Positions 1 to 64,000 of a stretch of 64,000 nucleotides of DNA are shown here, in pieces. Position numbers and translations under genes: made by a program. The notes under the pieces were generated by a model that worked only from the letters and a program-made list of their open reading frames with translations, did not search any database and was not told the DNA's origin. Position 1 is the first letter of the stretch. Each line of letters begins with the position of its first letter. This stretch comes from Candidatus Peregrinibacteria bacterium (GTDB lineage: Bacteria > Patescibacteriota > Gracilibacteria > UBA1369 > JABINC01): contig JABINC010000041.1 of assembly GCA_018697675.1 (NCBI GenBank), positions 571-64,570 of the forward strand, in the 5' to 3' direction.

Positions 1-1
1 T

Positions 2-412
2 TTTACAAACAAACCAACCAAAGAACAAACCGAAGTTTACAACACAGTTTTAAAGGCCCAAACCGCAGCAATAAAGGCAATCGCGCCAGGCATAAAAGCT
101 TCATCTATAGCCAAAATTGCCAAAAAAATCATCGAAGATGCAGGCTATAAAGAATCACATTCTCTTGGCCATGGAGTTGGAATAGAAGTACACGATCCAC
201 CAACTTCACTCAGTATAAAATCCAAAGACATCCTCCGAGAAGGAATGATAGTGACAATCGAACCAGGCATCTACCTCCCAGGTAAATTCGGAGTCCGAAT
301 CGAAGACATGGGAGTAGTCACTCGCACAGGAATCAAAATATTCACAAAAACACCAAAAAAATTGAGCTCTAATTGCAAGCCAAGCACCTCTACCATTTCT
401 CAAGTTCGCTAA
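2..412 (+). CDS. Xaa-Pro aminopeptidase (peptidase M24), C-terminal part; 5' truncated by window edge
   Basis: Frame +2 reads ...HSLGHGVGIEVHDPP...LREGMIVTIEPGIYLPGKFGVRIEDMGVVT, the M24 metal-binding motifs; TAA at 410-412. Not in the ORF track. Confidence 0.9.
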   Translation, partial: FTNKPTKEQTEVYNTVLKAQTAAIKAIAPGIKASSIAKIAKKIIEDAGYKESHSLGHGVGIEVHDPPTSLSIKSKDILREGMIVTIEPGIYLPGKFGVRIEDMGVVTRTGIKIFTKTPKKLSSNCKPSTSTISQVR

Positions 413-1364
413 GTGCAAAATCCACTATATCAATACTTTCTTTAAAATCATCAATATAGAGTTGTAGAATTTTTGGATTCAAGATTTCACGTGCAAAAGA
501 ACATTCAAATCTATTGCTTCTACCAGAGAATCCTAAAGAAAATCGATGTTGCTTAAATGAAAATACGAAGGCTCTTTCAGGATATTTACTTCTCAAGCCT
601 CGTGCTATAGACAAAAATTTATTGGAAAAACTCATTCCTATATCTTCAGAGGGCGCAAACATACGGAACTCATTGCCAATGGCAGGATCAGAGATAGGAA
701 TAGCAACTCCACGCCCCTTTCCTCCAAATATTTTCATAACCTTGCCAAGTGAGGCAGTAAGCAAATCTTCTTTGCCACGCAAGAAATACATAGGCCCTTC
801 AGAAAGCTTTTCATGTAAGTCAAAAATATAAAACTGACCTTTGAAAATAGTACGAGTCCTACTACTCTTCCCTCCTCCAGATTTTCTTTTAGCTTTCACA
901 TCAGAAAATTTAACATTTACCTTCCCATTTAGAGAAAATAAATCACTTCCTTTGTAACGATTCGGAACATAATTGAACAATCCGGCATCGACAAAATCCT
1001 CTTTGGAAATCTTATCAAGAGGGGAATATTGAAATCGTTTATCGATATCCCTAATCAACTTCTCAACAACAAGGGTTTTATAACGTTCAGCATGTTGTTG
1101 TGTTTTTTTTGAAGTAGAAATCATAAATGCAAAAATCGAAAAAAATGCAGCAATAACCAGAAGAAATGCATACTTCGAATATTCTTGTGCAAATTCACTC
1201 ACAATCATAAGAAACCCAAAAGTTCCAAAAAGAAAAATAACAAGGAAGAGAATCGACATATTCATTCTCTTTTTAAATGCGCGAAATTGCAAAATATCAG
1301 GAGAGTTTTCCAGACTCTGAATCAAATTATGAATCAGCGGCGAAATTGAACCTTTCTCATCCAT
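390..1364 (-). CDS. DUF3137-like membrane protein (2 N-terminal TM helices + soluble domain)
   Basis: Two hydrophobic helices, then YKTLVVEKLI...YKGSDLF...FSDV...TIFKGQFY pattern resembling DUF3137; family assigned from memory. Confidence 0.6.
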   Translation of the reverse strand: MDEKGSISPLIHNLIQSLENSPDILQFRAFKKRMNMSILFLVIFLFGTFGFLMIVSEFAQEYSKYAFLLVIAAFFSIFAFMISTSKKTQQHAERYKTLVVEKLIRDIDKRFQYSPLDKISKEDFVDAGLFNYVPNRYKGSDLFSLNGKVNVKFSDVKAKRKSGGGKSSRTRTIFKGQFYIFDLHEKLSEGPMYFLRGKEDLLTASLGKVMKIFGGKGRGVAIPISDPAIGNEFRMFAPSEDIGMSFSNKFLSIARGLRSKYPERAFVFSFKQHRFSLGFSGRSNRFECSFAREILNPKILQLYIDDFKESIDIVDFALSELEKW

Positions 1365-1450
1365 AGAATAATCTTTACATAAACTAACAGAAAGGTATCA
1401 TACGGAGCGTCTAAGTTACAACATTTTTAAAGACAATAACAACTTTGCTT

Positions 1451-3235
1451 ATGTGCGGAATCTTCTCTTATTTCGGACCAAAGACCAATATCGAAGAATT
1501 GATCACGGGAGGGCTTATGAATCTTGAATATCGTGGATATGACTCTTGGGGAATTGCTTACAAAACAGCTCAAGGAATTGAAATTGAAAAAGAAATCGGA
1601 AAAATAAGTGATAGAGTTTTATCGAATAATTCACAAGACACAGGCCTTGAAACAAACATTGCAATTGGTCATTCAAGGTGGGCAACGCATGGAGGAGTAA
1701 CACAGGCTAATGCACATCCACATTTTTCAGCAGATAAAAATATCGTACTCGTACACAATGGAATTATTGAAAATTTCTTTGAATTGAAAGAGGAATTGAA
1801 AAAGGGAGGGGTAGAATTTGTTTCTGAAACTGACACAGAGGTATTCGCTCATTTGATCAGTCTTTATTTACATGAAGGATTCGAAGAAGCTGTTAAAAAA
1901 GCCTTGGCTAAGGTTCATGGGAGATTTGCAATTGTTGTGATCTGCAAAGATGAAAATAAATTGATCGCGGCTCGCGTCGGCTCACCGCTGATTGTAGGAA
2001 TCGACAAAGAACAAAATGAATATTTCATAGCTTCGGATATCCCGGCCTTCCTAAAACACACCAAAGACGTAATGTATCTGGACGATGGACAGATGGTGAC
2101 AATTGATCAAAATGGTGCGCATTTCTATGATATGGAATCAGGGAAGAGGATTGAAAAACGTATTGTGACAATCGATTGGGATTTGGAAAGTGCTGAGAAA
2201 GGTGACTTCGCACACTTCATGATAAAAGAAATCACAGAGCAAAAAAACACTCTTCACAGGGCAATAAATCAGGATGCTGGATTAATTTTGGAACTCGCAG
2301 AATGTATCAAAAACGCATATGGAACATTTTTGATCGGATGCGGAACCGCTGGAAAAGTGTGTATGGTAGCGGAATACCTATTCGCACACGTGGCAAAACG
2401 TCACATCAATGTAGCATTCGGATCAGAATTCAATCATTACAAGCATTTCATAAAAGACAAGAGTTTAATGATAGCGGTATCGCAAAGCGGAGAAACGGCG
2501 GACACTCTAGAGGCAATAGAAGTTGCAAAAGGAAAAGGAGCAAATATTGCATCAATTCTAAATGTAGAAACCTCAACCATGGCTCGAATTTCAGACTTCG
2601 TACTCCCAGTCAAAGCCGGCCCCGAAAAAGCCGTTGCATCTACAAAAGTTACCACTTCTCAAATAGCAATTTTGACCCTACTCGCATACGCACTCGCAGA
2701 TAGATTAGAAGAAGGAGAACAACTGTTAATCGCAGCGGCAGGACAAATCAACGACATGCTAAATCCAAGATACGAGAGACATATAAAAGCTCTCGCAGAC
2801 AAAATTTATCACTCAGAAAGCATGTACATCATCGGAAAAGACATGAATTACCCAATAGCTCTGGAGGCTGCAATCAAGCTGCAGGAAGTTTCATATATTC
2901 ATGCGGAAGGGTTCGCCGGAGGCGAACTCAAACACGGCCCAATTGCCCTGATTTCCGAAGGGACTCCAGTCATCGCAATAGTTGCAAATGACGAATACAA
3001 ACAAGAAATTCTCTCAAATGCTATGGAGATCAAAGCAAGAGGCGGCTACATAATCGGAGTCAGCCCCGAGAATTCAGAAATCTTCGACTATTGGATTAAG
3101 GTCCCAGATGCCGGGAATGCATCCCCAATCGTAAACATCATCCCAATCCAAATCCTCGCCTACTACCTATCTTTGCTGCGCGAAAACAACCCCGACATGC
3201 CCCGCAACCTTGCGAAAAGCGTGACTGTTAAGTAA
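1451..3235 (+). CDS. glmS: glutamine--fructose-6-phosphate aminotransferase
   Basis: Starts MCGI (catalytic Cys; ATG 1451); EYRGYDS, GHSRWATHG, SQSGETAD, C-terminal PRNLAKSVTV. Confidence 0.98.
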   Translation: MCGIFSYFGPKTNIEELITGGLMNLEYRGYDSWGIAYKTAQGIEIEKEIGKISDRVLSNNSQDTGLETNIAIGHSRWATHGGVTQANAHPHFSADKNIVLVHNGIIENFFELKEELKKGGVEFVSETDTEVFAHLISLYLHEGFEEAVKKALAKVHGRFAIVVICKDENKLIAARVGSPLIVGIDKEQNEYFIASDIPAFLKHTKDVMYLDDGQMVTIDQNGAHFYDMESGKRIEKRIVTIDWDLESAEKGDFAHFMIKEITEQKNTLHRAINQDAGLILELAECIKNAYGTFLIGCGTAGKVCMVAEYLFAHVAKRHINVAFGSEFNHYKHFIKDKSLMIAVSQSGETADTLEAIEVAKGKGANIASILNVETSTMARISDFVLPVKAGPEKAVASTKVTTSQIAILTLLAYALADRLEEGEQLLIAAAGQINDMLNPRYERHIKALADKIYHSESMYIIGKDMNYPIALEAAIKLQEVSYIHAEGFAGGELKHGPIALISEGTPVIAIVANDEYKQEILSNAMEIKARGGYIIGVSPENSEIFDYWIKVPDAGNASPIVNIIPIQILAYYLSLLRENNPDMPRNLAKSVTVK

Positions 3236-3293
3236 TCCATAGAATTATAATCAGAAATGCGCTATAATACTGAGAGTAATTAGCATTTTAAAG

Positions 3294-4691
3294 ATGTTCA
3301 AAAACACAAAAATCGTAGCAACGCTGGGACCATCCTCAGATGACTACACAACTATCAAGAAGATGGTGCAGGCCGGAATGAATGTTGCACGGCTCAATTT
3401 TTCGCATGGGACTCATGAACATCATGCGCATCTTCTAAAAACTGTTCGGAAGGTTGCCAAGAACCTCGACACACCAATTGCAATCATACAAGATCTCCAA
3501 GGTCCAAAAATTCGCGTAGGAGAATTAAAAAAACCTGTGAAAGTTAAGAAAGGACAAATTATTAAACTTTCAACAAAACGCGCAGGAAAAGAAAGCGTCA
3601 CTATCGTGCCGCTGCAATACCACTCCCTTCCCTCAGAAGTTAAAAAAGACACAACAATATTTATAAATGACGGACTTATCGAATTAAAAGTTCTAAAAAC
3701 AAACCGTAAAGATCTCATAGAATGCAAAGTAATTTGCGGAGGAGAAATCACTTCACGCAGAGGAATCAATGTAATAGATGGCTGCCTAAAATCCGCAACG
3801 CTCACAGCAAAAGACAAAAAAGATCTCGCCTGGGGAATCAAAAATAAAGTGGATTACATCGCTCTTTCATTCGTAAAAGATGCCAAAGACATAAGAGATT
3901 TGAAACGCCGACTCAAAGGAACTGATATAAAAGTAATTGCAAAAATTGAAAGACGAGAAGCCGTAGAAGAAAAAATTCTGGAAGCAATTATAAAAGCTTC
4001 TGACGCAATTATGGTGGCCCGCGGAGACCTGGGGGTTGAAGTGAGACCAGAGTATGTGCCTATCTTGCAAAAAAGAATGATTCACCTTGCAAACGAATAT
4101 GCCAGACCAGTCATCACGGCCACTCAAATGCTCCAATCCATGATTCACAATCCCGCTCCGACAAGGGCCGAAGTTAGCGATGTTGCAAATGCAATTCTAG
4201 ATCACACAGATGCCGTAATGCTCTCAAATGAGACTTCAACTGGCCCCTACCCTATAAAAGCCGTTCGCATAATGAAACGAATCGCAACGGTCACAGAGGA
4301 AGAGATGAAACGTCATGAAATTCTCATGCCGACAAATATAAAAAACATGCCAGTGATCTGTGCAAACGCATATGCTGGAGTGAGACTCGCATTTGATATG
4401 GAAGCACACATGATAGTTGTCCTAACTCGCACAGGAGAAAGCGCTCTAAAAGTTGCAAAATATCGACCTCTCAAACACAACGTTATCTTCACTGCAGACG
4501 AAAAAACAAAGAACCAATTGTCACTAGTCTGGGGCGTAAATGAAATATTCTGTACAAATAATTTCGCCAAGCTTACAACCAAAGAAATCGTACAAATTCT
4601 GAAGAAAGAAAAACTCACTTTCAAAGGCCAAGAAATTATAATCATCGATGCCAGAGAAAGATCTCGAAAAATCGAGACAGTTGTGATATGA
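3294..4691 (+). CDS. pyk: pyruvate kinase
   Basis: TKIVATLGP, ARLNFSHG, DLQGPKIR, IAKIE, MVARGDLGVE, ATQML, DAVMLSNET; ends in TGA. Confidence 0.98.
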   Translation: MFKNTKIVATLGPSSDDYTTIKKMVQAGMNVARLNFSHGTHEHHAHLLKTVRKVAKNLDTPIAIIQDLQGPKIRVGELKKPVKVKKGQIIKLSTKRAGKESVTIVPLQYHSLPSEVKKDTTIFINDGLIELKVLKTNRKDLIECKVICGGEITSRRGINVIDGCLKSATLTAKDKKDLAWGIKNKVDYIALSFVKDAKDIRDLKRRLKGTDIKVIAKIERREAVEEKILEAIIKASDAIMVARGDLGVEVRPEYVPILQKRMIHLANEYARPVITATQMLQSMIHNPAPTRAEVSDVANAILDHTDAVMLSNETSTGPYPIKAVRIMKRIATVTEEEMKRHEILMPTNIKNMPVICANAYAGVRLAFDMEAHMIVVLTRTGESALKVAKYRPLKHNVIFTADEKTKNQLSLVWGVNEIFCTNNFAKLTTKEIVQILKKEKLTFKGQEIIIIDARERSRKIETVVI

Positions 4692-4768
4692 AATCATCAC
4701 ATTACAAACAAAAATCAACTAGCTCTCCAACAAAAAACGATTACAATGACACCTCGTAAACTTTTTTG

Positions 4769-5800
4769 ATGAGAACTTTAAGCATACATGATGTCTGCAA
4801 GGTAGCAAAACCCTTAATCGAAATTATAGAGGTAGACCTACCAAACAGCTGGGAAGACCACCTGACCAGTGAATTTGAAGGCATAGAGCTGCATACAGCA
4901 AGAGATTTAGGGGAATTGGCAGCGACGGTAAAGAAAAGAATACTGACATTGGCCCTCACCGACGACCTATTAATGCAACAATATCTCTTCATTTTTCATC
5001 GAGCTAGAAACGATGCCAGATTGGCTTTAGCACTAGAACTTGATCTCGAAGAAATGTGCGAAAAAGAGATTGCCGGATTCGATTATTCCGCAAGGACAGG
5101 ATTTCTAGAATTTCTAAAAACGAGAAATGGGGAATGGGCATCCGGTGATCTGAAAAACTGGCCCCATCCAAAATATTCCGGTGAGGTAATACGCCACAGA
5201 ATTTGTTCTCTCATAGGAGAAATGACCCCAGAATCAATACTTATAGTGGCTGGCCCAGAAGGAGCCGAATTATTGAAGAGGAATCCATTCATTATAAAAA
5301 GATCAAAAATGATAAGGTGCGAAATGGAAGGCATTGTGCAATTAGCAGGATTTTTAAAGTCTTTGAAAAAAGGACAAACATGGGCCTCCGAAGATTTGAA
5401 AGAATACCCAGGAAATAAAATTGACGGGGGGAAAATAAGAAAGTGGTTCACAAGAAACATAGGATTTATAAAAAGTAGAGTAGACGCATTTCTTATGAAA
5501 TATGGATATGAAAAATATATAACACGTAATCCATTTAGAGGAAGAATACTCAGGGATCCAAAAATGGTAAAAAAATACCTGGAAGAGTTCATAAGAAGTA
5601 CCCCTAACAACGGATGGAGTATCTCAAATCTTTTAGCCTGGACGTCAAAAGATGGACTAGCTATAGGAAGAACTCTCTATTCATATCTCGAATGGACCAG
5701 CGAATCTGGGATAATAAGAACCCTCAAGAAATATGGAATCGATATAGAATTACTAGAAACATATCCTTTCTTCCCCAAAAATGATCACCATCCGAGGTAA
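4769..5800 (+). CDS. hypothetical protein with three ~80-aa tandem repeats
   Basis: Long ORF; three units of FL..(x)..W...DL..W/Y...G..I...(NPF/YPF). Confidence 0.75.
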   Translation: MRTLSIHDVCKVAKPLIEIIEVDLPNSWEDHLTSEFEGIELHTARDLGELAATVKKRILTLALTDDLLMQQYLFIFHRARNDARLALALELDLEEMCEKEIAGFDYSARTGFLEFLKTRNGEWASGDLKNWPHPKYSGEVIRHRICSLIGEMTPESILIVAGPEGAELLKRNPFIIKRSKMIRCEMEGIVQLAGFLKSLKKGQTWASEDLKEYPGNKIDGGKIRKWFTRNIGFIKSRVDAFLMKYGYEKYITRNPFRGRILRDPKMVKKYLEEFIRSTPNNGWSISNLLAWTSKDGLAIGRTLYSYLEWTSESGIIRTLKKYGIDIELLETYPFFPKNDHHPR

Positions 5801-5862
5801 AAACTGGCGACTTGTTTTAACACGCTCATCCCCTATAATACATGTACTATTTAAAATAGAAT

Positions 5863-6342
5863 ATGATCATACTCGGCATCGATCCCGGAACTGCAACTAC
5901 TGGTTTTGCTATACTCAAACAAAGATCAGATTCATTACAATTGATAGATTATGGATGCATACGGACAAAAGCGGAAAAACCTCATCATGAAAGACTTAAT
6001 GAAATTGCAAAAGATTTAACTGATATAATCAATAAATACAAACCGACAACCTGCGCTATAGAAAAACTTTTCTTTTCAAAAAACATTAAGACAGCAATGA
6101 CCGTATCAGAAGCCCGCGGAGTGCTCATGCAACAAGCCTCAAATGCCGGTCTGGACATCTACGAATACACCCCAAATGAAGTAAAATCTACCGTGACAGG
6201 CGATGGGAAAGCAGATAAACTCCAGGTGCAAAAAATGGTTAAAGTAATCCTCAACTTAAGAGAAATACCCAAGCCAGATGACGCCGCAGATGCTATCGCA
6301 ATTGCACTATGTCATTTGCAAAAATCCAAATTGCCAAAATAA
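5863..6342 (+). CDS. ruvC: Holliday junction resolvase RuvC
   Basis: ILGIDPG, AIEKLFF, EARGV, EYTPNEVK, PDDAADAIAIALCH. Confidence 0.97.
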   Translation: MIILGIDPGTATTGFAILKQRSDSLQLIDYGCIRTKAEKPHHERLNEIAKDLTDIINKYKPTTCAIEKLFFSKNIKTAMTVSEARGVLMQQASNAGLDIYEYTPNEVKSTVTGDGKADKLQVQKMVKVILNLREIPKPDDAADAIAIALCHLQKSKLPK

Positions 6343-6343
6343 A

Positions 6344-7789
6344 ATGAAAAAACTTTCAAACCTACTCATCTTACTCACGCTAATACTGCTAAGTGTTGTT
6401 CTCATACAACATTTTGGACTAACCAAATACGTTACAAGTCATTTTTCAACTCAAGAAGAAGCCGTTCAAGAAGAAGTAGAAACCAAAGAAAAAATTAGAA
6501 CTAGAATTTCATATGCAAAGCATATCGAAAAAGGAGATAGCCGGTTTCAAAATGGGTATCTTACCCTTGCGATCACAGAATACAGCCTGGCAAGTCAACT
6601 CGAACCCACTTTGCCAGAACCATATATCAAGATCGGAAAAGTCCACTTCGGCGAAAAAGATTTCACAAAAGCATTGGAAAATTTCCGAATAGCTAATCAA
6701 ATTGATATAAAAAATATTGAATCAAAAATTCTAATTGGAATTACATATATAAGCCTCAGCGAATTCGACAAATCTGAGAAAATTTTCAACTCCATAGAAG
6801 GCAACGATGCAAGAATTTATTATTACAGAGGCCTACTCGGCGTACTTTACAAGAGATATGAAGATGCAAAATATAATTTAGAAGAAGTTCTAAAAATCAA
6901 TCCCGAGAGTCAAATAGCTGACAATGCTAAAAGAATACTAAATGCATTCACAACTTTCGAAGGTAGTGAGGGGGCACAAGAGACTTATCTCCGCACTCTG
7001 CTAGCTCAAAATTTAAGTGAAATAAACGAGCACAACTTAACAATACAAGTAATTTATGACGTTCTGGAAGCCAATCCAGAATATCGTGATGCATGGATAA
7101 TCCTGGGGTATTCTTATTTGAATCTAGAGAAATATTTCGATGCAATATCAAGCCTAAAAGAAGCCGAAGAAATAGACCCAAGTAAACCAGAGACTCTATA
7201 TTTCCTGGGACTTGCCGAGAAAAAACAAGGCGAATATGGAGAATCTATAAATCATTTGGAAATTGCACTTAGAAATGGTTTTGAACCAAAAGAAGCAGTA
7301 TTTAAAGAACTTGCAGAAGGATATCTCAAAAATGAAGAATACGAAAAATCAGTTCAATACTATGAAAAATTGATTGAAGTTAATCCTGAAAATCTCGATG
7401 CATTTATAAAAGCAATTTGGATTTACCTGGATTTCATAGGTGATTCAAACAAGGCGACAGAAATAGCAGAGAGCGTCGTACTATCTCACCCAGATAGTGC
7501 ACTTAGCTACAATTTACTCGGCTGGGCCTTGGCAGAAGAAGGAGACGTGGAAGGATCAAAAGAGAATTTAGACAAAGCCATTGAAATGGATGAAAACTTG
7601 GCAGCCGCATATTTGAATTTAGGAATCTGGTATGAGGTGCAAGATAATTTGAAAGAAGCCAAAGCCAACTACAACCGTGCATACGAACTAGAAAAAGGCA
7701 CAGCCATAGGTGAAAAAGCCATGATCCGATATAATGCAATCATAAAGGCTGAAGCGGCAGAAGAAGTAACTCCAAATTCAACTAACTAA
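6344..7789 (+). CDS. membrane-anchored tetratricopeptide-repeat protein
   Basis: Probable ATG 6344 (MKKLSNLLILLTLILLSVVLI, N-terminal anchor/signal) followed by many TPR units (e.g. AWIILGYSYLNLEKYFDAISSLKEAEEIDP). Confidence 0.9.
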   Translation: MKKLSNLLILLTLILLSVVLIQHFGLTKYVTSHFSTQEEAVQEEVETKEKIRTRISYAKHIEKGDSRFQNGYLTLAITEYSLASQLEPTLPEPYIKIGKVHFGEKDFTKALENFRIANQIDIKNIESKILIGITYISLSEFDKSEKIFNSIEGNDARIYYYRGLLGVLYKRYEDAKYNLEEVLKINPESQIADNAKRILNAFTTFEGSEGAQETYLRTLLAQNLSEINEHNLTIQVIYDVLEANPEYRDAWIILGYSYLNLEKYFDAISSLKEAEEIDPSKPETLYFLGLAEKKQGEYGESINHLEIALRNGFEPKEAVFKELAEGYLKNEEYEKSVQYYEKLIEVNPENLDAFIKAIWIYLDFIGDSNKATEIAESVVLSHPDSALSYNLLGWALAEEGDVEGSKENLDKAIEMDENLAAAYLNLGIWYEVQDNLKEAKANYNRAYELEKGTAIGEKAMIRYNAIIKAEAAEEVTPNSTN

Positions 7790-7797
7790 ACTTAAAA

Positions 7798-8568
7798 ATG
7801 GAAGCATCAATACCATTCCTGATATTCATATTCGGAACCTGCATCGGAAGTTTTTTGAGCGTCTTGATCCACCGAATACACGAAAACGAAAAAGGGATCC
7901 TGCTTGGCAGATCAAAGTGCCCAGAGTGTAAATACTCTCTCCGTCCACTAGATCTAATCCCTCTAATTTCATATGTATTTTCACGTGGGAAATGTAGGAA
8001 TTGTGAAAAAAAAATCAGCCTTACCTACCCTGCCCTAGAACTGATGACTGGGGCCACATTTCTATGTCTCTATCTATTTTTAGGATCACCTCTATATATA
8101 GGAATATATTATATTCTAGCATTTGCAGCACTAATTTTCACGTTTTTCTACGATATCAAATACATGAAAATAAGTGATCGGATCCTTTTACCTGTAATTG
8201 GACTGGGATTGCTCATGCCATTTGTGCCAGGATATTCACTCGGATTTACAGAGGTTCTCATAGGATTTGCGATACCGGTTGTGTTTTTCGCACTGCAAAT
8301 TCTGATCTCCGGCGGCCGATGGATCGGCGGCGGCGACCTACGAATCGGCGCACTCATGGGGGTTTTGCTTGGCTGGAAATTAGTGATTGTGGCTTTGTTC
8401 AGCGGATATTTAGCCGGCGCCATAATCAGCCTAATCCTCCTAACGTCATCAAAATTCAATCGAAAAAGCATGATTCCTTTCGGGCCATTTTTGGTAATCG
8501 GCACCTATATCGCATTCTTCTACGGAGAAAGAATAATTGAGTGGTATTTAGCATTGATTTCAGTATAA
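7798..8568 (+). CDS. pilD: type IV prepilin peptidase (A24)
   Basis: GSFLSV, RSKCPEC...IPLISY...GKCRNC, FYDIKY and GGGDLR aspartates, IPFGPFL. Confidence 0.95.
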   Translation: MEASIPFLIFIFGTCIGSFLSVLIHRIHENEKGILLGRSKCPECKYSLRPLDLIPLISYVFSRGKCRNCEKKISLTYPALELMTGATFLCLYLFLGSPLYIGIYYILAFAALIFTFFYDIKYMKISDRILLPVIGLGLLMPFVPGYSLGFTEVLIGFAIPVVFFALQILISGGRWIGGGDLRIGALMGVLLGWKLVIVALFSGYLAGAIISLILLTSSKFNRKSMIPFGPFLVIGTYIAFFYGERIIEWYLALISV

Positions 8569-8593
8569 TACGTACCGCATATAATATTGGACA

Positions 8594-9667
8594 ATGAAAG
8601 CCGTAATTTTAGCAGGGGGATCAGGAACTCGCCTCTGGCCATTATCAAGAAAGGAAAGCCCCAAACAACTACACAAACTCGTATCAAGGAAAACCCTTTT
8701 ACAGGAGACGATAGACCGTCTCGATTTTCTTGCGCCAGAAGATATCTACATTGCAACCAACGAAAAATATATTGAAGAAGTTAAAGCTCAGACAAAAGAA
8801 ATCCCTGAAAAAAACTTCATAGTCGAACCGGCCATGCGAGACACCGCGACCTGCATTGGCTTTGCAGCAAGTTACATAGCAAAAGATCATCCACATGAAG
8901 TGATGGCAGTCGTTTACTCAGATCAATTGATAAAAGAGAAAAAGAATTTCCAAGAAAAATTGAAAGTAGCAGAACGCATAGCTCGTGAGGAAAACACCAT
9001 CAACATAATAGAAGTAAAAGCCCGTTATCCGAGTACAGCATACGGTTATGTCATGCTCGGAGATGCTCTCGAACCAGTAGATGGGCACGAGATTTATGGT
9101 TTCGAAAAATTCGTAGAAAAACCAAATGCAGAAACAGCTGCAAAGCTAGTTGAATCATTTAAATACATGTGGAACACGGGTCTTTATGTATGGCGTATCG
9201 ACACAATCCTAAAAGCCTATGCAGAATTCCTGCCAGACACATACCGCAGACTCATGAAGATGATGAAAAACATGGGACATGACTGGGCAGAAAGTCAGAT
9301 CAAACAAGAATATCGCGCATGCGAGAAAATCTCTATCGATTACGGAATCATGGAGAAAATCAACAAGAAGAAAGTACGTATAATTCCAGCTTACTTAGGA
9401 TGGAGCGACATTGGAACATGGAAAACTCTCCACGAAGAATTAACCAAAAGCCCAGACGGTAACTTGAAAAAAGGTAGCGTACTAGCGATCGATACAAAGG
9501 GCTCTCTCATATACAACTATTCAAAAAAATTAGTTGCAACACTCGGCGTGCAAGATCTAGTGATTGTAGAGACCGAAGATGCCCTACTCGTCTGCTCAAA
9601 AGAACATTCATCCGATCTAAAAAAACTTATAAAAGAGGTGGGAGAACATAAAAAAGAATTACTTTAA
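8594..9667 (+). CDS. manC: mannose-1-phosphate guanylyltransferase
   Basis: VILAGGSGTRLWPLSR..PKQ, FVEKP, WNTG, ISIDYGIMEK, WSDIGTW. Confidence 0.93.
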   Translation: MKAVILAGGSGTRLWPLSRKESPKQLHKLVSRKTLLQETIDRLDFLAPEDIYIATNEKYIEEVKAQTKEIPEKNFIVEPAMRDTATCIGFAASYIAKDHPHEVMAVVYSDQLIKEKKNFQEKLKVAERIAREENTINIIEVKARYPSTAYGYVMLGDALEPVDGHEIYGFEKFVEKPNAETAAKLVESFKYMWNTGLYVWRIDTILKAYAEFLPDTYRRLMKMMKNMGHDWAESQIKQEYRACEKISIDYGIMEKINKKKVRIIPAYLGWSDIGTWKTLHEELTKSPDGNLKKGSVLAIDTKGSLIYNYSKKLVATLGVQDLVIVETEDALLVCSKEHSSDLKKLIKEVGEHKKELL

Positions 9668-9680
9668 ACAAAAATCAAAC

Positions 9681-10067
9681 ATGGACATACAAATCAAACT
9701 CAAGCCCTGGGGTCGCGAAATATGGTTTGCACACACCGATCATTACGCAGGGAAAATTCTTGAAGTAAAAAAAGGTCAACGATTATCTCTACAATATCAT
9801 GAGAAAAAAGAAGAAACTCAATATTTATACAAAGGACAGGTGAAGTTTACTTACGGCACAGACCAAGAGTCCCTGCAAGAAATAATTTTAAATCCTGGTG
9901 ACAAGTTCGACATCACTCCATATACTATCCACCGCGTTGAAGCTATAGAAGATAGTGAGATTTTTGAAGTATCTACTCCAGAACTCACCGATGTAGTAAA
10001 ACTTGCAGATGATTATGGTAGATCGGGAAAAGGAAACAACGAAGAATTAGATTCGACATTACACTAA
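9681..10067 (+). CDS. cupin protein resembling the type II mannose-6-phosphate isomerase C-terminal domain
   Basis: KPWG, RLSLQYHEKKEE, HRVEA, EVSTP; directly after manC. Confidence 0.8.
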   Translation: MDIQIKLKPWGREIWFAHTDHYAGKILEVKKGQRLSLQYHEKKEETQYLYKGQVKFTYGTDQESLQEIILNPGDKFDITPYTIHRVEAIEDSEIFEVSTPELTDVVKLADDYGRSGKGNNEELDSTLH

Positions 10068-10094
10068 AAAAGTTAAATTTTTAATTACACAACT

Positions 10095-13000
10095 ATGAAA
10101 AAGTTACTCTCGACAAGGATAATACCAATTTTGGTAATGGCCCTTGTTCTTGGATTCATAAATATGTCCCAAGAAAAACAGACAAACCTGCTACCAGGCC
10201 TAGATTTAGATCAAAAAGTTCATCTAGGACTAGATCTCCAAGGTGGGACTCAACTTGATTATAAAATCGACCTTAGAAAGGTAGATGAAGCAGATCAGGA
10301 ACCAATAATCAACGGTATAACGGAAATCATCAATCGCCGTGTAAATGGTCTTGGAGTATCAGAGCCAAATATCTACACCTCAGTGATCGCAGATGAATAC
10401 CACATAATTGTGGAACTCGCCGGAATCAAGGATATCGAAGAAGCCAAACGTACAGTTGGAAAAACAATTCAATTAGAATTCAAAGAGAGCGTCGAAGAGC
10501 TAGCAACTGAGAAAAAAGAAGAAATCAGAGGTATTGCATCTACCGCTTTACAACGAATAAAAAATGGTGAGACTTTCACACTTGTAGGAAATGAAGAAAT
10601 TCAAGCATACCCAGGAAAAGTTGATTTTTATGACAACAATACATTTGTAAGTGAAGAGATCATAGAAAGCGATGAACTTAAAAATACTCTAAAAAATCTT
10701 CGAGATGGAGACTTATATAGCGGACTTATCGACACTATAGACGGATTCCAAGTTACAAACCAAGGGCTCCAAGAAAAAACAGGATTCTATGTAGTTAAAC
10801 GCCTAGAAGGAAAAACCGAGACAATCGAGAAAGAATTCAAAGAAGAAGCTGAAGTGAGCCATATTGTAATAGCTCACAAAGAATCTGCAGAGACTGCCTT
10901 CTCAATAACTAGAACCAAACCAGAAGCATTAAAACTTGCTAGAGAAGTGCGAAGTAAAATCGAATCCGGAGAGGATTTCAGTGCCCTTGCAAAAGAGTAT
11001 TCTGATGAGCCTGCTGCAAAAACGACTGGAGGGAAATTGATCGAGCCGGTGAGACCAATGGGAGCAGAAAATTCATACTATCATCCAATTTTCACGGCTG
11101 CTGCCTTGGATTTAGATACAGGAGAATTATCAGAGGTAGTAGAAACTCCGTTTGGATATCACATTATAAAATCAGAAGAAAAAACAGAGGCTCACACCGC
11201 AACTGTGCAAGAAACCTCTTATCGCTATCAAGCACTGTTCTATTCAACTGTTCCTGATGGATGGAAAGAAACAGGACTCACAGGAGAGCACTTCGTGCGA
11301 GCAGATGTAGTTGCCGACCAATTCAACAACGCAATGGTAGCTATTAAATTCAATGACGAAGGTAGAGATTTATTTGGACAATTAACTGAAAAAAATATCG
11401 GAAAACCTGTTGCAATATTTGTAGGTGGAGACCTGATCTCCGCTCCAAATGTAAACGAAAAAATTCTCGGTGGACAGGCTCAGATCTCAGGTAATTTCAC
11501 TTACGAAGAAGCATCTGAACTCGCTCGAGACCTAAACACGGGGGCAATTCCTGCTCCAATTGTTCTCTCTGGACAATACTCTATCGGAGCGAGCCTCGGA
11601 GCTGATGCGCTCAGCCAGAGCATCAATGCCGCTTTAATCGGTATAGTACTCTTGGTCATTTACATGGTACTTTACTACCGTTGGATTGGGGTCATGGCGA
11701 ATTTCGCCCTAGTAGTCTATGCATTACTCTTAATATTCCTGATCAAAATATCAATCCCAATGGGATGGAGCTTCATAATTGGACTCATAATTTACGGCGT
11801 ACTGGTGTCCAAAATTCTCAAGAACGAAGACTCCGGATGGGAGAAATTAATCTCATTTTTTGTAGCCTCATTTGTTTTCTTCTTCCTGGTGTTCCTGCTA
11901 GCATCCCCTGTCGTGTTAACTCTCGCAGGTATAGCCGGTGTTATCCTATCTATAGGTATGGCAGTTGATGCAAACGTACTTATTTTTGAACGTATCAAAG
12001 AAGAAGTAAATCTAGACAGACCAATGAAACACGCCATCGAAGTAGGGTTCGACAGAGCCTGGAGCTCAATTCGAGATTCAAACTATTCATCTCTCATAAC
12101 TTGTGCAATCCTATTATATTTCGGAACATCCATTATCAAGGGTTTCGCTATCAACCTTGCAGCCGGAATTCTCGTCTCAATGTTTACAGCTATCACAATC
12201 ACAAGAGCCTTCTTAGATTTTCTCGCAGAAAGTGAAAGAGGAAGAGCTTTCTTAGAATGGGGTCTCAAAAGAAAAAAAGAACCTAAGATATTACCGATTG
12301 TAAAACTTTCAAAAGTTTGGTTTAGCTTCTCGGGAATCCTCATAACAATAAGTATTGTCGCAGTAGCATTATTCGGATTCAATCTCGGAATCGACTTCAC
12401 AGGAGGAACCATGATGGAAGTTCAATTAGGCTCTACCGCTACTTCAGAAGATGTCACAGCTGTATTTGGAGAAGTACATAAAGAATTAGTAGAAGACTAC
12501 CAAATCGCAATTACAAATGCTCCAGTAGACGTAGACATGGAAGTTGACGAAGTCCTAGATTTTTCTTCTCCACTCATCCTACCAAGTGGGGAGAATTCAT
12601 TTATCATACGAACCAAGAACATAACAAATGAACAACATGATAAATTGATCTCAGCACTCAGAAATAGATTTGGCTCAATAGAAGAACCACGATTTACAGT
12701 CGTAGGACCTGTTATCGGAAGCGTCCTCAAGAAAAAAGCATTCCTAGCCTTGATGTTCGCCGGAGTCATGATTGTCCTCTATATTGCATTTGCATTTAGA
12801 AGAGTTCCAAAAGAAGTCTCTCCATGGAGATTCGGATTTTGTGCAATCGTGGCCCTCGTGCACGATGTTATAATTACATTAGGTGTGTTCGCATTCTTAG
12901 GATATTTCTTGAATGTAGAAATGGATGCCCTATTTGTAACAGCACTCCTTACTATTATGGGATTCTCTGTTCATGACACGATCGTTGTATTCGACAGAAT

Positions 13001-13259
13001 CAGAGAAAATCTATTTCTTATGAAGAAAAATAATTCCTTCGATAACATCGCAAATGCCGCACTAAATCAAACGATGGCACGAAGTTTGAACACTTCTATA
13101 TCGACATTATTTACAATTGCAGCCCTATTCTTATTGGGTGCAGAGAGCGTTAAATTCTTCGTTTTCGCATTACTAATAGGTATTATTGTTGGAACATATT
13201 CATCTATCTTTACTGCTAGCCCTGTACTCTGCGCATGGCGCCGCTGGAAAGAAAAGTAA
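10095..13259 (+). CDS. secDF: protein translocase SecDF fusion with inserted parvulin-type PPIase domain(s)
   Basis: SecD LGLDLQGG, RRVNGLGVSEP, GMAVDANVLIFERIKEE; SecF LGIDFTGGT, GFSVHDTIVVFDRIRE, GTYSSIF; parvulin motifs inside the SecD P1 region. Confidence 0.95.
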   Translation: MKKLLSTRIIPILVMALVLGFINMSQEKQTNLLPGLDLDQKVHLGLDLQGGTQLDYKIDLRKVDEADQEPIINGITEIINRRVNGLGVSEPNIYTSVIADEYHIIVELAGIKDIEEAKRTVGKTIQLEFKESVEELATEKKEEIRGIASTALQRIKNGETFTLVGNEEIQAYPGKVDFYDNNTFVSEEIIESDELKNTLKNLRDGDLYSGLIDTIDGFQVTNQGLQEKTGFYVVKRLEGKTETIEKEFKEEAEVSHIVIAHKESAETAFSITRTKPEALKLAREVRSKIESGEDFSALAKEYSDEPAAKTTGGKLIEPVRPMGAENSYYHPIFTAAALDLDTGELSEVVETPFGYHIIKSEEKTEAHTATVQETSYRYQALFYSTVPDGWKETGLTGEHFVRADVVADQFNNAMVAIKFNDEGRDLFGQLTEKNIGKPVAIFVGGDLISAPNVNEKILGGQAQISGNFTYEEASELARDLNTGAIPAPIVLSGQYSIGASLGADALSQSINAALIGIVLLVIYMVLYYRWIGVMANFALVVYALLLIFLIKISIPMGWSFIIGLIIYGVLVSKILKNEDSGWEKLISFFVASFVFFFLVFLLASPVVLTLAGIAGVILSIGMAVDANVLIFERIKEEVNLDRPMKHAIEVGFDRAWSSIRDSNYSSLITCAILLYFGTSIIKGFAINLAAGILVSMFTAITITRAFLDFLAESERGRAFLEWGLKRKKEPKILPIVKLSKVWFSFSGILITISIVAVALFGFNLGIDFTGGTMMEVQLGSTATSEDVTAVFGEVHKELVEDYQIAITNAPVDVDMEVDEVLDFSSPLILPSGENSFIIRTKNITNEQHDKLISALRNRFGSIEEPRFTVVGPVIGSVLKKKAFLALMFAGVMIVLYIAFAFRRVPKEVSPWRFGFCAIVALVHDVIITLGVFAFLGYFLNVEMDALFVTALLTIMGFSVHDTIVVFDRIRENLFLMKKNNSFDNIANAALNQTMARSLNTSISTLFTIAALFLLGAESVKFFVFALLIGIIVGTYSSIFTASPVLCAWRRWKEK

Positions 13260-13277
13260 GAAACTTCACAAAAAAGC

Positions 13278-13306
13278 TTGACGAAAAGGTGTGATTGTAT
13301 TAGAAT
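13278..13306 (+). promoter_or_regulatory. sigma70-type promoter of the SLH surface protein
   Basis: TTGACG-17 bp-TAGAAT. Confidence 0.65.
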
Positions 13307-13325
13307 CACGCCTTATTTTGTTTTT
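13286..13325 (+). terminator. possible intrinsic terminator of secDF, overlapping the next promoter
   Basis: AAGGTGTGATT-7 nt-AATCACGCCTT (one G.U pair) followed by ATTTTGTTTTT. Confidence 0.45.
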
Positions 13326-13363
13326 AACAATTTTCAACTAATTATCTTCTTAAATATAAACCT

Positions 13364-16300
13364 ATGAAGAACCTAGTAAAAGCTATGGTACAAAACCTTC
13401 TCCGAGTTGGTCTTGGTGCCATCGTGCTTGCTCTACTAGCAAGTACAGCCTTCGCCGCAACAGTTCACGTGAACTCAAGCGACGGATCGATCTACGACGT
13501 AGATCACACATACACATTTGGAGATCCTGATGCTTCAAATACAGAAATCACTCTCAGGGAAGCTCTTAAAATCATCAATGGAGACATTCTATTCGGAGAC
13601 GATGTTGATGAATATAACCCAGGGCTAAATCCATTTGAATGTGACCTTATCGAAGAAGCTTCATACAACAGCGGAGTATGTAGCATCAACCTAGACGCAG
13701 AAACTGGTGAACCAGTTACAACAGTCGGGCAAGGAAATGATACAATCATTTTTGATTTCGATGAATACACAACTATCACACCAGTTAATTTCCTAGATCC
13801 GATCAATACAAATGATCTAAATATCCTAGGAGGAGGACTCGTTGCACTAGACGGTAGCTCAATCTCAGAATTCAACGATGCATATGGACTTATGTTCGAA
13901 GGCGTTACAGGTGGACACGTAAGAGGTATAGTTTTTCAAAACTTCAATGGAGAGAACAACGCAGGTCTAGTAATTGAAGACTCACGAGAAATCGAAGTTG
14001 GTTCTTTTTATGAAACAGATCCTGAGGATCAAAGTCGCAGAAATTACTTTTGGGACAATACATATGGTATCTACCTGAATGGAGCTGTAGAAAATACATT
14101 CATAAATAACTTCATTGGGAATAACGGAGAAAGCGTTGATGGAAACATCACCGGAATCGCTCTAAATCAATCAAGCAACAACCAAATTGGTATATCCGAA
14201 GTTGCAAACGTACTTGGAGGAAACAAAACAGATATCCTACTAATGAACAATTCCAATGAAAACACTGTCCAAAACAACTGGATAAATACAGTTCCTGATT
14301 TTTCTAACGAAGCGTTCATTACAAATAACTACGGAATAGTAGTTAATGCATCTTCAGACAATTCAATAGTCTGGAACCGCTTTGCAGGACACGCTGAAGC
14401 TGCTATCTCAATACAAGAAGCAAGCTCAATAGGAAATTTCTTTCGAACTAATATTATCGTAAATTTAGGATTAGATGGCCGAGGTATCAAACTTCTTAAC
14501 GGAGCGAACAATGGGCTACTAACTCCAACAATAACTTACGCTAACAACAATACTGTTATAGGTTCCGTTGATCCCGACTTCACAAAAGGAAGCGTGCAAG
14601 TATTCGTAGCTTCAAGCGAAGAAGAAGCTGCTGCATACATTGGAACTGCCGATGTACTAGAAGACGGATCATTCGAACTATCTGATACAGAACTTAATCC
14701 ACTACTTCAATACGTAACAATCGTTCATTCATACCCTAATGGATCTAGTTCAGAACTAGGTTCACTAATTAATGACACAGACCTAGATGGACTTACTGAC
14801 GCAAATGAAGACGTACTTGGAACTGATCCATTAGATCCAGACACAGATGATGATGGTCTTCTAGATGGTGAGGAAGATGCGAACGGTGATGGAGTAATTG
14901 ACCTAGACGCTGGAGAATCAGACCCACTAGATGGATGTGACCCACTTGGAGAAGAATCTCCATCATGTGGTGATACTCCAACTGAAGATGATGCTGACGA
15001 AGATGGAGTCCTCGATGACGTAGATAACTGTCCAGCAGATTACAACCCATTACAAGAAGATGCTGACGAAGATGGAGTTGGAGATGTTTGTGACGAAGAC
15101 CCAACTGATTCTGATATAGATGAGGATGGGATTTTAGACGGTGATGACAACTGTCCAAATGTTTACAATCCTCCTGCAGTTGAAGGAGACCCACAACTAG
15201 ACACTGACGGAGACGGAATCGGAGACGCTTGTGACCCAGGCGTAGACACTGATGACACGGACGAGGATGGAATCAACGATTACGATGAAGAAAATATTTA
15301 CGAAACTGACCCACTAAATCCAGACTCTGATGAGGACGGACTACTAGACGGTGAAGAAGTTTACACTTACTTCACAGATCCTAACGATTCAGATAGTGAT
15401 TCAGACACTTTCCTTGACGGAGCCGAAGTAGAAGCTGGATCAGACCCAAATAACTCATGTGACCCTACTGAATGTCTAACAATGCTAGACGTAGACGGTG
15501 ACGGAGTTCCAGAAAACCAAGGATTTGGAGATATTATCGATAACTGTCCTACAGTTGCAAATCCTGACCAAATAGATGGCGACCACGACGGACGTGGAGA
15601 TGCTTGTGACCCACCAGCTCACGCAACACAGAAAAGCGCAGGTGGAGGTGGAGGATTTTCACTACCACCAAGTAATGGGTACATTCCATTATCTGCACAA
15701 GCAAGCCTAGCCAAAAAAGCAGAACAAGCAGCACGCGAAGAGGCTGTTCAAGTAGAAAAAGAACAAGCAGTAGCTGCATGTCGACTAATCGATATCTACG
15801 GACACTGGTCACATGATTACGTACAAGACTTATGTGAACGTGGGATTGTAAAAGGATACGGAAAGACAAAAGTATTCGGACCAGACAGAGCAGTAAACAG
15901 AGCTGAGTTCACAAAGATGCTTGTAGAAGCTATGGAACTTGACCTGCTAGGAGCTTACAGAAACCCATTTACAGACGTACCAGCAAACGAATGGTACGGA
16001 GATTACATTTACACTGCTAAAGAATATGGAATCGTAGGTGGTTATACAGATGGAACATTCCGACCAGGAGCTACAGTATCACGTGCAGAAGCCGTAAAAA
16101 TGGTACTAGCAGCTATGGGAGAGCGTCCAAGCTTTGCAGACAGCACATTTACAGACATTTCAGACCACTGGGCTGCAGGATGGATAACTCGTGCTAGATC
16201 TATGAATCTTGTAACAGGTTACACTTTAGACACGTTCGCTCCAGATGCTTCACTACTTCGTGGAGAAGCAGCTAAACTAATCCTAATGGGAGCTGAATAA
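13364..16300 (+). CDS. secreted surface protein: signal peptide, parallel beta-helix region, thrombospondin type-3 Ca-binding repeats, three C-terminal SLH domains
   Basis: Signal ...LLASTAFA/A; ITLREAL (CSLREA-like); Asn-rich beta-helix repeats; many DxDxDGxxDxxDNCP repeats; SLH motifs GIVKGY..FGPDRAVNRAEF, FTDVP...GIVGGYTDGTFRPGATVSRAE. Confidence 0.9.
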   Translation: MKNLVKAMVQNLLRVGLGAIVLALLASTAFAATVHVNSSDGSIYDVDHTYTFGDPDASNTEITLREALKIINGDILFGDDVDEYNPGLNPFECDLIEEASYNSGVCSINLDAETGEPVTTVGQGNDTIIFDFDEYTTITPVNFLDPINTNDLNILGGGLVALDGSSISEFNDAYGLMFEGVTGGHVRGIVFQNFNGENNAGLVIEDSREIEVGSFYETDPEDQSRRNYFWDNTYGIYLNGAVENTFINNFIGNNGESVDGNITGIALNQSSNNQIGISEVANVLGGNKTDILLMNNSNENTVQNNWINTVPDFSNEAFITNNYGIVVNASSDNSIVWNRFAGHAEAAISIQEASSIGNFFRTNIIVNLGLDGRGIKLLNGANNGLLTPTITYANNNTVIGSVDPDFTKGSVQVFVASSEEEAAAYIGTADVLEDGSFELSDTELNPLLQYVTIVHSYPNGSSSELGSLINDTDLDGLTDANEDVLGTDPLDPDTDDDGLLDGEEDANGDGVIDLDAGESDPLDGCDPLGEESPSCGDTPTEDDADEDGVLDDVDNCPADYNPLQEDADEDGVGDVCDEDPTDSDIDEDGILDGDDNCPNVYNPPAVEGDPQLDTDGDGIGDACDPGVDTDDTDEDGINDYDEENIYETDPLNPDSDEDGLLDGEEVYTYFTDPNDSDSDSDTFLDGAEVEAGSDPNNSCDPTECLTMLDVDGDGVPENQGFGDIIDNCPTVANPDQIDGDHDGRGDACDPPAHATQKSAGGGGGFSLPPSNGYIPLSAQASLAKKAEQAAREEAVQVEKEQAVAACRLIDIYGHWSHDYVQDLCERGIVKGYGKTKVFGPDRAVNRAEFTKMLVEAMELDLLGAYRNPFTDVPANEWYGDYIYTAKEYGIVGGYTDGTFRPGATVSRAEAVKMVLAAMGERPSFADSTFTDISDHWAAGWITRARSMNLVTGYTLDTFAPDASLLRGEAAKLILMGAE

Positions 16301-16349
16301 GTCACAAAATGACAATAGAAACCTAATATTTAGGTTCAAAAAACATTTC

Positions 16350-16390
16350 AAAGAGAGTATCCTCCTTACCGGACAGGTGCTCTCTTTTTT
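16350..16390 (+). terminator. intrinsic terminator after SLH gene
   Basis: AAAGAGAGTATC...GGTGCTCTCTTT stem followed by a T run. Confidence 0.7.
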
Positions 16391-16413
16391 GTCTCAAAGT
16401 TACCCCCTTTCAA

Positions 16414-18591
16414 ATGTATATCGAAGTAATTCCCAGCCAGGCCTGCAACATAGACACCCTAACCTACTCGATCCCAGAAAAATTCCAAGATCAAGTAAAA
16501 GTAGGTTCTATTGTCAAAGTTCCTTTTCGAAAAGGATTTATGCATGGACTTGCCATAAACCTCACAGACAAAAAACCTGAATTTAGGACGCGACCTATCT
16601 GGGATCTTTTAGAATTAGAAATATCGAAAGAAACTGTCTCACTTATAAAATGGATTAGCGAATACTACTTCTGTTCACTAAATGCGGCAGCCAAATTATT
16701 TCTTCCGACAAGAATCTGGGATCACAAAATACAATTACCAAAGGAAGTATACTACCGCCTAATTAACAAAAACCTCGAAGAAATAAGACCTCTTTTAACT
16801 CGTTCAAAAAAACAACTAGCCCTAGCAGAACTATTAGAAATAAAAGATCAAAAAGAGGGATCAATAATAGACAAAGGATTCTCAAGACAAATAATAAAAT
16901 CTTTGCTTGAAAAAGAATTAATAGAACGCATTGAGGAATCACATCTAAACACAGCCACTGCGCACAAAAAAGAGCATGACGAAATCTCACTACATCACAG
17001 AAAATGCAGCTTCACAGCCCCTCAAAAAAAATCATTCACAAACATACAAGATTCAAAAAAACTTCTCCACCTACTCCACGGAGTAACCGGTTCAGGTAAG
17101 ACAGAAATTTATCTTCATTTGATCCATGAACAACTCGAAAAAGGCAAACAATCTCTACTCCTTTTACCGGAGATTTCACTAACACCACAAATCAGCGATT
17201 ATTTCAAAAAAGTATTCGGAGAGAACATAGTGTCAGTCCTCCACAGCGGCCAAACCATAACAGAACGGACAGGAAGCTGGCTCAAGATCTACTCAGGAGA
17301 AGCCAAGATAATAATAGGCGCGCGCAGCGCGCTATTCGCTCCATTCAAAGAACTCGGACTCATGGTCCTGGATGAAGCACATGACCCAAGTTTCAAGCAG
17401 GATTCAACTCCACGCTATAACACAAAGCGAGTAGCCGCAGAACTAGCTCAACTTCACAAGATCAAAGTAGTCTACGGATCAGCTACACCAAATATTGAGA
17501 CATATCACGCAGCTAAAAAAGGCTCAAAAATCGAACTCAACCACATAGACGAAAAAATCGCCAAAAGCTCAAAAAGAGATATTTACATAGTTGACCTAAG
17601 GCAAGAATGGAAAGCCAAAAACTTTTCAATTTTCTCAGACCTACTTCACGAAAAAATCGAAGAAAAACTCGCAAAGAATGAACAGATACTCTTATTCGTA
17701 AACCGCAGAGGAACTGCAAGTGCCATGATTTGTCGAGATTGCGGATACAAAGAAACTTGCTCCACCTGCAATATCCCATTCACATATCATAAAAAGAGAT
17801 CCAACTATCAAAGTATACACCTCCAATGCCACCACTGCGGAAAAGAAAAAGCCCCAGCAACCACTTGCCCAAACTGTGCAAGCCTCTCTTTTAAATTCAC
17901 AGGAGTCGGCACAGAAAAAGTCGAAGAAGTCCTACACGAAGAATTCCCAGGAGCTCGCACCCTCCGCGCAGACCATGACACAACTCTCAAGAGAGGTTCT
18001 ATAAAAGAAATCTACAACTCATTCAAATCACACAAAGCAGATATCTTGATCGGAACCCAAATGATCGCCAAAGGTTGGGACATCCCAAACGTAACTCTCG
18101 TTGGAGTAGTACTTGCCGACATAGGCCTCAACATCCCAGATTTCCGCTCAAGCGAAAGAATTTTTCAACTCCTAACACAGGTCGCCGGAAGAACCGCCAG
18201 GGGCCACAAACACGGAGAAGTTATAATCCAAACATACAACCCAGACAACCACACAATCAGGGCAGCAGCAGCCGACAACTATCATGAATTCTACGATCAC
18301 GAGATCAAAGAGCGTCACAAATTCAACTTCCCACCTTTCTCTCGCATCCTCCGCTTAATTATCACAGACAAAGCCGAAAATATTTGCATCAGAAAAATCG
18401 AATCCCTAAAAGAGCGCCTAAAAGATATAAAAACCAGCCAGCCTCTAACAATCTACGCTACGCCGGATTTTATCCCATTCAAAAATGACCTCTACCACTA
18501 CTCTATCTTCATCCAAGGCTCTAACCCCGACTCAGCCCTATCCGCCCTCACAAAAGAAGAACTAAAAGAAATTAAAATTGATCGGGTTTAG
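16414..18591 (+). CDS. priA: primosomal protein N' (replication restart helicase)
   Basis: LHGVTGSGKTEIY, DEAH, NRRG, paired CxxC zinc motifs, GTQMIAKG, QVAGRTAR. Confidence 0.97.
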   Translation: MYIEVIPSQACNIDTLTYSIPEKFQDQVKVGSIVKVPFRKGFMHGLAINLTDKKPEFRTRPIWDLLELEISKETVSLIKWISEYYFCSLNAAAKLFLPTRIWDHKIQLPKEVYYRLINKNLEEIRPLLTRSKKQLALAELLEIKDQKEGSIIDKGFSRQIIKSLLEKELIERIEESHLNTATAHKKEHDEISLHHRKCSFTAPQKKSFTNIQDSKKLLHLLHGVTGSGKTEIYLHLIHEQLEKGKQSLLLLPEISLTPQISDYFKKVFGENIVSVLHSGQTITERTGSWLKIYSGEAKIIIGARSALFAPFKELGLMVLDEAHDPSFKQDSTPRYNTKRVAAELAQLHKIKVVYGSATPNIETYHAAKKGSKIELNHIDEKIAKSSKRDIYIVDLRQEWKAKNFSIFSDLLHEKIEEKLAKNEQILLFVNRRGTASAMICRDCGYKETCSTCNIPFTYHKKRSNYQSIHLQCHHCGKEKAPATTCPNCASLSFKFTGVGTEKVEEVLHEEFPGARTLRADHDTTLKRGSIKEIYNSFKSHKADILIGTQMIAKGWDIPNVTLVGVVLADIGLNIPDFRSSERIFQLLTQVAGRTARGHKHGEVIIQTYNPDNHTIRAAAADNYHEFYDHEIKERHKFNFPPFSRILRLIITDKAENICIRKIESLKERLKDIKTSQPLTIYATPDFIPFKNDLYHYSIFIQGSNPDSALSALTKEELKEIKIDRV

Positions 18592-18594
18592 AAT

Positions 18595-19716
18595 ATGAAC
18601 AATATACTAAAAATAAATAAAGACTCCGACCTGACACACATACTAAATATTTTGAAACAAGGATACTGTCTTTGGATAGGATCAGGAGTGACCAAACAAC
18701 TAGATAATAAGTCTCTTTCTTGGAAAGAATTAACTGAAAAGCTAGAAAAAGAGATTGTATTAATGGAGAAAGAAAGGGGTTCATACCCTCTAAGATTGCA
18801 AAAAGTATTAAAAGAAATAGGAAATGAAAGATTCAATCAATTACTTAGAAAAAATATAATATGCAAATTATCTACAAATATTTTACAATTCCTTGAAGAC
18901 AAAACGAAAGAAGAAGTACTAAGGAAATTTTCGCAAATTGCAAAACTTGGGACCTTAGCAAATCCAATAGTAAATTTTAATATAGAAACCATAACCTCAA
19001 GGGTGATCGCGGGAGCTGCTCATTCATTCTCAATAAAATCTTTCAATATAGCAGTAGAAGAAGGAAACAGAAAACTATATGGGTCATCAGGAGATCACAT
19101 AAAAAATATATTTCAAAGATATGTCTACCACCCACATGGAGCCCTATGCTCAGGTTCATGTGTACTAACCCAAGAACAATATAAAACTCAAAAAGACACC
19201 TTAGCATATACGCTTGCAACACATATGGCCTTTCAATCCACATTGATCATAGTAGGAATGAGCTTGGAAGACAAATATCTAAGAAAACAAATTATAAAAT
19301 TCAAAAATCAAATAAAAAACATCTACTTCTTCAGCAAAAGAAAACCATCGAAAGAAATTTTGAAATGGATAGAAAAAAATAATATTCACAATATACAGCT
19401 AGATTCATGGGAGATCTTTTGGGAAAACATAGTTGAAAAACTGCCAGAACCGAATAAAAAAAATCTGATTTACAATATATTATCCATCATAAATGAATGC
19501 CTTGCTAACCAAAACATGTCAGGTTCATATTCTAGCTTTATAGAATTAGCAAAATCAGGCAAGCATCCATTCCCAGAAGAACACATAAAAGCACTTATAG
19601 AATCAATGCACAGATGCGGTGAAACAATAGACAATACCGAACCAAATAAATTTGATAAAACGAGTTATTATAAAAAATTATTCAAGAAATTAGAAATAAA
19701 GGAAGAATGTTATTAG
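18595..19716 (+). CDS. SIR2-like domain protein (SIR2_2 type), possible defence NADase
   Basis: LWIGSGVT, SLSWKEL, IVNFNIE, YHPHG, VLTQEQY, LIIVGMSLED; visibly more AT-rich than neighbours. Confidence 0.7.
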   Translation: MNNILKINKDSDLTHILNILKQGYCLWIGSGVTKQLDNKSLSWKELTEKLEKEIVLMEKERGSYPLRLQKVLKEIGNERFNQLLRKNIICKLSTNILQFLEDKTKEEVLRKFSQIAKLGTLANPIVNFNIETITSRVIAGAAHSFSIKSFNIAVEEGNRKLYGSSGDHIKNIFQRYVYHPHGALCSGSCVLTQEQYKTQKDTLAYTLATHMAFQSTLIIVGMSLEDKYLRKQIIKFKNQIKNIYFFSKRKPSKEILKWIEKNNIHNIQLDSWEIFWENIVEKLPEPNKKNLIYNILSIINECLANQNMSGSYSSFIELAKSGKHPFPEEHIKALIESMHRCGETIDNTEPNKFDKTSYYKKLFKKLEIKEECY

Positions 19717-19729
19717 ATCTCAACTCAAT

Positions 19730-19758
19730 TTGCACCCCTTCCCTGTTTGAAGTACAAT
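19730..19758 (+). promoter_or_regulatory. sigma70-type promoter of trpS
   Basis: TTGCAC-17 bp-TACAAT, 26 bp before the ATG. Confidence 0.55.
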
Positions 19759-19784
19759 TCAGGGCGAATTTAAAATAAAAAATT

Positions 19785-20759
19785 ATGAAAACTATTCTTT
19801 CGGGAGTACAGCCATCTGGAACTCAACATCTTGGGAATTATTTTGGGGCTATGCGACAAAATATAGCGCTAAGTAATGATCCAAATTATGAGGCGTATAT
19901 ATTTCTAGCAGACATGCATGCGCTCACAACGGTCAAAGATCCAGCAATGCTCAAGAAGATGAGTACAGATCTGATGCTTGATTATCTTGCACTTGGGCTT
20001 GATCCAGAAAAAACAACTTTTTTCCAACAAAGTGCTGTAAGCGCACATACAGAATTGGCTTGGATTTTGGCTTGCCTAACTCCACATGGACTACTCGAAA
20101 GAGCTCACTCTTGGAAGGATGCACTCGCAAAAGGGGTCAAAGATACGACAGCGGGGCTTTTTACTTACCCGGTCCTAATGACAGCGGATATTTTGCTCTA
20201 CAAACCAGACCTCGTGCCAGTTGGGAAAGATCAGAAACAACATTTGGAAATTGCGAGAGACATCGCAATGAAATTCAACAATCAATATGGAGAAACATTT
20301 CCACTTCCAGAAGAGTACACTCCAAAAGAAGTTGCAGTAGTGCCAGGAACTGACGGACAAAAGATGAGCAAGAGCTATGGAAACACGATCGAATTCTTCG
20401 CACCAGAAAACGTTCTCAAAAAACAAGTAATGGGAATTGTGACTGACTCAACCCCTGTTGAAGACCCAAAAGATCCAGAGAAATGTAATGTCTTTCAAAT
20501 TTTCAAATTATTCCTCGATGAAAATGAACAAAAAGAGCTTGCAGACCGCTATAAAAATGGTGGGCTTGGGTATGGAGATGCCAAGAAAATGCTTTTAGAA
20601 CGCATTCTTGATTACTTCGGACCTTATCGCAAAAAACGAGTTGAACTTGAAGGGAATTTGGATTACATTAACTCCGTTATAAACAGTGGAAACGAGAAAG
20701 CAAATCAAAGGGCTCTAAAAACCCTTGAAGAAGTGAAGAAAGCCGTAGGACTCATATAA
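19785..20759 (+). CDS. trpS: tryptophan--tRNA ligase
   Basis: SGVQPSG, HLGNY, YPVLMTADIL, VPVGKDQKQHLE, KMSKS. Confidence 0.98.
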   Translation: MKTILSGVQPSGTQHLGNYFGAMRQNIALSNDPNYEAYIFLADMHALTTVKDPAMLKKMSTDLMLDYLALGLDPEKTTFFQQSAVSAHTELAWILACLTPHGLLERAHSWKDALAKGVKDTTAGLFTYPVLMTADILLYKPDLVPVGKDQKQHLEIARDIAMKFNNQYGETFPLPEEYTPKEVAVVPGTDGQKMSKSYGNTIEFFAPENVLKKQVMGIVTDSTPVEDPKDPEKCNVFQIFKLFLDENEQKELADRYKNGGLGYGDAKKMLLERILDYFGPYRKKRVELEGNLDYINSVINSGNEKANQRALKTLEEVKKAVGLI

Positions 20760-20839
20760 CACTCAATATCACCCGCAACCAATTCAAGAAGTGCAAGATT
20801 GTGCAACGTTGTTTAACAAAATTTAATTAAAATAAAAAC

Positions 20840-22471
20840 ATGACGAAATACATATTCGTTACTGGTGGAGTATGTTCATCCCTTGGGAAAGGGATCGCCT
20901 CAGCATCTATCGGTACGCTTCTTAAGGCTAGCGGCTTTAAGGTTTTTTCTATGAAATTGGATCCATATTTAAATGTAGATCCAGGTACTATGAGTCCATT
21001 CCAACATGGTGAAGTTTTCGTCACAGAGGACGGAGGCGAAACAGATCTCGACCTCGGACATTACGAAAGATTTATCGGAGAAAATCTCTCAGCGGAATCA
21101 TCTGTATCTACCGGAAAAATATATACCGAAGTTCTAGACAAAGAACGCCAAGGTAAATTCTTGGGAGGAACAATTCAAATAATTCCGCATATCACCGGAG
21201 CTATCAAAAATCGAATTTTAAAAGCGGGTAAAAAGAGTAAGGCGGACATCGTGCTAGTAGAGATAGGGGGGACTACGGGAGATATAGAGGGGTTGCCCTA
21301 TCTCGAGTCAATTAGACAGCTGAGACACGAACTGGGGCATGAAAATACATTGTATGTACACTTGACCCTTCTGCCGTATCTCATGGGATCTGGCGAACTC
21401 AAAACTAAACCAACTCAGGCGTCAGTTAGAGATCTGCGATCTATCGGTATTCAACCCGATATGATCATTGCTAGAGCGGACTACCCTATCACAAAAGAAA
21501 TGCTCAAAAAAATATCTTTATTCTGTGATGTTGAATTAAAGGCGGTAATTCCAGCTATGACGCTAAACTCAATTTACAAAGTCCCATTAGAATTTCAAAA
21601 ATACAAAGTAGCTCAAATTGTCGCAGAAAAATTACAACTCGGAAAAGTTTCTCCTAGACTTGCAAAATGGAAAGAATTCGTGGAAAAAATCGAAAAGAAA
21701 AAATCAAATGTACGAATCGCACTTGTAGGGAAATATACTGGTCTAGATGATGCATATTTGTCGGTTATCGAATCATTGAAAATTGCATGTTATCACGAAG
21801 ACAGGAACTTAGAATTAGAATGGGTCTCCGCAGAAGAGCTCGAACGCAAAAAGAAATCAACGTGGAAACGACTCTCAGAATGTGATGGAATTTTGGTCCC
21901 AGGCGGCTTTGGAATTCGCGGAGTCGAAGGGAAGATCTTGGCTGCAAAATACGCAAGGGAAAACCGCGTCCCATATTTAGGCCTCTGTCTGGGAATGCAA
22001 ATCATGACAATCGAATATGCTAGACACTACCTAGAAGATCCAAAAATTACCTCAGAAGAATTCGATGAAAAAGAACTGCTCGACAAATCAAAATACATAA
22101 TTCATTTTCTTCCAGGACAGTACAAAGGCTGCAAGATGGGAGGAACACTAAGACTCGGCTCATACCCTTGTCACCTTGAAAAAGACACAAAAGCTCAGAA
22201 ACTTTACAACAAGAAAGAAGTTCAAGAACGACACAGGCACAGATATGAGGTCAATAACGATTTTTTGGAACAACTAAAAGATTCTAATTGGGTAGCCAGT
22301 GGTATGTACCGCGAAGCCGGTCTTGTAGAAATAGCTGAACTCAAAAAACATCCTTTTATGATCGGATGCCAATCTCATCCAGAGTTCTTATCACGTCCAG
22401 ATAAACCACATCCATTCTTTACAGGATTGATCAAAGCTTCAAAAAATTATCAAAGAAAACGAAAAAAATAA
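20840..22471 (+). CDS. pyrG: CTP synthase
   Basis: KYIFVTGGVCSSLGKG, DPYLNVDPGTMSPFQHGE, GLCLGMQ, ERHRHRYE, HPEF. Confidence 0.98.
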   Translation: MTKYIFVTGGVCSSLGKGIASASIGTLLKASGFKVFSMKLDPYLNVDPGTMSPFQHGEVFVTEDGGETDLDLGHYERFIGENLSAESSVSTGKIYTEVLDKERQGKFLGGTIQIIPHITGAIKNRILKAGKKSKADIVLVEIGGTTGDIEGLPYLESIRQLRHELGHENTLYVHLTLLPYLMGSGELKTKPTQASVRDLRSIGIQPDMIIARADYPITKEMLKKISLFCDVELKAVIPAMTLNSIYKVPLEFQKYKVAQIVAEKLQLGKVSPRLAKWKEFVEKIEKKKSNVRIALVGKYTGLDDAYLSVIESLKIACYHEDRNLELEWVSAEELERKKKSTWKRLSECDGILVPGGFGIRGVEGKILAAKYARENRVPYLGLCLGMQIMTIEYARHYLEDPKITSEEFDEKELLDKSKYIIHFLPGQYKGCKMGGTLRLGSYPCHLEKDTKAQKLYNKKEVQERHRHRYEVNNDFLEQLKDSNWVASGMYREAGLVEIAELKKHPFMIGCQSHPEFLSRPDKPHPFFTGLIKASKNYQRKRKK

Positions 22472-22486
22472 AATAACAAAGTCTCA

Positions 22487-23779
22487 ATGCAATTTCAGTA
22501 CACTGCAATCAACAACGAGAATAAAAAACTAAACGGTTTCATAAATGCCGAAAATGAAGAAGATGCCCGAAACCAACTAAATAACTTAGGACTGGCAGTA
22601 CTTGGTATAGAACTAAAAGATTCTGAAGACACAGAAGATGAAGAAAAACTCAAATTTGAAGCTCTCGATAAAAACGGTAAAAAAATCATCGGGACGATCC
22701 CAAGCACAGATAAAAATGAAGCCTTTAAGCGTCTCATAGAAGAGTATAATTTTCAAATTTTGGCGCTCTACAAGCTAGATGCCACAGAAGAAGAAAAAGA
22801 ATTATCACGAACAGAAATAGGAGCTTTGCAAAACAACTATGAACTCAAGAAAGCAGAAGAAGCAACTCCAGGAATTCTCACAGAAGAAGAGAAAAAAGTG
22901 AAAGAAGAACTTTTGAACGAAGTTAAATTTGTTATAACCAAAGTTAATGAAATACTCGAAAAATTCACCGATGAAATAAAACCAGCAGAGATCAAGAACA
23001 TTGAAGCAATGCGAGACAAGCTCCTACGACTAAAAAGCTCAAACAATCTGAATTTCATAAAACAAACCTGTGAGGAACTTCTAAAAATCATTCAGAAAAA
23101 GGAAATCTACCTACATCAAGATCAATTTGTACAAGGAAGGGAGCGTATAAAGCTTGAAACGCAAAAACTTCTCCTGGAGATTCACAAATTAGATACCAGC
23201 CCAAATGTGGATTTATTTTCAGACGAATCAAGTTTCAGAAAGATAAAAGAAAAATTCTTCAAAACCAAAGCTGTATCTGAAGAAAAAACAACTCTAAAAG
23301 CTCAGATCAGAGAAATTCAAAGCCAACTCTTCGATTATTATCGAATTTGGCTAAAAGCTTCACGCAGTATGAAGCCAGAAATAAAAAATAAAATCAGGGA
23401 ACTCAGTGCTTCAAAAAGAGAACTAAAAGCCAGCCTTAAGTCGGTTGCAAAAGAAGAAAGACTCAAATCGAAAACTCATAAAGTGAGTACATTGGAACCA
23501 GACCTCATAATCATAACAGGCTGGCTACTAACATTTTATCTTGGCTACTATTTTCTCAACTACTACCTGACTTTCAAGACAAGTTTCTTGAACCGCAATT
23601 TCAGTTTCCAAAGCAATATATTTGAATCCCCAGTATTTACATATTTAATACTAGGAATATTTCTACTGCACATAATCTTGCAAACAAAACAAATGTTCTT
23701 GAGACAGAATCGAGCTTTTAACTACATCGCATACCCACTGCTACTAATAACAATAGTTCTCATTAATATAAATTTCTAA
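22487..23779 (+). CDS. hypothetical membrane protein with two PilC/GspF-like N-terminal modules, helical middle and three C-terminal TM helices
   Basis: MQFQYTAINNENKKLNGFINAENEEDARNQL and KFEALDKNGKKIIGTIPSTDKNEAFKRL; hydrophobic C-terminus. Confidence 0.7.
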   Translation: MQFQYTAINNENKKLNGFINAENEEDARNQLNNLGLAVLGIELKDSEDTEDEEKLKFEALDKNGKKIIGTIPSTDKNEAFKRLIEEYNFQILALYKLDATEEEKELSRTEIGALQNNYELKKAEEATPGILTEEEKKVKEELLNEVKFVITKVNEILEKFTDEIKPAEIKNIEAMRDKLLRLKSSNNLNFIKQTCEELLKIIQKKEIYLHQDQFVQGRERIKLETQKLLLEIHKLDTSPNVDLFSDESSFRKIKEKFFKTKAVSEEKTTLKAQIREIQSQLFDYYRIWLKASRSMKPEIKNKIRELSASKRELKASLKSVAKEERLKSKTHKVSTLEPDLIIITGWLLTFYLGYYFLNYYLTFKTSFLNRNFSFQSNIFESPVFTYLILGIFLLHIILQTKQMFLRQNRAFNYIAYPLLLITIVLININF

Positions 23780-24555
23780 TGTACCCGACACTTTTTAAAA
23801 TCGGACCTTTTGTATTTGGAACCATATGGATTTTCGTCGGAATAAGCGTATATGTTTTTTTGAAACTACTCGTAAAAGCTATTCAAAAAAATAGAGGCGA
23901 TTTCAAATTTCTATACCAAAACTCTACGGCACTCATAATAGGGTTTTTCATAGGGGCGCGATTCACCCACGTAGCAACAAACTTCTCATATTATTTCTAC
24001 GATTTCTCGCTACACAGCTTCCTTTCGACTTTTACAATATGGGACAAAGGATTCTCATTTTGGGGAGGACTGATAACGGTACTCTTCATGATCTACATGA
24101 AAACACGTACCAGAAAAGAATCATTCAAAAAATGGATGGATTACATGACCGAACCATTTTTATACGCACTCCCAATTGCATATCTAGGAAAATTCTTAGA
24201 CGGAATGGGCTACGGCACAAAAACCGATCTACCCATAGGAATAGCCTTCAAAAACATGAATGTATCGATCATCGACCCCGTACACCCGACCCAGATTTAC
24301 AGCATGACACTACTAATAATTGCCATTCTCATATTCCGACATGTACAGAAATCAAAACCAAAACTACGGCAAATAAAAGGAGCTAGATCAAGTTTTGCAA
24401 TAGGACTCATTTCAACAATATTACTAATAGAACATCTATTCCGAGGAGATCCTACAGTAGAAATTTTTAATGTACGAGCTGGTGTTTATATATCTCTGGT
24501 CATAGCTATAGCATCATGGATATATTTAATAAAAAATATCAAAAAATCTAAATAA
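23779..24555 (+). CDS. prolipoprotein diacylglyceryl transferase family protein, divergent
   Basis: MYPTLFKIG, GARF, GFSFWGG, YGTKTDLPIG, HPTQIY, FRGD; several signature residues substituted; TAATG overlap with upstream gene. Confidence 0.8.
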   Translation: MYPTLFKIGPFVFGTIWIFVGISVYVFLKLLVKAIQKNRGDFKFLYQNSTALIIGFFIGARFTHVATNFSYYFYDFSLHSFLSTFTIWDKGFSFWGGLITVLFMIYMKTRTRKESFKKWMDYMTEPFLYALPIAYLGKFLDGMGYGTKTDLPIGIAFKNMNVSIIDPVHPTQIYSMTLLIIAILIFRHVQKSKPKLRQIKGARSSFAIGLISTILLIEHLFRGDPTVEIFNVRAGVYISLVIAIASWIYLIKNIKKSK

Positions 24556-24561
24556 TCTAAA

Positions 24562-24987
24562 ATGAATATCTCAGAATTATTTACACTCTCATATTACTTT
24601 GATCTAACACCAAATGGCGGAACTCTAAGTATTTTTCTTGCAATATATTTTCTATTAATCCTGGCGCTGAGAGCACATTTAAGACTGGTCGCCGGCAAAC
24701 ATGAACATAGGAAAATTGCTAGAAAATTACAGAAAACGCACCTAAGCAGATTGGCAATAATTGCAACTTTAGGAGTCCTAAATATCGGAGCCAGACATAT
24801 AGGTTTAGCATTTTTCTCAATGAGAATATGGGCGTATTTCCTAGTACTCTGGAGTTTTTATGAATTATGGAATGTATATCAAGTGTTTCAAAAGAGAATA
24901 CATACGCACATAGAAACACACAGCCCAATTCACGTGGACAAATACATACCACATAAAAAAACCAGAAAGAAAAAGCGTAGACGATAA
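24562..24987 (+). CDS. small hypothetical membrane protein (3 TM) with basic C-tail
   Basis: Three hydrophobic segments; ends KYIPHKKTRKKKRRR. Confidence 0.75.
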   Translation: MNISELFTLSYYFDLTPNGGTLSIFLAIYFLLILALRAHLRLVAGKHEHRKIARKLQKTHLSRLAIIATLGVLNIGARHIGLAFFSMRIWAYFLVLWSFYELWNVYQVFQKRIHTHIETHSPIHVDKYIPHKKTRKKKRRR

Positions 24988-24991
24988 GAGA

Positions 24992-25564
24992 TTACTTGAT
25001 TGAGAGTAATTTATATCGCACTTTTCCTGCAGGCACCTGCACTTCAATAGTCTCCCCTACTTCTCTGTCTATCAAAGCCGCACCAATAGGAGATTCATTC
25101 GATAAAAGCTTATTCAGAGAATCACTTTCTGTAGTACCAACAATAGTGTACTCCTCTTCAGATTTATCTTTTATACTTCTGATTTTCACCTTTGCCCCAA
25201 GCGTAACAACCTTTGCCGAATGTTTATCAGAGATGATTCTTGCATTCTTGATTTTATCTTCCAATTCAATAATTCGCCCCTCAACAAAAGCTTGTTCATT
25301 TTTCGCCTCTTCATACTCCGAATTCTCCGAAAGATCCCCAAAAGAGATAGCCTCTTTCAATCTTCCTGATACTTCTTTACGCCTCACAGTTTTCAAATGA
25401 TTCAATTCTTCCTTAAGTTTCTTGAGCCCTTCTCTCGTAACAAACACCTCTGCAACAGGAGCAGATATCGGAAGTATAACTTTCTCCTTAGTTTTTTTAA
25501 CCACTTTTTTAACAGCTTTTAGCTTAGTAGCTGGCTTTTTATCAGTTTTCTTAGGCATAGTCAT
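24992..25564 (-). CDS. greA: transcription elongation factor GreA (Lys-rich N-terminal extension)
   Basis: GDLSENSEYEEAKNEQ, SNESPIGAAL. Confidence 0.96.
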   Translation of the reverse strand: MTMPKKTDKKPATKLKAVKKVVKKTKEKVILPISAPVAEVFVTREGLKKLKEELNHLKTVRRKEVSGRLKEAISFGDLSENSEYEEAKNEQAFVEGRIIELEDKIKNARIISDKHSAKVVTLGAKVKIRSIKDKSEEEYTIVGTTESDSLNKLLSNESPIGAALIDREVGETIEVQVPAGKVRYKLLSIK

Positions 25565-25585
25565 GAATAATTAAAATTTAATTTC

Positions 25586-26794
25586 TTAAAGTGGTCTGAT
25601 CTTCACACTAGTAGGATGCTCCTTTAATTTTTGTAGAACTTTCGCCTCAATCTGACGAATACGCTCACGAGTTACACCAAATTCTTGCCCAACCTCTTCA
25701 AGGGTATGTCCAATCCCATCTAAAAGACCGAAACGCATTTCAATAATCTTCTTTTCACGTGGAGACAAGTATTGGAGCATCTCATGAATGTTCTCTTTAA
25801 CAAGCTGACGATTAGTCGCATCTGAAGGCGATAAAGCATCATCATCCTCAATAAAATCTCCAAGTTTGCTATCTTCCTCCGCTCCAACCGGTGCTTCAAG
25901 AGATACAATGTCCTGAGAAATTTTCAAAATATGCCGAACTTTCTTCATATCCATATCCATCTCGGCAGCAAGCTCTTCTACAAGCGGCTCACGACCAAGC
26001 TCTTGCACCAACCGACGCTGTGTATGAGTAAGCTTATTGATAGTCTCAACCATATGCACAGGTATACGAATCGTTCGCGCTTGGTCTGCAATTGCACGAG
26101 TGATCGCCTGACGAATCCACCACGTCGCATAAGTAGAAAATTTGAATCCACGATTCGGATCAAATTTCTCAACCGCACGGAATAATCCAATATTTCCTTC
26201 TTGAATAAGATCAAGGAATGAAAGTCCACGACCAATATATTTTTTCGCAATACTTACAACTAATCGAAGATTCGCTTCAGCCAATTGAGTTTTAGCAGTT
26301 TGATCTCCTCTTGCAATACGACGTGCGAGATCCGCTTCTTCTTTTGCAGTGAGCAGATCTACTTTCCCAATTTCACAAAGATACATACGAATTGAATCAT
26401 TCGCAATCTCCTGTAAATCAACGGATCTTGTATGTTTAGTAATATGTTTTTCCTCTCTGCTTTTTTTCTTCTTTTTCTCTTCATCGTCGTCATCATCGTC
26501 ATCTCCATCACCTTTACCACCGCTACTACTACCTTCTTCTTCACCCTCTTTCTCACCCCAAATAAGTGCTTTTTCAACATCCACAACGTCAATCCCGCAC
26601 TCAACAAAAAGCGAATACAACTCATCTACAAGCTCAATATCTTCCTCCATATTTGGCATGGCTTTCATCAACTCTTTTTGAGTGACAAACCCATTTTTTT
26701 GACCTTTTTCTATAAGGGTTCTAACAACCTCCGAAAACTGGTTCAGCCGCTCATCAGAGGGCTGTACTATAAACTTCCTGTGTTTTTTTGCCAT
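25586..26794 (-). CDS. rpoD: RNA polymerase primary sigma factor
   Basis: [74 protein letters not shown]. Confidence 0.98.
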
Positions 26795-28596
26795 TAGGGA
26801 CTTTTTATTAAATCAGAATACTTTTTGAAGAATTGTTCTTCCTCTTCTGCCATTCCTTTAGACCTCGCTTCTTTCATCTGAAACTTCAATTCTCTCTTTT
26901 GATTTCTTTCTTGAAGTTTCTTTACTCTATTTGCAATCGCAACTGCTTCACTACACAATTCCTCTTTTGAGAGACGGCTTCCGTATTGGGTTTCTATGAG
27001 CAGAGAAACCACTTTTAAGGTTTCTAAGTACCCCCCATCCATTGCGTCAAAAAAAGCCTCCGTATCAAGAGCGGTGCCATTATAGTTAGTGGTGAGCGCT
27101 TTGTAAACGTTTTTTGCAGTTTCTTCGAGATCATTTTCGGCAAGTACATCTTTTACAGAATCAATAGCTTCAGGGAAAGTCATGAGAAAGCCAAAAAAGT
27201 AGTCTATAGGCGAGAATTCCGGCCCACCCTTCTCCTCTGGATTTTCTTTTGTCGGAGAACGATGTTCATACTTTTCTTTCTCAACTTTAAATCTATGAAA
27301 TTTATCATGTACATCTTGCGATTCGATATGCAATTTGAAGCTTAATTTTTCAAGATAATCCTTGATTTCAATATCTTCACTCGAGAGTAGTAAAATTTCG
27401 AAGAATTTCTCGCACAACCTAATCTTGTCAGAAGAAGTTAAATTCTTCGAAACTTCTGCTTCGATAATTTCATCAAAATAATGATCCAAATAGTATTTTG
27501 CATCTTTCAAACACCCTTCAAATAGACCTTTATCAGCTTTACACACTTCATCTGGATCTTTGTAATCACCAAGGCTAACTACATACACTTTTAGATTGTT
27601 TTTCAGAGCTAGATCGGTCGCCCGGAGGGCGGCCTTCTGTCCAGCGGAGTCCGAATCAAAAGTTAAATACACGTTCTTTGTGAATCTTTTTACAAATTTA
27701 AGCTGCTCATCGGTAATCGCAGTCCCAGAAGTTGCTACAGCATTTTTATAACCAGCTTGATGAAGTGCAATCACATCAAAATACCCTTCTACAAATATCA
27801 CTTTATCTTCAGCTTTCACAGCATCAACCGCCTTGTTCCAACCATAAATCACTCTAGATTTATTATACACGGGAGTATCAGGGGAATTTAGATATTTCGG
27901 CTCATCTTCCCCCTTAAGTTTTCGCCCACCAAAGCCAATAACTCGCCCTCTTTTATCCCAAATCGGAAACATTAATCGCAGCCTAAATCTATCAAAAACT
28001 TTCGAGGAATCAGTGGATCTCACAGATACCTGCCCAGAAGAAATTATGTGATCTTTGGAGCACCCCTGCCCTATCAAATATTCATAAGTTCTTTCATAAG
28101 AATCCGGCGCAAAACCAATTTGAAAGTCTTTAATTATCTCATCTTTTACCCCTCTTCCCCGCAAATATTCAAGCACCTTCTGCCCATCACCTTTCTCCCA
28201 TAACTGCGCTTCATAGAAACTCGCACAGTGCGTGCAAATCTCTCTCACAAGCTCTTTCTCCTCTTTACGCTCAGCCCTTTTCTCTGAGCTCATTCCACCA
28301 ATTTTCCCAGTGTCATATTTGGTCGTATCAACCCCAGCCTTTTCCGCCAAAAGCTCAACGGCCTCGTGCATATCCATGTTCTCGGTCAGCTCCGTAAATT
28401 TGAAAATATCTCCACCTTTATGACATCCAAAACAATAAGCAATCTGCTTCTCTGGACTCACCATAAAACTCGGTGTTTTCTCATTATGAAAAGGACAAAG
28501 CCCTTTAAAATTCCGCCCAGCTTTCTTGAGTTTCACGTACTGACCCACCAGCTGCACAATATCAGTCTTCGCCTTTATGTCCTCAAAAATCGTCAT
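26794..28596 (-). CDS. dnaG: DNA primase
   Basis: [11 protein letters not shown]...CFGC zinc finger, [21 protein letters not shown]; 1-nt stop/start overlap with rpoD. Confidence 0.98.
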
Positions 28597-28705
28597 AATT
28601 TACATTTAACACATAACGGAACTACAATACACCCGATAAGCGGGGAGTAAATCTACCTCAATTACCAAGATTTCTCAAATGAATTTACTTTCAAAAAACA
28701 CTCAA

Positions 28706-28734
28706 TTGTCCTGAAAGAGAAAAAATGGTATACT
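28706..28734 (+). promoter_or_regulatory. sigma70-type promoter with extended -10
   Basis: TTGTCC-17 bp-TATACT, with TG-n just upstream of the -10. Confidence 0.6.
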
Positions 28735-28761
28735 TCAAAGATAAAAATAAAATCATAAATC

Positions 28762-29631
28762 ATGGGAAAAGAAACTCTAGATACAGGAATTGAACGAAAC
28801 CCAGACATAAACAGATTTGAGAATGAAGAAGTTGGGCTCGAAAAACAGACGGTAGAATCTGTAAAAGATGCCTATCTAACAGCACATAGAATACTTAGTA
28901 AGTCATTCAAAATAAAAGATGGGGACCCACCTCGTCATAATCTTGGGAAACATAATCATCAATTTGAGAAAGGCGGATATTTGATTACGATTACGGTCAC
29001 AATAGGCTCAGCAAAAGATGATTTTCGGAATACAGATTATGGGCAATCTCCCAAAGATGGAAGTGGCGTCCCTAAAGATGAAATAGTTCGAATCGACAAA
29101 GCTGATAAATACGGACCTATATACCAACCAATAAGAATTACAGCAAAACAATTAAAAGGCATATGGAGACCACCAAGCGAAGACGAATGGATCAATGAAG
29201 AAGAAATTACATTTACAAACATGTATGTGAATGGACACACAAACATGGAGTTGGAAAGTGTCGGATATGATGATGGAATAATCGCATACAGCAGAATAGA
29301 AAATGGGGAAACTGATATTGTAGGAGGTCCAACATTACTTATGACCTTAGATAAAATAACACCATTACTCATAGAAGAAGAAAAAGCTTTGACACAAGCT
29401 GAAGAAGAATTTGATTTAACAGGTACTGTGAGCAAATCAACATATGACAACCGCATCACCAGTGCCACCACCCCCTATAGATATGGGGGATCAGCAAGAA
29501 GTCGTAGAAGAAGACGTGGGAAAACACGACGAACAAAAGCAGAACATGCAGAAAAAACCAAAAAAAGCGATGACACACCTATATATGGACCAGAGCTAGC
29601 TGAAGGACCAAATGATGATATTCCAACATAA
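28762..29631 (+). CDS. hypothetical protein
   Basis: 289-aa ORF with own promoter; Arg cluster SRRRRRGKTRRTK near C-terminus; no recognised family. Confidence 0.7.
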   Translation: MGKETLDTGIERNPDINRFENEEVGLEKQTVESVKDAYLTAHRILSKSFKIKDGDPPRHNLGKHNHQFEKGGYLITITVTIGSAKDDFRNTDYGQSPKDGSGVPKDEIVRIDKADKYGPIYQPIRITAKQLKGIWRPPSEDEWINEEEITFTNMYVNGHTNMELESVGYDDGIIAYSRIENGETDIVGGPTLLMTLDKITPLLIEEEKALTQAEEEFDLTGTVSKSTYDNRITSATTPYRYGGSARSRRRRRGKTRRTKAEHAEKTKKSDDTPIYGPELAEGPNDDIPT

Positions 29632-29643
29632 AATTAAGAAGAA

Positions 29644-30945
29644 ATGCTAAACTTCATAAACATAGACCCGAATATCACATCAATTTTACTTGCACTCGGG
29701 CTTGGAGCGGTAATTGGGCTTGAGCGAGAAACAATGATGCAGCGTGGAGGATATCCAGGATTCGCAGGAATCAGGACTTTTTCATTTATTGGACTCATGG
29801 GGGCAATATCAGGAATTCTCGGATTACTCGTTCACATATCTCTAGCTGTAGCAGGCCTTGCAATCATGGGCGCACTGATCTCACTTGCTTACTGGGCAGA
29901 ACAAAAACATCAAAGAATAGGATTAACAACAGAGATAACAGCAGTCCTAACATTTATGATCGGAATGCTAACAGCATATGGACAAATTTTCCTCGCAGTA
30001 ATAGTAACGATAGCGATGATCACAGTCCTCTCACTCAGGCAATACCTTCACAGATTCGCAAAAAGTCTAGCAAACGAAGAAATCTTCGCCGGAATCAAAT
30101 TTGCAATCATTGCATTCATAATTTTACCTCTACTTCCAGACATGACATTTGACCCATGGGGAGCGCTCAATCCGTATAAAATCTGGCTGATTGTCGTACT
30201 TATTTCTGGACTTAGCTTCACTGGTTATATACTTAATAAAATCGTAGGAGAACGCAAAGGAATGGCCCTCACGGGGTTCTTCGGCGGATTTGTATCATCT
30301 ACTGCAGTCAACCTAAGCCTCGCCGAACAAAGCAAAGAAAAACGCTTTCCAACTGGAGCCCTACTCCTCGCATTATTTCTAGCTCAAGCATCTAGCTTGA
30401 TCCTCACATGTATCGAACTTTTTGTGCTAAACCGCCCACTCTTCATGGCAGCAATTCTCCCACTAGCAATCACGATTGCCGCATTATTCGGGCTATCTAT
30501 TTTCTATTATCGCTCACGCTCAAAAAAGAAAACTCAGCTCAAAAAAGCAGTTAAAATGAGAAGCCCATTCACTCTTTCACAGGCCCTGATCTTCGGCGGA
30601 ATCTTCAGTGTAATGATGCTTACAATCAAAATTCTTTTCAACTACATAGGAGATGCCGGACTATACGTCACAAGTATTTTCTCTGGATTAATTTCACTCG
30701 ATGCAATGACAGTAACGATCGCCGAAGTGGCAAAGGGCGCTGCAGTCACCACAACTTCAGAAGCCATAACAAATGCCATTTCAATAGACACAGGTTTACA
30801 ACTTATCATTCTAGGAGTTATAGCTAGTATCGTACAAAAAATCATCGCCCTATTTTTCCTGGCAGACAAGAAATTCCGAATAAAGGGAACTGTATATTTA
30901 CTTGCAATCATAGGAATTTTAGGTACATTTGGATACCTATTATAA
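29644..30945 (+). CDS. MgtC/SapB family membrane protein with DUF4010
   Basis: GAVIGLERE, AGIRTF, GLTTE, NPYKIWLIVVLISGLSFTGY, GGFVSSTAV. Confidence 0.9.
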   Translation: MLNFINIDPNITSILLALGLGAVIGLERETMMQRGGYPGFAGIRTFSFIGLMGAISGILGLLVHISLAVAGLAIMGALISLAYWAEQKHQRIGLTTEITAVLTFMIGMLTAYGQIFLAVIVTIAMITVLSLRQYLHRFAKSLANEEIFAGIKFAIIAFIILPLLPDMTFDPWGALNPYKIWLIVVLISGLSFTGYILNKIVGERKGMALTGFFGGFVSSTAVNLSLAEQSKEKRFPTGALLLALFLAQASSLILTCIELFVLNRPLFMAAILPLAITIAALFGLSIFYYRSRSKKKTQLKKAVKMRSPFTLSQALIFGGIFSVMMLTIKILFNYIGDAGLYVTSIFSGLISLDAMTVTIAEVAKGAAVTTTSEAITNAISIDTGLQLIILGVIASIVQKIIALFFLADKKFRIKGTVYLLAIIGILGTFGYLL

Positions 30946-30952
30946 ATAGGTT

Positions 30953-31237
30953 ATGATGAAGAAGAAGAAAAAACAACGCCAACTTTGGATGAATATTGCC
31001 GATAAAGTCCCATTAGATAAATGCGGATTCGGGAAAAACTGTAAAGCAAAAAGATGCTGTCCAGCACACTATTGGCCACATGTAATGCCATTTTTTCAAG
31101 ATCCAGTAACAGACGAACCTTGCCACACACATGAAGCGGCTTGGCGAAGAGCTCATCACAATTTTTTCTGTAGAATACTGAAATGCCCGAATTACAAATT
31201 CATGAGAAAAGAAAGTAAGAAAAAAGGCTACGAATAG
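30953..31237 (+). CDS. small Cys/His-rich basic hypothetical protein
   Basis: 94 aa, Cys and His clustered (CGFGKNC..RCCPAH...CHTH...HH..FC...C). Confidence 0.6.
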   Translation: MMKKKKKQRQLWMNIADKVPLDKCGFGKNCKAKRCCPAHYWPHVMPFFQDPVTDEPCHTHEAAWRRAHHNFFCRILKCPNYKFMRKESKKKGYE

Positions 31238-31241
31238 CTCC

Positions 31242-32291
31242 TTATTTGAGCTCGCTTCGCTCGCCCTGCCAAGTAACTAAAACCATGACTATCATAATTA
31301 CAGCCATGATTGTTACAGCTGCAAATTTCCCCATAGAACCGAGAAAAAGAGCGCTAAATCCAAATACAGCACAGAGCACATAGATCAGAAAAAGAATCCA
31401 CCGCAAAGGAATTCCCATGTCCATTAATTTATCATGCAAATGTAACCTGTCTTTACCTTTGAACGGCGACTGACCACGAATTACACGTTGTAAAATTACC
31501 CAAAAGAAATCAAGCAATGGGAAACCAAGAATTAGAAATGCAGTAGCAATTTTCCCACCCGAAAAAATCGAAAGCACAGCAAGCATAAACCCAAGAAACA
31601 TCGAACCACTATCTCCCATAAGCATCTTTGCCGGATAAAAATCAAAACACCAAAATACCAGAAAAATACCTGCAAGAATCACACTCATAATTATAACCGG
31701 CTCTTGATCTATCATGTGAAATCCAGATCTAGAACTCAAGAAAAATAACGCCAGAGCCGCAATTCCTCCAACCCCAGAGGCGAGTCCATTCACTCCATCA
31801 AGCCAGTTTACACTATTTATAAGAATAATAATCCAAAGAATCGTGAAGATATCCGCAAGCCAGATTATCTCAAAACCATTTACCATAGTAATATAGGAAT
31901 CAAGTGAAAACGGTTCTCCAAACGGATTCGAAATACTATGAATTCCAACTCCAGAATACACAATTATCACTCCCGCAAGCCCTTGTACGATAAGCCGTAA
32001 CGAAGCTGGCAAAGGCCTGTAGTCATCAAAAAAAGACACTCCCACAATCAGCCCCGCCCCAATCAAAACTCCCACAACACTCGGATACTGACTCACAGGT
32101 AGGAAAAAAAGGACGGTTGAAAGAAAAATTAAATACAAAACAATACCAACAGAATAAGGGATTGGCGCACGTTTCAATCCATATTTTTTCGGCTTATCCA
32201 TCAATTTAAACTCTGGGAAAACTCGGAGCACCACAAGACATGCGATAAGAGATGCAACAGAAGCCACCAAAAATGGGAAAAGGTATTGCAT
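31242..32291 (-). CDS. glycosyltransferase family 4 (WecA/TagO-like undecaprenyl-phosphate GlcNAc-1-P transferase)
   Basis: Polytopic; FFDD, NSVNWLDGVNGL, MGDSGS, DRLHLH motifs. Confidence 0.9.
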   Translation of the reverse strand: MQYLFPFLVASVASLIACLVVLRVFPEFKLMDKPKKYGLKRAPIPYSVGIVLYLIFLSTVLFFLPVSQYPSVVGVLIGAGLIVGVSFFDDYRPLPASLRLIVQGLAGVIIVYSGVGIHSISNPFGEPFSLDSYITMVNGFEIIWLADIFTILWIIILINSVNWLDGVNGLASGVGGIAALALFFLSSRSGFHMIDQEPVIIMSVILAGIFLVFWCFDFYPAKMLMGDSGSMFLGFMLAVLSIFSGGKIATAFLILGFPLLDFFWVILQRVIRGQSPFKGKDRLHLHDKLMDMGIPLRWILFLIYVLCAVFGFSALFLGSMGKFAAVTIMAVIMIVMVLVTWQGERSELK

Positions 32292-32519
32292 AAAATTTTT
32301 TAATAATCGGTAATTATAAGAACTCTATTCTTCATGAAAAGATTCTATACGATGACCGCCCACCTGCCAACTTATTTATATAACTACTACTCCGTTTTCT
32401 CTTATAACCAATTATCATTTTTCTCATTCACCCCTCTCTTTGCCTTAGCTATCTCAACTTAACTTCTTCTCTCTAAATTTAAGCATCTCAACCTAATCCC
32501 CTTGCGACCACTTTTGCAT

Positions 32520-33117
32520 TTACAACATCTTCTTGCTAATAACCCTCCTATCTATCAAATGTGCGATCTCATGATGTTCTCGACAAAGTGGCGCTAAAAA
32601 GCGTGGATCATTGCTACCGGTCAGCGCGAATCTTGCAGTGTGGTGCATGCAGCTCGCATCACGACCACAGTTTGACACAGAGCACTTAGTTCCATATTCC
32701 TCTTTGAGGATTGTTTTTCTTCCTACCTGAAAATAGATCCTCCATATTTGCACCTCCTGATACAACTTTCCCATCAGTTAGCGCATCATGCAAGGCTGGC
32801 TTATCTGCAAATCGTTTCTCAAGATTGATTGTTAATCGAATTTGAGCTTCACTCAATCCCGCCATTCGTTTCCCAAATTCAAAAATTGAATTATATCCTT
32901 TTTTTTCATAAAGTCTGCGACGATTAACTTCTGGAAGAAGCCCAATAAATCTCTGGCGCCAAAATAGAACCTGAGTGCCGTACTCCCGACACATTGCGAG
33001 TAATTTTTTGTCGGAAAGATTTGCAAACTTTTCGTTTGAAGAACTTATAAGTTTTTCACTAGAATCATTCGCAGATTTTTTATCAGAAAGCTGTTTAATA
33101 TTTCTTATATTTTTCAT
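32520..33117 (-). pseudogene. disrupted HNH-endonuclease-domain gene (two overlapping frames)
   Basis: N-part 33117-32686 (FIGLLPEVNRRRLYEKKGYNSIFEF) and, in another frame, C-part 32774-32520 with CSVSNC...HH...PLCREHHEIAH. Confidence 0.6.
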
Positions 33118-33297
33118 GATTTGAGGGGCTATTTATCACAAGTTAAATGGTATGTTTAACATCATAAATCTACCACATGCTCACCATTTTGGATCAAGTG
33201 GAAATCGACTTTGCAAACATTGATTTATGGCTAAGCAAAACCAAGGGTTATCATTTCGACTAGACGAAAAAATAACAATATTACACGGTGAGTGTTG

Positions 33298-33399
33298 ACT
33301 CACGTGGAAAGCGTATTATACATAAAAATATACTCACGCAGGAAGCATATTGCACATAGAAGTTCGCTTACGCTAGAGTCGTGTTTTGCATGAAAATTA
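33298..33399. repeat. degenerate 34-bp tandem repeat, 3 copies
   Basis: ACTCACGTGGAAAGCGTATTATACATAAAAATAT / ACTCACGCAGGAAGCATATTGCACATAGAAGTTC / GCTTACGCTAGAGTCGTGTTTTGCATGAAAATTA (24/34, 19/34, 20/34 pairwise by hand). Confidence 0.7.
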
Positions 33400-34257
33400 A
33401 ATCAATTCAGACACCCCAATCAACCCAGCCTTCAACTGCTCAAATGAAGTTTCCTTAGATAATTTTACAACTCGGCCACAACCATCGAGAGAAGAATTCA
33501 TGTCAGAATTCAATTTAATAACTCCTCCCAATGTTGCCTGACCAACTCTAGTACGCCGGAGCCCTATGAGGGCCGCCGGAGCCCCGAGTATCTCCCCGAT
33601 ATCTCGTGCCAAACTACGCATATAAGTACCCTTGGAAACCGTTGCAAATACTTTTATAAAAGGGACTTTTACCAATGATGGCGCTGCTGACACCTCCTTA
33701 ATCCCGCTATCCATGAACTCCAATTTTTCAATCACAACTTTGCGAGGCTTCAACTCAAATTCTTTCCCTGCGCGAGCAAGATCATAGGCTCTCTTACCAC
33801 CAACTTTTAGAGCCGAAAATTTAGGAGGCATTTGGTCAATCTCACCTCGGAATTCTGAAAGAATTTTCTCAACATTCACTTCTGTAAGAAATTTTGAAAG
33901 AGAGGTGTTTGAAGGATTGAGAATAATATCTTCAATAAATTCAACTTCGCCATCCAAATCATAAGTCTCCGATTTTACTCCAAAACCAATTTCAGCTACA
34001 TAATCTTTATCAGCACCTTTCAACTGCTCCAGAGATTTCGTAGCCTTACCAACAGCTACAACAAGTACCCCAGTAGCATGCGGATCCAGCGTCCCAGCAT
34101 GTCCAACTTTTGGCTTCTTCTTGAGCCCCAAGCTATTTTTCATAGTCCAAGCAATTTTGTTCACACAGTCAAAAGAAGTCCAGCCAAACGGCTTATCAAC
34201 GATCAAGAATCCCGATGGGAGCAGTAGTGGATTATCCATTTTATGAGTTATTCCCAT
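33397..34257 (-). CDS. truB: tRNA pseudouridine(55) synthase
   Basis: DKPFGWTSFD, KVGHAGTLDPHATGVL, QMPPKFSALKVGGKRAY, SKGTYMRSL. Confidence 0.97.
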   Translation of the reverse strand: MGITHKMDNPLLLPSGFLIVDKPFGWTSFDCVNKIAWTMKNSLGLKKKPKVGHAGTLDPHATGVLVVAVGKATKSLEQLKGADKDYVAEIGFGVKSETYDLDGEVEFIEDIILNPSNTSLSKFLTEVNVEKILSEFRGEIDQMPPKFSALKVGGKRAYDLARAGKEFELKPRKVVIEKLEFMDSGIKEVSAAPSLVKVPFIKVFATVSKGTYMRSLARDIGEILGAPAALIGLRRTRVGQATLGGVIKLNSDMNSSLDGCGRVVKLSKETSFEQLKAGLIGVSELI

Positions 34258-34294
34258 TTAAATAATAAGCACAAATTCTCTTCACAAACTTGCG

Positions 34295-35662
34295 TCAGCT
34301 TTCAAAACATTTATTACCTCGCACTGTTTTATCAGAATCAAGCTCCAGTTCCAACTCTCGACTCAAAAGTTCCTTAACAACCTTTCTATCATCCCAAGGT
34401 ATCAACCCCTCCCCTATAGCCTGAACTTCTTCGCAGCCTTTTCCAGTGATGAGTACAGTGTCCCCAGCTTTTGCAGTAGCAAGACCTAGGCGAATCGCCT
34501 CACGTCGATCAGGCACAAGCCAAAGGCCACCTCCAGTAGCACCGGAGCCAGCCCCCTCCTCTCTCTTAATTCCTTTGGCAATATCTCTTAGAATTCCCAT
34601 TCGATCTTCTGTATATGGATCATCATCTGTGAGCACAATTTTGTCGGCATATTTATCAGCAACCCGCCCCATCTGTGAACGTTTCCCCTTATCTCGACCA
34701 CCACCCGTACATCCAAATATAAGTATCAAATTCCCTTTAGTAAGAGGTTTGAAAAGCGCACAAACTTTCTCAAGAGAGTCTACGGTATGAGCGTAATCCA
34801 CAATTACAGAAAATTTCTGCCCAACATCAACCCATTCTTGGCGTCCAGAAACTGGAGAAAGCTCTTCAAAAGCATCTTTGATTGTATGCGTATTAATACC
34901 ATTTGCTAGAGCAGCGCTCGCGGCCGCGAGCGCATTATGTACATTAAACCTACCTACCAATTTATTCACAATCCGCTCTTTATGATTTGGAATTTTCAAC
35001 ACAAATTCAGTACCATCCGCAGATAATTTAATATGCTCTGCAATACAAGTTCCTCTCGAAAAACCATAGGTAAAAAGTACATCAACTGTCACACCTCTGA
35101 ATTCATCAAAATATTTATCATCTTGATTTAAAACCGCAACCTTCTTCACATTTGGCTTTCTTTTGCTAGATGCTAGCATTCGAAAAAGCTTTAATTTTTC
35201 CCCTCTATAAGCCTTGTGACTTCCATGATAATCAATGTGGTCTTTGTCGATTTGAGTCAGCACCGCGGTATCAACATTGAGTCCAAAAGTTCTACTTTGA
35301 GTAACCGCATGAGAAGAAACTTCCACAACAGCATGCGTACATCCAGCTTTGACCATATCAGATAAAAGCTTTTGAAAAGCAAAAGGAGATGGAGTATTTT
35401 GCTTAGTTTTGTTTACCCACCTACGATCTGCAATTTGAAAATGCGTACTCGAAGTCATCCCCACCTTGTACCCAGCATGACTAAAAATTTTCGCAATCAA
35501 ATGACAAGTTGTAGTTTTCCCTTTTGTTCCAGTCACAGCAACAATAGTCATCTTATTCGCAGGAAATCCATAAGCAATAGCAGCAGCCACAGCCTTTAAC
35601 TTATGATAAGACAAGCGAAGCGGATGCCGATCAGGAATAATTGTACGAAGAATTTTAATCAA
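34295..35662 (-). CDS. murE: UDP-N-acetylmuramoyl-dipeptide amino-acid ligase (MurE family)
   Basis: VTGTKGKTT, EVSSH, DHIDYHG, VDYAHT, FGCTGGGRDKGKR, GKG.E, WDDR. Confidence 0.9.
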   Translation of the reverse strand: MIKILRTIIPDRHPLRLSYHKLKAVAAAIAYGFPANKMTIVAVTGTKGKTTTCHLIAKIFSHAGYKVGMTSSTHFQIADRRWVNKTKQNTPSPFAFQKLLSDMVKAGCTHAVVEVSSHAVTQSRTFGLNVDTAVLTQIDKDHIDYHGSHKAYRGEKLKLFRMLASSKRKPNVKKVAVLNQDDKYFDEFRGVTVDVLFTYGFSRGTCIAEHIKLSADGTEFVLKIPNHKERIVNKLVGRFNVHNALAAASAALANGINTHTIKDAFEELSPVSGRQEWVDVGQKFSVIVDYAHTVDSLEKVCALFKPLTKGNLILIFGCTGGGRDKGKRSQMGRVADKYADKIVLTDDDPYTEDRMGILRDIAKGIKREEGAGSGATGGGLWLVPDRREAIRLGLATAKAGDTVLITGKGCEEVQAIGEGLIPWDDRKVVKELLSRELELELDSDKTVRGNKCFES

Positions 35663-35674
35663 AACAGTTTTTTA

Positions 35675-36058
35675 TTAAGTCAAAAGTTTCTGAGCTTTCT
35701 CTATATCTTTTTCTATTTGAGCCACTAACTTCTCACTATTTTCAAAACGCTTCACATCTCGGAGTTTTTTCAAAATATCTACTTTGCACTCAACTCCATA
35801 TAGATCCCCACCTTCAAAATTCAGAAGAAAAACCTCAAAAGTCTCCACATTGTCAAAAGTCTCCCGAGGCCCCAAATGCATCACCCCAAAATAAGCTTCA
35901 TCTGGCAACTCAACTTCACAGAGATAAACTCCAGTGCCAAAGTCTATATGCTCCGGGTAAACTAAATTAATAGTAGGAAAGCCTAGGCGACGCCCCATTC
36001 CAACACCTTTTATAACTTTTGAAGTAACTGTAAATATATTCTTTAAACCTTCACTCAT
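35675..36058 (-). CDS. stand-alone riboflavin kinase domain
   Basis: GRRLGFPTINL, GVY, EVFLLNF.GDLYG, LRDVKRF...LVAQIEKD; no FAD synthetase domain. Confidence 0.9.
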   Translation of the reverse strand: MSEGLKNIFTVTSKVIKGVGMGRRLGFPTINLVYPEHIDFGTGVYLCEVELPDEAYFGVMHLGPRETFDNVETFEVFLLNFEGGDLYGVECKVDILKKLRDVKRFENSEKLVAQIEKDIEKAQKLLT

Positions 36059-36084
36059 TTTTTTTAAGCTTTAAATAATAAGGT

Positions 36085-36672
36085 TTACTCTAAATCCCCA
36101 TCCATCTTTGGCTCTACAATTCCATAAGTGCCATCATCTTTTTTATAAACCATAGAAAAACGCCCGGTATCTAGATTCTCAAATACAAAACAATTGTGCC
36201 CAATAAGCTCCATTTGCTCGATAGCCTCTTCTTCATGCATTGGAGAAGTATTCGAATATCTCTTGCGACGCGTAATATTTGATTCAAATTTATATTCCTC
36301 TCCAGAAAAATCAGTTAAAAGAATTCCTTTTTCACCAGCCAGCCATCGTCCTTCTTTATCACGTTTATGTTTCTTCGCAGAATAACGCTCAATTTGTTTT
36401 TTCAATTTTGCCACAGCAAGATCAATAGCCTCGGCTACTTGATTTGCATGTACCTCCGCTCGAAGAATAGACCGCGGAACAGCCATAGTAATTTGACATT
36501 CCACATGTTTTCCTTCTGTACGTGTAACTGATTTCTTCAATTCAACATGCACTTTGGTAGCATCTCCCGAAATACGTTCATCAAAACGTCCCAACGCCTC
36601 AAGCTTCTCAATAGCATATTCTTTATGCTCTGGATTTACCTTAATATCATGAGTAGTAATGTCGATGTGCAT
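36085..36672 (-). CDS. hpf: ribosome hibernation promoting factor (long HPF / RaiA family)
   Basis: S30AE domain (AIDLAVAKLKKQIERY) plus C-terminal PMHEEEAIEQMELIGHNCFVF...VYKKDDGTYG. Confidence 0.93.
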   Translation of the reverse strand: MHIDITTHDIKVNPEHKEYAIEKLEALGRFDERISGDATKVHVELKKSVTRTEGKHVECQITMAVPRSILRAEVHANQVAEAIDLAVAKLKKQIERYSAKKHKRDKEGRWLAGEKGILLTDFSGEEYKFESNITRRKRYSNTSPMHEEEAIEQMELIGHNCFVFENLDTGRFSMVYKKDDGTYGIVEPKMDGDLE

Positions 36673-36788
36673 AAAACAAATTGTTTAAGATATACCTAAA
36701 AACTGATTGTGAAAGAAGTATACATTGATCAAGAAAAAAACTCTAATTGATTTTCACACCAAAAGAACCCCTACTTCTCATTTAAATT

Positions 36789-37457
36789 CTACCCCGCCTG
36801 TTTGATCCCTTCCACAAGATCTCGAAGCACAGCTTCCGGATCCGCAGATTTCATTACTCCAGATGCAAGTAGAATTCCAGAAGCACCCAGCTCAAAAGCA
36901 ATTTTCACATCTCTGGCATCTTTGATCCCAGCCCCTACGATCACCTTCCCCCTGCCAATTTTTTCAACTGTCCGATCAATAATTTCGGGATTCGCAGTCG
37001 ACACAGATATATCACCACCTATGAGCTCCGGCGGCTCCACCGCCAACATTTCCGGCTCAAATTCCAAAAACCCCTCCGCCTCATCCGCACTTTCCGCACA
37101 GACTATATGCCTCAAACCAACCTCTTTTGCACGTTTAATCGAAGCCAAAAGAACCTCTCGACTAAGCCTTTTTTCAGAATGATTTAGGAGGGTCCCATAC
37201 GCCCCAATATCTTTCACAGCCTCAGGGAGCACACTTCCCGTCCCTCGCCCAGGAGTGATCGGATCAATATGCTGCACAAAAACCGGTATAGACACAGCTT
37301 CTACAATAGCCTTCAAATCAATCGCCGACACAGCCACTCCAATCACAACCCCAGTTTCCTTCGAAACCTTCTCATGAATTTTCGCCATCCGCACCGCATC
37401 TTCTCCAAAACCCTCATCATAAGCTTTAAAATTCGTAACAATAAGTGGAAATTCCAT
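36789..37457 (-). CDS. tpiA: triosephosphate isomerase, archaeal type
   Basis: Probable start MEFPLIVTNFKAY; QHID, LLNHSE, AVEPPELIGG, GAGIK, LLASG; ~222 aa. Confidence 0.93.
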   Translation of the reverse strand: MEFPLIVTNFKAYDEGFGEDAVRMAKIHEKVSKETGVVIGVAVSAIDLKAIVEAVSIPVFVQHIDPITPGRGTGSVLPEAVKDIGAYGTLLNHSEKRLSREVLLASIKRAKEVGLRHIVCAESADEAEGFLEFEPEMLAVEPPELIGGDISVSTANPEIIDRTVEKIGRGKVIVGAGIKDARDVKIAFELGASGILLASGVMKSADPEAVLRDLVEGIKQAG

Positions 37458-37552
37458 GAAAAATAAGATAAAAATATAGTCCACCGAAAGATAAAGAAAA
37501 AGACTCCCAAACACAAGAAAAACCCCACTCAATAAAATACTACAAAAAATAC

Positions 37553-37581
37553 TTGACAATATCGCAACAAAGTATTAAAGT
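37553..37581 (+). promoter_or_regulatory. sigma70-type promoter of the coiled-coil gene cluster
   Basis: TTGACA-17 bp-TAAAGT upstream of ATG 37614. Confidence 0.65.
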
Positions 37582-37613
37582 GCTCTCTTAATTTGTTTTT
37601 AAACCCATGTAAC

Positions 37614-40217
37614 ATGGCAAAGAAAGGAAACGGACTAGATAGATCTGATGGATCTGATAGCCCAGCAGAAACTGGCGAACTAGTCACTTTAATACCAAGT
37701 GATGATCCAAGCGCGGCAGCTCCAGATCCAGCAGCTCTAGCAACAGCAAACCCATTTCTAGGAGATGGTGCCCCTTTGACAAGAGAAATGACTGCAAGCA
37801 CAGCCCCACATTTAGCTGCCTTCACAGGAGGAACTCCAGAAGAAAAAGCTGCTCAACAAGCTGCAGAAGAAGCTGCAAAACAAGCAGAATTAGAAAAAAT
37901 TACCAGAGAAAAAGCAAGCATAGGAACTATGACACTGGAATTAACTGAATTAGAAAGACAAATCGAAGCGGCTGATACAACTAGAAAAGCAATATTAGCA
38001 CAAGCACAAGCTGAAACTGATCCAGATAAGAAAGCTGAATTAGGATTTAAATTAGCAGGAGCTATAACCACACTAAGGGCAATAAAAGCCGCTAAAAGAG
38101 AAGCAATAACTGAGCTAGCGGAAAAAGATAAAGTTGTACTTAAAGAGGTCTTGGCAGACATACGATTTCAACTCAGAGGAGATAAAGGCCCTAAAAAAGA
38201 CGTGAGACTACAAAACCTACGAAACAGCAAGGGTCAACTCGAAGCGAAAACAAACGCATTAGCAACTCAAATACGAGAAGTAGAGTTAGCAGTATCTCAA
38301 GATCGAGCAGATAGAGATACCGCTCTCAGAGCAGTAGAAGAGGCAACAGCAAAAGCAACAACCGCAGAACAAAGAATTACAGCAATTGCAACAGAGTTAG
38401 CTGAATTAGACACAGCCGTAGAAACTGACATGAACAGTGCAACAGAGACTGAAATAGAAGGTAAAAGAACAGGAGCAAGAGACCTAAGAGCTCATTTGGC
38501 GCAAGCTATAGAAACAAAAGAAGGAACGAAATTCAGGAAAAGAGAAGTAGAGTTAAGAGATCTATTATTAGAAAGAGAAGCGCTAAATGCCCAAATACAA
38601 ACAAATGCAGTCGCATTTGCAGAGAAATTAGTGAATTTCCCAGCGATAGACGCAGAAATTCGAAAGCTCTTCTCAGACACAACTACCCTACCGGAACCAA
38701 TCACTTCAGAAGATTTACCGAAAAAAGGACAAGTTCCAAGTATCACTCAATTAGAAAATTGGTATTCAAAAATCAAAGAATATCACGATACCATTATGGC
38801 GCAATTAAACCATTATTCAAATGAATATACCACGAAAACTAAAGCTCGAGATGCACTTATAGCAGCAATTACAAGCTTAGAAGGGTCACTAGGGTTCCTT
38901 GATGGAGATGTTTTAGAAAAAGTAAAGGGAGATATTACAGAGAAAGAACGCGCAAGAGATGCCAGAAACGCCGAAGCTCGGGAAATCGCAGAAAAAGGAC
39001 AAACTCTTCAAGAAAAATCCAAAGAAAAACTAAGCCTACTACGCAAAGAGATAATGTCGATTTTTGGAGATAAACATGGATATGGAAAAGTGAGAGCTTT
39101 ACAAGCATCAATTGATAAGACAAAAGGAGCCATGAAAGGTCCTGCCGTAAAAAAAGTCGAAACATATATTCAAGCAATTCAAGCAGAAGAAAGGTTAACT
39201 ACAGAAATCTCAAAACTCGACACAGAGATCGCAGAAGAAGACGCTGCACTCAAAGAGGCTAAAAGAAAAACTGATGAAAAAGAACGCAAAGCAACTGAAC
39301 TAAGAGCAGAAGATCAAGCCTCACGAAGAACTCTAGCAGAAAACCAGAGAATCGCAGAAGAAAAGAAAGCTTTTGCAGAAACGGCAGACTCAACAGCCGA
39401 AGGAAAAGAATCTTTTCTACCGAAATTACGGAACAAATTAACAACACTAGAAAAAGACCAAGCTCCACTGATGAAGGCAACTATGGAACAGCTTACCCCT
39501 CTTCAAGCAGAGGTAGAGTCACTCCAAAGAATTGAAGACATCCTAACCCAAGCAGACGCTGGTAATCTATCATTAGACGAAGACCAAGGATCAGATGAAA
39601 CACTTCTTGCAAAGGTCGAAAATTTGGACAGACGAGTAGCTACACTAACACGAGGATTGGGAACGGTTCGCGCGGACACACGCACAGCTGTAGAAGAAGC
39701 CCTATCAGAAACCCCAGAGCCAACTACATCATGGGCAGAAGTAATTAACAACATAATTGATGTATTCAGAGAGCGGAGACTCCCAGTAGCTTTGCTTATT
39801 GGAGTAATACTAGGTTTCCTGCTTACAAAATCACCTGCTCTATACACCGGAGATAATTATGAAACTCTAGAAGACCCTACAGAACAAGATACTCCAGATG
39901 AAGACGATGGACATCTAGACCGTGCTGAATCCCCTCAAACCGAAGCACCATCTCCTAGCGGTGGCCTTATAGAAGAAGCTGAAGAACTCACCCCAGAACC
40001 AACTCCAACGACAGAACCAGAAGAAGAAGAAGAAGAAGTTACTCCAGAGGAACCTATAACTCCTACTAAAAGATATGATGCTCCATCAGAATTAGAAAGT
40101 CTAAGAGAAGGATCAGGGACCGCTCCAAAGCAAGAAGAAAAAACCACCCCAGAACCGACACCAACGCCAACTCCGGCTCCAACGATCGATCTAGATGCCT
40201 TAAATGAAACTGGATAA
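37614..40217 (+). CDS. hypothetical long coiled-coil protein with one TM helix and acidic Pro/Thr-rich C-tail
   Basis: ATG 37614 (MAKKGNG); heptad-rich A/E/K/L sequence; TM LPVALLIGVILGFLL; tail TPEPTPTTEPEEEEEE. Confidence 0.88.
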   Translation: MAKKGNGLDRSDGSDSPAETGELVTLIPSDDPSAAAPDPAALATANPFLGDGAPLTREMTASTAPHLAAFTGGTPEEKAAQQAAEEAAKQAELEKITREKASIGTMTLELTELERQIEAADTTRKAILAQAQAETDPDKKAELGFKLAGAITTLRAIKAAKREAITELAEKDKVVLKEVLADIRFQLRGDKGPKKDVRLQNLRNSKGQLEAKTNALATQIREVELAVSQDRADRDTALRAVEEATAKATTAEQRITAIATELAELDTAVETDMNSATETEIEGKRTGARDLRAHLAQAIETKEGTKFRKREVELRDLLLEREALNAQIQTNAVAFAEKLVNFPAIDAEIRKLFSDTTTLPEPITSEDLPKKGQVPSITQLENWYSKIKEYHDTIMAQLNHYSNEYTTKTKARDALIAAITSLEGSLGFLDGDVLEKVKGDITEKERARDARNAEAREIAEKGQTLQEKSKEKLSLLRKEIMSIFGDKHGYGKVRALQASIDKTKGAMKGPAVKKVETYIQAIQAEERLTTEISKLDTEIAEEDAALKEAKRKTDEKERKATELRAEDQASRRTLAENQRIAEEKKAFAETADSTAEGKESFLPKLRNKLTTLEKDQAPLMKATMEQLTPLQAEVESLQRIEDILTQADAGNLSLDEDQGSDETLLAKVENLDRRVATLTRGLGTVRADTRTAVEEALSETPEPTTSWAEVINNIIDVFRERRLPVALLIGVILGFLLTKSPALYTGDNYETLEDPTEQDTPDEDDGHLDRAESPQTEAPSPSGGLIEEAEELTPEPTPTTEPEEEEEEVTPEEPITPTKRYDAPSELESLREGSGTAPKQEEKTTPEPTPTPTPAPTIDLDALNETG

Positions 40218-40254
40218 ATCGCGCAAATATAAATCCAATAATCCCAGAATTTAA

Positions 40255-41175
40255 ATGTCATCTATCAATTTTAGAAATCTTGACGAAGTTACAGACGAAC
40301 TCACCGCAAAAGGTTGGCCACAAGCCGAAACTGCAATAGATATGTGGCTAAATGCCATGAGAGTTTTGAGCGCAGAAAGAGAAAACCCAAAAGTAGCTGC
40401 AGCAATAGAAGCTTTTCGAAATCGTCTAAATGGAGCATGGAATACGATAGGAGAAGATATGGAAAAGGCTGTACTAGGACAAGCTGAACAGGTATTGACA
40501 GAACCTACAACGGAAAGCACGGAGGAAGGAGAAAATGCCAATATATTTGACATAGAGCTCGCCGTTAAAGTCCTAGGTATCAAAGAATTTTTAAAAGAAA
40601 CTTTAAAAACCTTAGAGGGCACAGATCCTAATCAAAAAGAAAACACTCTATTTGGAAAAGATCATGACAGAAGAAAAGAGGATTCAAATGCAAGAGAAAT
40701 AGCAGAAAAATATCCATGGGTCAGTATAATTATATTAAAAGAATTAATCCGAACTCTAGAAGAAGTACGTCAACCGCTTAAAGAAGCTAGAACAACGGCA
40801 GGTAGAACGACAGTAAGAGAAATCCCCAAGAAATTAGATCAAACGACTGAAGCAATCGAAGAAGCTTCTATAGCTCTAGACCAAGATTTAACAGAAGTTA
40901 GCGGGAACATAGCCAACTCAATATTAGCATTAATAACTGATGAGATTACAGAACCAAGCCAAAAAGCCGAACTCGAAAAATTATTAACAGACTCTGGCGA
41001 AGAAGAGGTAGAAGAATCTGGCGCTCTAGAAAAAGTAGAATCTTCTTCAAGATTCAATATTGGATTACTCATTAAATCGTTAAGAACAAGCATGTGGAGT
41101 AAAGCTCAAGAACTCCGATTGATAAAGTGGATAGCAAAAAAACTCTCACAAAGAAACCAAGAAGAAGACTCATAA
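40255..41175 (+). CDS. hypothetical acidic helical protein
   Basis: 306-aa ORF, same strand and codon style as neighbours; no motif recognised. Confidence 0.8.
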   Translation: MSSINFRNLDEVTDELTAKGWPQAETAIDMWLNAMRVLSAERENPKVAAAIEAFRNRLNGAWNTIGEDMEKAVLGQAEQVLTEPTTESTEEGENANIFDIELAVKVLGIKEFLKETLKTLEGTDPNQKENTLFGKDHDRRKEDSNAREIAEKYPWVSIIILKELIRTLEEVRQPLKEARTTAGRTTVREIPKKLDQTTEAIEEASIALDQDLTEVSGNIANSILALITDEITEPSQKAELEKLLTDSGEEEVEESGALEKVESSSRFNIGLLIKSLRTSMWSKAQELRLIKWIAKKLSQRNQEEDS

Positions 41176-41182
41176 ACAGCTC

Positions 41183-41211
41183 TTGACATAAGCTCCACCA
41201 ACTTGTAAAAT
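41183..41211 (+). promoter_or_regulatory. sigma70-type promoter
   Basis: TTGACA-17 bp-TAAAAT, 20 bp before ATG 41232. Confidence 0.7.
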
Positions 41212-41231
41212 CACACCTTAAATATATAATT

Positions 41232-42953
41232 ATGGCATTAGATAGGGATACAACTGGGCCAGACAGATCATACTTTGAACTCCAAGCTGATCTCGAAGCA
41301 AGAACTGAAAAACTGAGGAGGGCAGAGCTTATCCATAGTTATTTAGCAGCTCTCACAGATATAACTGATATCGAAGCAACCTTGGAAGAAGAATTTGTAC
41401 GCTTAGTCACAAGTGGAGAGCTCGGTTCTACATGGTCACCAATACAATCATATGCTGACGGACTAGAAGCAAGAGATGATGGAAATCTTGATGAAGCGAA
41501 AAATAAATTTGATGAAGTAACTCCATCAAAATTAGCAGGTTATCTACAAGTATTAGAAAGCGGTTATTCAAGTACGGGCGTAGCAAGAGACGAAAAAAGA
41601 GCTCTACAAGCAAGAAATACTGCAGTCGAACGTATTAGAGGCAAGTATTCAAATGTACAACCACACGTTGCATTTTTTCAAGCACTACACAAGGCCATAA
41701 ATGAAAAAGAACATAACGAGATAGAAAGATTATTAAATGAAAACCTACCCGATTCCATCGGACCAGAGGATGAGATTTTACCAAACAGCGCAATCAAAAA
41801 AGGAAGAAAGGCTCTAGGTCAAATAATGGCAATAGTAACAGAACTGGAAGGAATCACACCATTGAAGGCAAGGCGAACAAACACATTTGAAGATAAAAAC
41901 CTATCAGGCCGATTAACAGCATGGAAGGTGCCAAAAATAAATGAGGATCCTAATGCCACCCTGAGTCGTGAAGAATATTATTTCATCTTAAGTTACATTG
42001 CAAACAGAGGAACTAACGTAAATTCACAAATTTACCAACCAACAAACAAAACCATGCCTGAGTTAGAGGATATTAAAGAACGAAAGGCTCCATACACTAC
42101 AAAAATCGAATTAGTTAAATCTTTACAGGAAATATTTGGAACAGAATCAAAAGACGGTAAATTAAAAGATGGTGGACTTCGAGCAAGAACAGCGGACCTA
42201 AGGGGTCAATTAGAAAAAGAAGGAATAACAATCAAACCTGAATGGGAGAGTGAACCTAGCGATGCCGCCCTAAAATTTGAAGGTAAAGTACGCGAACTAA
42301 GAACTACGATAAGGGGATTAGGAAAAGATTTAGGAATTGAAAAAGGAAAAATTGAAGCTTTAGTAGCGACTGCTGATTTGGATGACATTTCTGAAAAAAC
42401 CCCAGAAGAAAAAAATGGAGAAACCCTAGAAATCCCTCTACCAAAACGCCTAGGAGGACTTGCAGCACATGCGCGCATAACAATGGGCGTTGCTATCGCA
42501 CTTCTTCTCTTATTAGGAGGTGGAACCGGCTTCGGTATCGGAAGCTGCGGACCGAAAGGTGACAGCAGAACCGAAGGTCAAGCAGGAGAAGTTGATCCAG
42601 AAACTGCCACTGAAATTGCAAGACTAAAAGCTGAAATCGAAGGATTAGAATCGACGAAAGCAGAAACTACCACAGAAGATGCAGAGAAAATAGCAGGCCT
42701 TGAAAAAGAAATTGAAGACCTAACGACTGAAATCGAGGACCTCAAAGCTGCCGGTACAGAAAACCCCGAGACAACACAAAGAATTGCAGAATTGAAAGAA
42801 GAGCTAGGACTACTAAGAGGTGCCAAAACCACTGCCGAAGGTCAAGCAACACAATGTAGAGAGGATCTAGAAGCAGTATTCGGCGTAAAAGGAATAAAAA
42901 GAGCCCTTAGCGCTGAAGGAAGGGATGATCTTCTGGCTAAAGAGCCTAGATAA
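41232..42953 (+). CDS. hypothetical single-pass membrane protein with C-terminal coiled-coil repeats
   Basis: Helical N-region, TM ITMGVAIALLLLLGGGTGFGIG, then repeats PETATEIARLKAEIEGL / EKIAGLEKEIEDL / PETTQRIAELKEELGL. Confidence 0.85.
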   Translation: MALDRDTTGPDRSYFELQADLEARTEKLRRAELIHSYLAALTDITDIEATLEEEFVRLVTSGELGSTWSPIQSYADGLEARDDGNLDEAKNKFDEVTPSKLAGYLQVLESGYSSTGVARDEKRALQARNTAVERIRGKYSNVQPHVAFFQALHKAINEKEHNEIERLLNENLPDSIGPEDEILPNSAIKKGRKALGQIMAIVTELEGITPLKARRTNTFEDKNLSGRLTAWKVPKINEDPNATLSREEYYFILSYIANRGTNVNSQIYQPTNKTMPELEDIKERKAPYTTKIELVKSLQEIFGTESKDGKLKDGGLRARTADLRGQLEKEGITIKPEWESEPSDAALKFEGKVRELRTTIRGLGKDLGIEKGKIEALVATADLDDISEKTPEEKNGETLEIPLPKRLGGLAAHARITMGVAIALLLLLGGGTGFGIGSCGPKGDSRTEGQAGEVDPETATEIARLKAEIEGLESTKAETTTEDAEKIAGLEKEIEDLTTEIEDLKAAGTENPETTQRIAELKEELGLLRGAKTTAEGQATQCREDLEAVFGVKGIKRALSAEGRDDLLAKEPR

Positions 42954-43021
42954 TCAATCCAACCAACTACAACGGTACGCGCTAAACCGACCACCATATT
43001 TCCCATGCCACGTCAAGCCAA

Positions 43022-43046
43022 GCTCCCTTAAGAGGAAGCCTTTTTT
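43022..43046 (+). terminator. weak intrinsic terminator candidate
   Basis: GCTCCCT-TAAG-AGGAAGC (one mismatch) followed by CTTTTTT. Confidence 0.4.
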
Positions 43047-43047
43047 G

Positions 43048-43056
43048 TGGTAAAAT
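43048..43056 (+). promoter_or_regulatory. extended -10 promoter candidate for the giant ORF
   Basis: TG-G-TAAAAT ending 54 bp before ATG 43111. Confidence 0.5.
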
Positions 43057-43110
43057 ATACAGATTTAAAAAGGATTTTTAGATCTCAAAAATAAAAACAA
43101 AAAAGCTCAT

Positions 43111-46100
43111 ATGACAGGTCCTTACCACAGATTCGGCCCAAACGATCCATTCTCCTCACCTTTTGGAGCTCAAGACAATGATCTCGAAAAAAGGCTTGTT
43201 TGGAAAACAGGAGAAGATGAACCAAGTGGAAACATAGGACCAGGAGAGTTAGAAATACCAAGAGGTCCAGAAGACATAGGACGTACATTTCAAGAAAACG
43301 AAGCTACTGAAGAAGACATATCGGAAATGCTAGCACAGCTAGACAATCCAGAAGAAAAAATGAATGCAACTATAGACCGAATTCTGCCAGAACTTGAAAG
43401 AATAAATGACATAGGCACTCAATTCGAAGAAGCTAGACAAATCAAAGCTTACCCCCCCACAGAACTAAAAGTAAGAGAAGTTGGAATGGATCCAAAGCTC
43501 ACTGACGATATAGTTCAAGGGCAAGAAATTTTGAAGATATTTGAAACAAGAACGGCAAGCGCACTTACAATTGAAGATTTCAAAGCTAGTAAAAGCTTAA
43601 GAGAATTATACGAAAAACAAGGTAGAGACAAACCGAAAACAGGTAGTATAAATTTTGATGATCCAGAATATTTTCGTGACGAAATTGGATTAATCAAAGA
43701 AAGTATGAAGTTTATAGGGGAACGCTCAGGAGTAGAACCAGAGACAATCGAAAGATACCAAGCTACAGTTACAGAACAAGCTATATTAGAATCTGCCGAC
43801 ATAGAGACTTTCAAAGAAATTGCCACAGGAATTTCTAACAAAAGACGATTTGTTGCTAGTGCAAAAGTTATACAAAAACTCGAAACCCATGGATTCACAA
43901 CCTTTGAAGAATTCCAAGGCTTTTTCTATACAAGCAGCGGTAGCAGTACAAAAGGGATTGATGCATATCTAAAAGAACTCGATATATATGATTCATTAAC
44001 AGCAAAAGAAAGAAAAGATGTACGCGCAATTTGTGATCGCCCCATTCTGGCAAAACTATATGAAGTGGCAACGCTTGAAAAAGAAGAAGAAGAAAGTGCT
44101 CGAAGACTAGCGGCCAAAGAAGCTGAAGATCAAGAAGAAGAACGCAGAAGACAAGAAGAAGAAAGGAGGATGGAACAACGCAGACAAGAGCAAGAAAAAG
44201 AAAGAGAAGAAAGAGAGCGGAGAGAGGCAGAAGGGAGAAGGCAGAGAGAACAAGAAGAAGCTGAGGCCGAGGCTGCACGACTCGAAGAACAACTAGAAAG
44301 AGATGAAGCCGCCAGAGAACGAAAAGCACCAATCAAAGAGGCAATCGATAGAACCAGAAGTTATCTGGACGGCATCGATACATCCTCAGCAACTTGGGAC
44401 AGCCTCAAGCAATGGGAAGAATTGCAGGGAGATGCTACTGACGAACTAATAGAGGAATTCAATAACACCGATACATTCAGAGAACTGAAAGAAGAGTATA
44501 TTGAAAAAACAATGGCAATTTACATTCAGGATTTGCAAGCTCTCGATAAAGACGCATTCATAACCAAAGCCACAGATGAACAAGTTTACAGAGAGAAACA
44601 GAGTTCAGTAATGCAAACTGGAGACGGCCCAATAACACAGCCAGCTCAAAATAAATTTATGGCTAGAACTGTATTTTCATTGGCATTAAAACAAATTGGT
44701 CTAAATAGCGAAATTCACTTTTATACAGGAATGGGGGCTGACAGAAGAGAAGCAATGCTACAAGACGTTGAAAACCTCTTTGCGGTATTTGGCACAAACG
44801 ATCCAAATGTAGATGTAAAACCAGATACAACGGATACGGAATTCGCATCAAGATTCGAAAGATTCAAAACAACAAGACTGGGAGCCACAACTACTACAAC
44901 GGTTGCAACTGGCCCAAGCAAGACAGGCCCTACCCTACCAGAAGATCCACTTAAATACAGAACGGATGCAGTCAAAGAGGCGGGAGGTCATTACGAATCG
45001 CTTAATGACTTACATGGAGGGGCAAGAACAGATTTAAGGAACAAATATTACCCGCAAGCAGCAAAAAAATACGAATTACTTATAAAATTAATAGAGGAAA
45101 ATTACGGAGACAAAATAGAACCAGGTAAACACAACCCAAATAACAAAGCGCAAATTACTTACAAAAAAGCTGTAATAGGCTTAATAGCCTCATATAACGG
45201 GTTTTCTCCAACTTCAACTAAAGAATTTGAAAGTCGAGCAGCTCTAGCGCAGCAACTTTCAGCAAGAGAAGGTATATTCACAACCGAAGAAGTAAGCTCT
45301 ATCCGAACTATAGCAAGAACATTCAATATCAAACTACAACCTCGAACAAAAGTAAAAGTCATTGGAACCGGTCGCCTAGAGTTATCTCAATCAATAGAAA
45401 ATACAGACCCTGAGATTCTAGAAGCATTCCAAGCTTTAGAAGAAAATATAAATTCAGGTGCTGAAAAAGAGCATGGAAATGAAACATATATATATGGAGA
45501 TGAAAATGTAGAATATTTATTCGGAGCACATTCAATGCAAGCAAGTGCAGACATGAAAACCATAATGATAAACGGGACGCCACTCTCATTAGTAGGAATG
45601 CGAAAAGGAGGCAAATTAGTCCCAAAAGAAGGCCTTTCTTCAGAAGAACAGGCAGAAATAACCGCAGGCACCACAATAGGTGAATTACTCATAAGAGAGT
45701 TCACTGTCAAAAATCGCCTCGGAACTTACAAAATTAAAGTCACACCAGTAATCCCAATGGGAAGCGATGAAATATTGCGCCTTTCAGTAACAATCACCGA
45801 TCCTGAAGGCAAGGAAGAAAAAATACCAGTGAGAGAAAAAGAAATGCGTTTTGGAGGAGTGAAAAAGAAGGTAATTACAAAGAAAGATGGAGAGCTAATC
45901 GTAGATCTAGGCAAATTAAAAGATGAATCAGGGAAAACAACCCTTGCCTCAGCGGAAATCAAACCACTAGATGAATCTGGAATACCAAAGGACCCACGTG
46001 CTCTACCAGGCTACATGTCAGAAGCTATAGAACTACATACAACACAGGGAGGGAATTTATCAGGATTGATACAAATTGCAGAAGCGATAGAAGAAAGATT

Positions 46101-49100
46101 CTCAAATCTAGAATATGAAAATGCCCTATGTTTCGCGGAAATGTGCGCAATAGTAGCAGATAGAGTATTCAAACAAACTATAAAGAAGCCCCAAATAACC
46201 CTGTCTGAATTCAACAGTGGTATAGAACTAGCCCTTAAATATCAGAAAAAAGCAAAAACTTACCGAGAGAAGGCAGGAGATGTAACTCAAGAAGGAGTAG
46301 ATTTAGATTTCATAGATGAGACAATCCACGATCATCTATTGAATATACTCGTCCCCGTACAAGTATCTGACACAAATAAAAAATATGAGCTCAAACGAAC
46401 TGCAAAAGAGGGATTAATAAATCCTGAGACTAAAGAGCTCTCAGAAGCAATCGACAGAGCAGTTGCCGACTTAAACACAAAGCGCAAAAAACCTAAATTT
46501 AGGAAAGATAATAAAAATCCAGATGGAAGCATCACTGTTTATATGATGCCAGAAGATTCTCTGAACGGAGTTGAGATTTCAAGCGGCACAACCGCTCTAT
46601 CACTCAAACAAATCGATGAAGATGAACAAGCAAGGCTCGCAACACTCGATACAGAACAGAGACGTCAAGAAGAAGAGGCAAGGCGAAGGCAGGCTGAAGA
46701 AGAGGCTGAATCAAGACGCCAAGCCGAAGAAGAAGCCCGAAGACTTGCCGAAGAACAAGAAAGACTACGACAAGAAGAACAAGAACGCCAAGCAGCGCTC
46801 GCATGGGCTGGAATTGATGGGAAAATCGAAGCGATTCCTGATACAGAAGAAGAACTCGCAGCTATATCAACAGAAATCCTACTCCAATGGTACGATCCCA
46901 CAGAATACGATATTGCAAAAAAACAATTCAAATTACCAGAGTCATTATTAAATAAAGTTATTGCAACTTATGGTCTGACCAACGACAGAGAAACCCTCAA
47001 ACAAGCATACGCAGAAAAAACAATTGAACCAAATGAAGTAATGCAACTCAGCGCAATTTTAGAAAAATCAAAAGTAGTTGAAGAATATTTTCAACCAGGT
47101 CATCGCGCAGCCAAACAAGACTACGACCCCGCACTCGCCCGAATTAACGACCTTGATGATCCCCTTTATGAGAAGCTCAGAGATGCGGCAGGTATCACAG
47201 AAGTAGTTGCAGAAGGCCCAACGGAAGTAGAACAACTCACCGCCCTAGCGATAGAAAGTTTAAAAAAACTAGACTTCTCAAGAGAAAACTTAATAGCAGT
47301 GGCAGAAATGCACATGACAATAGTTGGAGATGCAAAACCTAGAAGAGATGAGGAAAAGATTGATGCAGTCGCATTGATTCAATTCGCACTTAATAAACAA
47401 GGAGGAGGAATTTCCGAAGAAAAAGCTCGCGAAATATTCAATGACTCATCTGAAGAGGATTTTGACCGAATGACAGAGTCTTATCAACAACTCACCGCAC
47501 AATACAACGACATCGTTAACGTAAATTCTAAACTTCTCACATATACAAAGACCCTAGTTAAAGAAGTGGTCGAAAATTCAAGTACATGGGGAGACAAATC
47601 TTGGTATGAATTCCGAGCCTTTGCATATGGAACACTAGAAAACAAAATGCAATCTTTCACAGAGACTGATTTAGAATCCCTTCGAGTATGGTTCAATGAA
47701 ACAACCGGTAAGAGAGCAATCGCTCTGGATGCTGAACCGGCAGATACAGTATTGAAAGATAAGACCGATTTCTTAGAAAAACTTCCTGTAACAGCCAACG
47801 GAAACCCAGACCCAGCAAAAATCGCAGAAGAATTTACTCTATTTGAAATAGCAAGAATTTACAGCAAAACAAACCGATTAGATGGAGATGCAGTAGTTGC
47901 AATGCACTTGGATAAATCCCTCACAGATAAAGGGACTATAGATAAAAAAGCAGAAGAAATTACAGACCTTATTATTCTAAATATTGAAACACCAGAAAGA
48001 GACAAATCTTCAGAACAAATAATGAAATGTATGAAAGCAATCAAAAAATACTGTGAAGATATTCTAACAAGAAGGCAGTACCGCGCAGAACGCCGCACAG
48101 TCGATACAATTCGAAAAGTGAGAGCACAGAATCCAAAAGCTATGGAGTTGGATAAATATTTGGCGCTCTTGCCAGATGGATTCCCAGAGGATATTGAAGC
48201 GCAACTTAGAGCTGAATATCTAGAAAAAATCGGCGGAGGGGAATCAATTGAAAAAGAAGATACGATCGCTTGGATAAAGGCTATGTTCCCAGACGCTTCA
48301 GCAATCGATGCTGCACTCAACATGGGGAATATACCGGCAAATCCTAATGCTGCACTGCACGCACTAGCCACGATGGACAATATCGCACTAAGTGCAATAG
48401 AAAATATTTCAACCACAGAAGCTCCAAATGGACTCCTTATTATTAGAGACTTCGAAAGTGCAAAACAAAAACTCCGCGGAACCCCTACTCTCCGCACAGA
48501 ACTTTTCACAACACCAAGGGTTGCAGGAAGGTATGCAGCTAGAGTGGCAGAACTTCGGAAAGCTGAAAAACAATTTGTATTGGATGAGACATACAAAAAA
48601 TATTATAAACCAACTGAACGACAAGATAGCTATCCTCTAGGTAGAGATGCCGACATAGCAGGATTTAGAGATGCTACCAAAGGAAGATTGAACGGAGAAG
48701 ACAGCATCAATATAGTCGCAAAAGAAGGCGAAACCGAAGAAATGATAGAAAGCATATGGCAAACCCAGTTTGACTCGGCTTTTGCACAACTTTCAAGTCC
48801 CGCAATGGACAAGATCGAGACAAAATACGCTGCGCCAGACAAAATGAAGAAAGCAATCAAAGATCTAGGAGAGCCTGTTCCTGAATCTTTCAATGAATTT
48901 ATAGGAAGAATGAAATTAGGGGAAGTAGGAGAAGCTGATCCAGCAAAACGATATTTTACAATTTTCGAAGAATTCTACTCTAAAGACGAAAGCCCAAACT
49001 CTCCAGCAGAGGTGTTAGAGGCAGATTTGAAAAAATTATTTAAAGAGATTCAACCAATCGTATTGGCAGAATTCCAAGAAGGACAAGCCCAGACGGAGAG

Positions 49101-52100
49101 AGAACAAGCAATAGCGGAAGCGAAAACAGCCCTTGCACAATTACCTCAGGAAGCAGGAGACAGAACACGGCAATTACTTACAATGAATTCTGGAACAACA
49201 AAAGAAGAGTTATTAACAGATTTAAAGAGAACATTAGGTTCATCTATAACAAAGATACTCGCATACCCAGACGAAACCGGGGTAAGCATAAATCCTTTGA
49301 ATGACGCCAATTCAAAAACTTACGAGGCAGCAATTAGAGCAGCTGTAGGAACAAAAGTGGCAAAACTCACAGAAGACGAAAGTAAAGAAAAATTGAGAAC
49401 AAGTGAAACTTTAAACGACCTAATAACCGCAGAAGGACTCGACGCATTCTTGAGCCTAGAAAAAGCCGATGACGAGCCAAGTTATGCAGAGTCACTGAGA
49501 TCAGAATACCAACGGCTTGCAGAAAGTTACGCAGAAGCAAAACTAGAATCCATTTCAGCAGACATAGAAGATCCAAAGAAATTCGGATGGGTATTTGTAT
49601 CAGATAGTCTTACAGACGAACATACAGCCCAAGCGGACGGGACCCCTTACCAAAGCAGAGATGAGCTTCGAAGAAGCTGGCTACAAGGTAAGACATATGA
49701 TCCTGCAAAATTTGCAGAGTGGTACTTAGAAGCTCTCAACATTCCAGGAAAATACGCACGATCGATAAGAACATCATCTCAGACCAAAACACCTATCAAA
49801 GAAGCATTCGCTTCAAGCGAAAAGGTAAAATCAATACTCCTATTTGATTACGCATTAACAAGCACAGAAAGCAGAGTAAGCAGAGCCGACACCGCAACAA
49901 TCCAGAAATGGCTAGACACAACTCTCGTCCCAGAAGACAGAGACCCAGAAAAAACTCGATATCCAAAAATATTCTACCCTCAACTATTCTTAGAATGGGT
50001 AAATGAAGAATTCCTGAATTTAGATCTCACAAATGTTCTAACATCCGAGGATAAATGGGACAAAGACAGACGAAATAAAGAAATAGGAAAATACTTAAAG
50101 GAACTCGTAGCTGAAGACCGAGTTAAGGAAGCGGTGAGAGAATTCCCTGAGGGAGTCCCTGTAGAAGAATTGCAAGAAACAACGAAACAATTATTCCAGA
50201 CGGATGCTCTCAATATATATGCAAATGCCGAGCAACTTATAGAAACGCTTGAAGCTCATTACAAAACAGAAGGAAAACTAGTAGAACTAGATTCAAACCC
50301 TAACGGAGATCCCGATAGATACGACCGCTTCAGACAAGTGGCACTAACAGCACTCGCAGGGAAATTTGATCACTTCAAAACGTCAGGATTTGAAATTGCA
50401 GAAGATGAAACTATGAGAACAAGCTGGCTCAACATGATCCAAACTTACAATCTAAGATCATTTGCACCGCATAGTTTTGAAATATTCGACACAACCGGAG
50501 GAAGGGGGCGTAAGCACGTAGATTTACGAGACGAACTAGACAAGACAATCGGAGACCTTATGACGGAAGCGGTAGATACATTTGCAGAGAAATACTTAGA
50601 AGAAGCTCTTAACGACATCTCTCTACCGGCAGTTAAATTCCGACGTTACTTCGCAGTTGCAGTCGCAGGAGATCGCATCAAATACAATGCAAAAACTTTC
50701 TATCGAGCAATAGCCGAAGGGGAACTGCCAGCAGGTGCAGGTAAAGAAGAAGCTCAGAACCTCGAGTACATAACTCACTTCTTGGAAAACTTTGATTTCG
50801 CAGGGACAGAAAGAAAAATAAAAGTACAAATCGCACCAGAAACAGAAGCTTTGGACACACTTTACTTCTACTCGGGAATACCAAGCGCAGTCAAAAAATG
50901 GGAAGAAAAAAGCGAAAAAACATGGGAACAACACGCAACTGAGGGAAGAACCCAAAAACCTCGCAAGGCAACTCAGGCATTCATAACTTGGTTCAGAGAA
51001 GAATTACAGACAGGAACTACCCCACTAGAACTCAAATCAATAAAAGATGAAGCTATACTAAGTGAATTAGATCAGAGAATAATGGACGCCTCAGATGGAA
51101 AATCAACCGTAGAATTAGACCTACTTAACCCTTTAAATCCATGGGAATTTGAGGCAATGCCAGAAGATGAATTTAAAACTGCAGTAGCAGATGCAACAAA
51201 AGAAATTATCGAAGGCCGAAGCGACCCCCTGGGAGAAAAAGGTCCTGACTTCTCAGCAGCAAACCCAAAAATCGGTTTAATTGATCTACTAGCAACAATA
51301 GATAGCAGATTTCCAAAAAATATAATTCCAGATCACTCAGAGGCATACTACATAATTCTAGAAACTGCACTCGATGCAAAAATGCCATTTGTAAAAAAAG
51401 CTGCAGAAGAAGCTTCAGATTGGGCAGACCTAGTAGCCGAATACAATTTAGTAGGCTACATGCCAGAATTAAATCGAATAGATGAAGCTGAACGCTTCGC
51501 AGACTCTTGGAGCAAAGCAAACCCTACCGCAACATTCAATGATTTCGAAACCGCTTTGAGAGCAGAGGGATTAAATCCACATTCTTTACTTATTCTGGAA
51601 CGCACGATCAAGATTATCCAAAGCAACATGATCGCAGCCAGAGAGACAGAACTACAAGAGATTACCGGTAAAGGAAGGATGGCAACTCGCCGCAGAGCGG
51701 AAATAGCAGGAAAATACAACCTAGAAACCTTTGCAAAAACAAATTGGGAAGCCAAAAACGAAATTACAAAAAAATATTACAGCCAATTCGCAAAACTAGC
51801 AAAAACCGTAGCTGAAAATGCCGCAGTAACATTCGCAACCGACCTCGGTAAAAAAAAAGATTGGGATGAGATAGCTCCAGATATGCAAATCGATTGGGAC
51901 GCCACTCCTGGAGAAGAATCCGACCCAGACGCAGCAATTCAAGATGACCGAGAAACCACTTCAGCTATAGTGAAAAAATCTGAGTTTTATTTGAGTTTCA
52001 AAGAACGTCAAAAATACTTTGATTTCAAAGCCCAATCATACGATGCGGACAAATTTTTCGAATGGTATATCAAAAATGATTCAAATTTCCCAGCAGACTT

Positions 52101-55100
52101 CAAAAAAGAAAGTAGATTTGATGTGCTTCCTCCACAAAAAAGAGGTGTAATAAACGAAGTCCTTAACGAACAAAAAGACCTGATCTTACTAGACACTGCA
52201 CTTTCAATCGCAACAAAAGAAGAAGCCCTAAAAAAACCAGTCGATGCACTGAAATTATGGCTAGATGGCTACAACCCCGTAGAAGATCGAATAGAAGGGA
52301 AAGTTGAAATATCAGTAGATAAATTCTTAGAATGGGTAATAAAGGATGAAACAAACATGATTGATACAGAAGTGGTTGAAGTTGAAGTCGAACTCGATGA
52401 AGGAGTTAAGAAAAATATTGGTCAAACTCTACTAACTTTCTGGAAAAAAGAACTCGATGCAATAGTAGGACCAAAAGAAAGAGCGAAAATTGAAGTTGAA
52501 GAAATAGCTGCAAACAAAGATTATGCAAAGGATTGGGTGAAAAAAGAAGACGTAATAAAACTAGCAGGAGGACCTATCAACTACTTCACTCGTGAAAAGG
52601 TTTTCCCAAAATTTGACGATCCAGATCAAAAAATAGATTCAAAAACTGAAAAATTAATAGATCAATTTACTTCGGACTCTGCAGACTATTTAAAAATAGA
52701 CGGGAAATTAAGACCTCTGGATTTCGGGGAAGTAGAAAAGAAAAGAATCTCAACAACCCTCCGACAAATCGACTACAGAAATGAAATATTACCAGGAGCA
52801 GACGAGCTAGTAGCCACAGAAAAACGCATTGCCACTGCCCTTACAAAGGCGTTGATAGCGAAAATAACAGTAGGAGGAACTCTTCAAACCCAAAGCTTCA
52901 AAGATGAAAAAGAGGCCCTAGAAGTACAACTAGGTCTCGCGCCACATACAAAAAAACATGCAGACCTACCAATTATCAAATCCCCTGTCGGACAACGTGC
53001 AGGACAAGATGAATTTTTCAGAGAACTTATCGATAGATTTATAAATCCAAAAACATATGGAATAACAATGAAAGGAATAGATTCACACCTACTCCCATTT
53101 AGCAAAACAGGCGCAGGCGCAGAAGGAAAAGAAATTCTAGTAGCAGATCTCGAAGCATTATTAACAAGATTAGAGAATGAATACGGATACAAGAGCTCAG
53201 ACAAAGACATAGGAGGAATACGAGATGCCGTAGAAGATCGGCCATATCTAGAAGCTCGCTTCGAAGCTGCCTTCCGTGAACAACAGAAAGAAGGCAGAAG
53301 AGATATCAACAACTCTGAAGATCAAGAGTTTTTCGAACATGGACTCACCGCCCTAACAGAAAAAGTGGCAAAAGGTGAAAATATAGAAGAGGATTTGAGA
53401 AAATTAACGGGGAGCTTCTCAGAAACTCTTCAAGAAGCACTTGAAGCTGAAGCTATGAAATACATCCTCGTAAATACGATGGAAGTCTTGGCAGTAGAAA
53501 ATCCAGAAGCTCTCAAAACCATGGCAGACCCAGCGATAGATGAGAAAGCCTCATTCTTTAGATATTTAGAATACGTCGGAGAAAGAACCGGCCTACTCAT
53601 CCGAAATGATGATGAAATAAATGACGTAAGATTAAAGGCTATCTTCCAATCACTACTTGTAATAACTAGATCTGACGACCCTGAAGTGCCAGACGAAAGA
53701 TACGATGGCAGGAAAAACTTATACGAACGATTTTATGACTTCTCAAACAACAATCTTTCCTATGGGGAAGATCGCGAATTCCGACTATGGCTCGATGATT
53801 CTCCAGGGAAATTAAATCCAGATGAATTCTTAGCCGAATTCAAATTACTACTAAAAGAATCAACTACCAGCAAAGAAATAAAAGAGCATTTCGAGAGACT
53901 CGAGGCATTCAAAAATTATTTAACTTCAAATGTATATGCCAACGAAATAAGCCTCACGGAAAATCTCGATGGGACTTTGAAAACAGATTCCGAAGGAGAA
54001 GATATATGGAGTTTAATAAGACGACTTGAAGCAAATCTCATAATCGAAGGGCAAGAAGAATTCTTAAATCTCTCTCCAGAAGAAAAACTCACGCAAATGG
54101 TCCCTATGTACGAAGCAGCATTCATGAAACACGGATCTGCAGAAGTGGATATTTTAGAGAAACTTGAAAAAGCACAATACGACAAACTTATGGGTATCCG
54201 AGCAGATAGAGAAATTACTTACCCTCAGCTTTCGATGATAGCAGATATTGCAGGAGTAATCTTAAGCCCAAAAGAAAAAGGCTCGAAAGAGATCGTAATA
54301 AAAGAGAACACTGACTACATAGACCTTACCAAAAATCCGGAAGAAAAAGATGACATGGATACTATGGAGGTAATTGCAAATAATATTCGACACTACATTG
54401 ATCTTCGAAGCAATCGCCGACCATCGGAAGGCGAGCTAAGAACAGAAAGAGATCTAATAGAAGAAATACAATACATATATACAAAAGATGTAGATAAATT
54501 TGACTACCCTGCGGTAATAACAAGAGTACTAAAAGCCGGTAAAGAAAGTAAAAAATGGACTTCGATAAAAATATCCGAAGATATATTTCTTCATAATGTG
54601 ATAGGAAATTATCCTGAACAAATGGATGATATCATCACAATGTATATGGCCGGAGACGATCACAACGGATACTTTTATAAATACATGCAACGCCAAAGAT
54701 ACAATAGAAATCCTGAAGCTCTGAAATCATTAAAAGTTGAAGACTTAGCGAAAAATCTGAAAGAAGCTTCGGGAATGCCAATACGTTACCTGAAAAAACA
54801 TTTTGGACTAGCTGCAGCATTGGAAGAATACCAAGAGGCCGCTTTGTCACCAAACGACTGGCTAGACCTAGTTGTAGAGAGAAGGCAAACAGAGCTCGAA
54901 GGACTTGAATCAGAACTCTTAAAATCCAAAAAAGATATTCTCGAGAAAAAACTCAAAGAGTTAGAAGAACTTGAAAGAGAAAAAATCGGACTTGAGGAAC
55001 AAAAAGAGGAATTGGAAGAAGATGGAGGAACCTACATCGAATATGACGAAGGAGGAGACGATCCAAATGCGGATCGCAGAGACACACCAATCCGAATCGC

Positions 55101-58100
55101 CCTCGACAGCGAAGATGGACTAGCTCAAGACGTCGACATAGATACGGTCGGCGATCCAGTAGAAGAACTCGACAATCAAATTGATGTGATAGAAGCACAA
55201 ATCTCAGAACTCGAATGGGCGATAGAATTTTTCCACTCTCTAGATGGAGAAATTGAAGGTATTGAAGATGAAGGCGTTAAAACATTTATACAAAAAAAAT
55301 TAGAAACTCTAACCGAAGAAAACTTCATACAAACAATGCACGATATTGATTTAATATGGTCAACGATAAGAAATACTGAACCAGAACTCCCAGGAGAGGC
55401 GGAGACAATCGAAATAAGCGAAGAAATAGATGGGAGCATCCCACCTCGCAGGCAGAAATGGTATGACGAAATTCTTGAATTTAGAAATAGAGACGCTGCA
55501 GATCCTACTCTAGAAGCAGAGGTTGTAGAAGCAGCTCAAACACTAACTCGAGACTTAGAACAATCTTCCAAAAAAGATAATGACATAGACGTTGGAGAGG
55601 ACTTAGAAAATCATCTCGCAATATTAGAAGACGAAAGTGCACTCAGGACTGCGGCCCTGATGTCTCAATTATTAACAACCGGAAATCTAGACAGCGACTC
55701 CGAAGAAATTCCAACCATGGCAGAATCAGAATTCGATACACTTCTCATGTCAGTTTTCAGCGACGAGAACGCATTCAGAACATTCTCAACTGCAAAACGC
55801 CTAACCCTAGAAAGCTTGGCAGACACATGGCAAGCTGAACTAAACACAGAAAGAAGAAAAGAAATATTTCAAACTCTCAAAAAAGAATTTTTCAGATCAA
55901 TTGATTCGACATTCTTAGCAATCGCTGAACGTTCAAAAACCCCAGAAGAATACAGAACTGTGATGAGTTATCTCGTAGAAAAAGGGGATAAGAACTTCCA
56001 GTTACAGGAACGCTACAGATACTTATTTTATGAACTCACCAAATACGCTATTCCAAAAGAAACTTCAGAAACTGACAAAACAGGACACGAATTAACAGAA
56101 AAAGAAGCTTTCATAGACGAGAAAAGAGCAGGCCTCGCAAGAGACCTAAGTTATCAAGGAGCCCTACTCGAACAAGAATTCAGAGCAAGTACCTTGAACA
56201 AGGGAGGAAAAGATAATCTCAAGGATTCCAAAGTGGATTTCTCAAATTTCCAACATCTAAGCAAAAATGTGTTTACAGAAAAATTCCGATACGCAGTACG
56301 TGGTGGGGATTTCTTAACCGGAAGAGAGGCAGAAAGGGTGTACGGAAGTGCACTCGGAATGCTAGAAGCCAGCAAAGCAGGACGACACGACATAATTGGA
56401 TTTGGGGACTTGGCACTTTATTCATTCTATGCAAAAGAAAAACCGAAATGGTACGATCCACTTGCACTCCAAAAACCTAAAACCGCCCTTCACGCAAAAG
56501 AAAAATTCTTCACAGAATTCGAAGAATTAGAAACTTTAGTGAAATTACAAAAAACCCACAAAGGAGATTTCGAAGATGGGAATTATGAAAACGAAGACTG
56601 GTATAAAAAGGATTATCTACCAGCGGCGACATCTGCTGCCCTACGCGTAACTGACGGACAAGGACCTGTATACAAAGCATTAATGGAAGAATTAAAAGCA
56701 GGGGGAATGCCACATGTACTCGATGTCAAACATCTGAGAATGGAACAATTCATAGTTGACTCTGCCAAAGTCATAAGAGTACTCGAAAGAATAAACCAAG
56801 ACATCGCAATCGAAAACTTGGCAGCGAACGCAGAAGATTACGGCAAGGTGGAAACAATAGTCACATACATAGAAACAATCTACGCTGATGATTTTGCAGA
56901 TGGCAGTTATGAAACCAAAGATTGGTACAACAAAGAATATCTACCGATGATAGAAGTGGCCACAAGAGAGTTAAAATTAACAGATGAGATGGTAGAGAGT
57001 TTGAAAAAAGGAGAACTAACAGAAGAAATAAAAGAACTCATAACCGAATACAACGAATTACCTAGGTCATTCAAAGAAATTTACGAAAAAATCGGTTACA
57101 ATAAATTATCTCCAAAAGATCGAGAGAAAGTTAGTCCAGCGGAACTTATTAACCTATACGAACTCTTATTAACACAGAGTAAAATTTACTCGACTTACTC
57201 AGCTAAAATTCATAGCAATGAAGGAGAAAAATTAATTCACGAAGAATGGGTCGCTGAATGGGTAGAAGAAAGCTACAAACCTACAATGTTAGAAGCTGTA
57301 GGGCTTCTGAATTTGGATTTAACAGAAAATGAATGGGAAAGCCTCAAAGATCCATCATCTATCACAGTCCCACAATCACTAAGAGAAATGTTAGATGCAT
57401 ATCGTTCAGCTAGACCAGAGATTCTCGAAGCAGCTCACAAAGACTGGACATTCAAAGAGCGTAAACATGCCAAGAAGTATGACAGAATTCATGAAAGCAT
57501 CATTTCAAACAAAGAATTACTCGACCCTGCAACTCACAAGGATCTAAGACTACACGAAGGATTCATGGAGGCAGCTGAAACTAATCCAGAATATGAATTT
57601 GATGACTTGAGAAATGCGGCAGGCCCTTATTCAGAACACGATATAGCATTCAATCATCCACTTACAGAACGTCTACCACAAATTGATAGTTTTGAAGCGA
57701 TATACATATCAGATCAATTTGTAAAAACCTTCATAGAAGAATTCAAAATGCTCGATGGCATCAAACCAGCACGCAAAAGAGCTCTCGTAGAGAAATTCCG
57801 CAAGAACCCAGAAGATATTGCAAAACTTTTTTACGCAGCAAACGGAATAGACGCTCTACACAGAAATCCTTGGGACACATTTAAAATAAATTTCGAAAAA
57901 GATGCGGCTGGAGAACCGACAGGTCGCAAATGGCTAGTTCTAGATCCAATTCAATTCAATATACATCAATTTGTAGAACATAACGCAGACCTACTCGGAT
58001 CAGTAGAATTCAAAAAACCAAAACCAAAAGAAATTTTCGAAAATCCAGAAGGAGAAGGCCTCATAGGAATTGTGAGCAGAATCGAAGAATTCGAACATGT

Positions 58101-61100
58101 GGTATTTGATCAACAGGAATTTGCATTGGATAGGATTCAAGGCGGCGGAGATAAACTACACTCGTTCATGGAATACGCTCTACGCATGCATGAAATGGGC
58201 AGAGATGAAAAAGGAACCGACCGACCAAACAGATCAGAACTACAAGCTGGGGAAACAGAAAAATACAGAGATCCATTCGAAGCATTCTCAAACAGAGATT
58301 CTGCATGGGATCAATATCTAGGAAGAACTTTTGACAGTGAAGGAAATAAAGAAAATATTGACGCTCTAAGAACTGAGTACGCAGATAGGATGCTTCGCCA
58401 AGGTATGTCAGCTATGCGAATTCTCTCTGTCTACCCAGACAGTTGGGATCCTAGATTTGAAAAAATGATAGATGGGGATACGATAAGTGACTTCTACGAA
58501 AGCATACAAGTACTACTCGGCGAAGAGGCGGTTGAAACTCTCGGACTAGAAGAAGGCGGTGTACTCAGGGGAATCGAAAAACTTCAGGATTCAGAAATCT
58601 CATTTTTTGGAGCAGAAAATTCGCAGCGCCTTGCAGAATTATCAGAAAGACAAATCGGAGCTTTGGCTACCGTAGTCCAACTCGGAAAAGTCTACGAAAA
58701 AGTACTCATTCACGGAATTGAAAGAAAAGAAGCGGTATTCCAGGCATTCGCACTACATAAATATTCAGAAGGAGATCTCACAGTAGACCTACCTGAAATA
58801 TTACGTGCACAAGACCGAATGTTCGCAGCTCAAGGTATCGTATTAACTCCAGAAGAGCTTTATTCAATCGGAGAATCGCTTGTAAAAAGAATTGAAACCA
58901 ATGGAATCCCAACTCTAGTGCAGAGTGCAGAAGCTTACCAGACTGGAAGTGAATACATGGATTTCCGTACCCTACTCGCATTCCCACCAAACGGAATCAC
59001 AAAGAGAAGGTACGAAGAAATGGAAGTGTTTATAGACAGAATTTCCAGAGATACAAAAGATTCTTCAGAAATAGACTACATAACTATGACGAATGCTTTG
59101 ACTGATTTCCCAGATCTACTAGCAGATGATGAAGAATTTATGGCTTGGAAAATGAAGGTGTTGAGTGATTTCGATGACCAAGAAGTACAAGATGCAATTG
59201 CTCCATATGCAAGCGATGAGCTAAAAGAAAACTTCGGAGAATACTTAGACGCATACATAAAAATACGCCGATGGGACAGACAAGTAACGGACTCTTATAC
59301 AGAACGTGTAGAGCGCCTATTCGGAGATTTAGCTGGAGAAGAATTGGCTAAAAACATGCCAATGTATTTAAAAAAATATGAAGAAATTCAAGGAAAAAAA
59401 GAAGTGCAAAACGAGCTCCCATACATAGCAGAATATGTATACTTAAGAGATAGTTTTGAATCAGCTAAAAAAGGACTACCGAGAGGAATAATGAAATTAC
59501 AAATGAAAGCTCTTGAGAAAAAAGAAGGATTCGACATGAGCAATGTGGATTTATACGATTCTTTACAAACAAAGATCGACCTACTCTACAAAGAAGGAGA
59601 TGAGTTGCCAGATGGCAAATATCCAATAGAAAAATTAGAAGAAATACTCGTACTGAACTTCGGCGGCATCCTAACTCGCGCTCTTTATGACATGGAGGAA
59701 GAAGCCTCTATGAATTTATTTGTAGGACTTGGAATAGATGTGAATATTTCAGCTAAACGTGCGGCCCTCGGGATAAATGTAGGAACAGAATTAAGCCCGA
59801 CAGATAGGCTTGATCTACTAGTCGTACTCTCCCCTGGCAATCAATTTCGAATATCAGGAGGAGCAATGAAAACTTTTGAAGATCTAGGTAAAGAAGATCA
59901 AGGAACGCTAGAACTATTCATACATGCAGGAGGAGATTTCTTGAGAGGAGGATTCGTCGGAAGTGCAGGATTTGACCACAGAACACAAGTAAAAGATAAC
60001 TTAGAAGTCGGAGGAGGAGCATTTATAAGTGCAGAGGCAAGTGAAGCATCTGTAAAATTAATGGCTGGAGGATCATTTGGAATCCATACACTATCTCCAG
60101 AAAGCCTCGAAGAAAAATACGCAGAACAACTGGAGGAAGCTAGGAAGGGCCCATTAAAAACAGAATTAAGACGCCTCGATGATTACTTCAAGAAACATCC
60201 AGACTTCCGAGAACTGAGACCAACTGAATTAAAACCAATAAGAGACGGTATTGAAAAAGCAATGGAAGAAATATTACTCATGGCAATTATCGATGCAGAA
60301 GCGGGAGGAGCAGCAATGCCAAAAAACATACCAATATTCAAAGGAATTGAATTCGGAGGAAGCGCGGGAGTAGGATTTGATCCTAAAGCGCCATTCAAGA
60401 GTCCACTCTATCTGAATGCATTCATCGGAGTAAGATTGTCAGTAGACGGAAGAATCGTCATGCGAAGACTTGTAGATCCAGAACATATCATGGACGAAGC
60501 TTCTGATACGGCAATCATGGAAACAATGAAAGATGAGAAAATAGTTGCCGGAGAAATGAACTTGGGTGCACCTATTTCAATCGAAGGCCTAAATGTATTC
60601 TCAGCGGCGCGCGCAAGAGAAATTCTCAGAAGTTGGAGCAGAATCGAAGGACAAGCGAAATTCTACGAAGCAGGATCAGGTTCGGATAAAACTAGAAATC
60701 CAGAAGGAGAAATTGAACTCGAACTCAAAAATCACTACGAAATGACTGTTGGAATTGAATCCAAAGAAAAATTCATGAAGAAACAAAGAGAGCGATTCTC
60801 AGGATACTTAGCAGATTACAACAGAGATATATCTCCAGCGGAAGTGCGATTTGACCAACTAGAGAGTGAGGATTCATACCGAGCTCGCATGACTCTTTCA
60901 AATACGCAAGGTCACACAGAAATCCACATAGATCCTCAGGCAGAAGACCTGGTCTCAGTGGATCCAGAAACCGGAGATCTAATATTTGATTTCTTTAGTG
61001 GCTTCCCAATCATTACAAAAGAAGTATTCGAATACGAATCAAGTCATTACGGAGCAAATACACTAAACGTATATACAATCCGATTTAACAGACACTTAAC

Positions 61101-64000
61101 AAGAAGAGAAATCGAATCAACAGAAAAAGGCTACTACTACATAGCTCATAATTCGGATAAAGTTAAATCTCGAGCAGTTCGCCTGAAACCATACCGAGCA
61201 ATCGAACGAGATCTTACAATGATAGAAAAAGCCGAATCAAAGGGGTCAGAGGCCTTCTCAGAACAATACGAAGACCTAGATAGCTGGCTCGATCATATAA
61301 ACAGCGCACGCAGCAGCTTCACCGATCGCTACGAAGGAGGCGAAATTATCAATCCAACACATTCAGAACTATCCAACAGGAGGATGGATCAACTAAAAGG
61401 TGATCTAGAATCATTCATGCCAGATGAATTTGGCCAGTTTGAGACAAGAGATCCTGAAAAAAGAAGAAAACTCATGGACAGAAGACAACAAATTGAGACC
61501 TTCTTTACAATCAGCGCCTTATCCGGAGTAGATAAACACAATAAACGCACCCTACTCGACTCAGGAGATTCAGACATGTTGGATGTATACAGAGAGGCAG
61601 AAATTCTCATCGACATGATACAAACTTGGTACACCGAAGAAGGGAAAGCCCGCCTAACAAACGAGGAGCTACAATACTTCCTTGGAGAAATGATCTTCAG
61701 AACGTTTTTCAACATTCACCGTGGGAAATACGAAACTAGCGGATATAAACCACCACAAGGCAGCGAGGTAATTCGAGAAAATCCATACTTCGTAACTCCG
61801 GGAGAGATATTCGACGATCCAGATGGGAATCGTGAAGACCCTAAAAAAACTCCTAGCAGAAAACATCGAATATACGTAACTATGGGACGATACCTGGCTC
61901 ATTTGAAAGGACATGCTGCAGACATGGCCAGAGGGATTGCTACCAACTATGTAAACAACCATCCAGACTCAAGGGACAAAGAAGCTCGAATTACAGCAAT
62001 GACTGATGATTTGATCGACCAAATATACGGTTACATACCGCAGCAAATTGCAGAAAAACTCGGTAAAACCCCAGAAGAAGCAGAGGAACTAGCAGAGTAC
62101 CTACTTTACAGAAACCTCGAAGATAGAATGACAGATAAATCCAGAGACTATTATATAAAAGCGCTTGGATTTGAAAAATTCCATGGAAACTCAGAAGACG
62201 CAAAGCAGAAAAGAAAAGACATGGATGAAATATTCGCAAAACCAGGAACCTTAAAAGCAATTTATGAAGTTTATGAAAGCGTATTTGGACCTAGTAACCA
62301 AGCGGAAGCACAATATTTAGAAAATCTAAATCCTGCATTCGCATCAGCACGTGGATTCACGGTAGAAGGCAAATACAACGACAAAATAGATGGCAAACAT
62401 TGGTACATGGCTGGTGGACGAGCGGTAGAAGCGATTAGCACGCAATTCGGAGGTCTCCGCCGTGCCGAAATCTACAAATTAAACGAACCAAGACGCCCAG
62501 GAGAAACTGCAGAAGACTATCAAGAGAGACAAGAGAGAGCAGAGGCAATATTAGAATACATGGCACCTCTAGCTCCAATAGGATCAGAAGGCGCAGAATA
62601 CTTCCCTCAATCAGAGGCAGATAGATTTTACTTCTTTGAAGGAGATGAAAATATAGAAGACCGAATCGAACATTCCCAAACAGAGAGGCAAGAAAGAGAT
62701 GGAGCAATCAAAACCTCAAAAGAAAAATACGATGCCATCACGATGACCTATACCGATGTGAAAGAATATTTATCAGCTCCATTGGGACTGATGATACTCG
62801 AATGGGCAGCGCTTTACCTTCCACAAGGACAGGCAGAAACAATGTACGACCTATTTGACACGGTACGTGATAAAGAAGAATTCAAAAGACTCGAAAAGGC
62901 TGGAGCAGTACTAAACCAAGACGAAAAAGAAGCATTCGCAGAATTCGTAAACCTAAATCAACTATTCCGAGAAATTGCCAAATTCCGAATGGATGGCGAT
63001 AAAAATGCATTCGACATGGTCGGATTAAACGAAAGTGAATACGAAGTGCAAATCCGATACGTACCTATTGATAACATCAACAACGGGATCGACAAATTAA
63101 CGGATAATTTGACTGGAATTCGTTTAGATACTCCTTTATCTGAGCTTCAAGACAACGCTAGAGATTTCCTAAGTACACAACTGGACAGAGACAATGCTGA
63201 AATAGATACAATTTTAACAAAATTCACAAACCCAACTGAATTAGCTTTAGAAATCTACAGACAAGCTCTTACACAAATGACCGGGCTATCAAGCCAAAAG
63301 ATCAAAACGATTTTAGCGAGCACCACGGATCCTGCAGAACTTCTAGAAAACGTGCAAAACGTAATTCAAGAGGAAAACCGAACAGACTACATGAACAAAA
63401 CTCGCGCAATCGTAGATGGTCGCGAACAAGATGTAATCCCAATGGCATTTATATTTAGCCACAAAAATCCTGACAATGTATCTCTAGTGAACGTCAGCGA
63501 ACTTGTAGCCCTAATCACATTCGGTAAATGTGGTAATTGGTCTACTGGATACAAAGCCGCATTGACAAACTTCACCCTCGATCAAACCAGCTCAACATAT
63601 GGGAAGGGACCAAAAGGAGTCAAACGTATCTCCACCGGAGCACCTAAACCAAAAATCGAAACATCCAGCGGAGAACTCCCAATCGGCTTCAACATCGGCG
63701 GCGCTATCAGAAGAGAGGATCCAGAGCCTATAGATAACACGGGGGACAAGGTTTCTCCAACAAGCTCTACAGATACTGATGTTCCAGACAATCAACAAGA
63801 AGGTGAAGATGGATACATAGATCCAGTTACTGGAGAATTCGTTCCATGGGATACAACAACTGGAGTACCTCCAATAGATGAAGCTGAGCCAACCTACCAT
63901 GCAGAAGACTTCACAATCGGATCCGGCACAGGAACATATGGTTCAAAAGAAAAGCCTAAGGGAATAGGTCGAAAAAAGAAAAAAAAGAAGAGAAAGAAAA
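43111..64000 (+). CDS. giant hypothetical protein (>=6,963 aa), 3' end beyond window
   Basis: ATG 43111 after A-rich leader. Frame +1 was stop-free wherever spot-translated (MTGPYHRFGP...GIGRKKKKKKRKK at the edge), and the ORF track lists no terminated frame +1 ORF here. Consistent GAA/GCA-rich codon usage. Confidence 0.93.
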   Translation, partial: MTGPYHRFGPNDPFSSPFGAQDNDLEKRLVWKTGEDEPSGNIGPGELEIPRGPEDIGRTFQENEATEEDISEMLAQLDNPEEKMNATIDRILPELERINDIGTQFEEARQIKAYPPTELKVREVGMDPKLTDDIVQGQEILKIFETRTASALTIEDFKASKSLRELYEKQGRDKPKTGSINFDDPEYFRDEIGLIKESMKFIGERSGVEPETIERYQATVTEQAILESADIETFKEIATGISNKRRFVASAKVIQKLETHGFTTFEEFQGFFYTSSGSSTKGIDAYLKELDIYDSLTAKERKDVRAICDRPILAKLYEVATLEKEEEESARRLAAKEAEDQEEERRRQEEERRMEQRRQEQEKEREERERREAEGRRQREQEEAEAEAARLEEQLERDEAARERKAPIKEAIDRTRSYLDGIDTSSATWDSLKQWEELQGDATDELIEEFNNTDTFRELKEEYIEKTMAIYIQDLQALDKDAFITKATDEQVYREKQSSVMQTGDGPITQPAQNKFMARTVFSLALKQIGLNSEIHFYTGMGADRREAMLQDVENLFAVFGTNDPNVDVKPDTTDTEFASRFERFKTTRLGATTTTTVATGPSKTGPTLPEDPLKYRTDAVKEAGGHYESLNDLHGGARTDLRNKYYPQAAKKYELLIKLIEENYGDKIEPGKHNPNNKAQITYKKAVIGLIASYNGFSPTSTKEFESRAALAQQLSAREGIFTTEEVSSIRTIARTFNIKLQPRTKVKVIGTGRLELSQSIENTDPEILEAFQALEENINSGAEKEHGNETYIYGDENVEYLFGAHSMQASADMKTIMINGTPLSLVGMRKGGKLVPKEGLSSEEQAEITAGTTIGELLIREFTVKNRLGTYKIKVTPVIPMGSDEILRLSVTITDPEGKEEKIPVREKEMRFGGVKKKVITKKDGELIVDLGKLKDESGKTTLASAEIKPLDESGIPKDPRALPGYMSEAIELHTTQGGNLSGLIQIAEAIEERFSNLEYENALCFAEMCAIVADRVFKQTIKKPQITLSEFNSGIELALKYQKKAKTYREKAGDVTQEGVDLDFIDETIHDHLLNILVPVQVSDTNKKYELKRTAKEGLINPETKELSEAIDRAVADLNTKRKKPKFRKDNKNPDGSITVYMMPEDSLNGVEISSGTTALSLKQIDEDEQARLATLDTEQRRQEEEARRRQAEEEAESRRQAEEEARRLAEEQERLRQEEQERQAALAWAGIDGKIEAIPDTEEELAAISTEILLQWYDPTEYDIAKKQFKLPESLLNKVIATYGLTNDRETLKQAYAEKTIEPNEVMQLSAILEKSKVVEEYFQPGHRAAKQDYDPALARINDLDDPLYEKLRDAAGITEVVAEGPTEVEQLTALAIESLKKLDFSRENLIAVAEMHMTIVGDAKPRRDEEKIDAVALIQFALNKQGGGISEEKAREIFNDSSEEDFDRMTESYQQLTAQYNDIVNVNSKLLTYTKTLVKEVVENSSTWGDKSWYEFRAFAYGTLENKMQSFTETDLESLRVWFNETTGKRAIALDAEPADTVLKDKTDFLEKLPVTANGNPDPAKIAEEFTLFEIARIYSKTNRLDGDAVVAMHLDKSLTDKGTIDKKAEEITDLIILNIETPERDKSSEQIMKCMKAIKKYCEDILTRRQYRAERRTVDTIRKVRAQNPKAMELDKYLALLPDGFPEDIEAQLRAEYLEKIGGGESIEKEDTIAWIKAMFPDASAIDAALNMGNIPANPNAALHALATMDNIALSAIENISTTEAPNGLLIIRDFESAKQKLRGTPTLRTELFTTPRVAGRYAARVAELRKAEKQFVLDETYKKYYKPTERQDSYPLGRDADIAGFRDATKGRLNGEDSINIVAKEGETEEMIESIWQTQFDSAFAQLSSPAMDKIETKYAAPDKMKKAIKDLGEPVPESFNEFIGRMKLGEVGEADPAKRYFTIFEEFYSKDESPNSPAEVLEADLKKLFKEIQPIVLAEFQEGQAQTEREQAIAEAKTALAQLPQEAGDRTRQLLTMNSGTTKEELLTDLKRTLGSSITKILAYPDETGVSINPLNDANSKTYEAAIRAAVGTKVAKLTEDESKEKLRTSETLNDLITAEGLDAFLSLEKADDEPSYAESLRSEYQRLAESYAEAKLESISADIEDPKKFGWVFVSDSLTDEHTAQADGTPYQSRDELRRSWLQGKTYDPAKFAEWYLEALNIPGKYARSIRTSSQTKTPIKEAFASSEKVKSILLFDYALTSTESRVSRADTATIQKWLDTTLVPEDRDPEKTRYPKIFYPQLFLEWVNEEFLNLDLTNVLTSEDKWDKDRRNKEIGKYLKELVAEDRVKEAVREFPEGVPVEELQETTKQLFQTDALNIYANAEQLIETLEAHYKTEGKLVELDSNPNGDPDRYDRFRQVALTALAGKFDHFKTSGFEIAEDETMRTSWLNMIQTYNLRSFAPHSFEIFDTTGGRGRKHVDLRDELDKTIGDLMTEAVDTFAEKYLEEALNDISLPAVKFRRYFAVAVAGDRIKYNAKTFYRAIAEGELPAGAGKEEAQNLEYITHFLENFDFAGTERKIKVQIAPETEALDTLYFYSGIPSAVKKWEEKSEKTWEQHATEGRTQKPRKATQAFITWFREELQTGTTPLELKSIKDEAILSELDQRIMDASDGKSTVELDLLNPLNPWEFEAMPEDEFKTAVADATKEIIEGRSDPLGEKGPDFSAANPKIGLIDLLATIDSRFPKNIIPDHSEAYYIILETALDAKMPFVKKAAEEASDWADLVAEYNLVGYMPELNRIDEAERFADSWSKANPTATFNDFETALRAEGLNPHSLLILERTIKIIQSNMIAARETELQEITGKGRMATRRRAEIAGKYNLETFAKTNWEAKNEITKKYYSQFAKLAKTVAENAAVTFATDLGKKKDWDEIAPDMQIDWDATPGEESDPDAAIQDDRETTSAIVKKSEFYLSFKERQKYFDFKAQSYDADKFFEWYIKNDSNFPADFKKESRFDVLPPQKRGVINEVLNEQKDLILLDTALSIATKEEALKKPVDALKLWLDGYNPVEDRIEGKVEISVDKFLEWVIKDETNMIDTEVVEVEVELDEGVKKNIGQTLLTFWKKELDAIVGPKERAKIEVEEIAANKDYAKDWVKKEDVIKLAGGPINYFTREKVFPKFDDPDQKIDSKTEKLIDQFTSDSADYLKIDGKLRPLDFGEVEKKRISTTLRQIDYRNEILPGADELVATEKRIATALTKALIAKITVGGTLQTQSFKDEKEALEVQLGLAPHTKKHADLPIIKSPVGQRAGQDEFFRELIDRFINPKTYGITMKGIDSHLLPFSKTGAGAEGKEILVADLEALLTRLENEYGYKSSDKDIGGIRDAVEDRPYLEARFEAAFREQQKEGRRDINNSEDQEFFEHGLTALTEKVAKGENIEEDLRKLTGSFSETLQEALEAEAMKYILVNTMEVLAVENPEALKTMADPAIDEKASFFRYLEYVGERTGLLIRNDDEINDVRLKAIFQSLLVITRSDDPEVPDERYDGRKNLYERFYDFSNNNLSYGEDREFRLWLDDSPGKLNPDEFLAEFKLLLKESTTSKEIKEHFERLEAFKNYLTSNVYANEISLTENLDGTLKTDSEGEDIWSLIRRLEANLIIEGQEEFLNLSPEEKLTQMVPMYEAAFMKHGSAEVDILEKLEKAQYDKLMGIRADREITYPQLSMIADIAGVILSPKEKGSKEIVIKENTDYIDLTKNPEEKDDMDTMEVIANNIRHYIDLRSNRRPSEGELRTERDLIEEIQYIYTKDVDKFDYPAVITRVLKAGKESKKWTSIKISEDIFLHNVIGNYPEQMDDIITMYMAGDDHNGYFYKYMQRQRYNRNPEALKSLKVEDLAKNLKEASGMPIRYLKKHFGLAAALEEYQEAALSPNDWLDLVVERRQTELEGLESELLKSKKDILEKKLKELEELEREKIGLEEQKEELEEDGGTYIEYDEGGDDPNADRRDTPIRIALDSEDGLAQDVDIDTVGDPVEELDNQIDVIEAQISELEWAIEFFHSLDGEIEGIEDEGVKTFIQKKLETLTEENFIQTMHDIDLIWSTIRNTEPELPGEAETIEISEEIDGSIPPRRQKWYDEILEFRNRDAADPTLEAEVVEAAQTLTRDLEQSSKKDNDIDVGEDLENHLAILEDESALRTAALMSQLLTTGNLDSDSEEIPTMAESEFDTLLMSVFSDENAFRTFSTAKRLTLESLADTWQAELNTERRKEIFQTLKKEFFRSIDSTFLAIAERSKTPEEYRTVMSYLVEKGDKNFQLQERYRYLFYELTKYAIPKETSETDKTGHELTEKEAFIDEKRAGLARDLSYQGALLEQEFRASTLNKGGKDNLKDSKVDFSNFQHLSKNVFTEKFRYAVRGGDFLTGREAERVYGSALGMLEASKAGRHDIIGFGDLALYSFYAKEKPKWYDPLALQKPKTALHAKEKFFTEFEELETLVKLQKTHKGDFEDGNYENEDWYKKDYLPAATSAALRVTDGQGPVYKALMEELKAGGMPHVLDVKHLRMEQFIVDSAKVIRVLERINQDIAIENLAANAEDYGKVETIVTYIETIYADDFADGSYETKDWYNKEYLPMIEVATRELKLTDEMVESLKKGELTEEIKELITEYNELPRSFKEIYEKIGYNKLSPKDREKVSPAELINLYELLLTQSKIYSTYSAKIHSNEGEKLIHEEWVAEWVEESYKPTMLEAVGLLNLDLTENEWESLKDPSSITVPQSLREMLDAYRSARPEILEAAHKDWTFKERKHAKKYDRIHESIISNKELLDPATHKDLRLHEGFMEAAETNPEYEFDDLRNAAGPYSEHDIAFNHPLTERLPQIDSFEAIYISDQFVKTFIEEFKMLDGIKPARKRALVEKFRKNPEDIAKLFYAANGIDALHRNPWDTFKINFEKDAAGEPTGRKWLVLDPIQFNIHQFVEHNADLLGSVEFKKPKPKEIFENPEGEGLIGIVSRIEEFEHVVFDQQEFALDRIQGGGDKLHSFMEYALRMHEMGRDEKGTDRPNRSELQAGETEKYRDPFEAFSNRDSAWDQYLGRTFDSEGNKENIDALRTEYADRMLRQGMSAMRILSVYPDSWDPRFEKMIDGDTISDFYESIQVLLGEEAVETLGLEEGGVLRGIEKLQDSEISFFGAENSQRLAELSERQIGALATVVQLGKVYEKVLIHGIERKEAVFQAFALHKYSEGDLTVDLPEILRAQDRMFAAQGIVLTPEELYSIGESLVKRIETNGIPTLVQSAEAYQTGSEYMDFRTLLAFPPNGITKRRYEEMEVFIDRISRDTKDSSEIDYITMTNALTDFPDLLADDEEFMAWKMKVLSDFDDQEVQDAIAPYASDELKENFGEYLDAYIKIRRWDRQVTDSYTERVERLFGDLAGEELAKNMPMYLKKYEEIQGKKEVQNELPYIAEYVYLRDSFESAKKGLPRGIMKLQMKALEKKEGFDMSNVDLYDSLQTKIDLLYKEGDELPDGKYPIEKLEEILVLNFGGILTRALYDMEEEASMNLFVGLGIDVNISAKRAALGINVGTELSPTDRLDLLVVLSPGNQFRISGGAMKTFEDLGKEDQGTLELFIHAGGDFLRGGFVGSAGFDHRTQVKDNLEVGGGAFISAEASEASVKLMAGGSFGIHTLSPESLEEKYAEQLEEARKGPLKTELRRLDDYFKKHPDFRELRPTELKPIRDGIEKAMEEILLMAIIDAEAGGAAMPKNIPIFKGIEFGGSAGVGFDPKAPFKSPLYLNAFIGVRLSVDGRIVMRRLVDPEHIMDEASDTAIMETMKDEKIVAGEMNLGAPISIEGLNVFSAARAREILRSWSRIEGQAKFYEAGSGSDKTRNPEGEIELELKNHYEMTVGIESKEKFMKKQRERFSGYLADYNRDISPAEVRFDQLESEDSYRARMTLSNTQGHTEIHIDPQAEDLVSVDPETGDLIFDFFSGFPIITKEVFEYESSHYGANTLNVYTIRFNRHLTRREIESTEKGYYYIAHNSDKVKSRAVRLKPYRAIERDLTMIEKAESKGSEAFSEQYEDLDSWLDHINSARSSFTDRYEGGEIINPTHSELSNRRMDQLKGDLESFMPDEFGQFETRDPEKRRKLMDRRQQIETFFTISALSGVDKHNKRTLLDSGDSDMLDVYREAEILIDMIQTWYTEEGKARLTNEELQYFLGEMIFRTFFNIHRGKYETSGYKPPQGSEVIRENPYFVTPGEIFDDPDGNREDPKKTPSRKHRIYVTMGRYLAHLKGHAADMARGIATNYVNNHPDSRDKEARITAMTDDLIDQIYGYIPQQIAEKLGKTPEEAEELAEYLLYRNLEDRMTDKSRDYYIKALGFEKFHGNSEDAKQKRKDMDEIFAKPGTLKAIYEVYESVFGPSNQAEAQYLENLNPAFASARGFTVEGKYNDKIDGKHWYMAGGRAVEAISTQFGGLRRAEIYKLNEPRRPGETAEDYQERQERAEAILEYMAPLAPIGSEGAEYFPQSEADRFYFFEGDENIEDRIEHSQTERQERDGAIKTSKEKYDAITMTYTDVKEYLSAPLGLMILEWAALYLPQGQAETMYDLFDTVRDKEEFKRLEKAGAVLNQDEKEAFAEFVNLNQLFREIAKFRMDGDKNAFDMVGLNESEYEVQIRYVPIDNINNGIDKLTDNLTGIRLDTPLSELQDNARDFLSTQLDRDNAEIDTILTKFTNPTELALEIYRQALTQMTGLSSQKIKTILASTTDPAELLENVQNVIQEENRTDYMNKTRAIVDGREQDVIPMAFIFSHKNPDNVSLVNVSELVALITFGKCGNWSTGYKAALTNFTLDQTSSTYGKGPKGVKRISTGAPKPKIETSSGELPIGFNIGGAIRREDPEPIDNTGDKVSPTSSTDTDVPDNQQEGEDGYIDPVTGEFVPWDTTTGVPPIDEAEPTYHAEDFTIGSGTGTYGSKEKPKGIGRKKKKKKRKK

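Follow-up and report, generated by a model that had tools for sequence, protein, structure and literature searches.

Peregrinibacteria are uncultured, host-dependent bacteria whose largest genes are left blank in every annotation. The window analysed here, a stretch of 64,000 nucleotides from the genome of one marine member, ends in four consecutive open reading frames on the + strand, the last of which encodes a protein of 6,969 residues. An earlier, sequence-only reading had proposed that the four genes form one co-adapted apparatus, in which two membrane anchors (genes 1 and 3) and a helical protein (gene 2) bind the giant at the membrane as part of a filament, attachment or secretion structure. 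Are these four genes the conserved unit, and what might the giant protein do?

The four-gene block beside tpiA

The left border of the locus is conserved and is formed by the divergent tpiA (36789..37559, − strand; PF00121, E = 3.3e-31). It is followed on the + strand by gene 1 (37593..40217; 874 aa from a TTG start, or 867 aa from the ATG at 37614), gene 2 (40255..41175; 306 aa), which starts 37 nt past gene 1, gene 3 (41232..42953; 573 aa) and the giant gene (43111..64000; 6,969 aa). The giant frame is open for 14 codons upstream of its ATG and no more, and it runs 20 bases beyond the window in the contig, with the stop at window position 64020 (contig C25:64590). The open reading frames and the PF00121 match agree with the earlier description of four consecutive, co-oriented genes transcribed divergently from tpiA, and the acidity that it ascribed to all four products was borne out by pI values of 4.70–4.95.

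Promoter-like sites lie on the + strand before gene 1 (TTGACA-17-TAAAGT, 37553..37581, 10/12; a consensus match only), before gene 3 (two overlapping sites within 41183..41230, with 11/12 and 10/12 matches) and before the giant gene (TTAAGA-17-TAAAAT with an upstream TG, 43028..43056, 9/12). The sites previously placed at 37553 and 41183 were recovered, whereas the third belongs at 43028–43056 and not at 43048. No promoter-like site was found between genes 1 and 2, and such sites are not enriched in the region (12 versus 10.8 ± 3.5 in shuffles). An Rfam search of positions 36500–64000 gave no match.

The gene 1 product has a heptad-rich N-terminal region of ~720 aa, a hydrophobic helix (aa 729–752; nt 39777–39848) and a 122-aa tail that is, by eye, acidic and Pro/Thr-rich. 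The gene 3 product has a 408-aa N-terminal part, a hydrophobic helix (aa 409–440; nt 42456–42551) and a 133-aa C-terminal part that includes a heptad stretch. The single hydrophobic helix reported for each of the two is confirmed by the Kyte–Doolittle scan, which places it near the C terminus; the same scan finds no hydrophobic segment in the acidic gene 2 product. Strong heptad windows, counted with a crude score of our own devising, cover 38% of gene 1, in keeping with the earlier description of all four proteins as helical, but only 12% of gene 3, and the C-terminal module of the giant is modelled by AF2 as mixed alpha/beta. Genes 1 and 3 are predicted to be N-in/C-out, and therefore their large parts would lie in the cytoplasm, the predicted compartment of the giant.

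The label of orphan, applied previously to all four genes, holds for genes 1–3 but not for the giant, which belongs to an order-wide family that we call BIGFAM. Searches of Pfam, NCBIfam, PHROG and PDB assigned genes 1–3 to no family. Genes 1 and 3 matched only themselves in a database of 5.8 billion proteins, as did gene 3 across 41 related genomes. None of the three genes has a paralogue within its own genome or a detectable homologue in G001, a sister genome of the same genus, or in G002, a genome of the same family. The possibility that they are fragments or paralogues of the giant was rejected, as BLAST detected no similarity to genome open reading frames or G001 proteins. The assignment of gene 3 as an HlyD-type membrane-fusion protein was also rejected: the HlyD_2 match of 23 bits falls below the 25.1 cut-off and is confined to a coiled stretch (aa 450–548). 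Moreover, membrane-fusion proteins have an N-terminal TM helix, a periplasmic coiled-coil hairpin and barrel domains, whereas the TM helix of gene 3 is preceded by a cytoplasmic part of 408 aa.

In G001, just one gene lies between tpiA and the giant. Its 703-aa product, in the position of gene 1, has a heptad-rich region of 572 aa, a TM helix (573–593) and an acidic, Pro/Thr-rich tail, and therefore a pair of anchor and giant may persist within the genus. The two proteins are unalignable (BLASTP E = 1). The distance between tpiA and the giant is 5.5 kb here, filled by genes 1–3, and ~100 bases in other families, where small unrelated open reading frames of 574, 225, 187, 190 and 288 aa occur between tpiA and BIGFAM. 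A co-oriented single-TM gene was found in 0/22 loci of other families. By the conservation test that the earlier reading set, the four-gene neighbourhood is thus not conserved: genes 1–3 have no detectable homologue in G001 or G002, G001 has one gene in their place, and the 22 loci elsewhere have no co-oriented single-TM gene there.

The codon usage of genes 1–3 lies within the 5–95% range of the genome. In addition, four seawater DNA runs, each from a different study, contain positions 37400–47399 at ≥99% identity, in low-depth, highly clonal contigs that differ at 5 bases and show no indel. Genes 1–3 are real and stable and, as judged from the homology searches, are private to the lineage of this bacterium. 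One explanation is that they are functionally unrelated, being young or fast-drifting lineage genes in a permissive intergenic site. The self-only database matches, the lack of homologues in G001 and G002 and of paralogues in the genome, and the variable content of the tpiA–BIGFAM gap in other families all fit this account. We nevertheless consider it somewhat unlikely, given that the frames are long (874, 306 and 573 aa), intact and typical of the genome in their codon usage, that four independent seawater runs show no indels in them and that the gene at the corresponding place in G001 has a parallel architecture.

The four-gene apparatus itself is, in our judgement, unlikely. Its genes are co-oriented, closely packed and alike in acidity, the large parts of genes 1 and 3 would lie in the cytoplasm together with the signal-less giant, a gene with the architecture of gene 1 precedes the giant in G001, and the anchors occur solely where the N-terminal part of the giant is greatly enlarged. 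However, genes 2 and 3 were not found in G001 or G002, gene 1 and its G001 counterpart cannot be aligned, none of the 22 loci of other families has a comparable single-TM gene, and gene 1, gene 3 and the giant are each preceded by a separate promoter-like site. The ties between genes 1–3 and the giant appear to be adjacency, orientation and shared composition alone.

BIGFAM and its secreted neighbour

The giant has a mass of 794 kDa, a pI of 4.8 and 6 Cys in 6,969 aa. Its N terminus (MTGPYHRFGPNDPF...) is not hydrophobic, and a Kyte–Doolittle scan of the whole protein showed no hydrophobic segment, hence no signal peptide or TM helix. Self-BLAST returned the self match alone, indicating no internal repeats, and TRF found one 21-nt array of 47 bases in the gene and nothing else. 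A composition scan detected an E/R/K-rich segment at aa 320–397 (44068..44301, + strand), with further ones at aa 1180–1227 and 3938–3971; these may be single alpha-helix spacers. The Pfam search gave 0 families in 4/4 overlapping pieces, and searches of NCBIfam, PHROG and PDB sequences gave no usable match, nor did a PDB sequence search with profiles A5 and A6. A 5,486-aa open reading frame on contig C41 was rejected as a paralogue since BLAST found no match.

The giant is collinear with a 4,965-aa protein of G001 at 29–38% identity, and a scan of genome contigs matched a contig of G002 alone. A word-index search for giants of 3,829–12,186 aa returned the query itself, metagenome-contig searches with profiles A3 (two-row) and A1 returned no relative, and the last 1,563 aa within the window gave an uninformative score of 0.80 in the ESM Atlas.

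By sequence and position, the giant is a hugely enlarged orthologue of BIGFAM, a family of large, acidic, signal-less proteins. An HMM was built from the C-terminal 750 aa of 25 BIGFAM members, with the narrow family of the giant left out. It matched all 6 proteins of that narrow family collinearly (P0005–P0009 in 2–3 blocks), with E = 1.2e-13 for aa 5884–6204 of the giant and E = 3.7e-15 for the giant of G001, both in a set of ~330 open reading frames. Reciprocally, profile A1 matched the same C-terminal block in G005, G073, G107 and G106. The 1,682-aa protein of G005 matches 45/205 genomes of the order (E ≤ 1e-5), always in open reading frames of 1.3–3.3k aa, and profile A5 detects the module in 55/65 sampled genomes of the order (~85%). 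Outside the order, in 336 genomes of the class, this profile gave only four matches, all of them weak and from a single family. Related genomes of the order carry the title Candidatus Peribacteria.

BIGFAM proteins have an N terminus that varies from 500 to ~5,600 aa, followed by a conserved ~850-aa module at the C terminus; outside the lineage of the giant their full length is 1,363–3,344 aa. The module common to the family occupies ~aa 5634–6967 of the giant (60010..64000, + strand), and profile A5 covers positions 5648–6981 of the stop-to-stop frame. Three residues are invariant in 34/34 rows of A5, namely R716, C752 and N754 in first-row numbering, which correspond to R6620, C6807 and N6809 of the giant. 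The latter two belong to a KCGNWS motif (63526..63543, + strand), and the invariant Cys-x-Asn sits in the last beta-hairpin of the module. An N-terminal hydrophobic segment is absent in 24/24 BIGFAM loci; a Gly-rich, Kyte–Doolittle-positive segment occurs 650–860 aa from the C terminus in 10/22 members.

Directly downstream of BIGFAM lies a gene for a second large protein, here called SECC. SECC proteins are 1,000–2,300 aa long, with classical Sec signal peptides, 1.5–2.6% Cys and a conserved C-terminal domain of their own (~390 aa), which was found in 167/205 genomes of the order, mostly in single copy. The SECC gene of this genome begins beyond the window, 84 bases past the stop of the giant (C25:64675), and continues on C30:3-3458 across the contig break from C25 to C30, followed by holA and gatA. 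The order-wide arrangement is truB-mur-ribF-hpf-tpiA, then, divergently, the big protein, the secreted protein and, often, holA. A tpiA homologue is divergent upstream of BIGFAM in 21/22 loci from other genomes, and also in G001. The open reading frame directly 3' of BIGFAM carries the SECC domain in 16 of these 22 loci; in 5 it is signal-bearing but cut by the end of the contig or stretch, and in 1 (G017) holA follows directly, without an adjacent SECC. The BIGFAM–SECC arrangement is also present in G001 and in the genome under study, and intergenic gaps of 9–35 nt are common at BIGFAM loci.

Comparing the coordinates of the two domain searches, we found that in 42/55 BIGFAM-positive genomes the SECC domain lies 3–11 kb downstream, on the contig and strand that carry BIGFAM; among these 55, no case was seen of both on one contig yet apart. 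Accordingly, the conserved partner of the giant is, on this genomic evidence, the downstream SECC, which lies outside the coordinates of the earlier reading, and the partnership looks obligate. With the shared module and the fixed place between tpiA and SECC, the giant and SECC, and not the four genes, form the conserved functional unit. A complex predicted between the C-terminal domain of SECC and residues 214–812 of the module scored 0.00, which gives no answer, neither for nor against binding. The SECC copy of G001 matches a Myxococcus Cys-rich repeat (TIGR02232, DUF4215). In the ESM Atlas, the C-terminal domain scored 0.89 and 0.88 against unnamed clusters in which the phylum recorded most often is Saccharimonadota, and this is a lead only.

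The two partners diverge rapidly. Between this genome and G001, identity is 78% for tpiA and gatA and 63% for holA, compared with ~35% for the giant and ~40% for SECC, and gene 1 is unalignable, suggesting that the giant, SECC and gene 1 evolve fast.

Predicted fold and functional readings

The ~850-aa module folds confidently in AF2 (pLDDT 79), in a model of the member from G003 and not of the giant. The giant's own aa 5481–6680, modelled with 6 sequences, reached a mean pLDDT of 45.5 and were excluded from the fold search. The less confident portion of the G003 model is its barrel part (pLDDT 42–75; strands 1–41 and 126–169). Foldseek found no meaningful match for this model in the PDB (best E = 8e-4 at a TM score of 0.10) and nothing at E ≤ 0.001 in BFVD. 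VIA-align gave Z values of up to 8.8 to small barrels, against a background of 7–8 stated for the tool. About 30 of its top 50 matches are transmembrane beta-barrels (OprF, PagL, NspA, OmpW and designed TM barrels), and the Z values for BrkA (5.8) and AIDA-I (5.5) fall within the background. The modelled module is thus without a convincing structural relative, and the matches to small beta-barrels are borderline.

These matches bear on a further explanation, in which the giant itself is exported as a surface fibre or adhesin, its C-terminal barrel anchoring in or forming a pore in its own or the host membrane, with the N terminus displayed in the manner of an autotransporter passenger and SECC displayed alongside. 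This would agree with the variable N terminus and conserved C-terminal module, the predominance of transmembrane barrels among the top VIA-align matches, the Gly-rich hydrophobic segment in 10/22 members, fast evolution such as is seen in surface proteins, and the large surface proteins described for relatives in the accessible parts of two reports (PMC4736985, PMC8080830). However, a signal peptide is absent in 24/24 members, and Omp85/BamA (PF01103) gave 0 matches in a genome that is 94.6% complete, in a search whose control was positive in 7 diderm genomes. Moreover, the Z values lie inside the background of the tool, the strands of the barrel were modelled with low confidence, and the giant is nearly Cys-free and strongly acidic, unlike the Cys-rich exported proteins of this group. 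Export of the giant therefore seems as unlikely to us as the four-gene apparatus.

An origin of the block as a mobile island or the remnant of a prophage, with a tail-fibre-like or tape-measure-like giant, is highly improbable, and the earlier reading had already argued against a recent prophage: although giant orphan genes with coiled-coil neighbours are known in phages and weak PHROG matches to SbcC-like and unknown families were obtained (E = 7e-5 to 3e-3), those matches are coiled-coil noise, positions 30000–64000 contain 0 tRNAs and no flanking repeat exceeds 38 nt, the viral fold search in BFVD was empty at the threshold given above, the codon usage of genes 1–3 is typical of the genome, and the tpiA–holA position is conserved across the order with the gene near-universal there.

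We favour, with moderate confidence, the reading that the giant is an expanded BIGFAM orthologue that forms a unit with SECC, a cytoplasmic scaffold coupled to a surface protein, to which genes 1–3 are add-ons. BIGFAM would be an extended scaffold that is either cytoplasmic or lies against the inner face of the membrane, and its hydrophobic, Gly-rich beta-hairpins and a basic or low-complexity tail would keep it at the membrane. Together with the secreted, adhesin-like SECC, it would build or position a cell-surface or attachment structure. The N-in/C-out anchors encoded by genes 1 and 3, with the soluble gene 2 product, would be fast-evolving additions to the enlarged N terminus of the scaffold. 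BIGFAM is placed in the cytoplasm because it has no signal peptide, which is the sole basis for this placement, and non-classical export is also possible. An envelope or attachment role is plausible; the grounds for this functional reading are the order of the genes, their predicted localisation and a fold model that has no informative relative.

A bolder version of the favoured reading, which we regard as distinctly unlikely, is a so far undescribed, order-defining, envelope-spanning apparatus that would be the bacterial counterpart of an attachment-organelle cytoskeleton. Here a BIGFAM scaffold of 150–800 kDa, fixed to the membrane by its C-terminal hairpins, would be coupled across the membrane to SECC as a secreted adhesin. 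Lineage-specific growth of the N terminus would tune the length of the scaffold, which reaches 6,969 aa here and, as an independent case, ~5,600 aa in G019, and this lineage would have recruited to it coiled-coil proteins that are newly evolved and tail-anchored.

For the original finding the outcome is sobering, in that the proposed four-gene apparatus is not conserved. What had appeared as one giant orphan is now a family with a fixed locus, a secreted partner, an ~850-aa module and three invariant residues. BIGFAM and SECC provide two concrete, near-universal proteins to seek in enrichment cultures, metaproteomes and cryo-tomograms, and the BIGFAM size series, from 1.4k to 7k aa, is a natural set for examining how and why bacterial proteins become giant.

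Comparison with known systems

A survey of huge proteins counts Peregrinibacteria with those bacterial phyla in which proteins of >5,000 aa are likeliest to occur, and none of these proteins was given a COG (PMC11573180). The giant fits this description and may itself be listed among those huge proteins; the accessible part of that survey gives no family, gene context or partner, whereas the giant described here has all three. In Candidatus Peribacter riflensis, large exported Cys-rich proteins with weak similarity to a Myxococcus Cys-rich repeat have been described (PMC4736985). In its signal peptide, size and Cys content, SECC fits the available account of these proteins, and the giant, being signal-less and with so few Cys, is the opposite. 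The accessible part of that report says nothing of a large signal-less protein paired with a secreted one.

Attachment roles have been proposed for the giants of Omnitrophota (bioRxiv 10.1101/2023.11.21.568195) and the giant membrane proteins of Vampirococcus (PMC8080830). As far as the accessible parts of these reports describe them, these proteins resemble the giant in being very large and fast-evolving and in belonging to ultra-small, host-dependent bacteria. However, they have many TM regions, SecA DEAD domains or known adhesion domains (WD40, PKD, DUF11, integrin), whereas neither a TM helix nor a Pfam domain was found in the giant.

Autotransporters share with the giant a layout of a long, variable N terminus and a conserved C terminus with a predicted small beta-barrel. 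Autotransporters have an N-terminal Sec signal peptide and a C-terminal outer-membrane barrel of 12 strands; the giant has neither a signal peptide nor a Pfam autotransporter match, the Z values to BrkA and AIDA-I reach only 5.5–5.8, and its genome has no Omp85 insertase. A repeat adhesin (RTX, Bap, MSCRAMM, or Ig-like or cadherin arrays) was also considered and rejected, as the giant has no tandem domain repeats, Pfam match or signal peptide.

The remaining comparison is with the cytoskeletal proteins of the Mycoplasma attachment organelle (HMW1/2/3, P65 and P200). In this wall-poor, host-attached bacterium, surface adhesins are positioned from beneath the membrane by large, acidic, signal-less proteins, a long coiled-coil protein and acidic segments rich in Pro. 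No sequence or domain similarity between the two systems was found. The organelle proteins are marked by an EAGR box, for which Pfam has a model, or by an acidic, Pro-rich domain; gene 1, gene 2 and the giant matched none of the Pfam families. The tail of gene 1 is, by eye, acidic and Pro/Thr-rich. By a purely functional analogy, the BIGFAM system may work like the cytoskeleton of the Mycoplasma attachment organelle.

Composition of the four-gene stretch and its counterpart in a sister genome

The genome carrying the window (1.46 Mb, 76 contigs; window at C25:571-64570) encodes four consecutive ORFs on the + strand, divergent from tpiA, which lies with hpf, ribF, a Mur ligase gene, and truB on the - strand upstream of gene 1. 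Gene 1 (37593-40217, +) encodes 874 aa from a TTG, or 867 aa in the database record from an ATG at 37614. Gene 2 (40255-41175, +) and gene 3 (41232-42953, +) are table 11 ORFs of 306 and 573 aa, and the giant gene (43111 onward, +) reaches its stop 20 bases beyond the window in the contig, giving a protein of 6,969 aa and 794 kDa. The sequence-only reading had described this arrangement correctly, along with the acidity of all four products (pI 4.70-4.95).

A hydropathy scan revealed a single hydrophobic helix in the gene 1 product (residues 729-752) and in the gene 3 product (residues 409-440), and none in the gene 2 product or the giant. Because basic residues precede both helices and acidic residues follow them, these two products are predicted to be N-in/C-out. 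The architecture said to be common to genes 1 and 3 holds for the one helix each, whereas heptad coverage, by a crude score devised for this analysis, is 38% in gene 1 and just 12% in gene 3. The giant contains six cysteines and three E/R/K-rich stretches, and no internal repeats were found. Promoter-like sites are present at 37553 before gene 1, at 41183 and 41203 before gene 3, and at 43028 before the giant. Two of the three consensus-like promoters proposed earlier were recovered (37553 and 41183), the third lying at 43028 and not 43048; the 12 such sites observed in the whole region are no excess over the 10.8 ± 3.5 found in shuffles.

In G001, a genome of the same genus, the truB, Mur ligase, ribF, hpf, and tpiA block faces one + strand gene of 703 aa, after which come genes for a 4,965-aa protein and for a signal-peptide protein of 2,254 aa, then holA and an amidase gene. 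The giant is collinear with the 4,965-aa protein at 29-38% identity and longer by ~2,000 residues, mainly between residues 1213-2178 and 2658-3795. The 703-aa protein has the architecture of the gene 1 product (heptad-rich N-terminal part, helix at 573-593, acidic Pro/Thr-rich tail), although BLASTP found no alignable sequence between them (E = 1). Since identity between the two genomes is 60-78% for the housekeeping neighbors (44% for truB), the tpiA-side big-protein locus evolves far more rapidly than the genes around it. The neighborhood of four genes is thus not conserved even here, with one gene between tpiA and the giant in G001 and genes 1-3 unmatched there.

The giant as a member of an order-wide family

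The giant is an orthologue of a protein found across the order. A profile of its residues 5481-6680, searched against 1.84 billion representatives, recovered six proteins of a close family that share ~2,300 aa at the C terminus as well as a Lys-rich tail; it also gave weak matches to a single block of ~120 aa in large ORFs from other families in the order. With the 1,682-aa protein of one such genome (G005) as the query, matches were obtained in 45 of 205 genomes of the order (E ≤ 1e-5), always in ORFs of 1.3-3.3k aa and mostly over the last ~530 aa. For 25 such proteins, the C-terminal 750 aa were used to build an HMM; two proteins lacking a stop and three whose ends were aberrant were excluded, and the giant's close family was not represented. 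The HMM matched all six close-family proteins collinearly, with E values of 1.2e-13 for the giant (residues 5884-6204) and 3.7e-15 for the G001 giant. A 34-row alignment shows three invariant residues, one Arg and the Cys and Asn of a Cys-x-Asn, corresponding to R6620, C6807, and N6809 of the giant, the latter two within the motif KCGNWS. The profile of this alignment detected the module, the conserved C-terminal ~850 aa, in 55 of 65 genomes sampled from the order. Elsewhere in the class, weak matches came from one family (4 of 8 genomes), and the remaining ~330 genomes gave none.

The ends of these proteins differ. Close-family C termini (window 63980-64000 and proteins P0006, P0007, P0008, and P0009) carry a Lys/Arg-rich tail after a Gly/Pro/Thr-rich linker, KKKKKKRKKK in the giant, and more distant members have low-complexity tails rich in Gly/Pro/Thr/Glu instead. 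In G222, G236, G258, and G276, which belong to one family in another order of the class, ORFs of 3,200-4,000 aa match weakly (E 1e-6 to 1e-7) over module-profile positions 85-242, the hairpin and helix part, and may be distant relatives. In another family of the order, a 5,576-aa ORF (G019:C13, ~61597-62193 for the weak module match, -; E 3e-12) has the domain of the secreted partner ~9.5 kb downstream and apparently reflects a separate expansion of this gene.

Modeling of the giant's own segment with six sequences was poor (mean pLDDT 45.5), and the module of the G003 member, modeled with the 34-row alignment, reached a mean pLDDT of 79, and 630 of its 850 residues scored at least 70. Both ends of this model form long hydrophobic beta-hairpins rich in Gly (1-41, 126-169, and 725-801); also present are a beta-rich domain with the most conserved block (214-390), two helical regions, and a disordered low-complexity tail. 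Foldseek with this model returned nothing meaningful from the PDB or BFVD (best PDB E 8e-4 at a TM score of 0.10). The top VIA-align matches were small eight-stranded barrels, including a soluble DUF3224 protein, OprF, PagL, NspA, and designed transmembrane barrels. Because their Z scores (8.8-6) lie within the tool's stated background and involve less confident strands, a barrel in the module is only tentatively proposed. A classical outer-membrane barrel is unlikely, as Omp85/BamA was not found in the genome.

Pfam, NCBIfam, and PHROGs gave nothing above threshold for the products of genes 1-3 or for the giant, scanned as four overlapping pieces, and PDB sequences gave no match. A candidate HlyD_2 assignment for gene 3 was rejected at 23 bits, below the 25.1 cut-off and confined to the coiled stretch.

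A secreted partner encoded downstream

In 22 genomes of other families, we compared the surroundings of the big protein, as we call the family's members, over 8-20 kb depending on the contig. tpiA is upstream and divergent in 21 of these loci. The next same-strand gene downstream carries a conserved C-terminal domain of ~390 aa, the SECC domain, in 16; in five more it opens with a hydrophobic signal and is truncated where the contig or the fetched stretch ends, and in one, G017, holA follows directly. There (G017:C35, locus L061), the shortest big protein (4528-8619, 1,363 aa) precedes holA (8646-9623), and the SECC profile found no match in this 97% complete genome. Intergenic gaps of 9-35 nt are frequent, and holA follows SECC in many loci. 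The complex of all four products proposed in the sequence-only reading fits their co-orientation in the window, but no co-oriented single-helix gene lies between tpiA and the big protein in any of the 22 loci, so the anchors and the giant do not form a conserved set; five loci have a small ORF there (187-574 aa) lacking a hydrophobic segment.

The SECC gene of the window's own genome starts 84 bases past the giant's stop and is interrupted where the assembly breaks: the first 1,351 aa are encoded at the end of contig C25 (64675-68729, from position 64105 in window numbering, past the window's end) and the last 1,152 aa at the start of contig C30 (3-3458), where holA and gatA follow; C25 and C30 are therefore neighboring contigs, with no exact end overlap found. 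Classical signal peptides are present in SECC proteins, Cys makes up 1.5-2.6% of their residues, and family searches returned only Cys-rich or Ser-Asp repeats. The domain is carried by 167 of the 205 genomes of the order, usually as a single copy. In 42 of 55 module-bearing genomes, it lies 3-11 kb downstream of the module, both being on one contig and strand; in the other 13, the two are on different contigs or SECC is absent among the matches listed, and none of these matches placed both on one contig yet apart. The big protein is tightly and widely linked to this secreted partner. For the genome's own SECC C-terminal domain (L079:2259-3458), the two nearest ESM Atlas clusters (0.89 and 0.88; 198 and 193 shared features) are unnamed, comprise 318-338-aa proteins, and have Saccharimonadota as the commonest recorded phylum, so the domain may occur more widely in the candidate phyla radiation.

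Proposed role, lineage-specific genes, and known systems

The big protein could be a cytoplasmic, membrane-proximal scaffold whose conserved module would meet the membrane via its hydrophobic hairpins and basic or low-complexity tail; together with SECC, a secreted and adhesin-like protein, it would serve an attachment or surface structure. An exported autotransporter-like fiber, with which a barrel might be reconciled, sits poorly with a giant that has no signal peptide.

Genes 1-3 look like real genes. Positions 37400-47399 were recovered at 99% identity or higher in contigs of four seawater DNA runs from four different studies, with five base differences and zero indels. At 37881, 40681, 42210, and 47073, contigs of two or three independent runs stop matching at exactly the same positions and run on in the same unlike sequence; these shared break points suggest a co-occurring variant strain, with genes 1-3 and the giant as mosaics of near-identical and divergent segments. 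To judge by homology searches, genes 1-3 are private to the lineage. Only self matches were found for gene 3 across 41 related genomes and for genes 1 and 2 in their own genome, G001, and G002 (same family), and no paralogues of genes 1-3 were found in their own genome. Orphan status, claimed for all four genes, stands for genes 1-3 but not for the giant with its order-wide family; genes 1 and 3 matched themselves alone in a database of 5.8 billion proteins, at the sensitivity of its word index and inside its length windows.

Genes 1-3 as unrelated hitch-hikers would suit this distribution, and less so the parallel architecture of the 703-aa protein of G001. The giant's N-terminal part has expanded in this lineage, where anchor-like genes also appear. 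A mobile element is the weakest explanation. The codon usage of genes 1-3, a further sign that they are real genes, falls within the genome's 5-95% range, bearing out the earlier impression of a style like that of the housekeeping genes. Alongside the scaffold, genes 1-3 may be lineage-specific additions serving the enlarged N-terminal part. We consider this combined account somewhat better than an even bet, mostly on the strength of its observed parts, and the scaffold mechanism by itself doubtful. The initial observations were largely right, but the four-gene apparatus is unsupported as a conserved unit; the actual unit is a new, near-universal two-gene module of the order, here in its most inflated form.

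The same genome encodes a second huge ORF (C41:93081-109538, +; 5,486 aa) with no BLAST similarity to the giant or genes 1-3, and about ten further ORFs of 1,500-2,550 aa. A survey of huge proteins reports that Candidatus Peregrinibacteria are enriched in proteins of >5,000 aa without a COG (PMC11573180), and no description of the family or its pairing with SECC was found in the open-access literature searched. The giants of Omnitrophota and Vampirococcus have transmembrane regions and known domains, whereas the giant here has neither. SECC, in turn, resembles the large exported Cys-rich proteins described in the Peribacter genome paper (PMC4736985).
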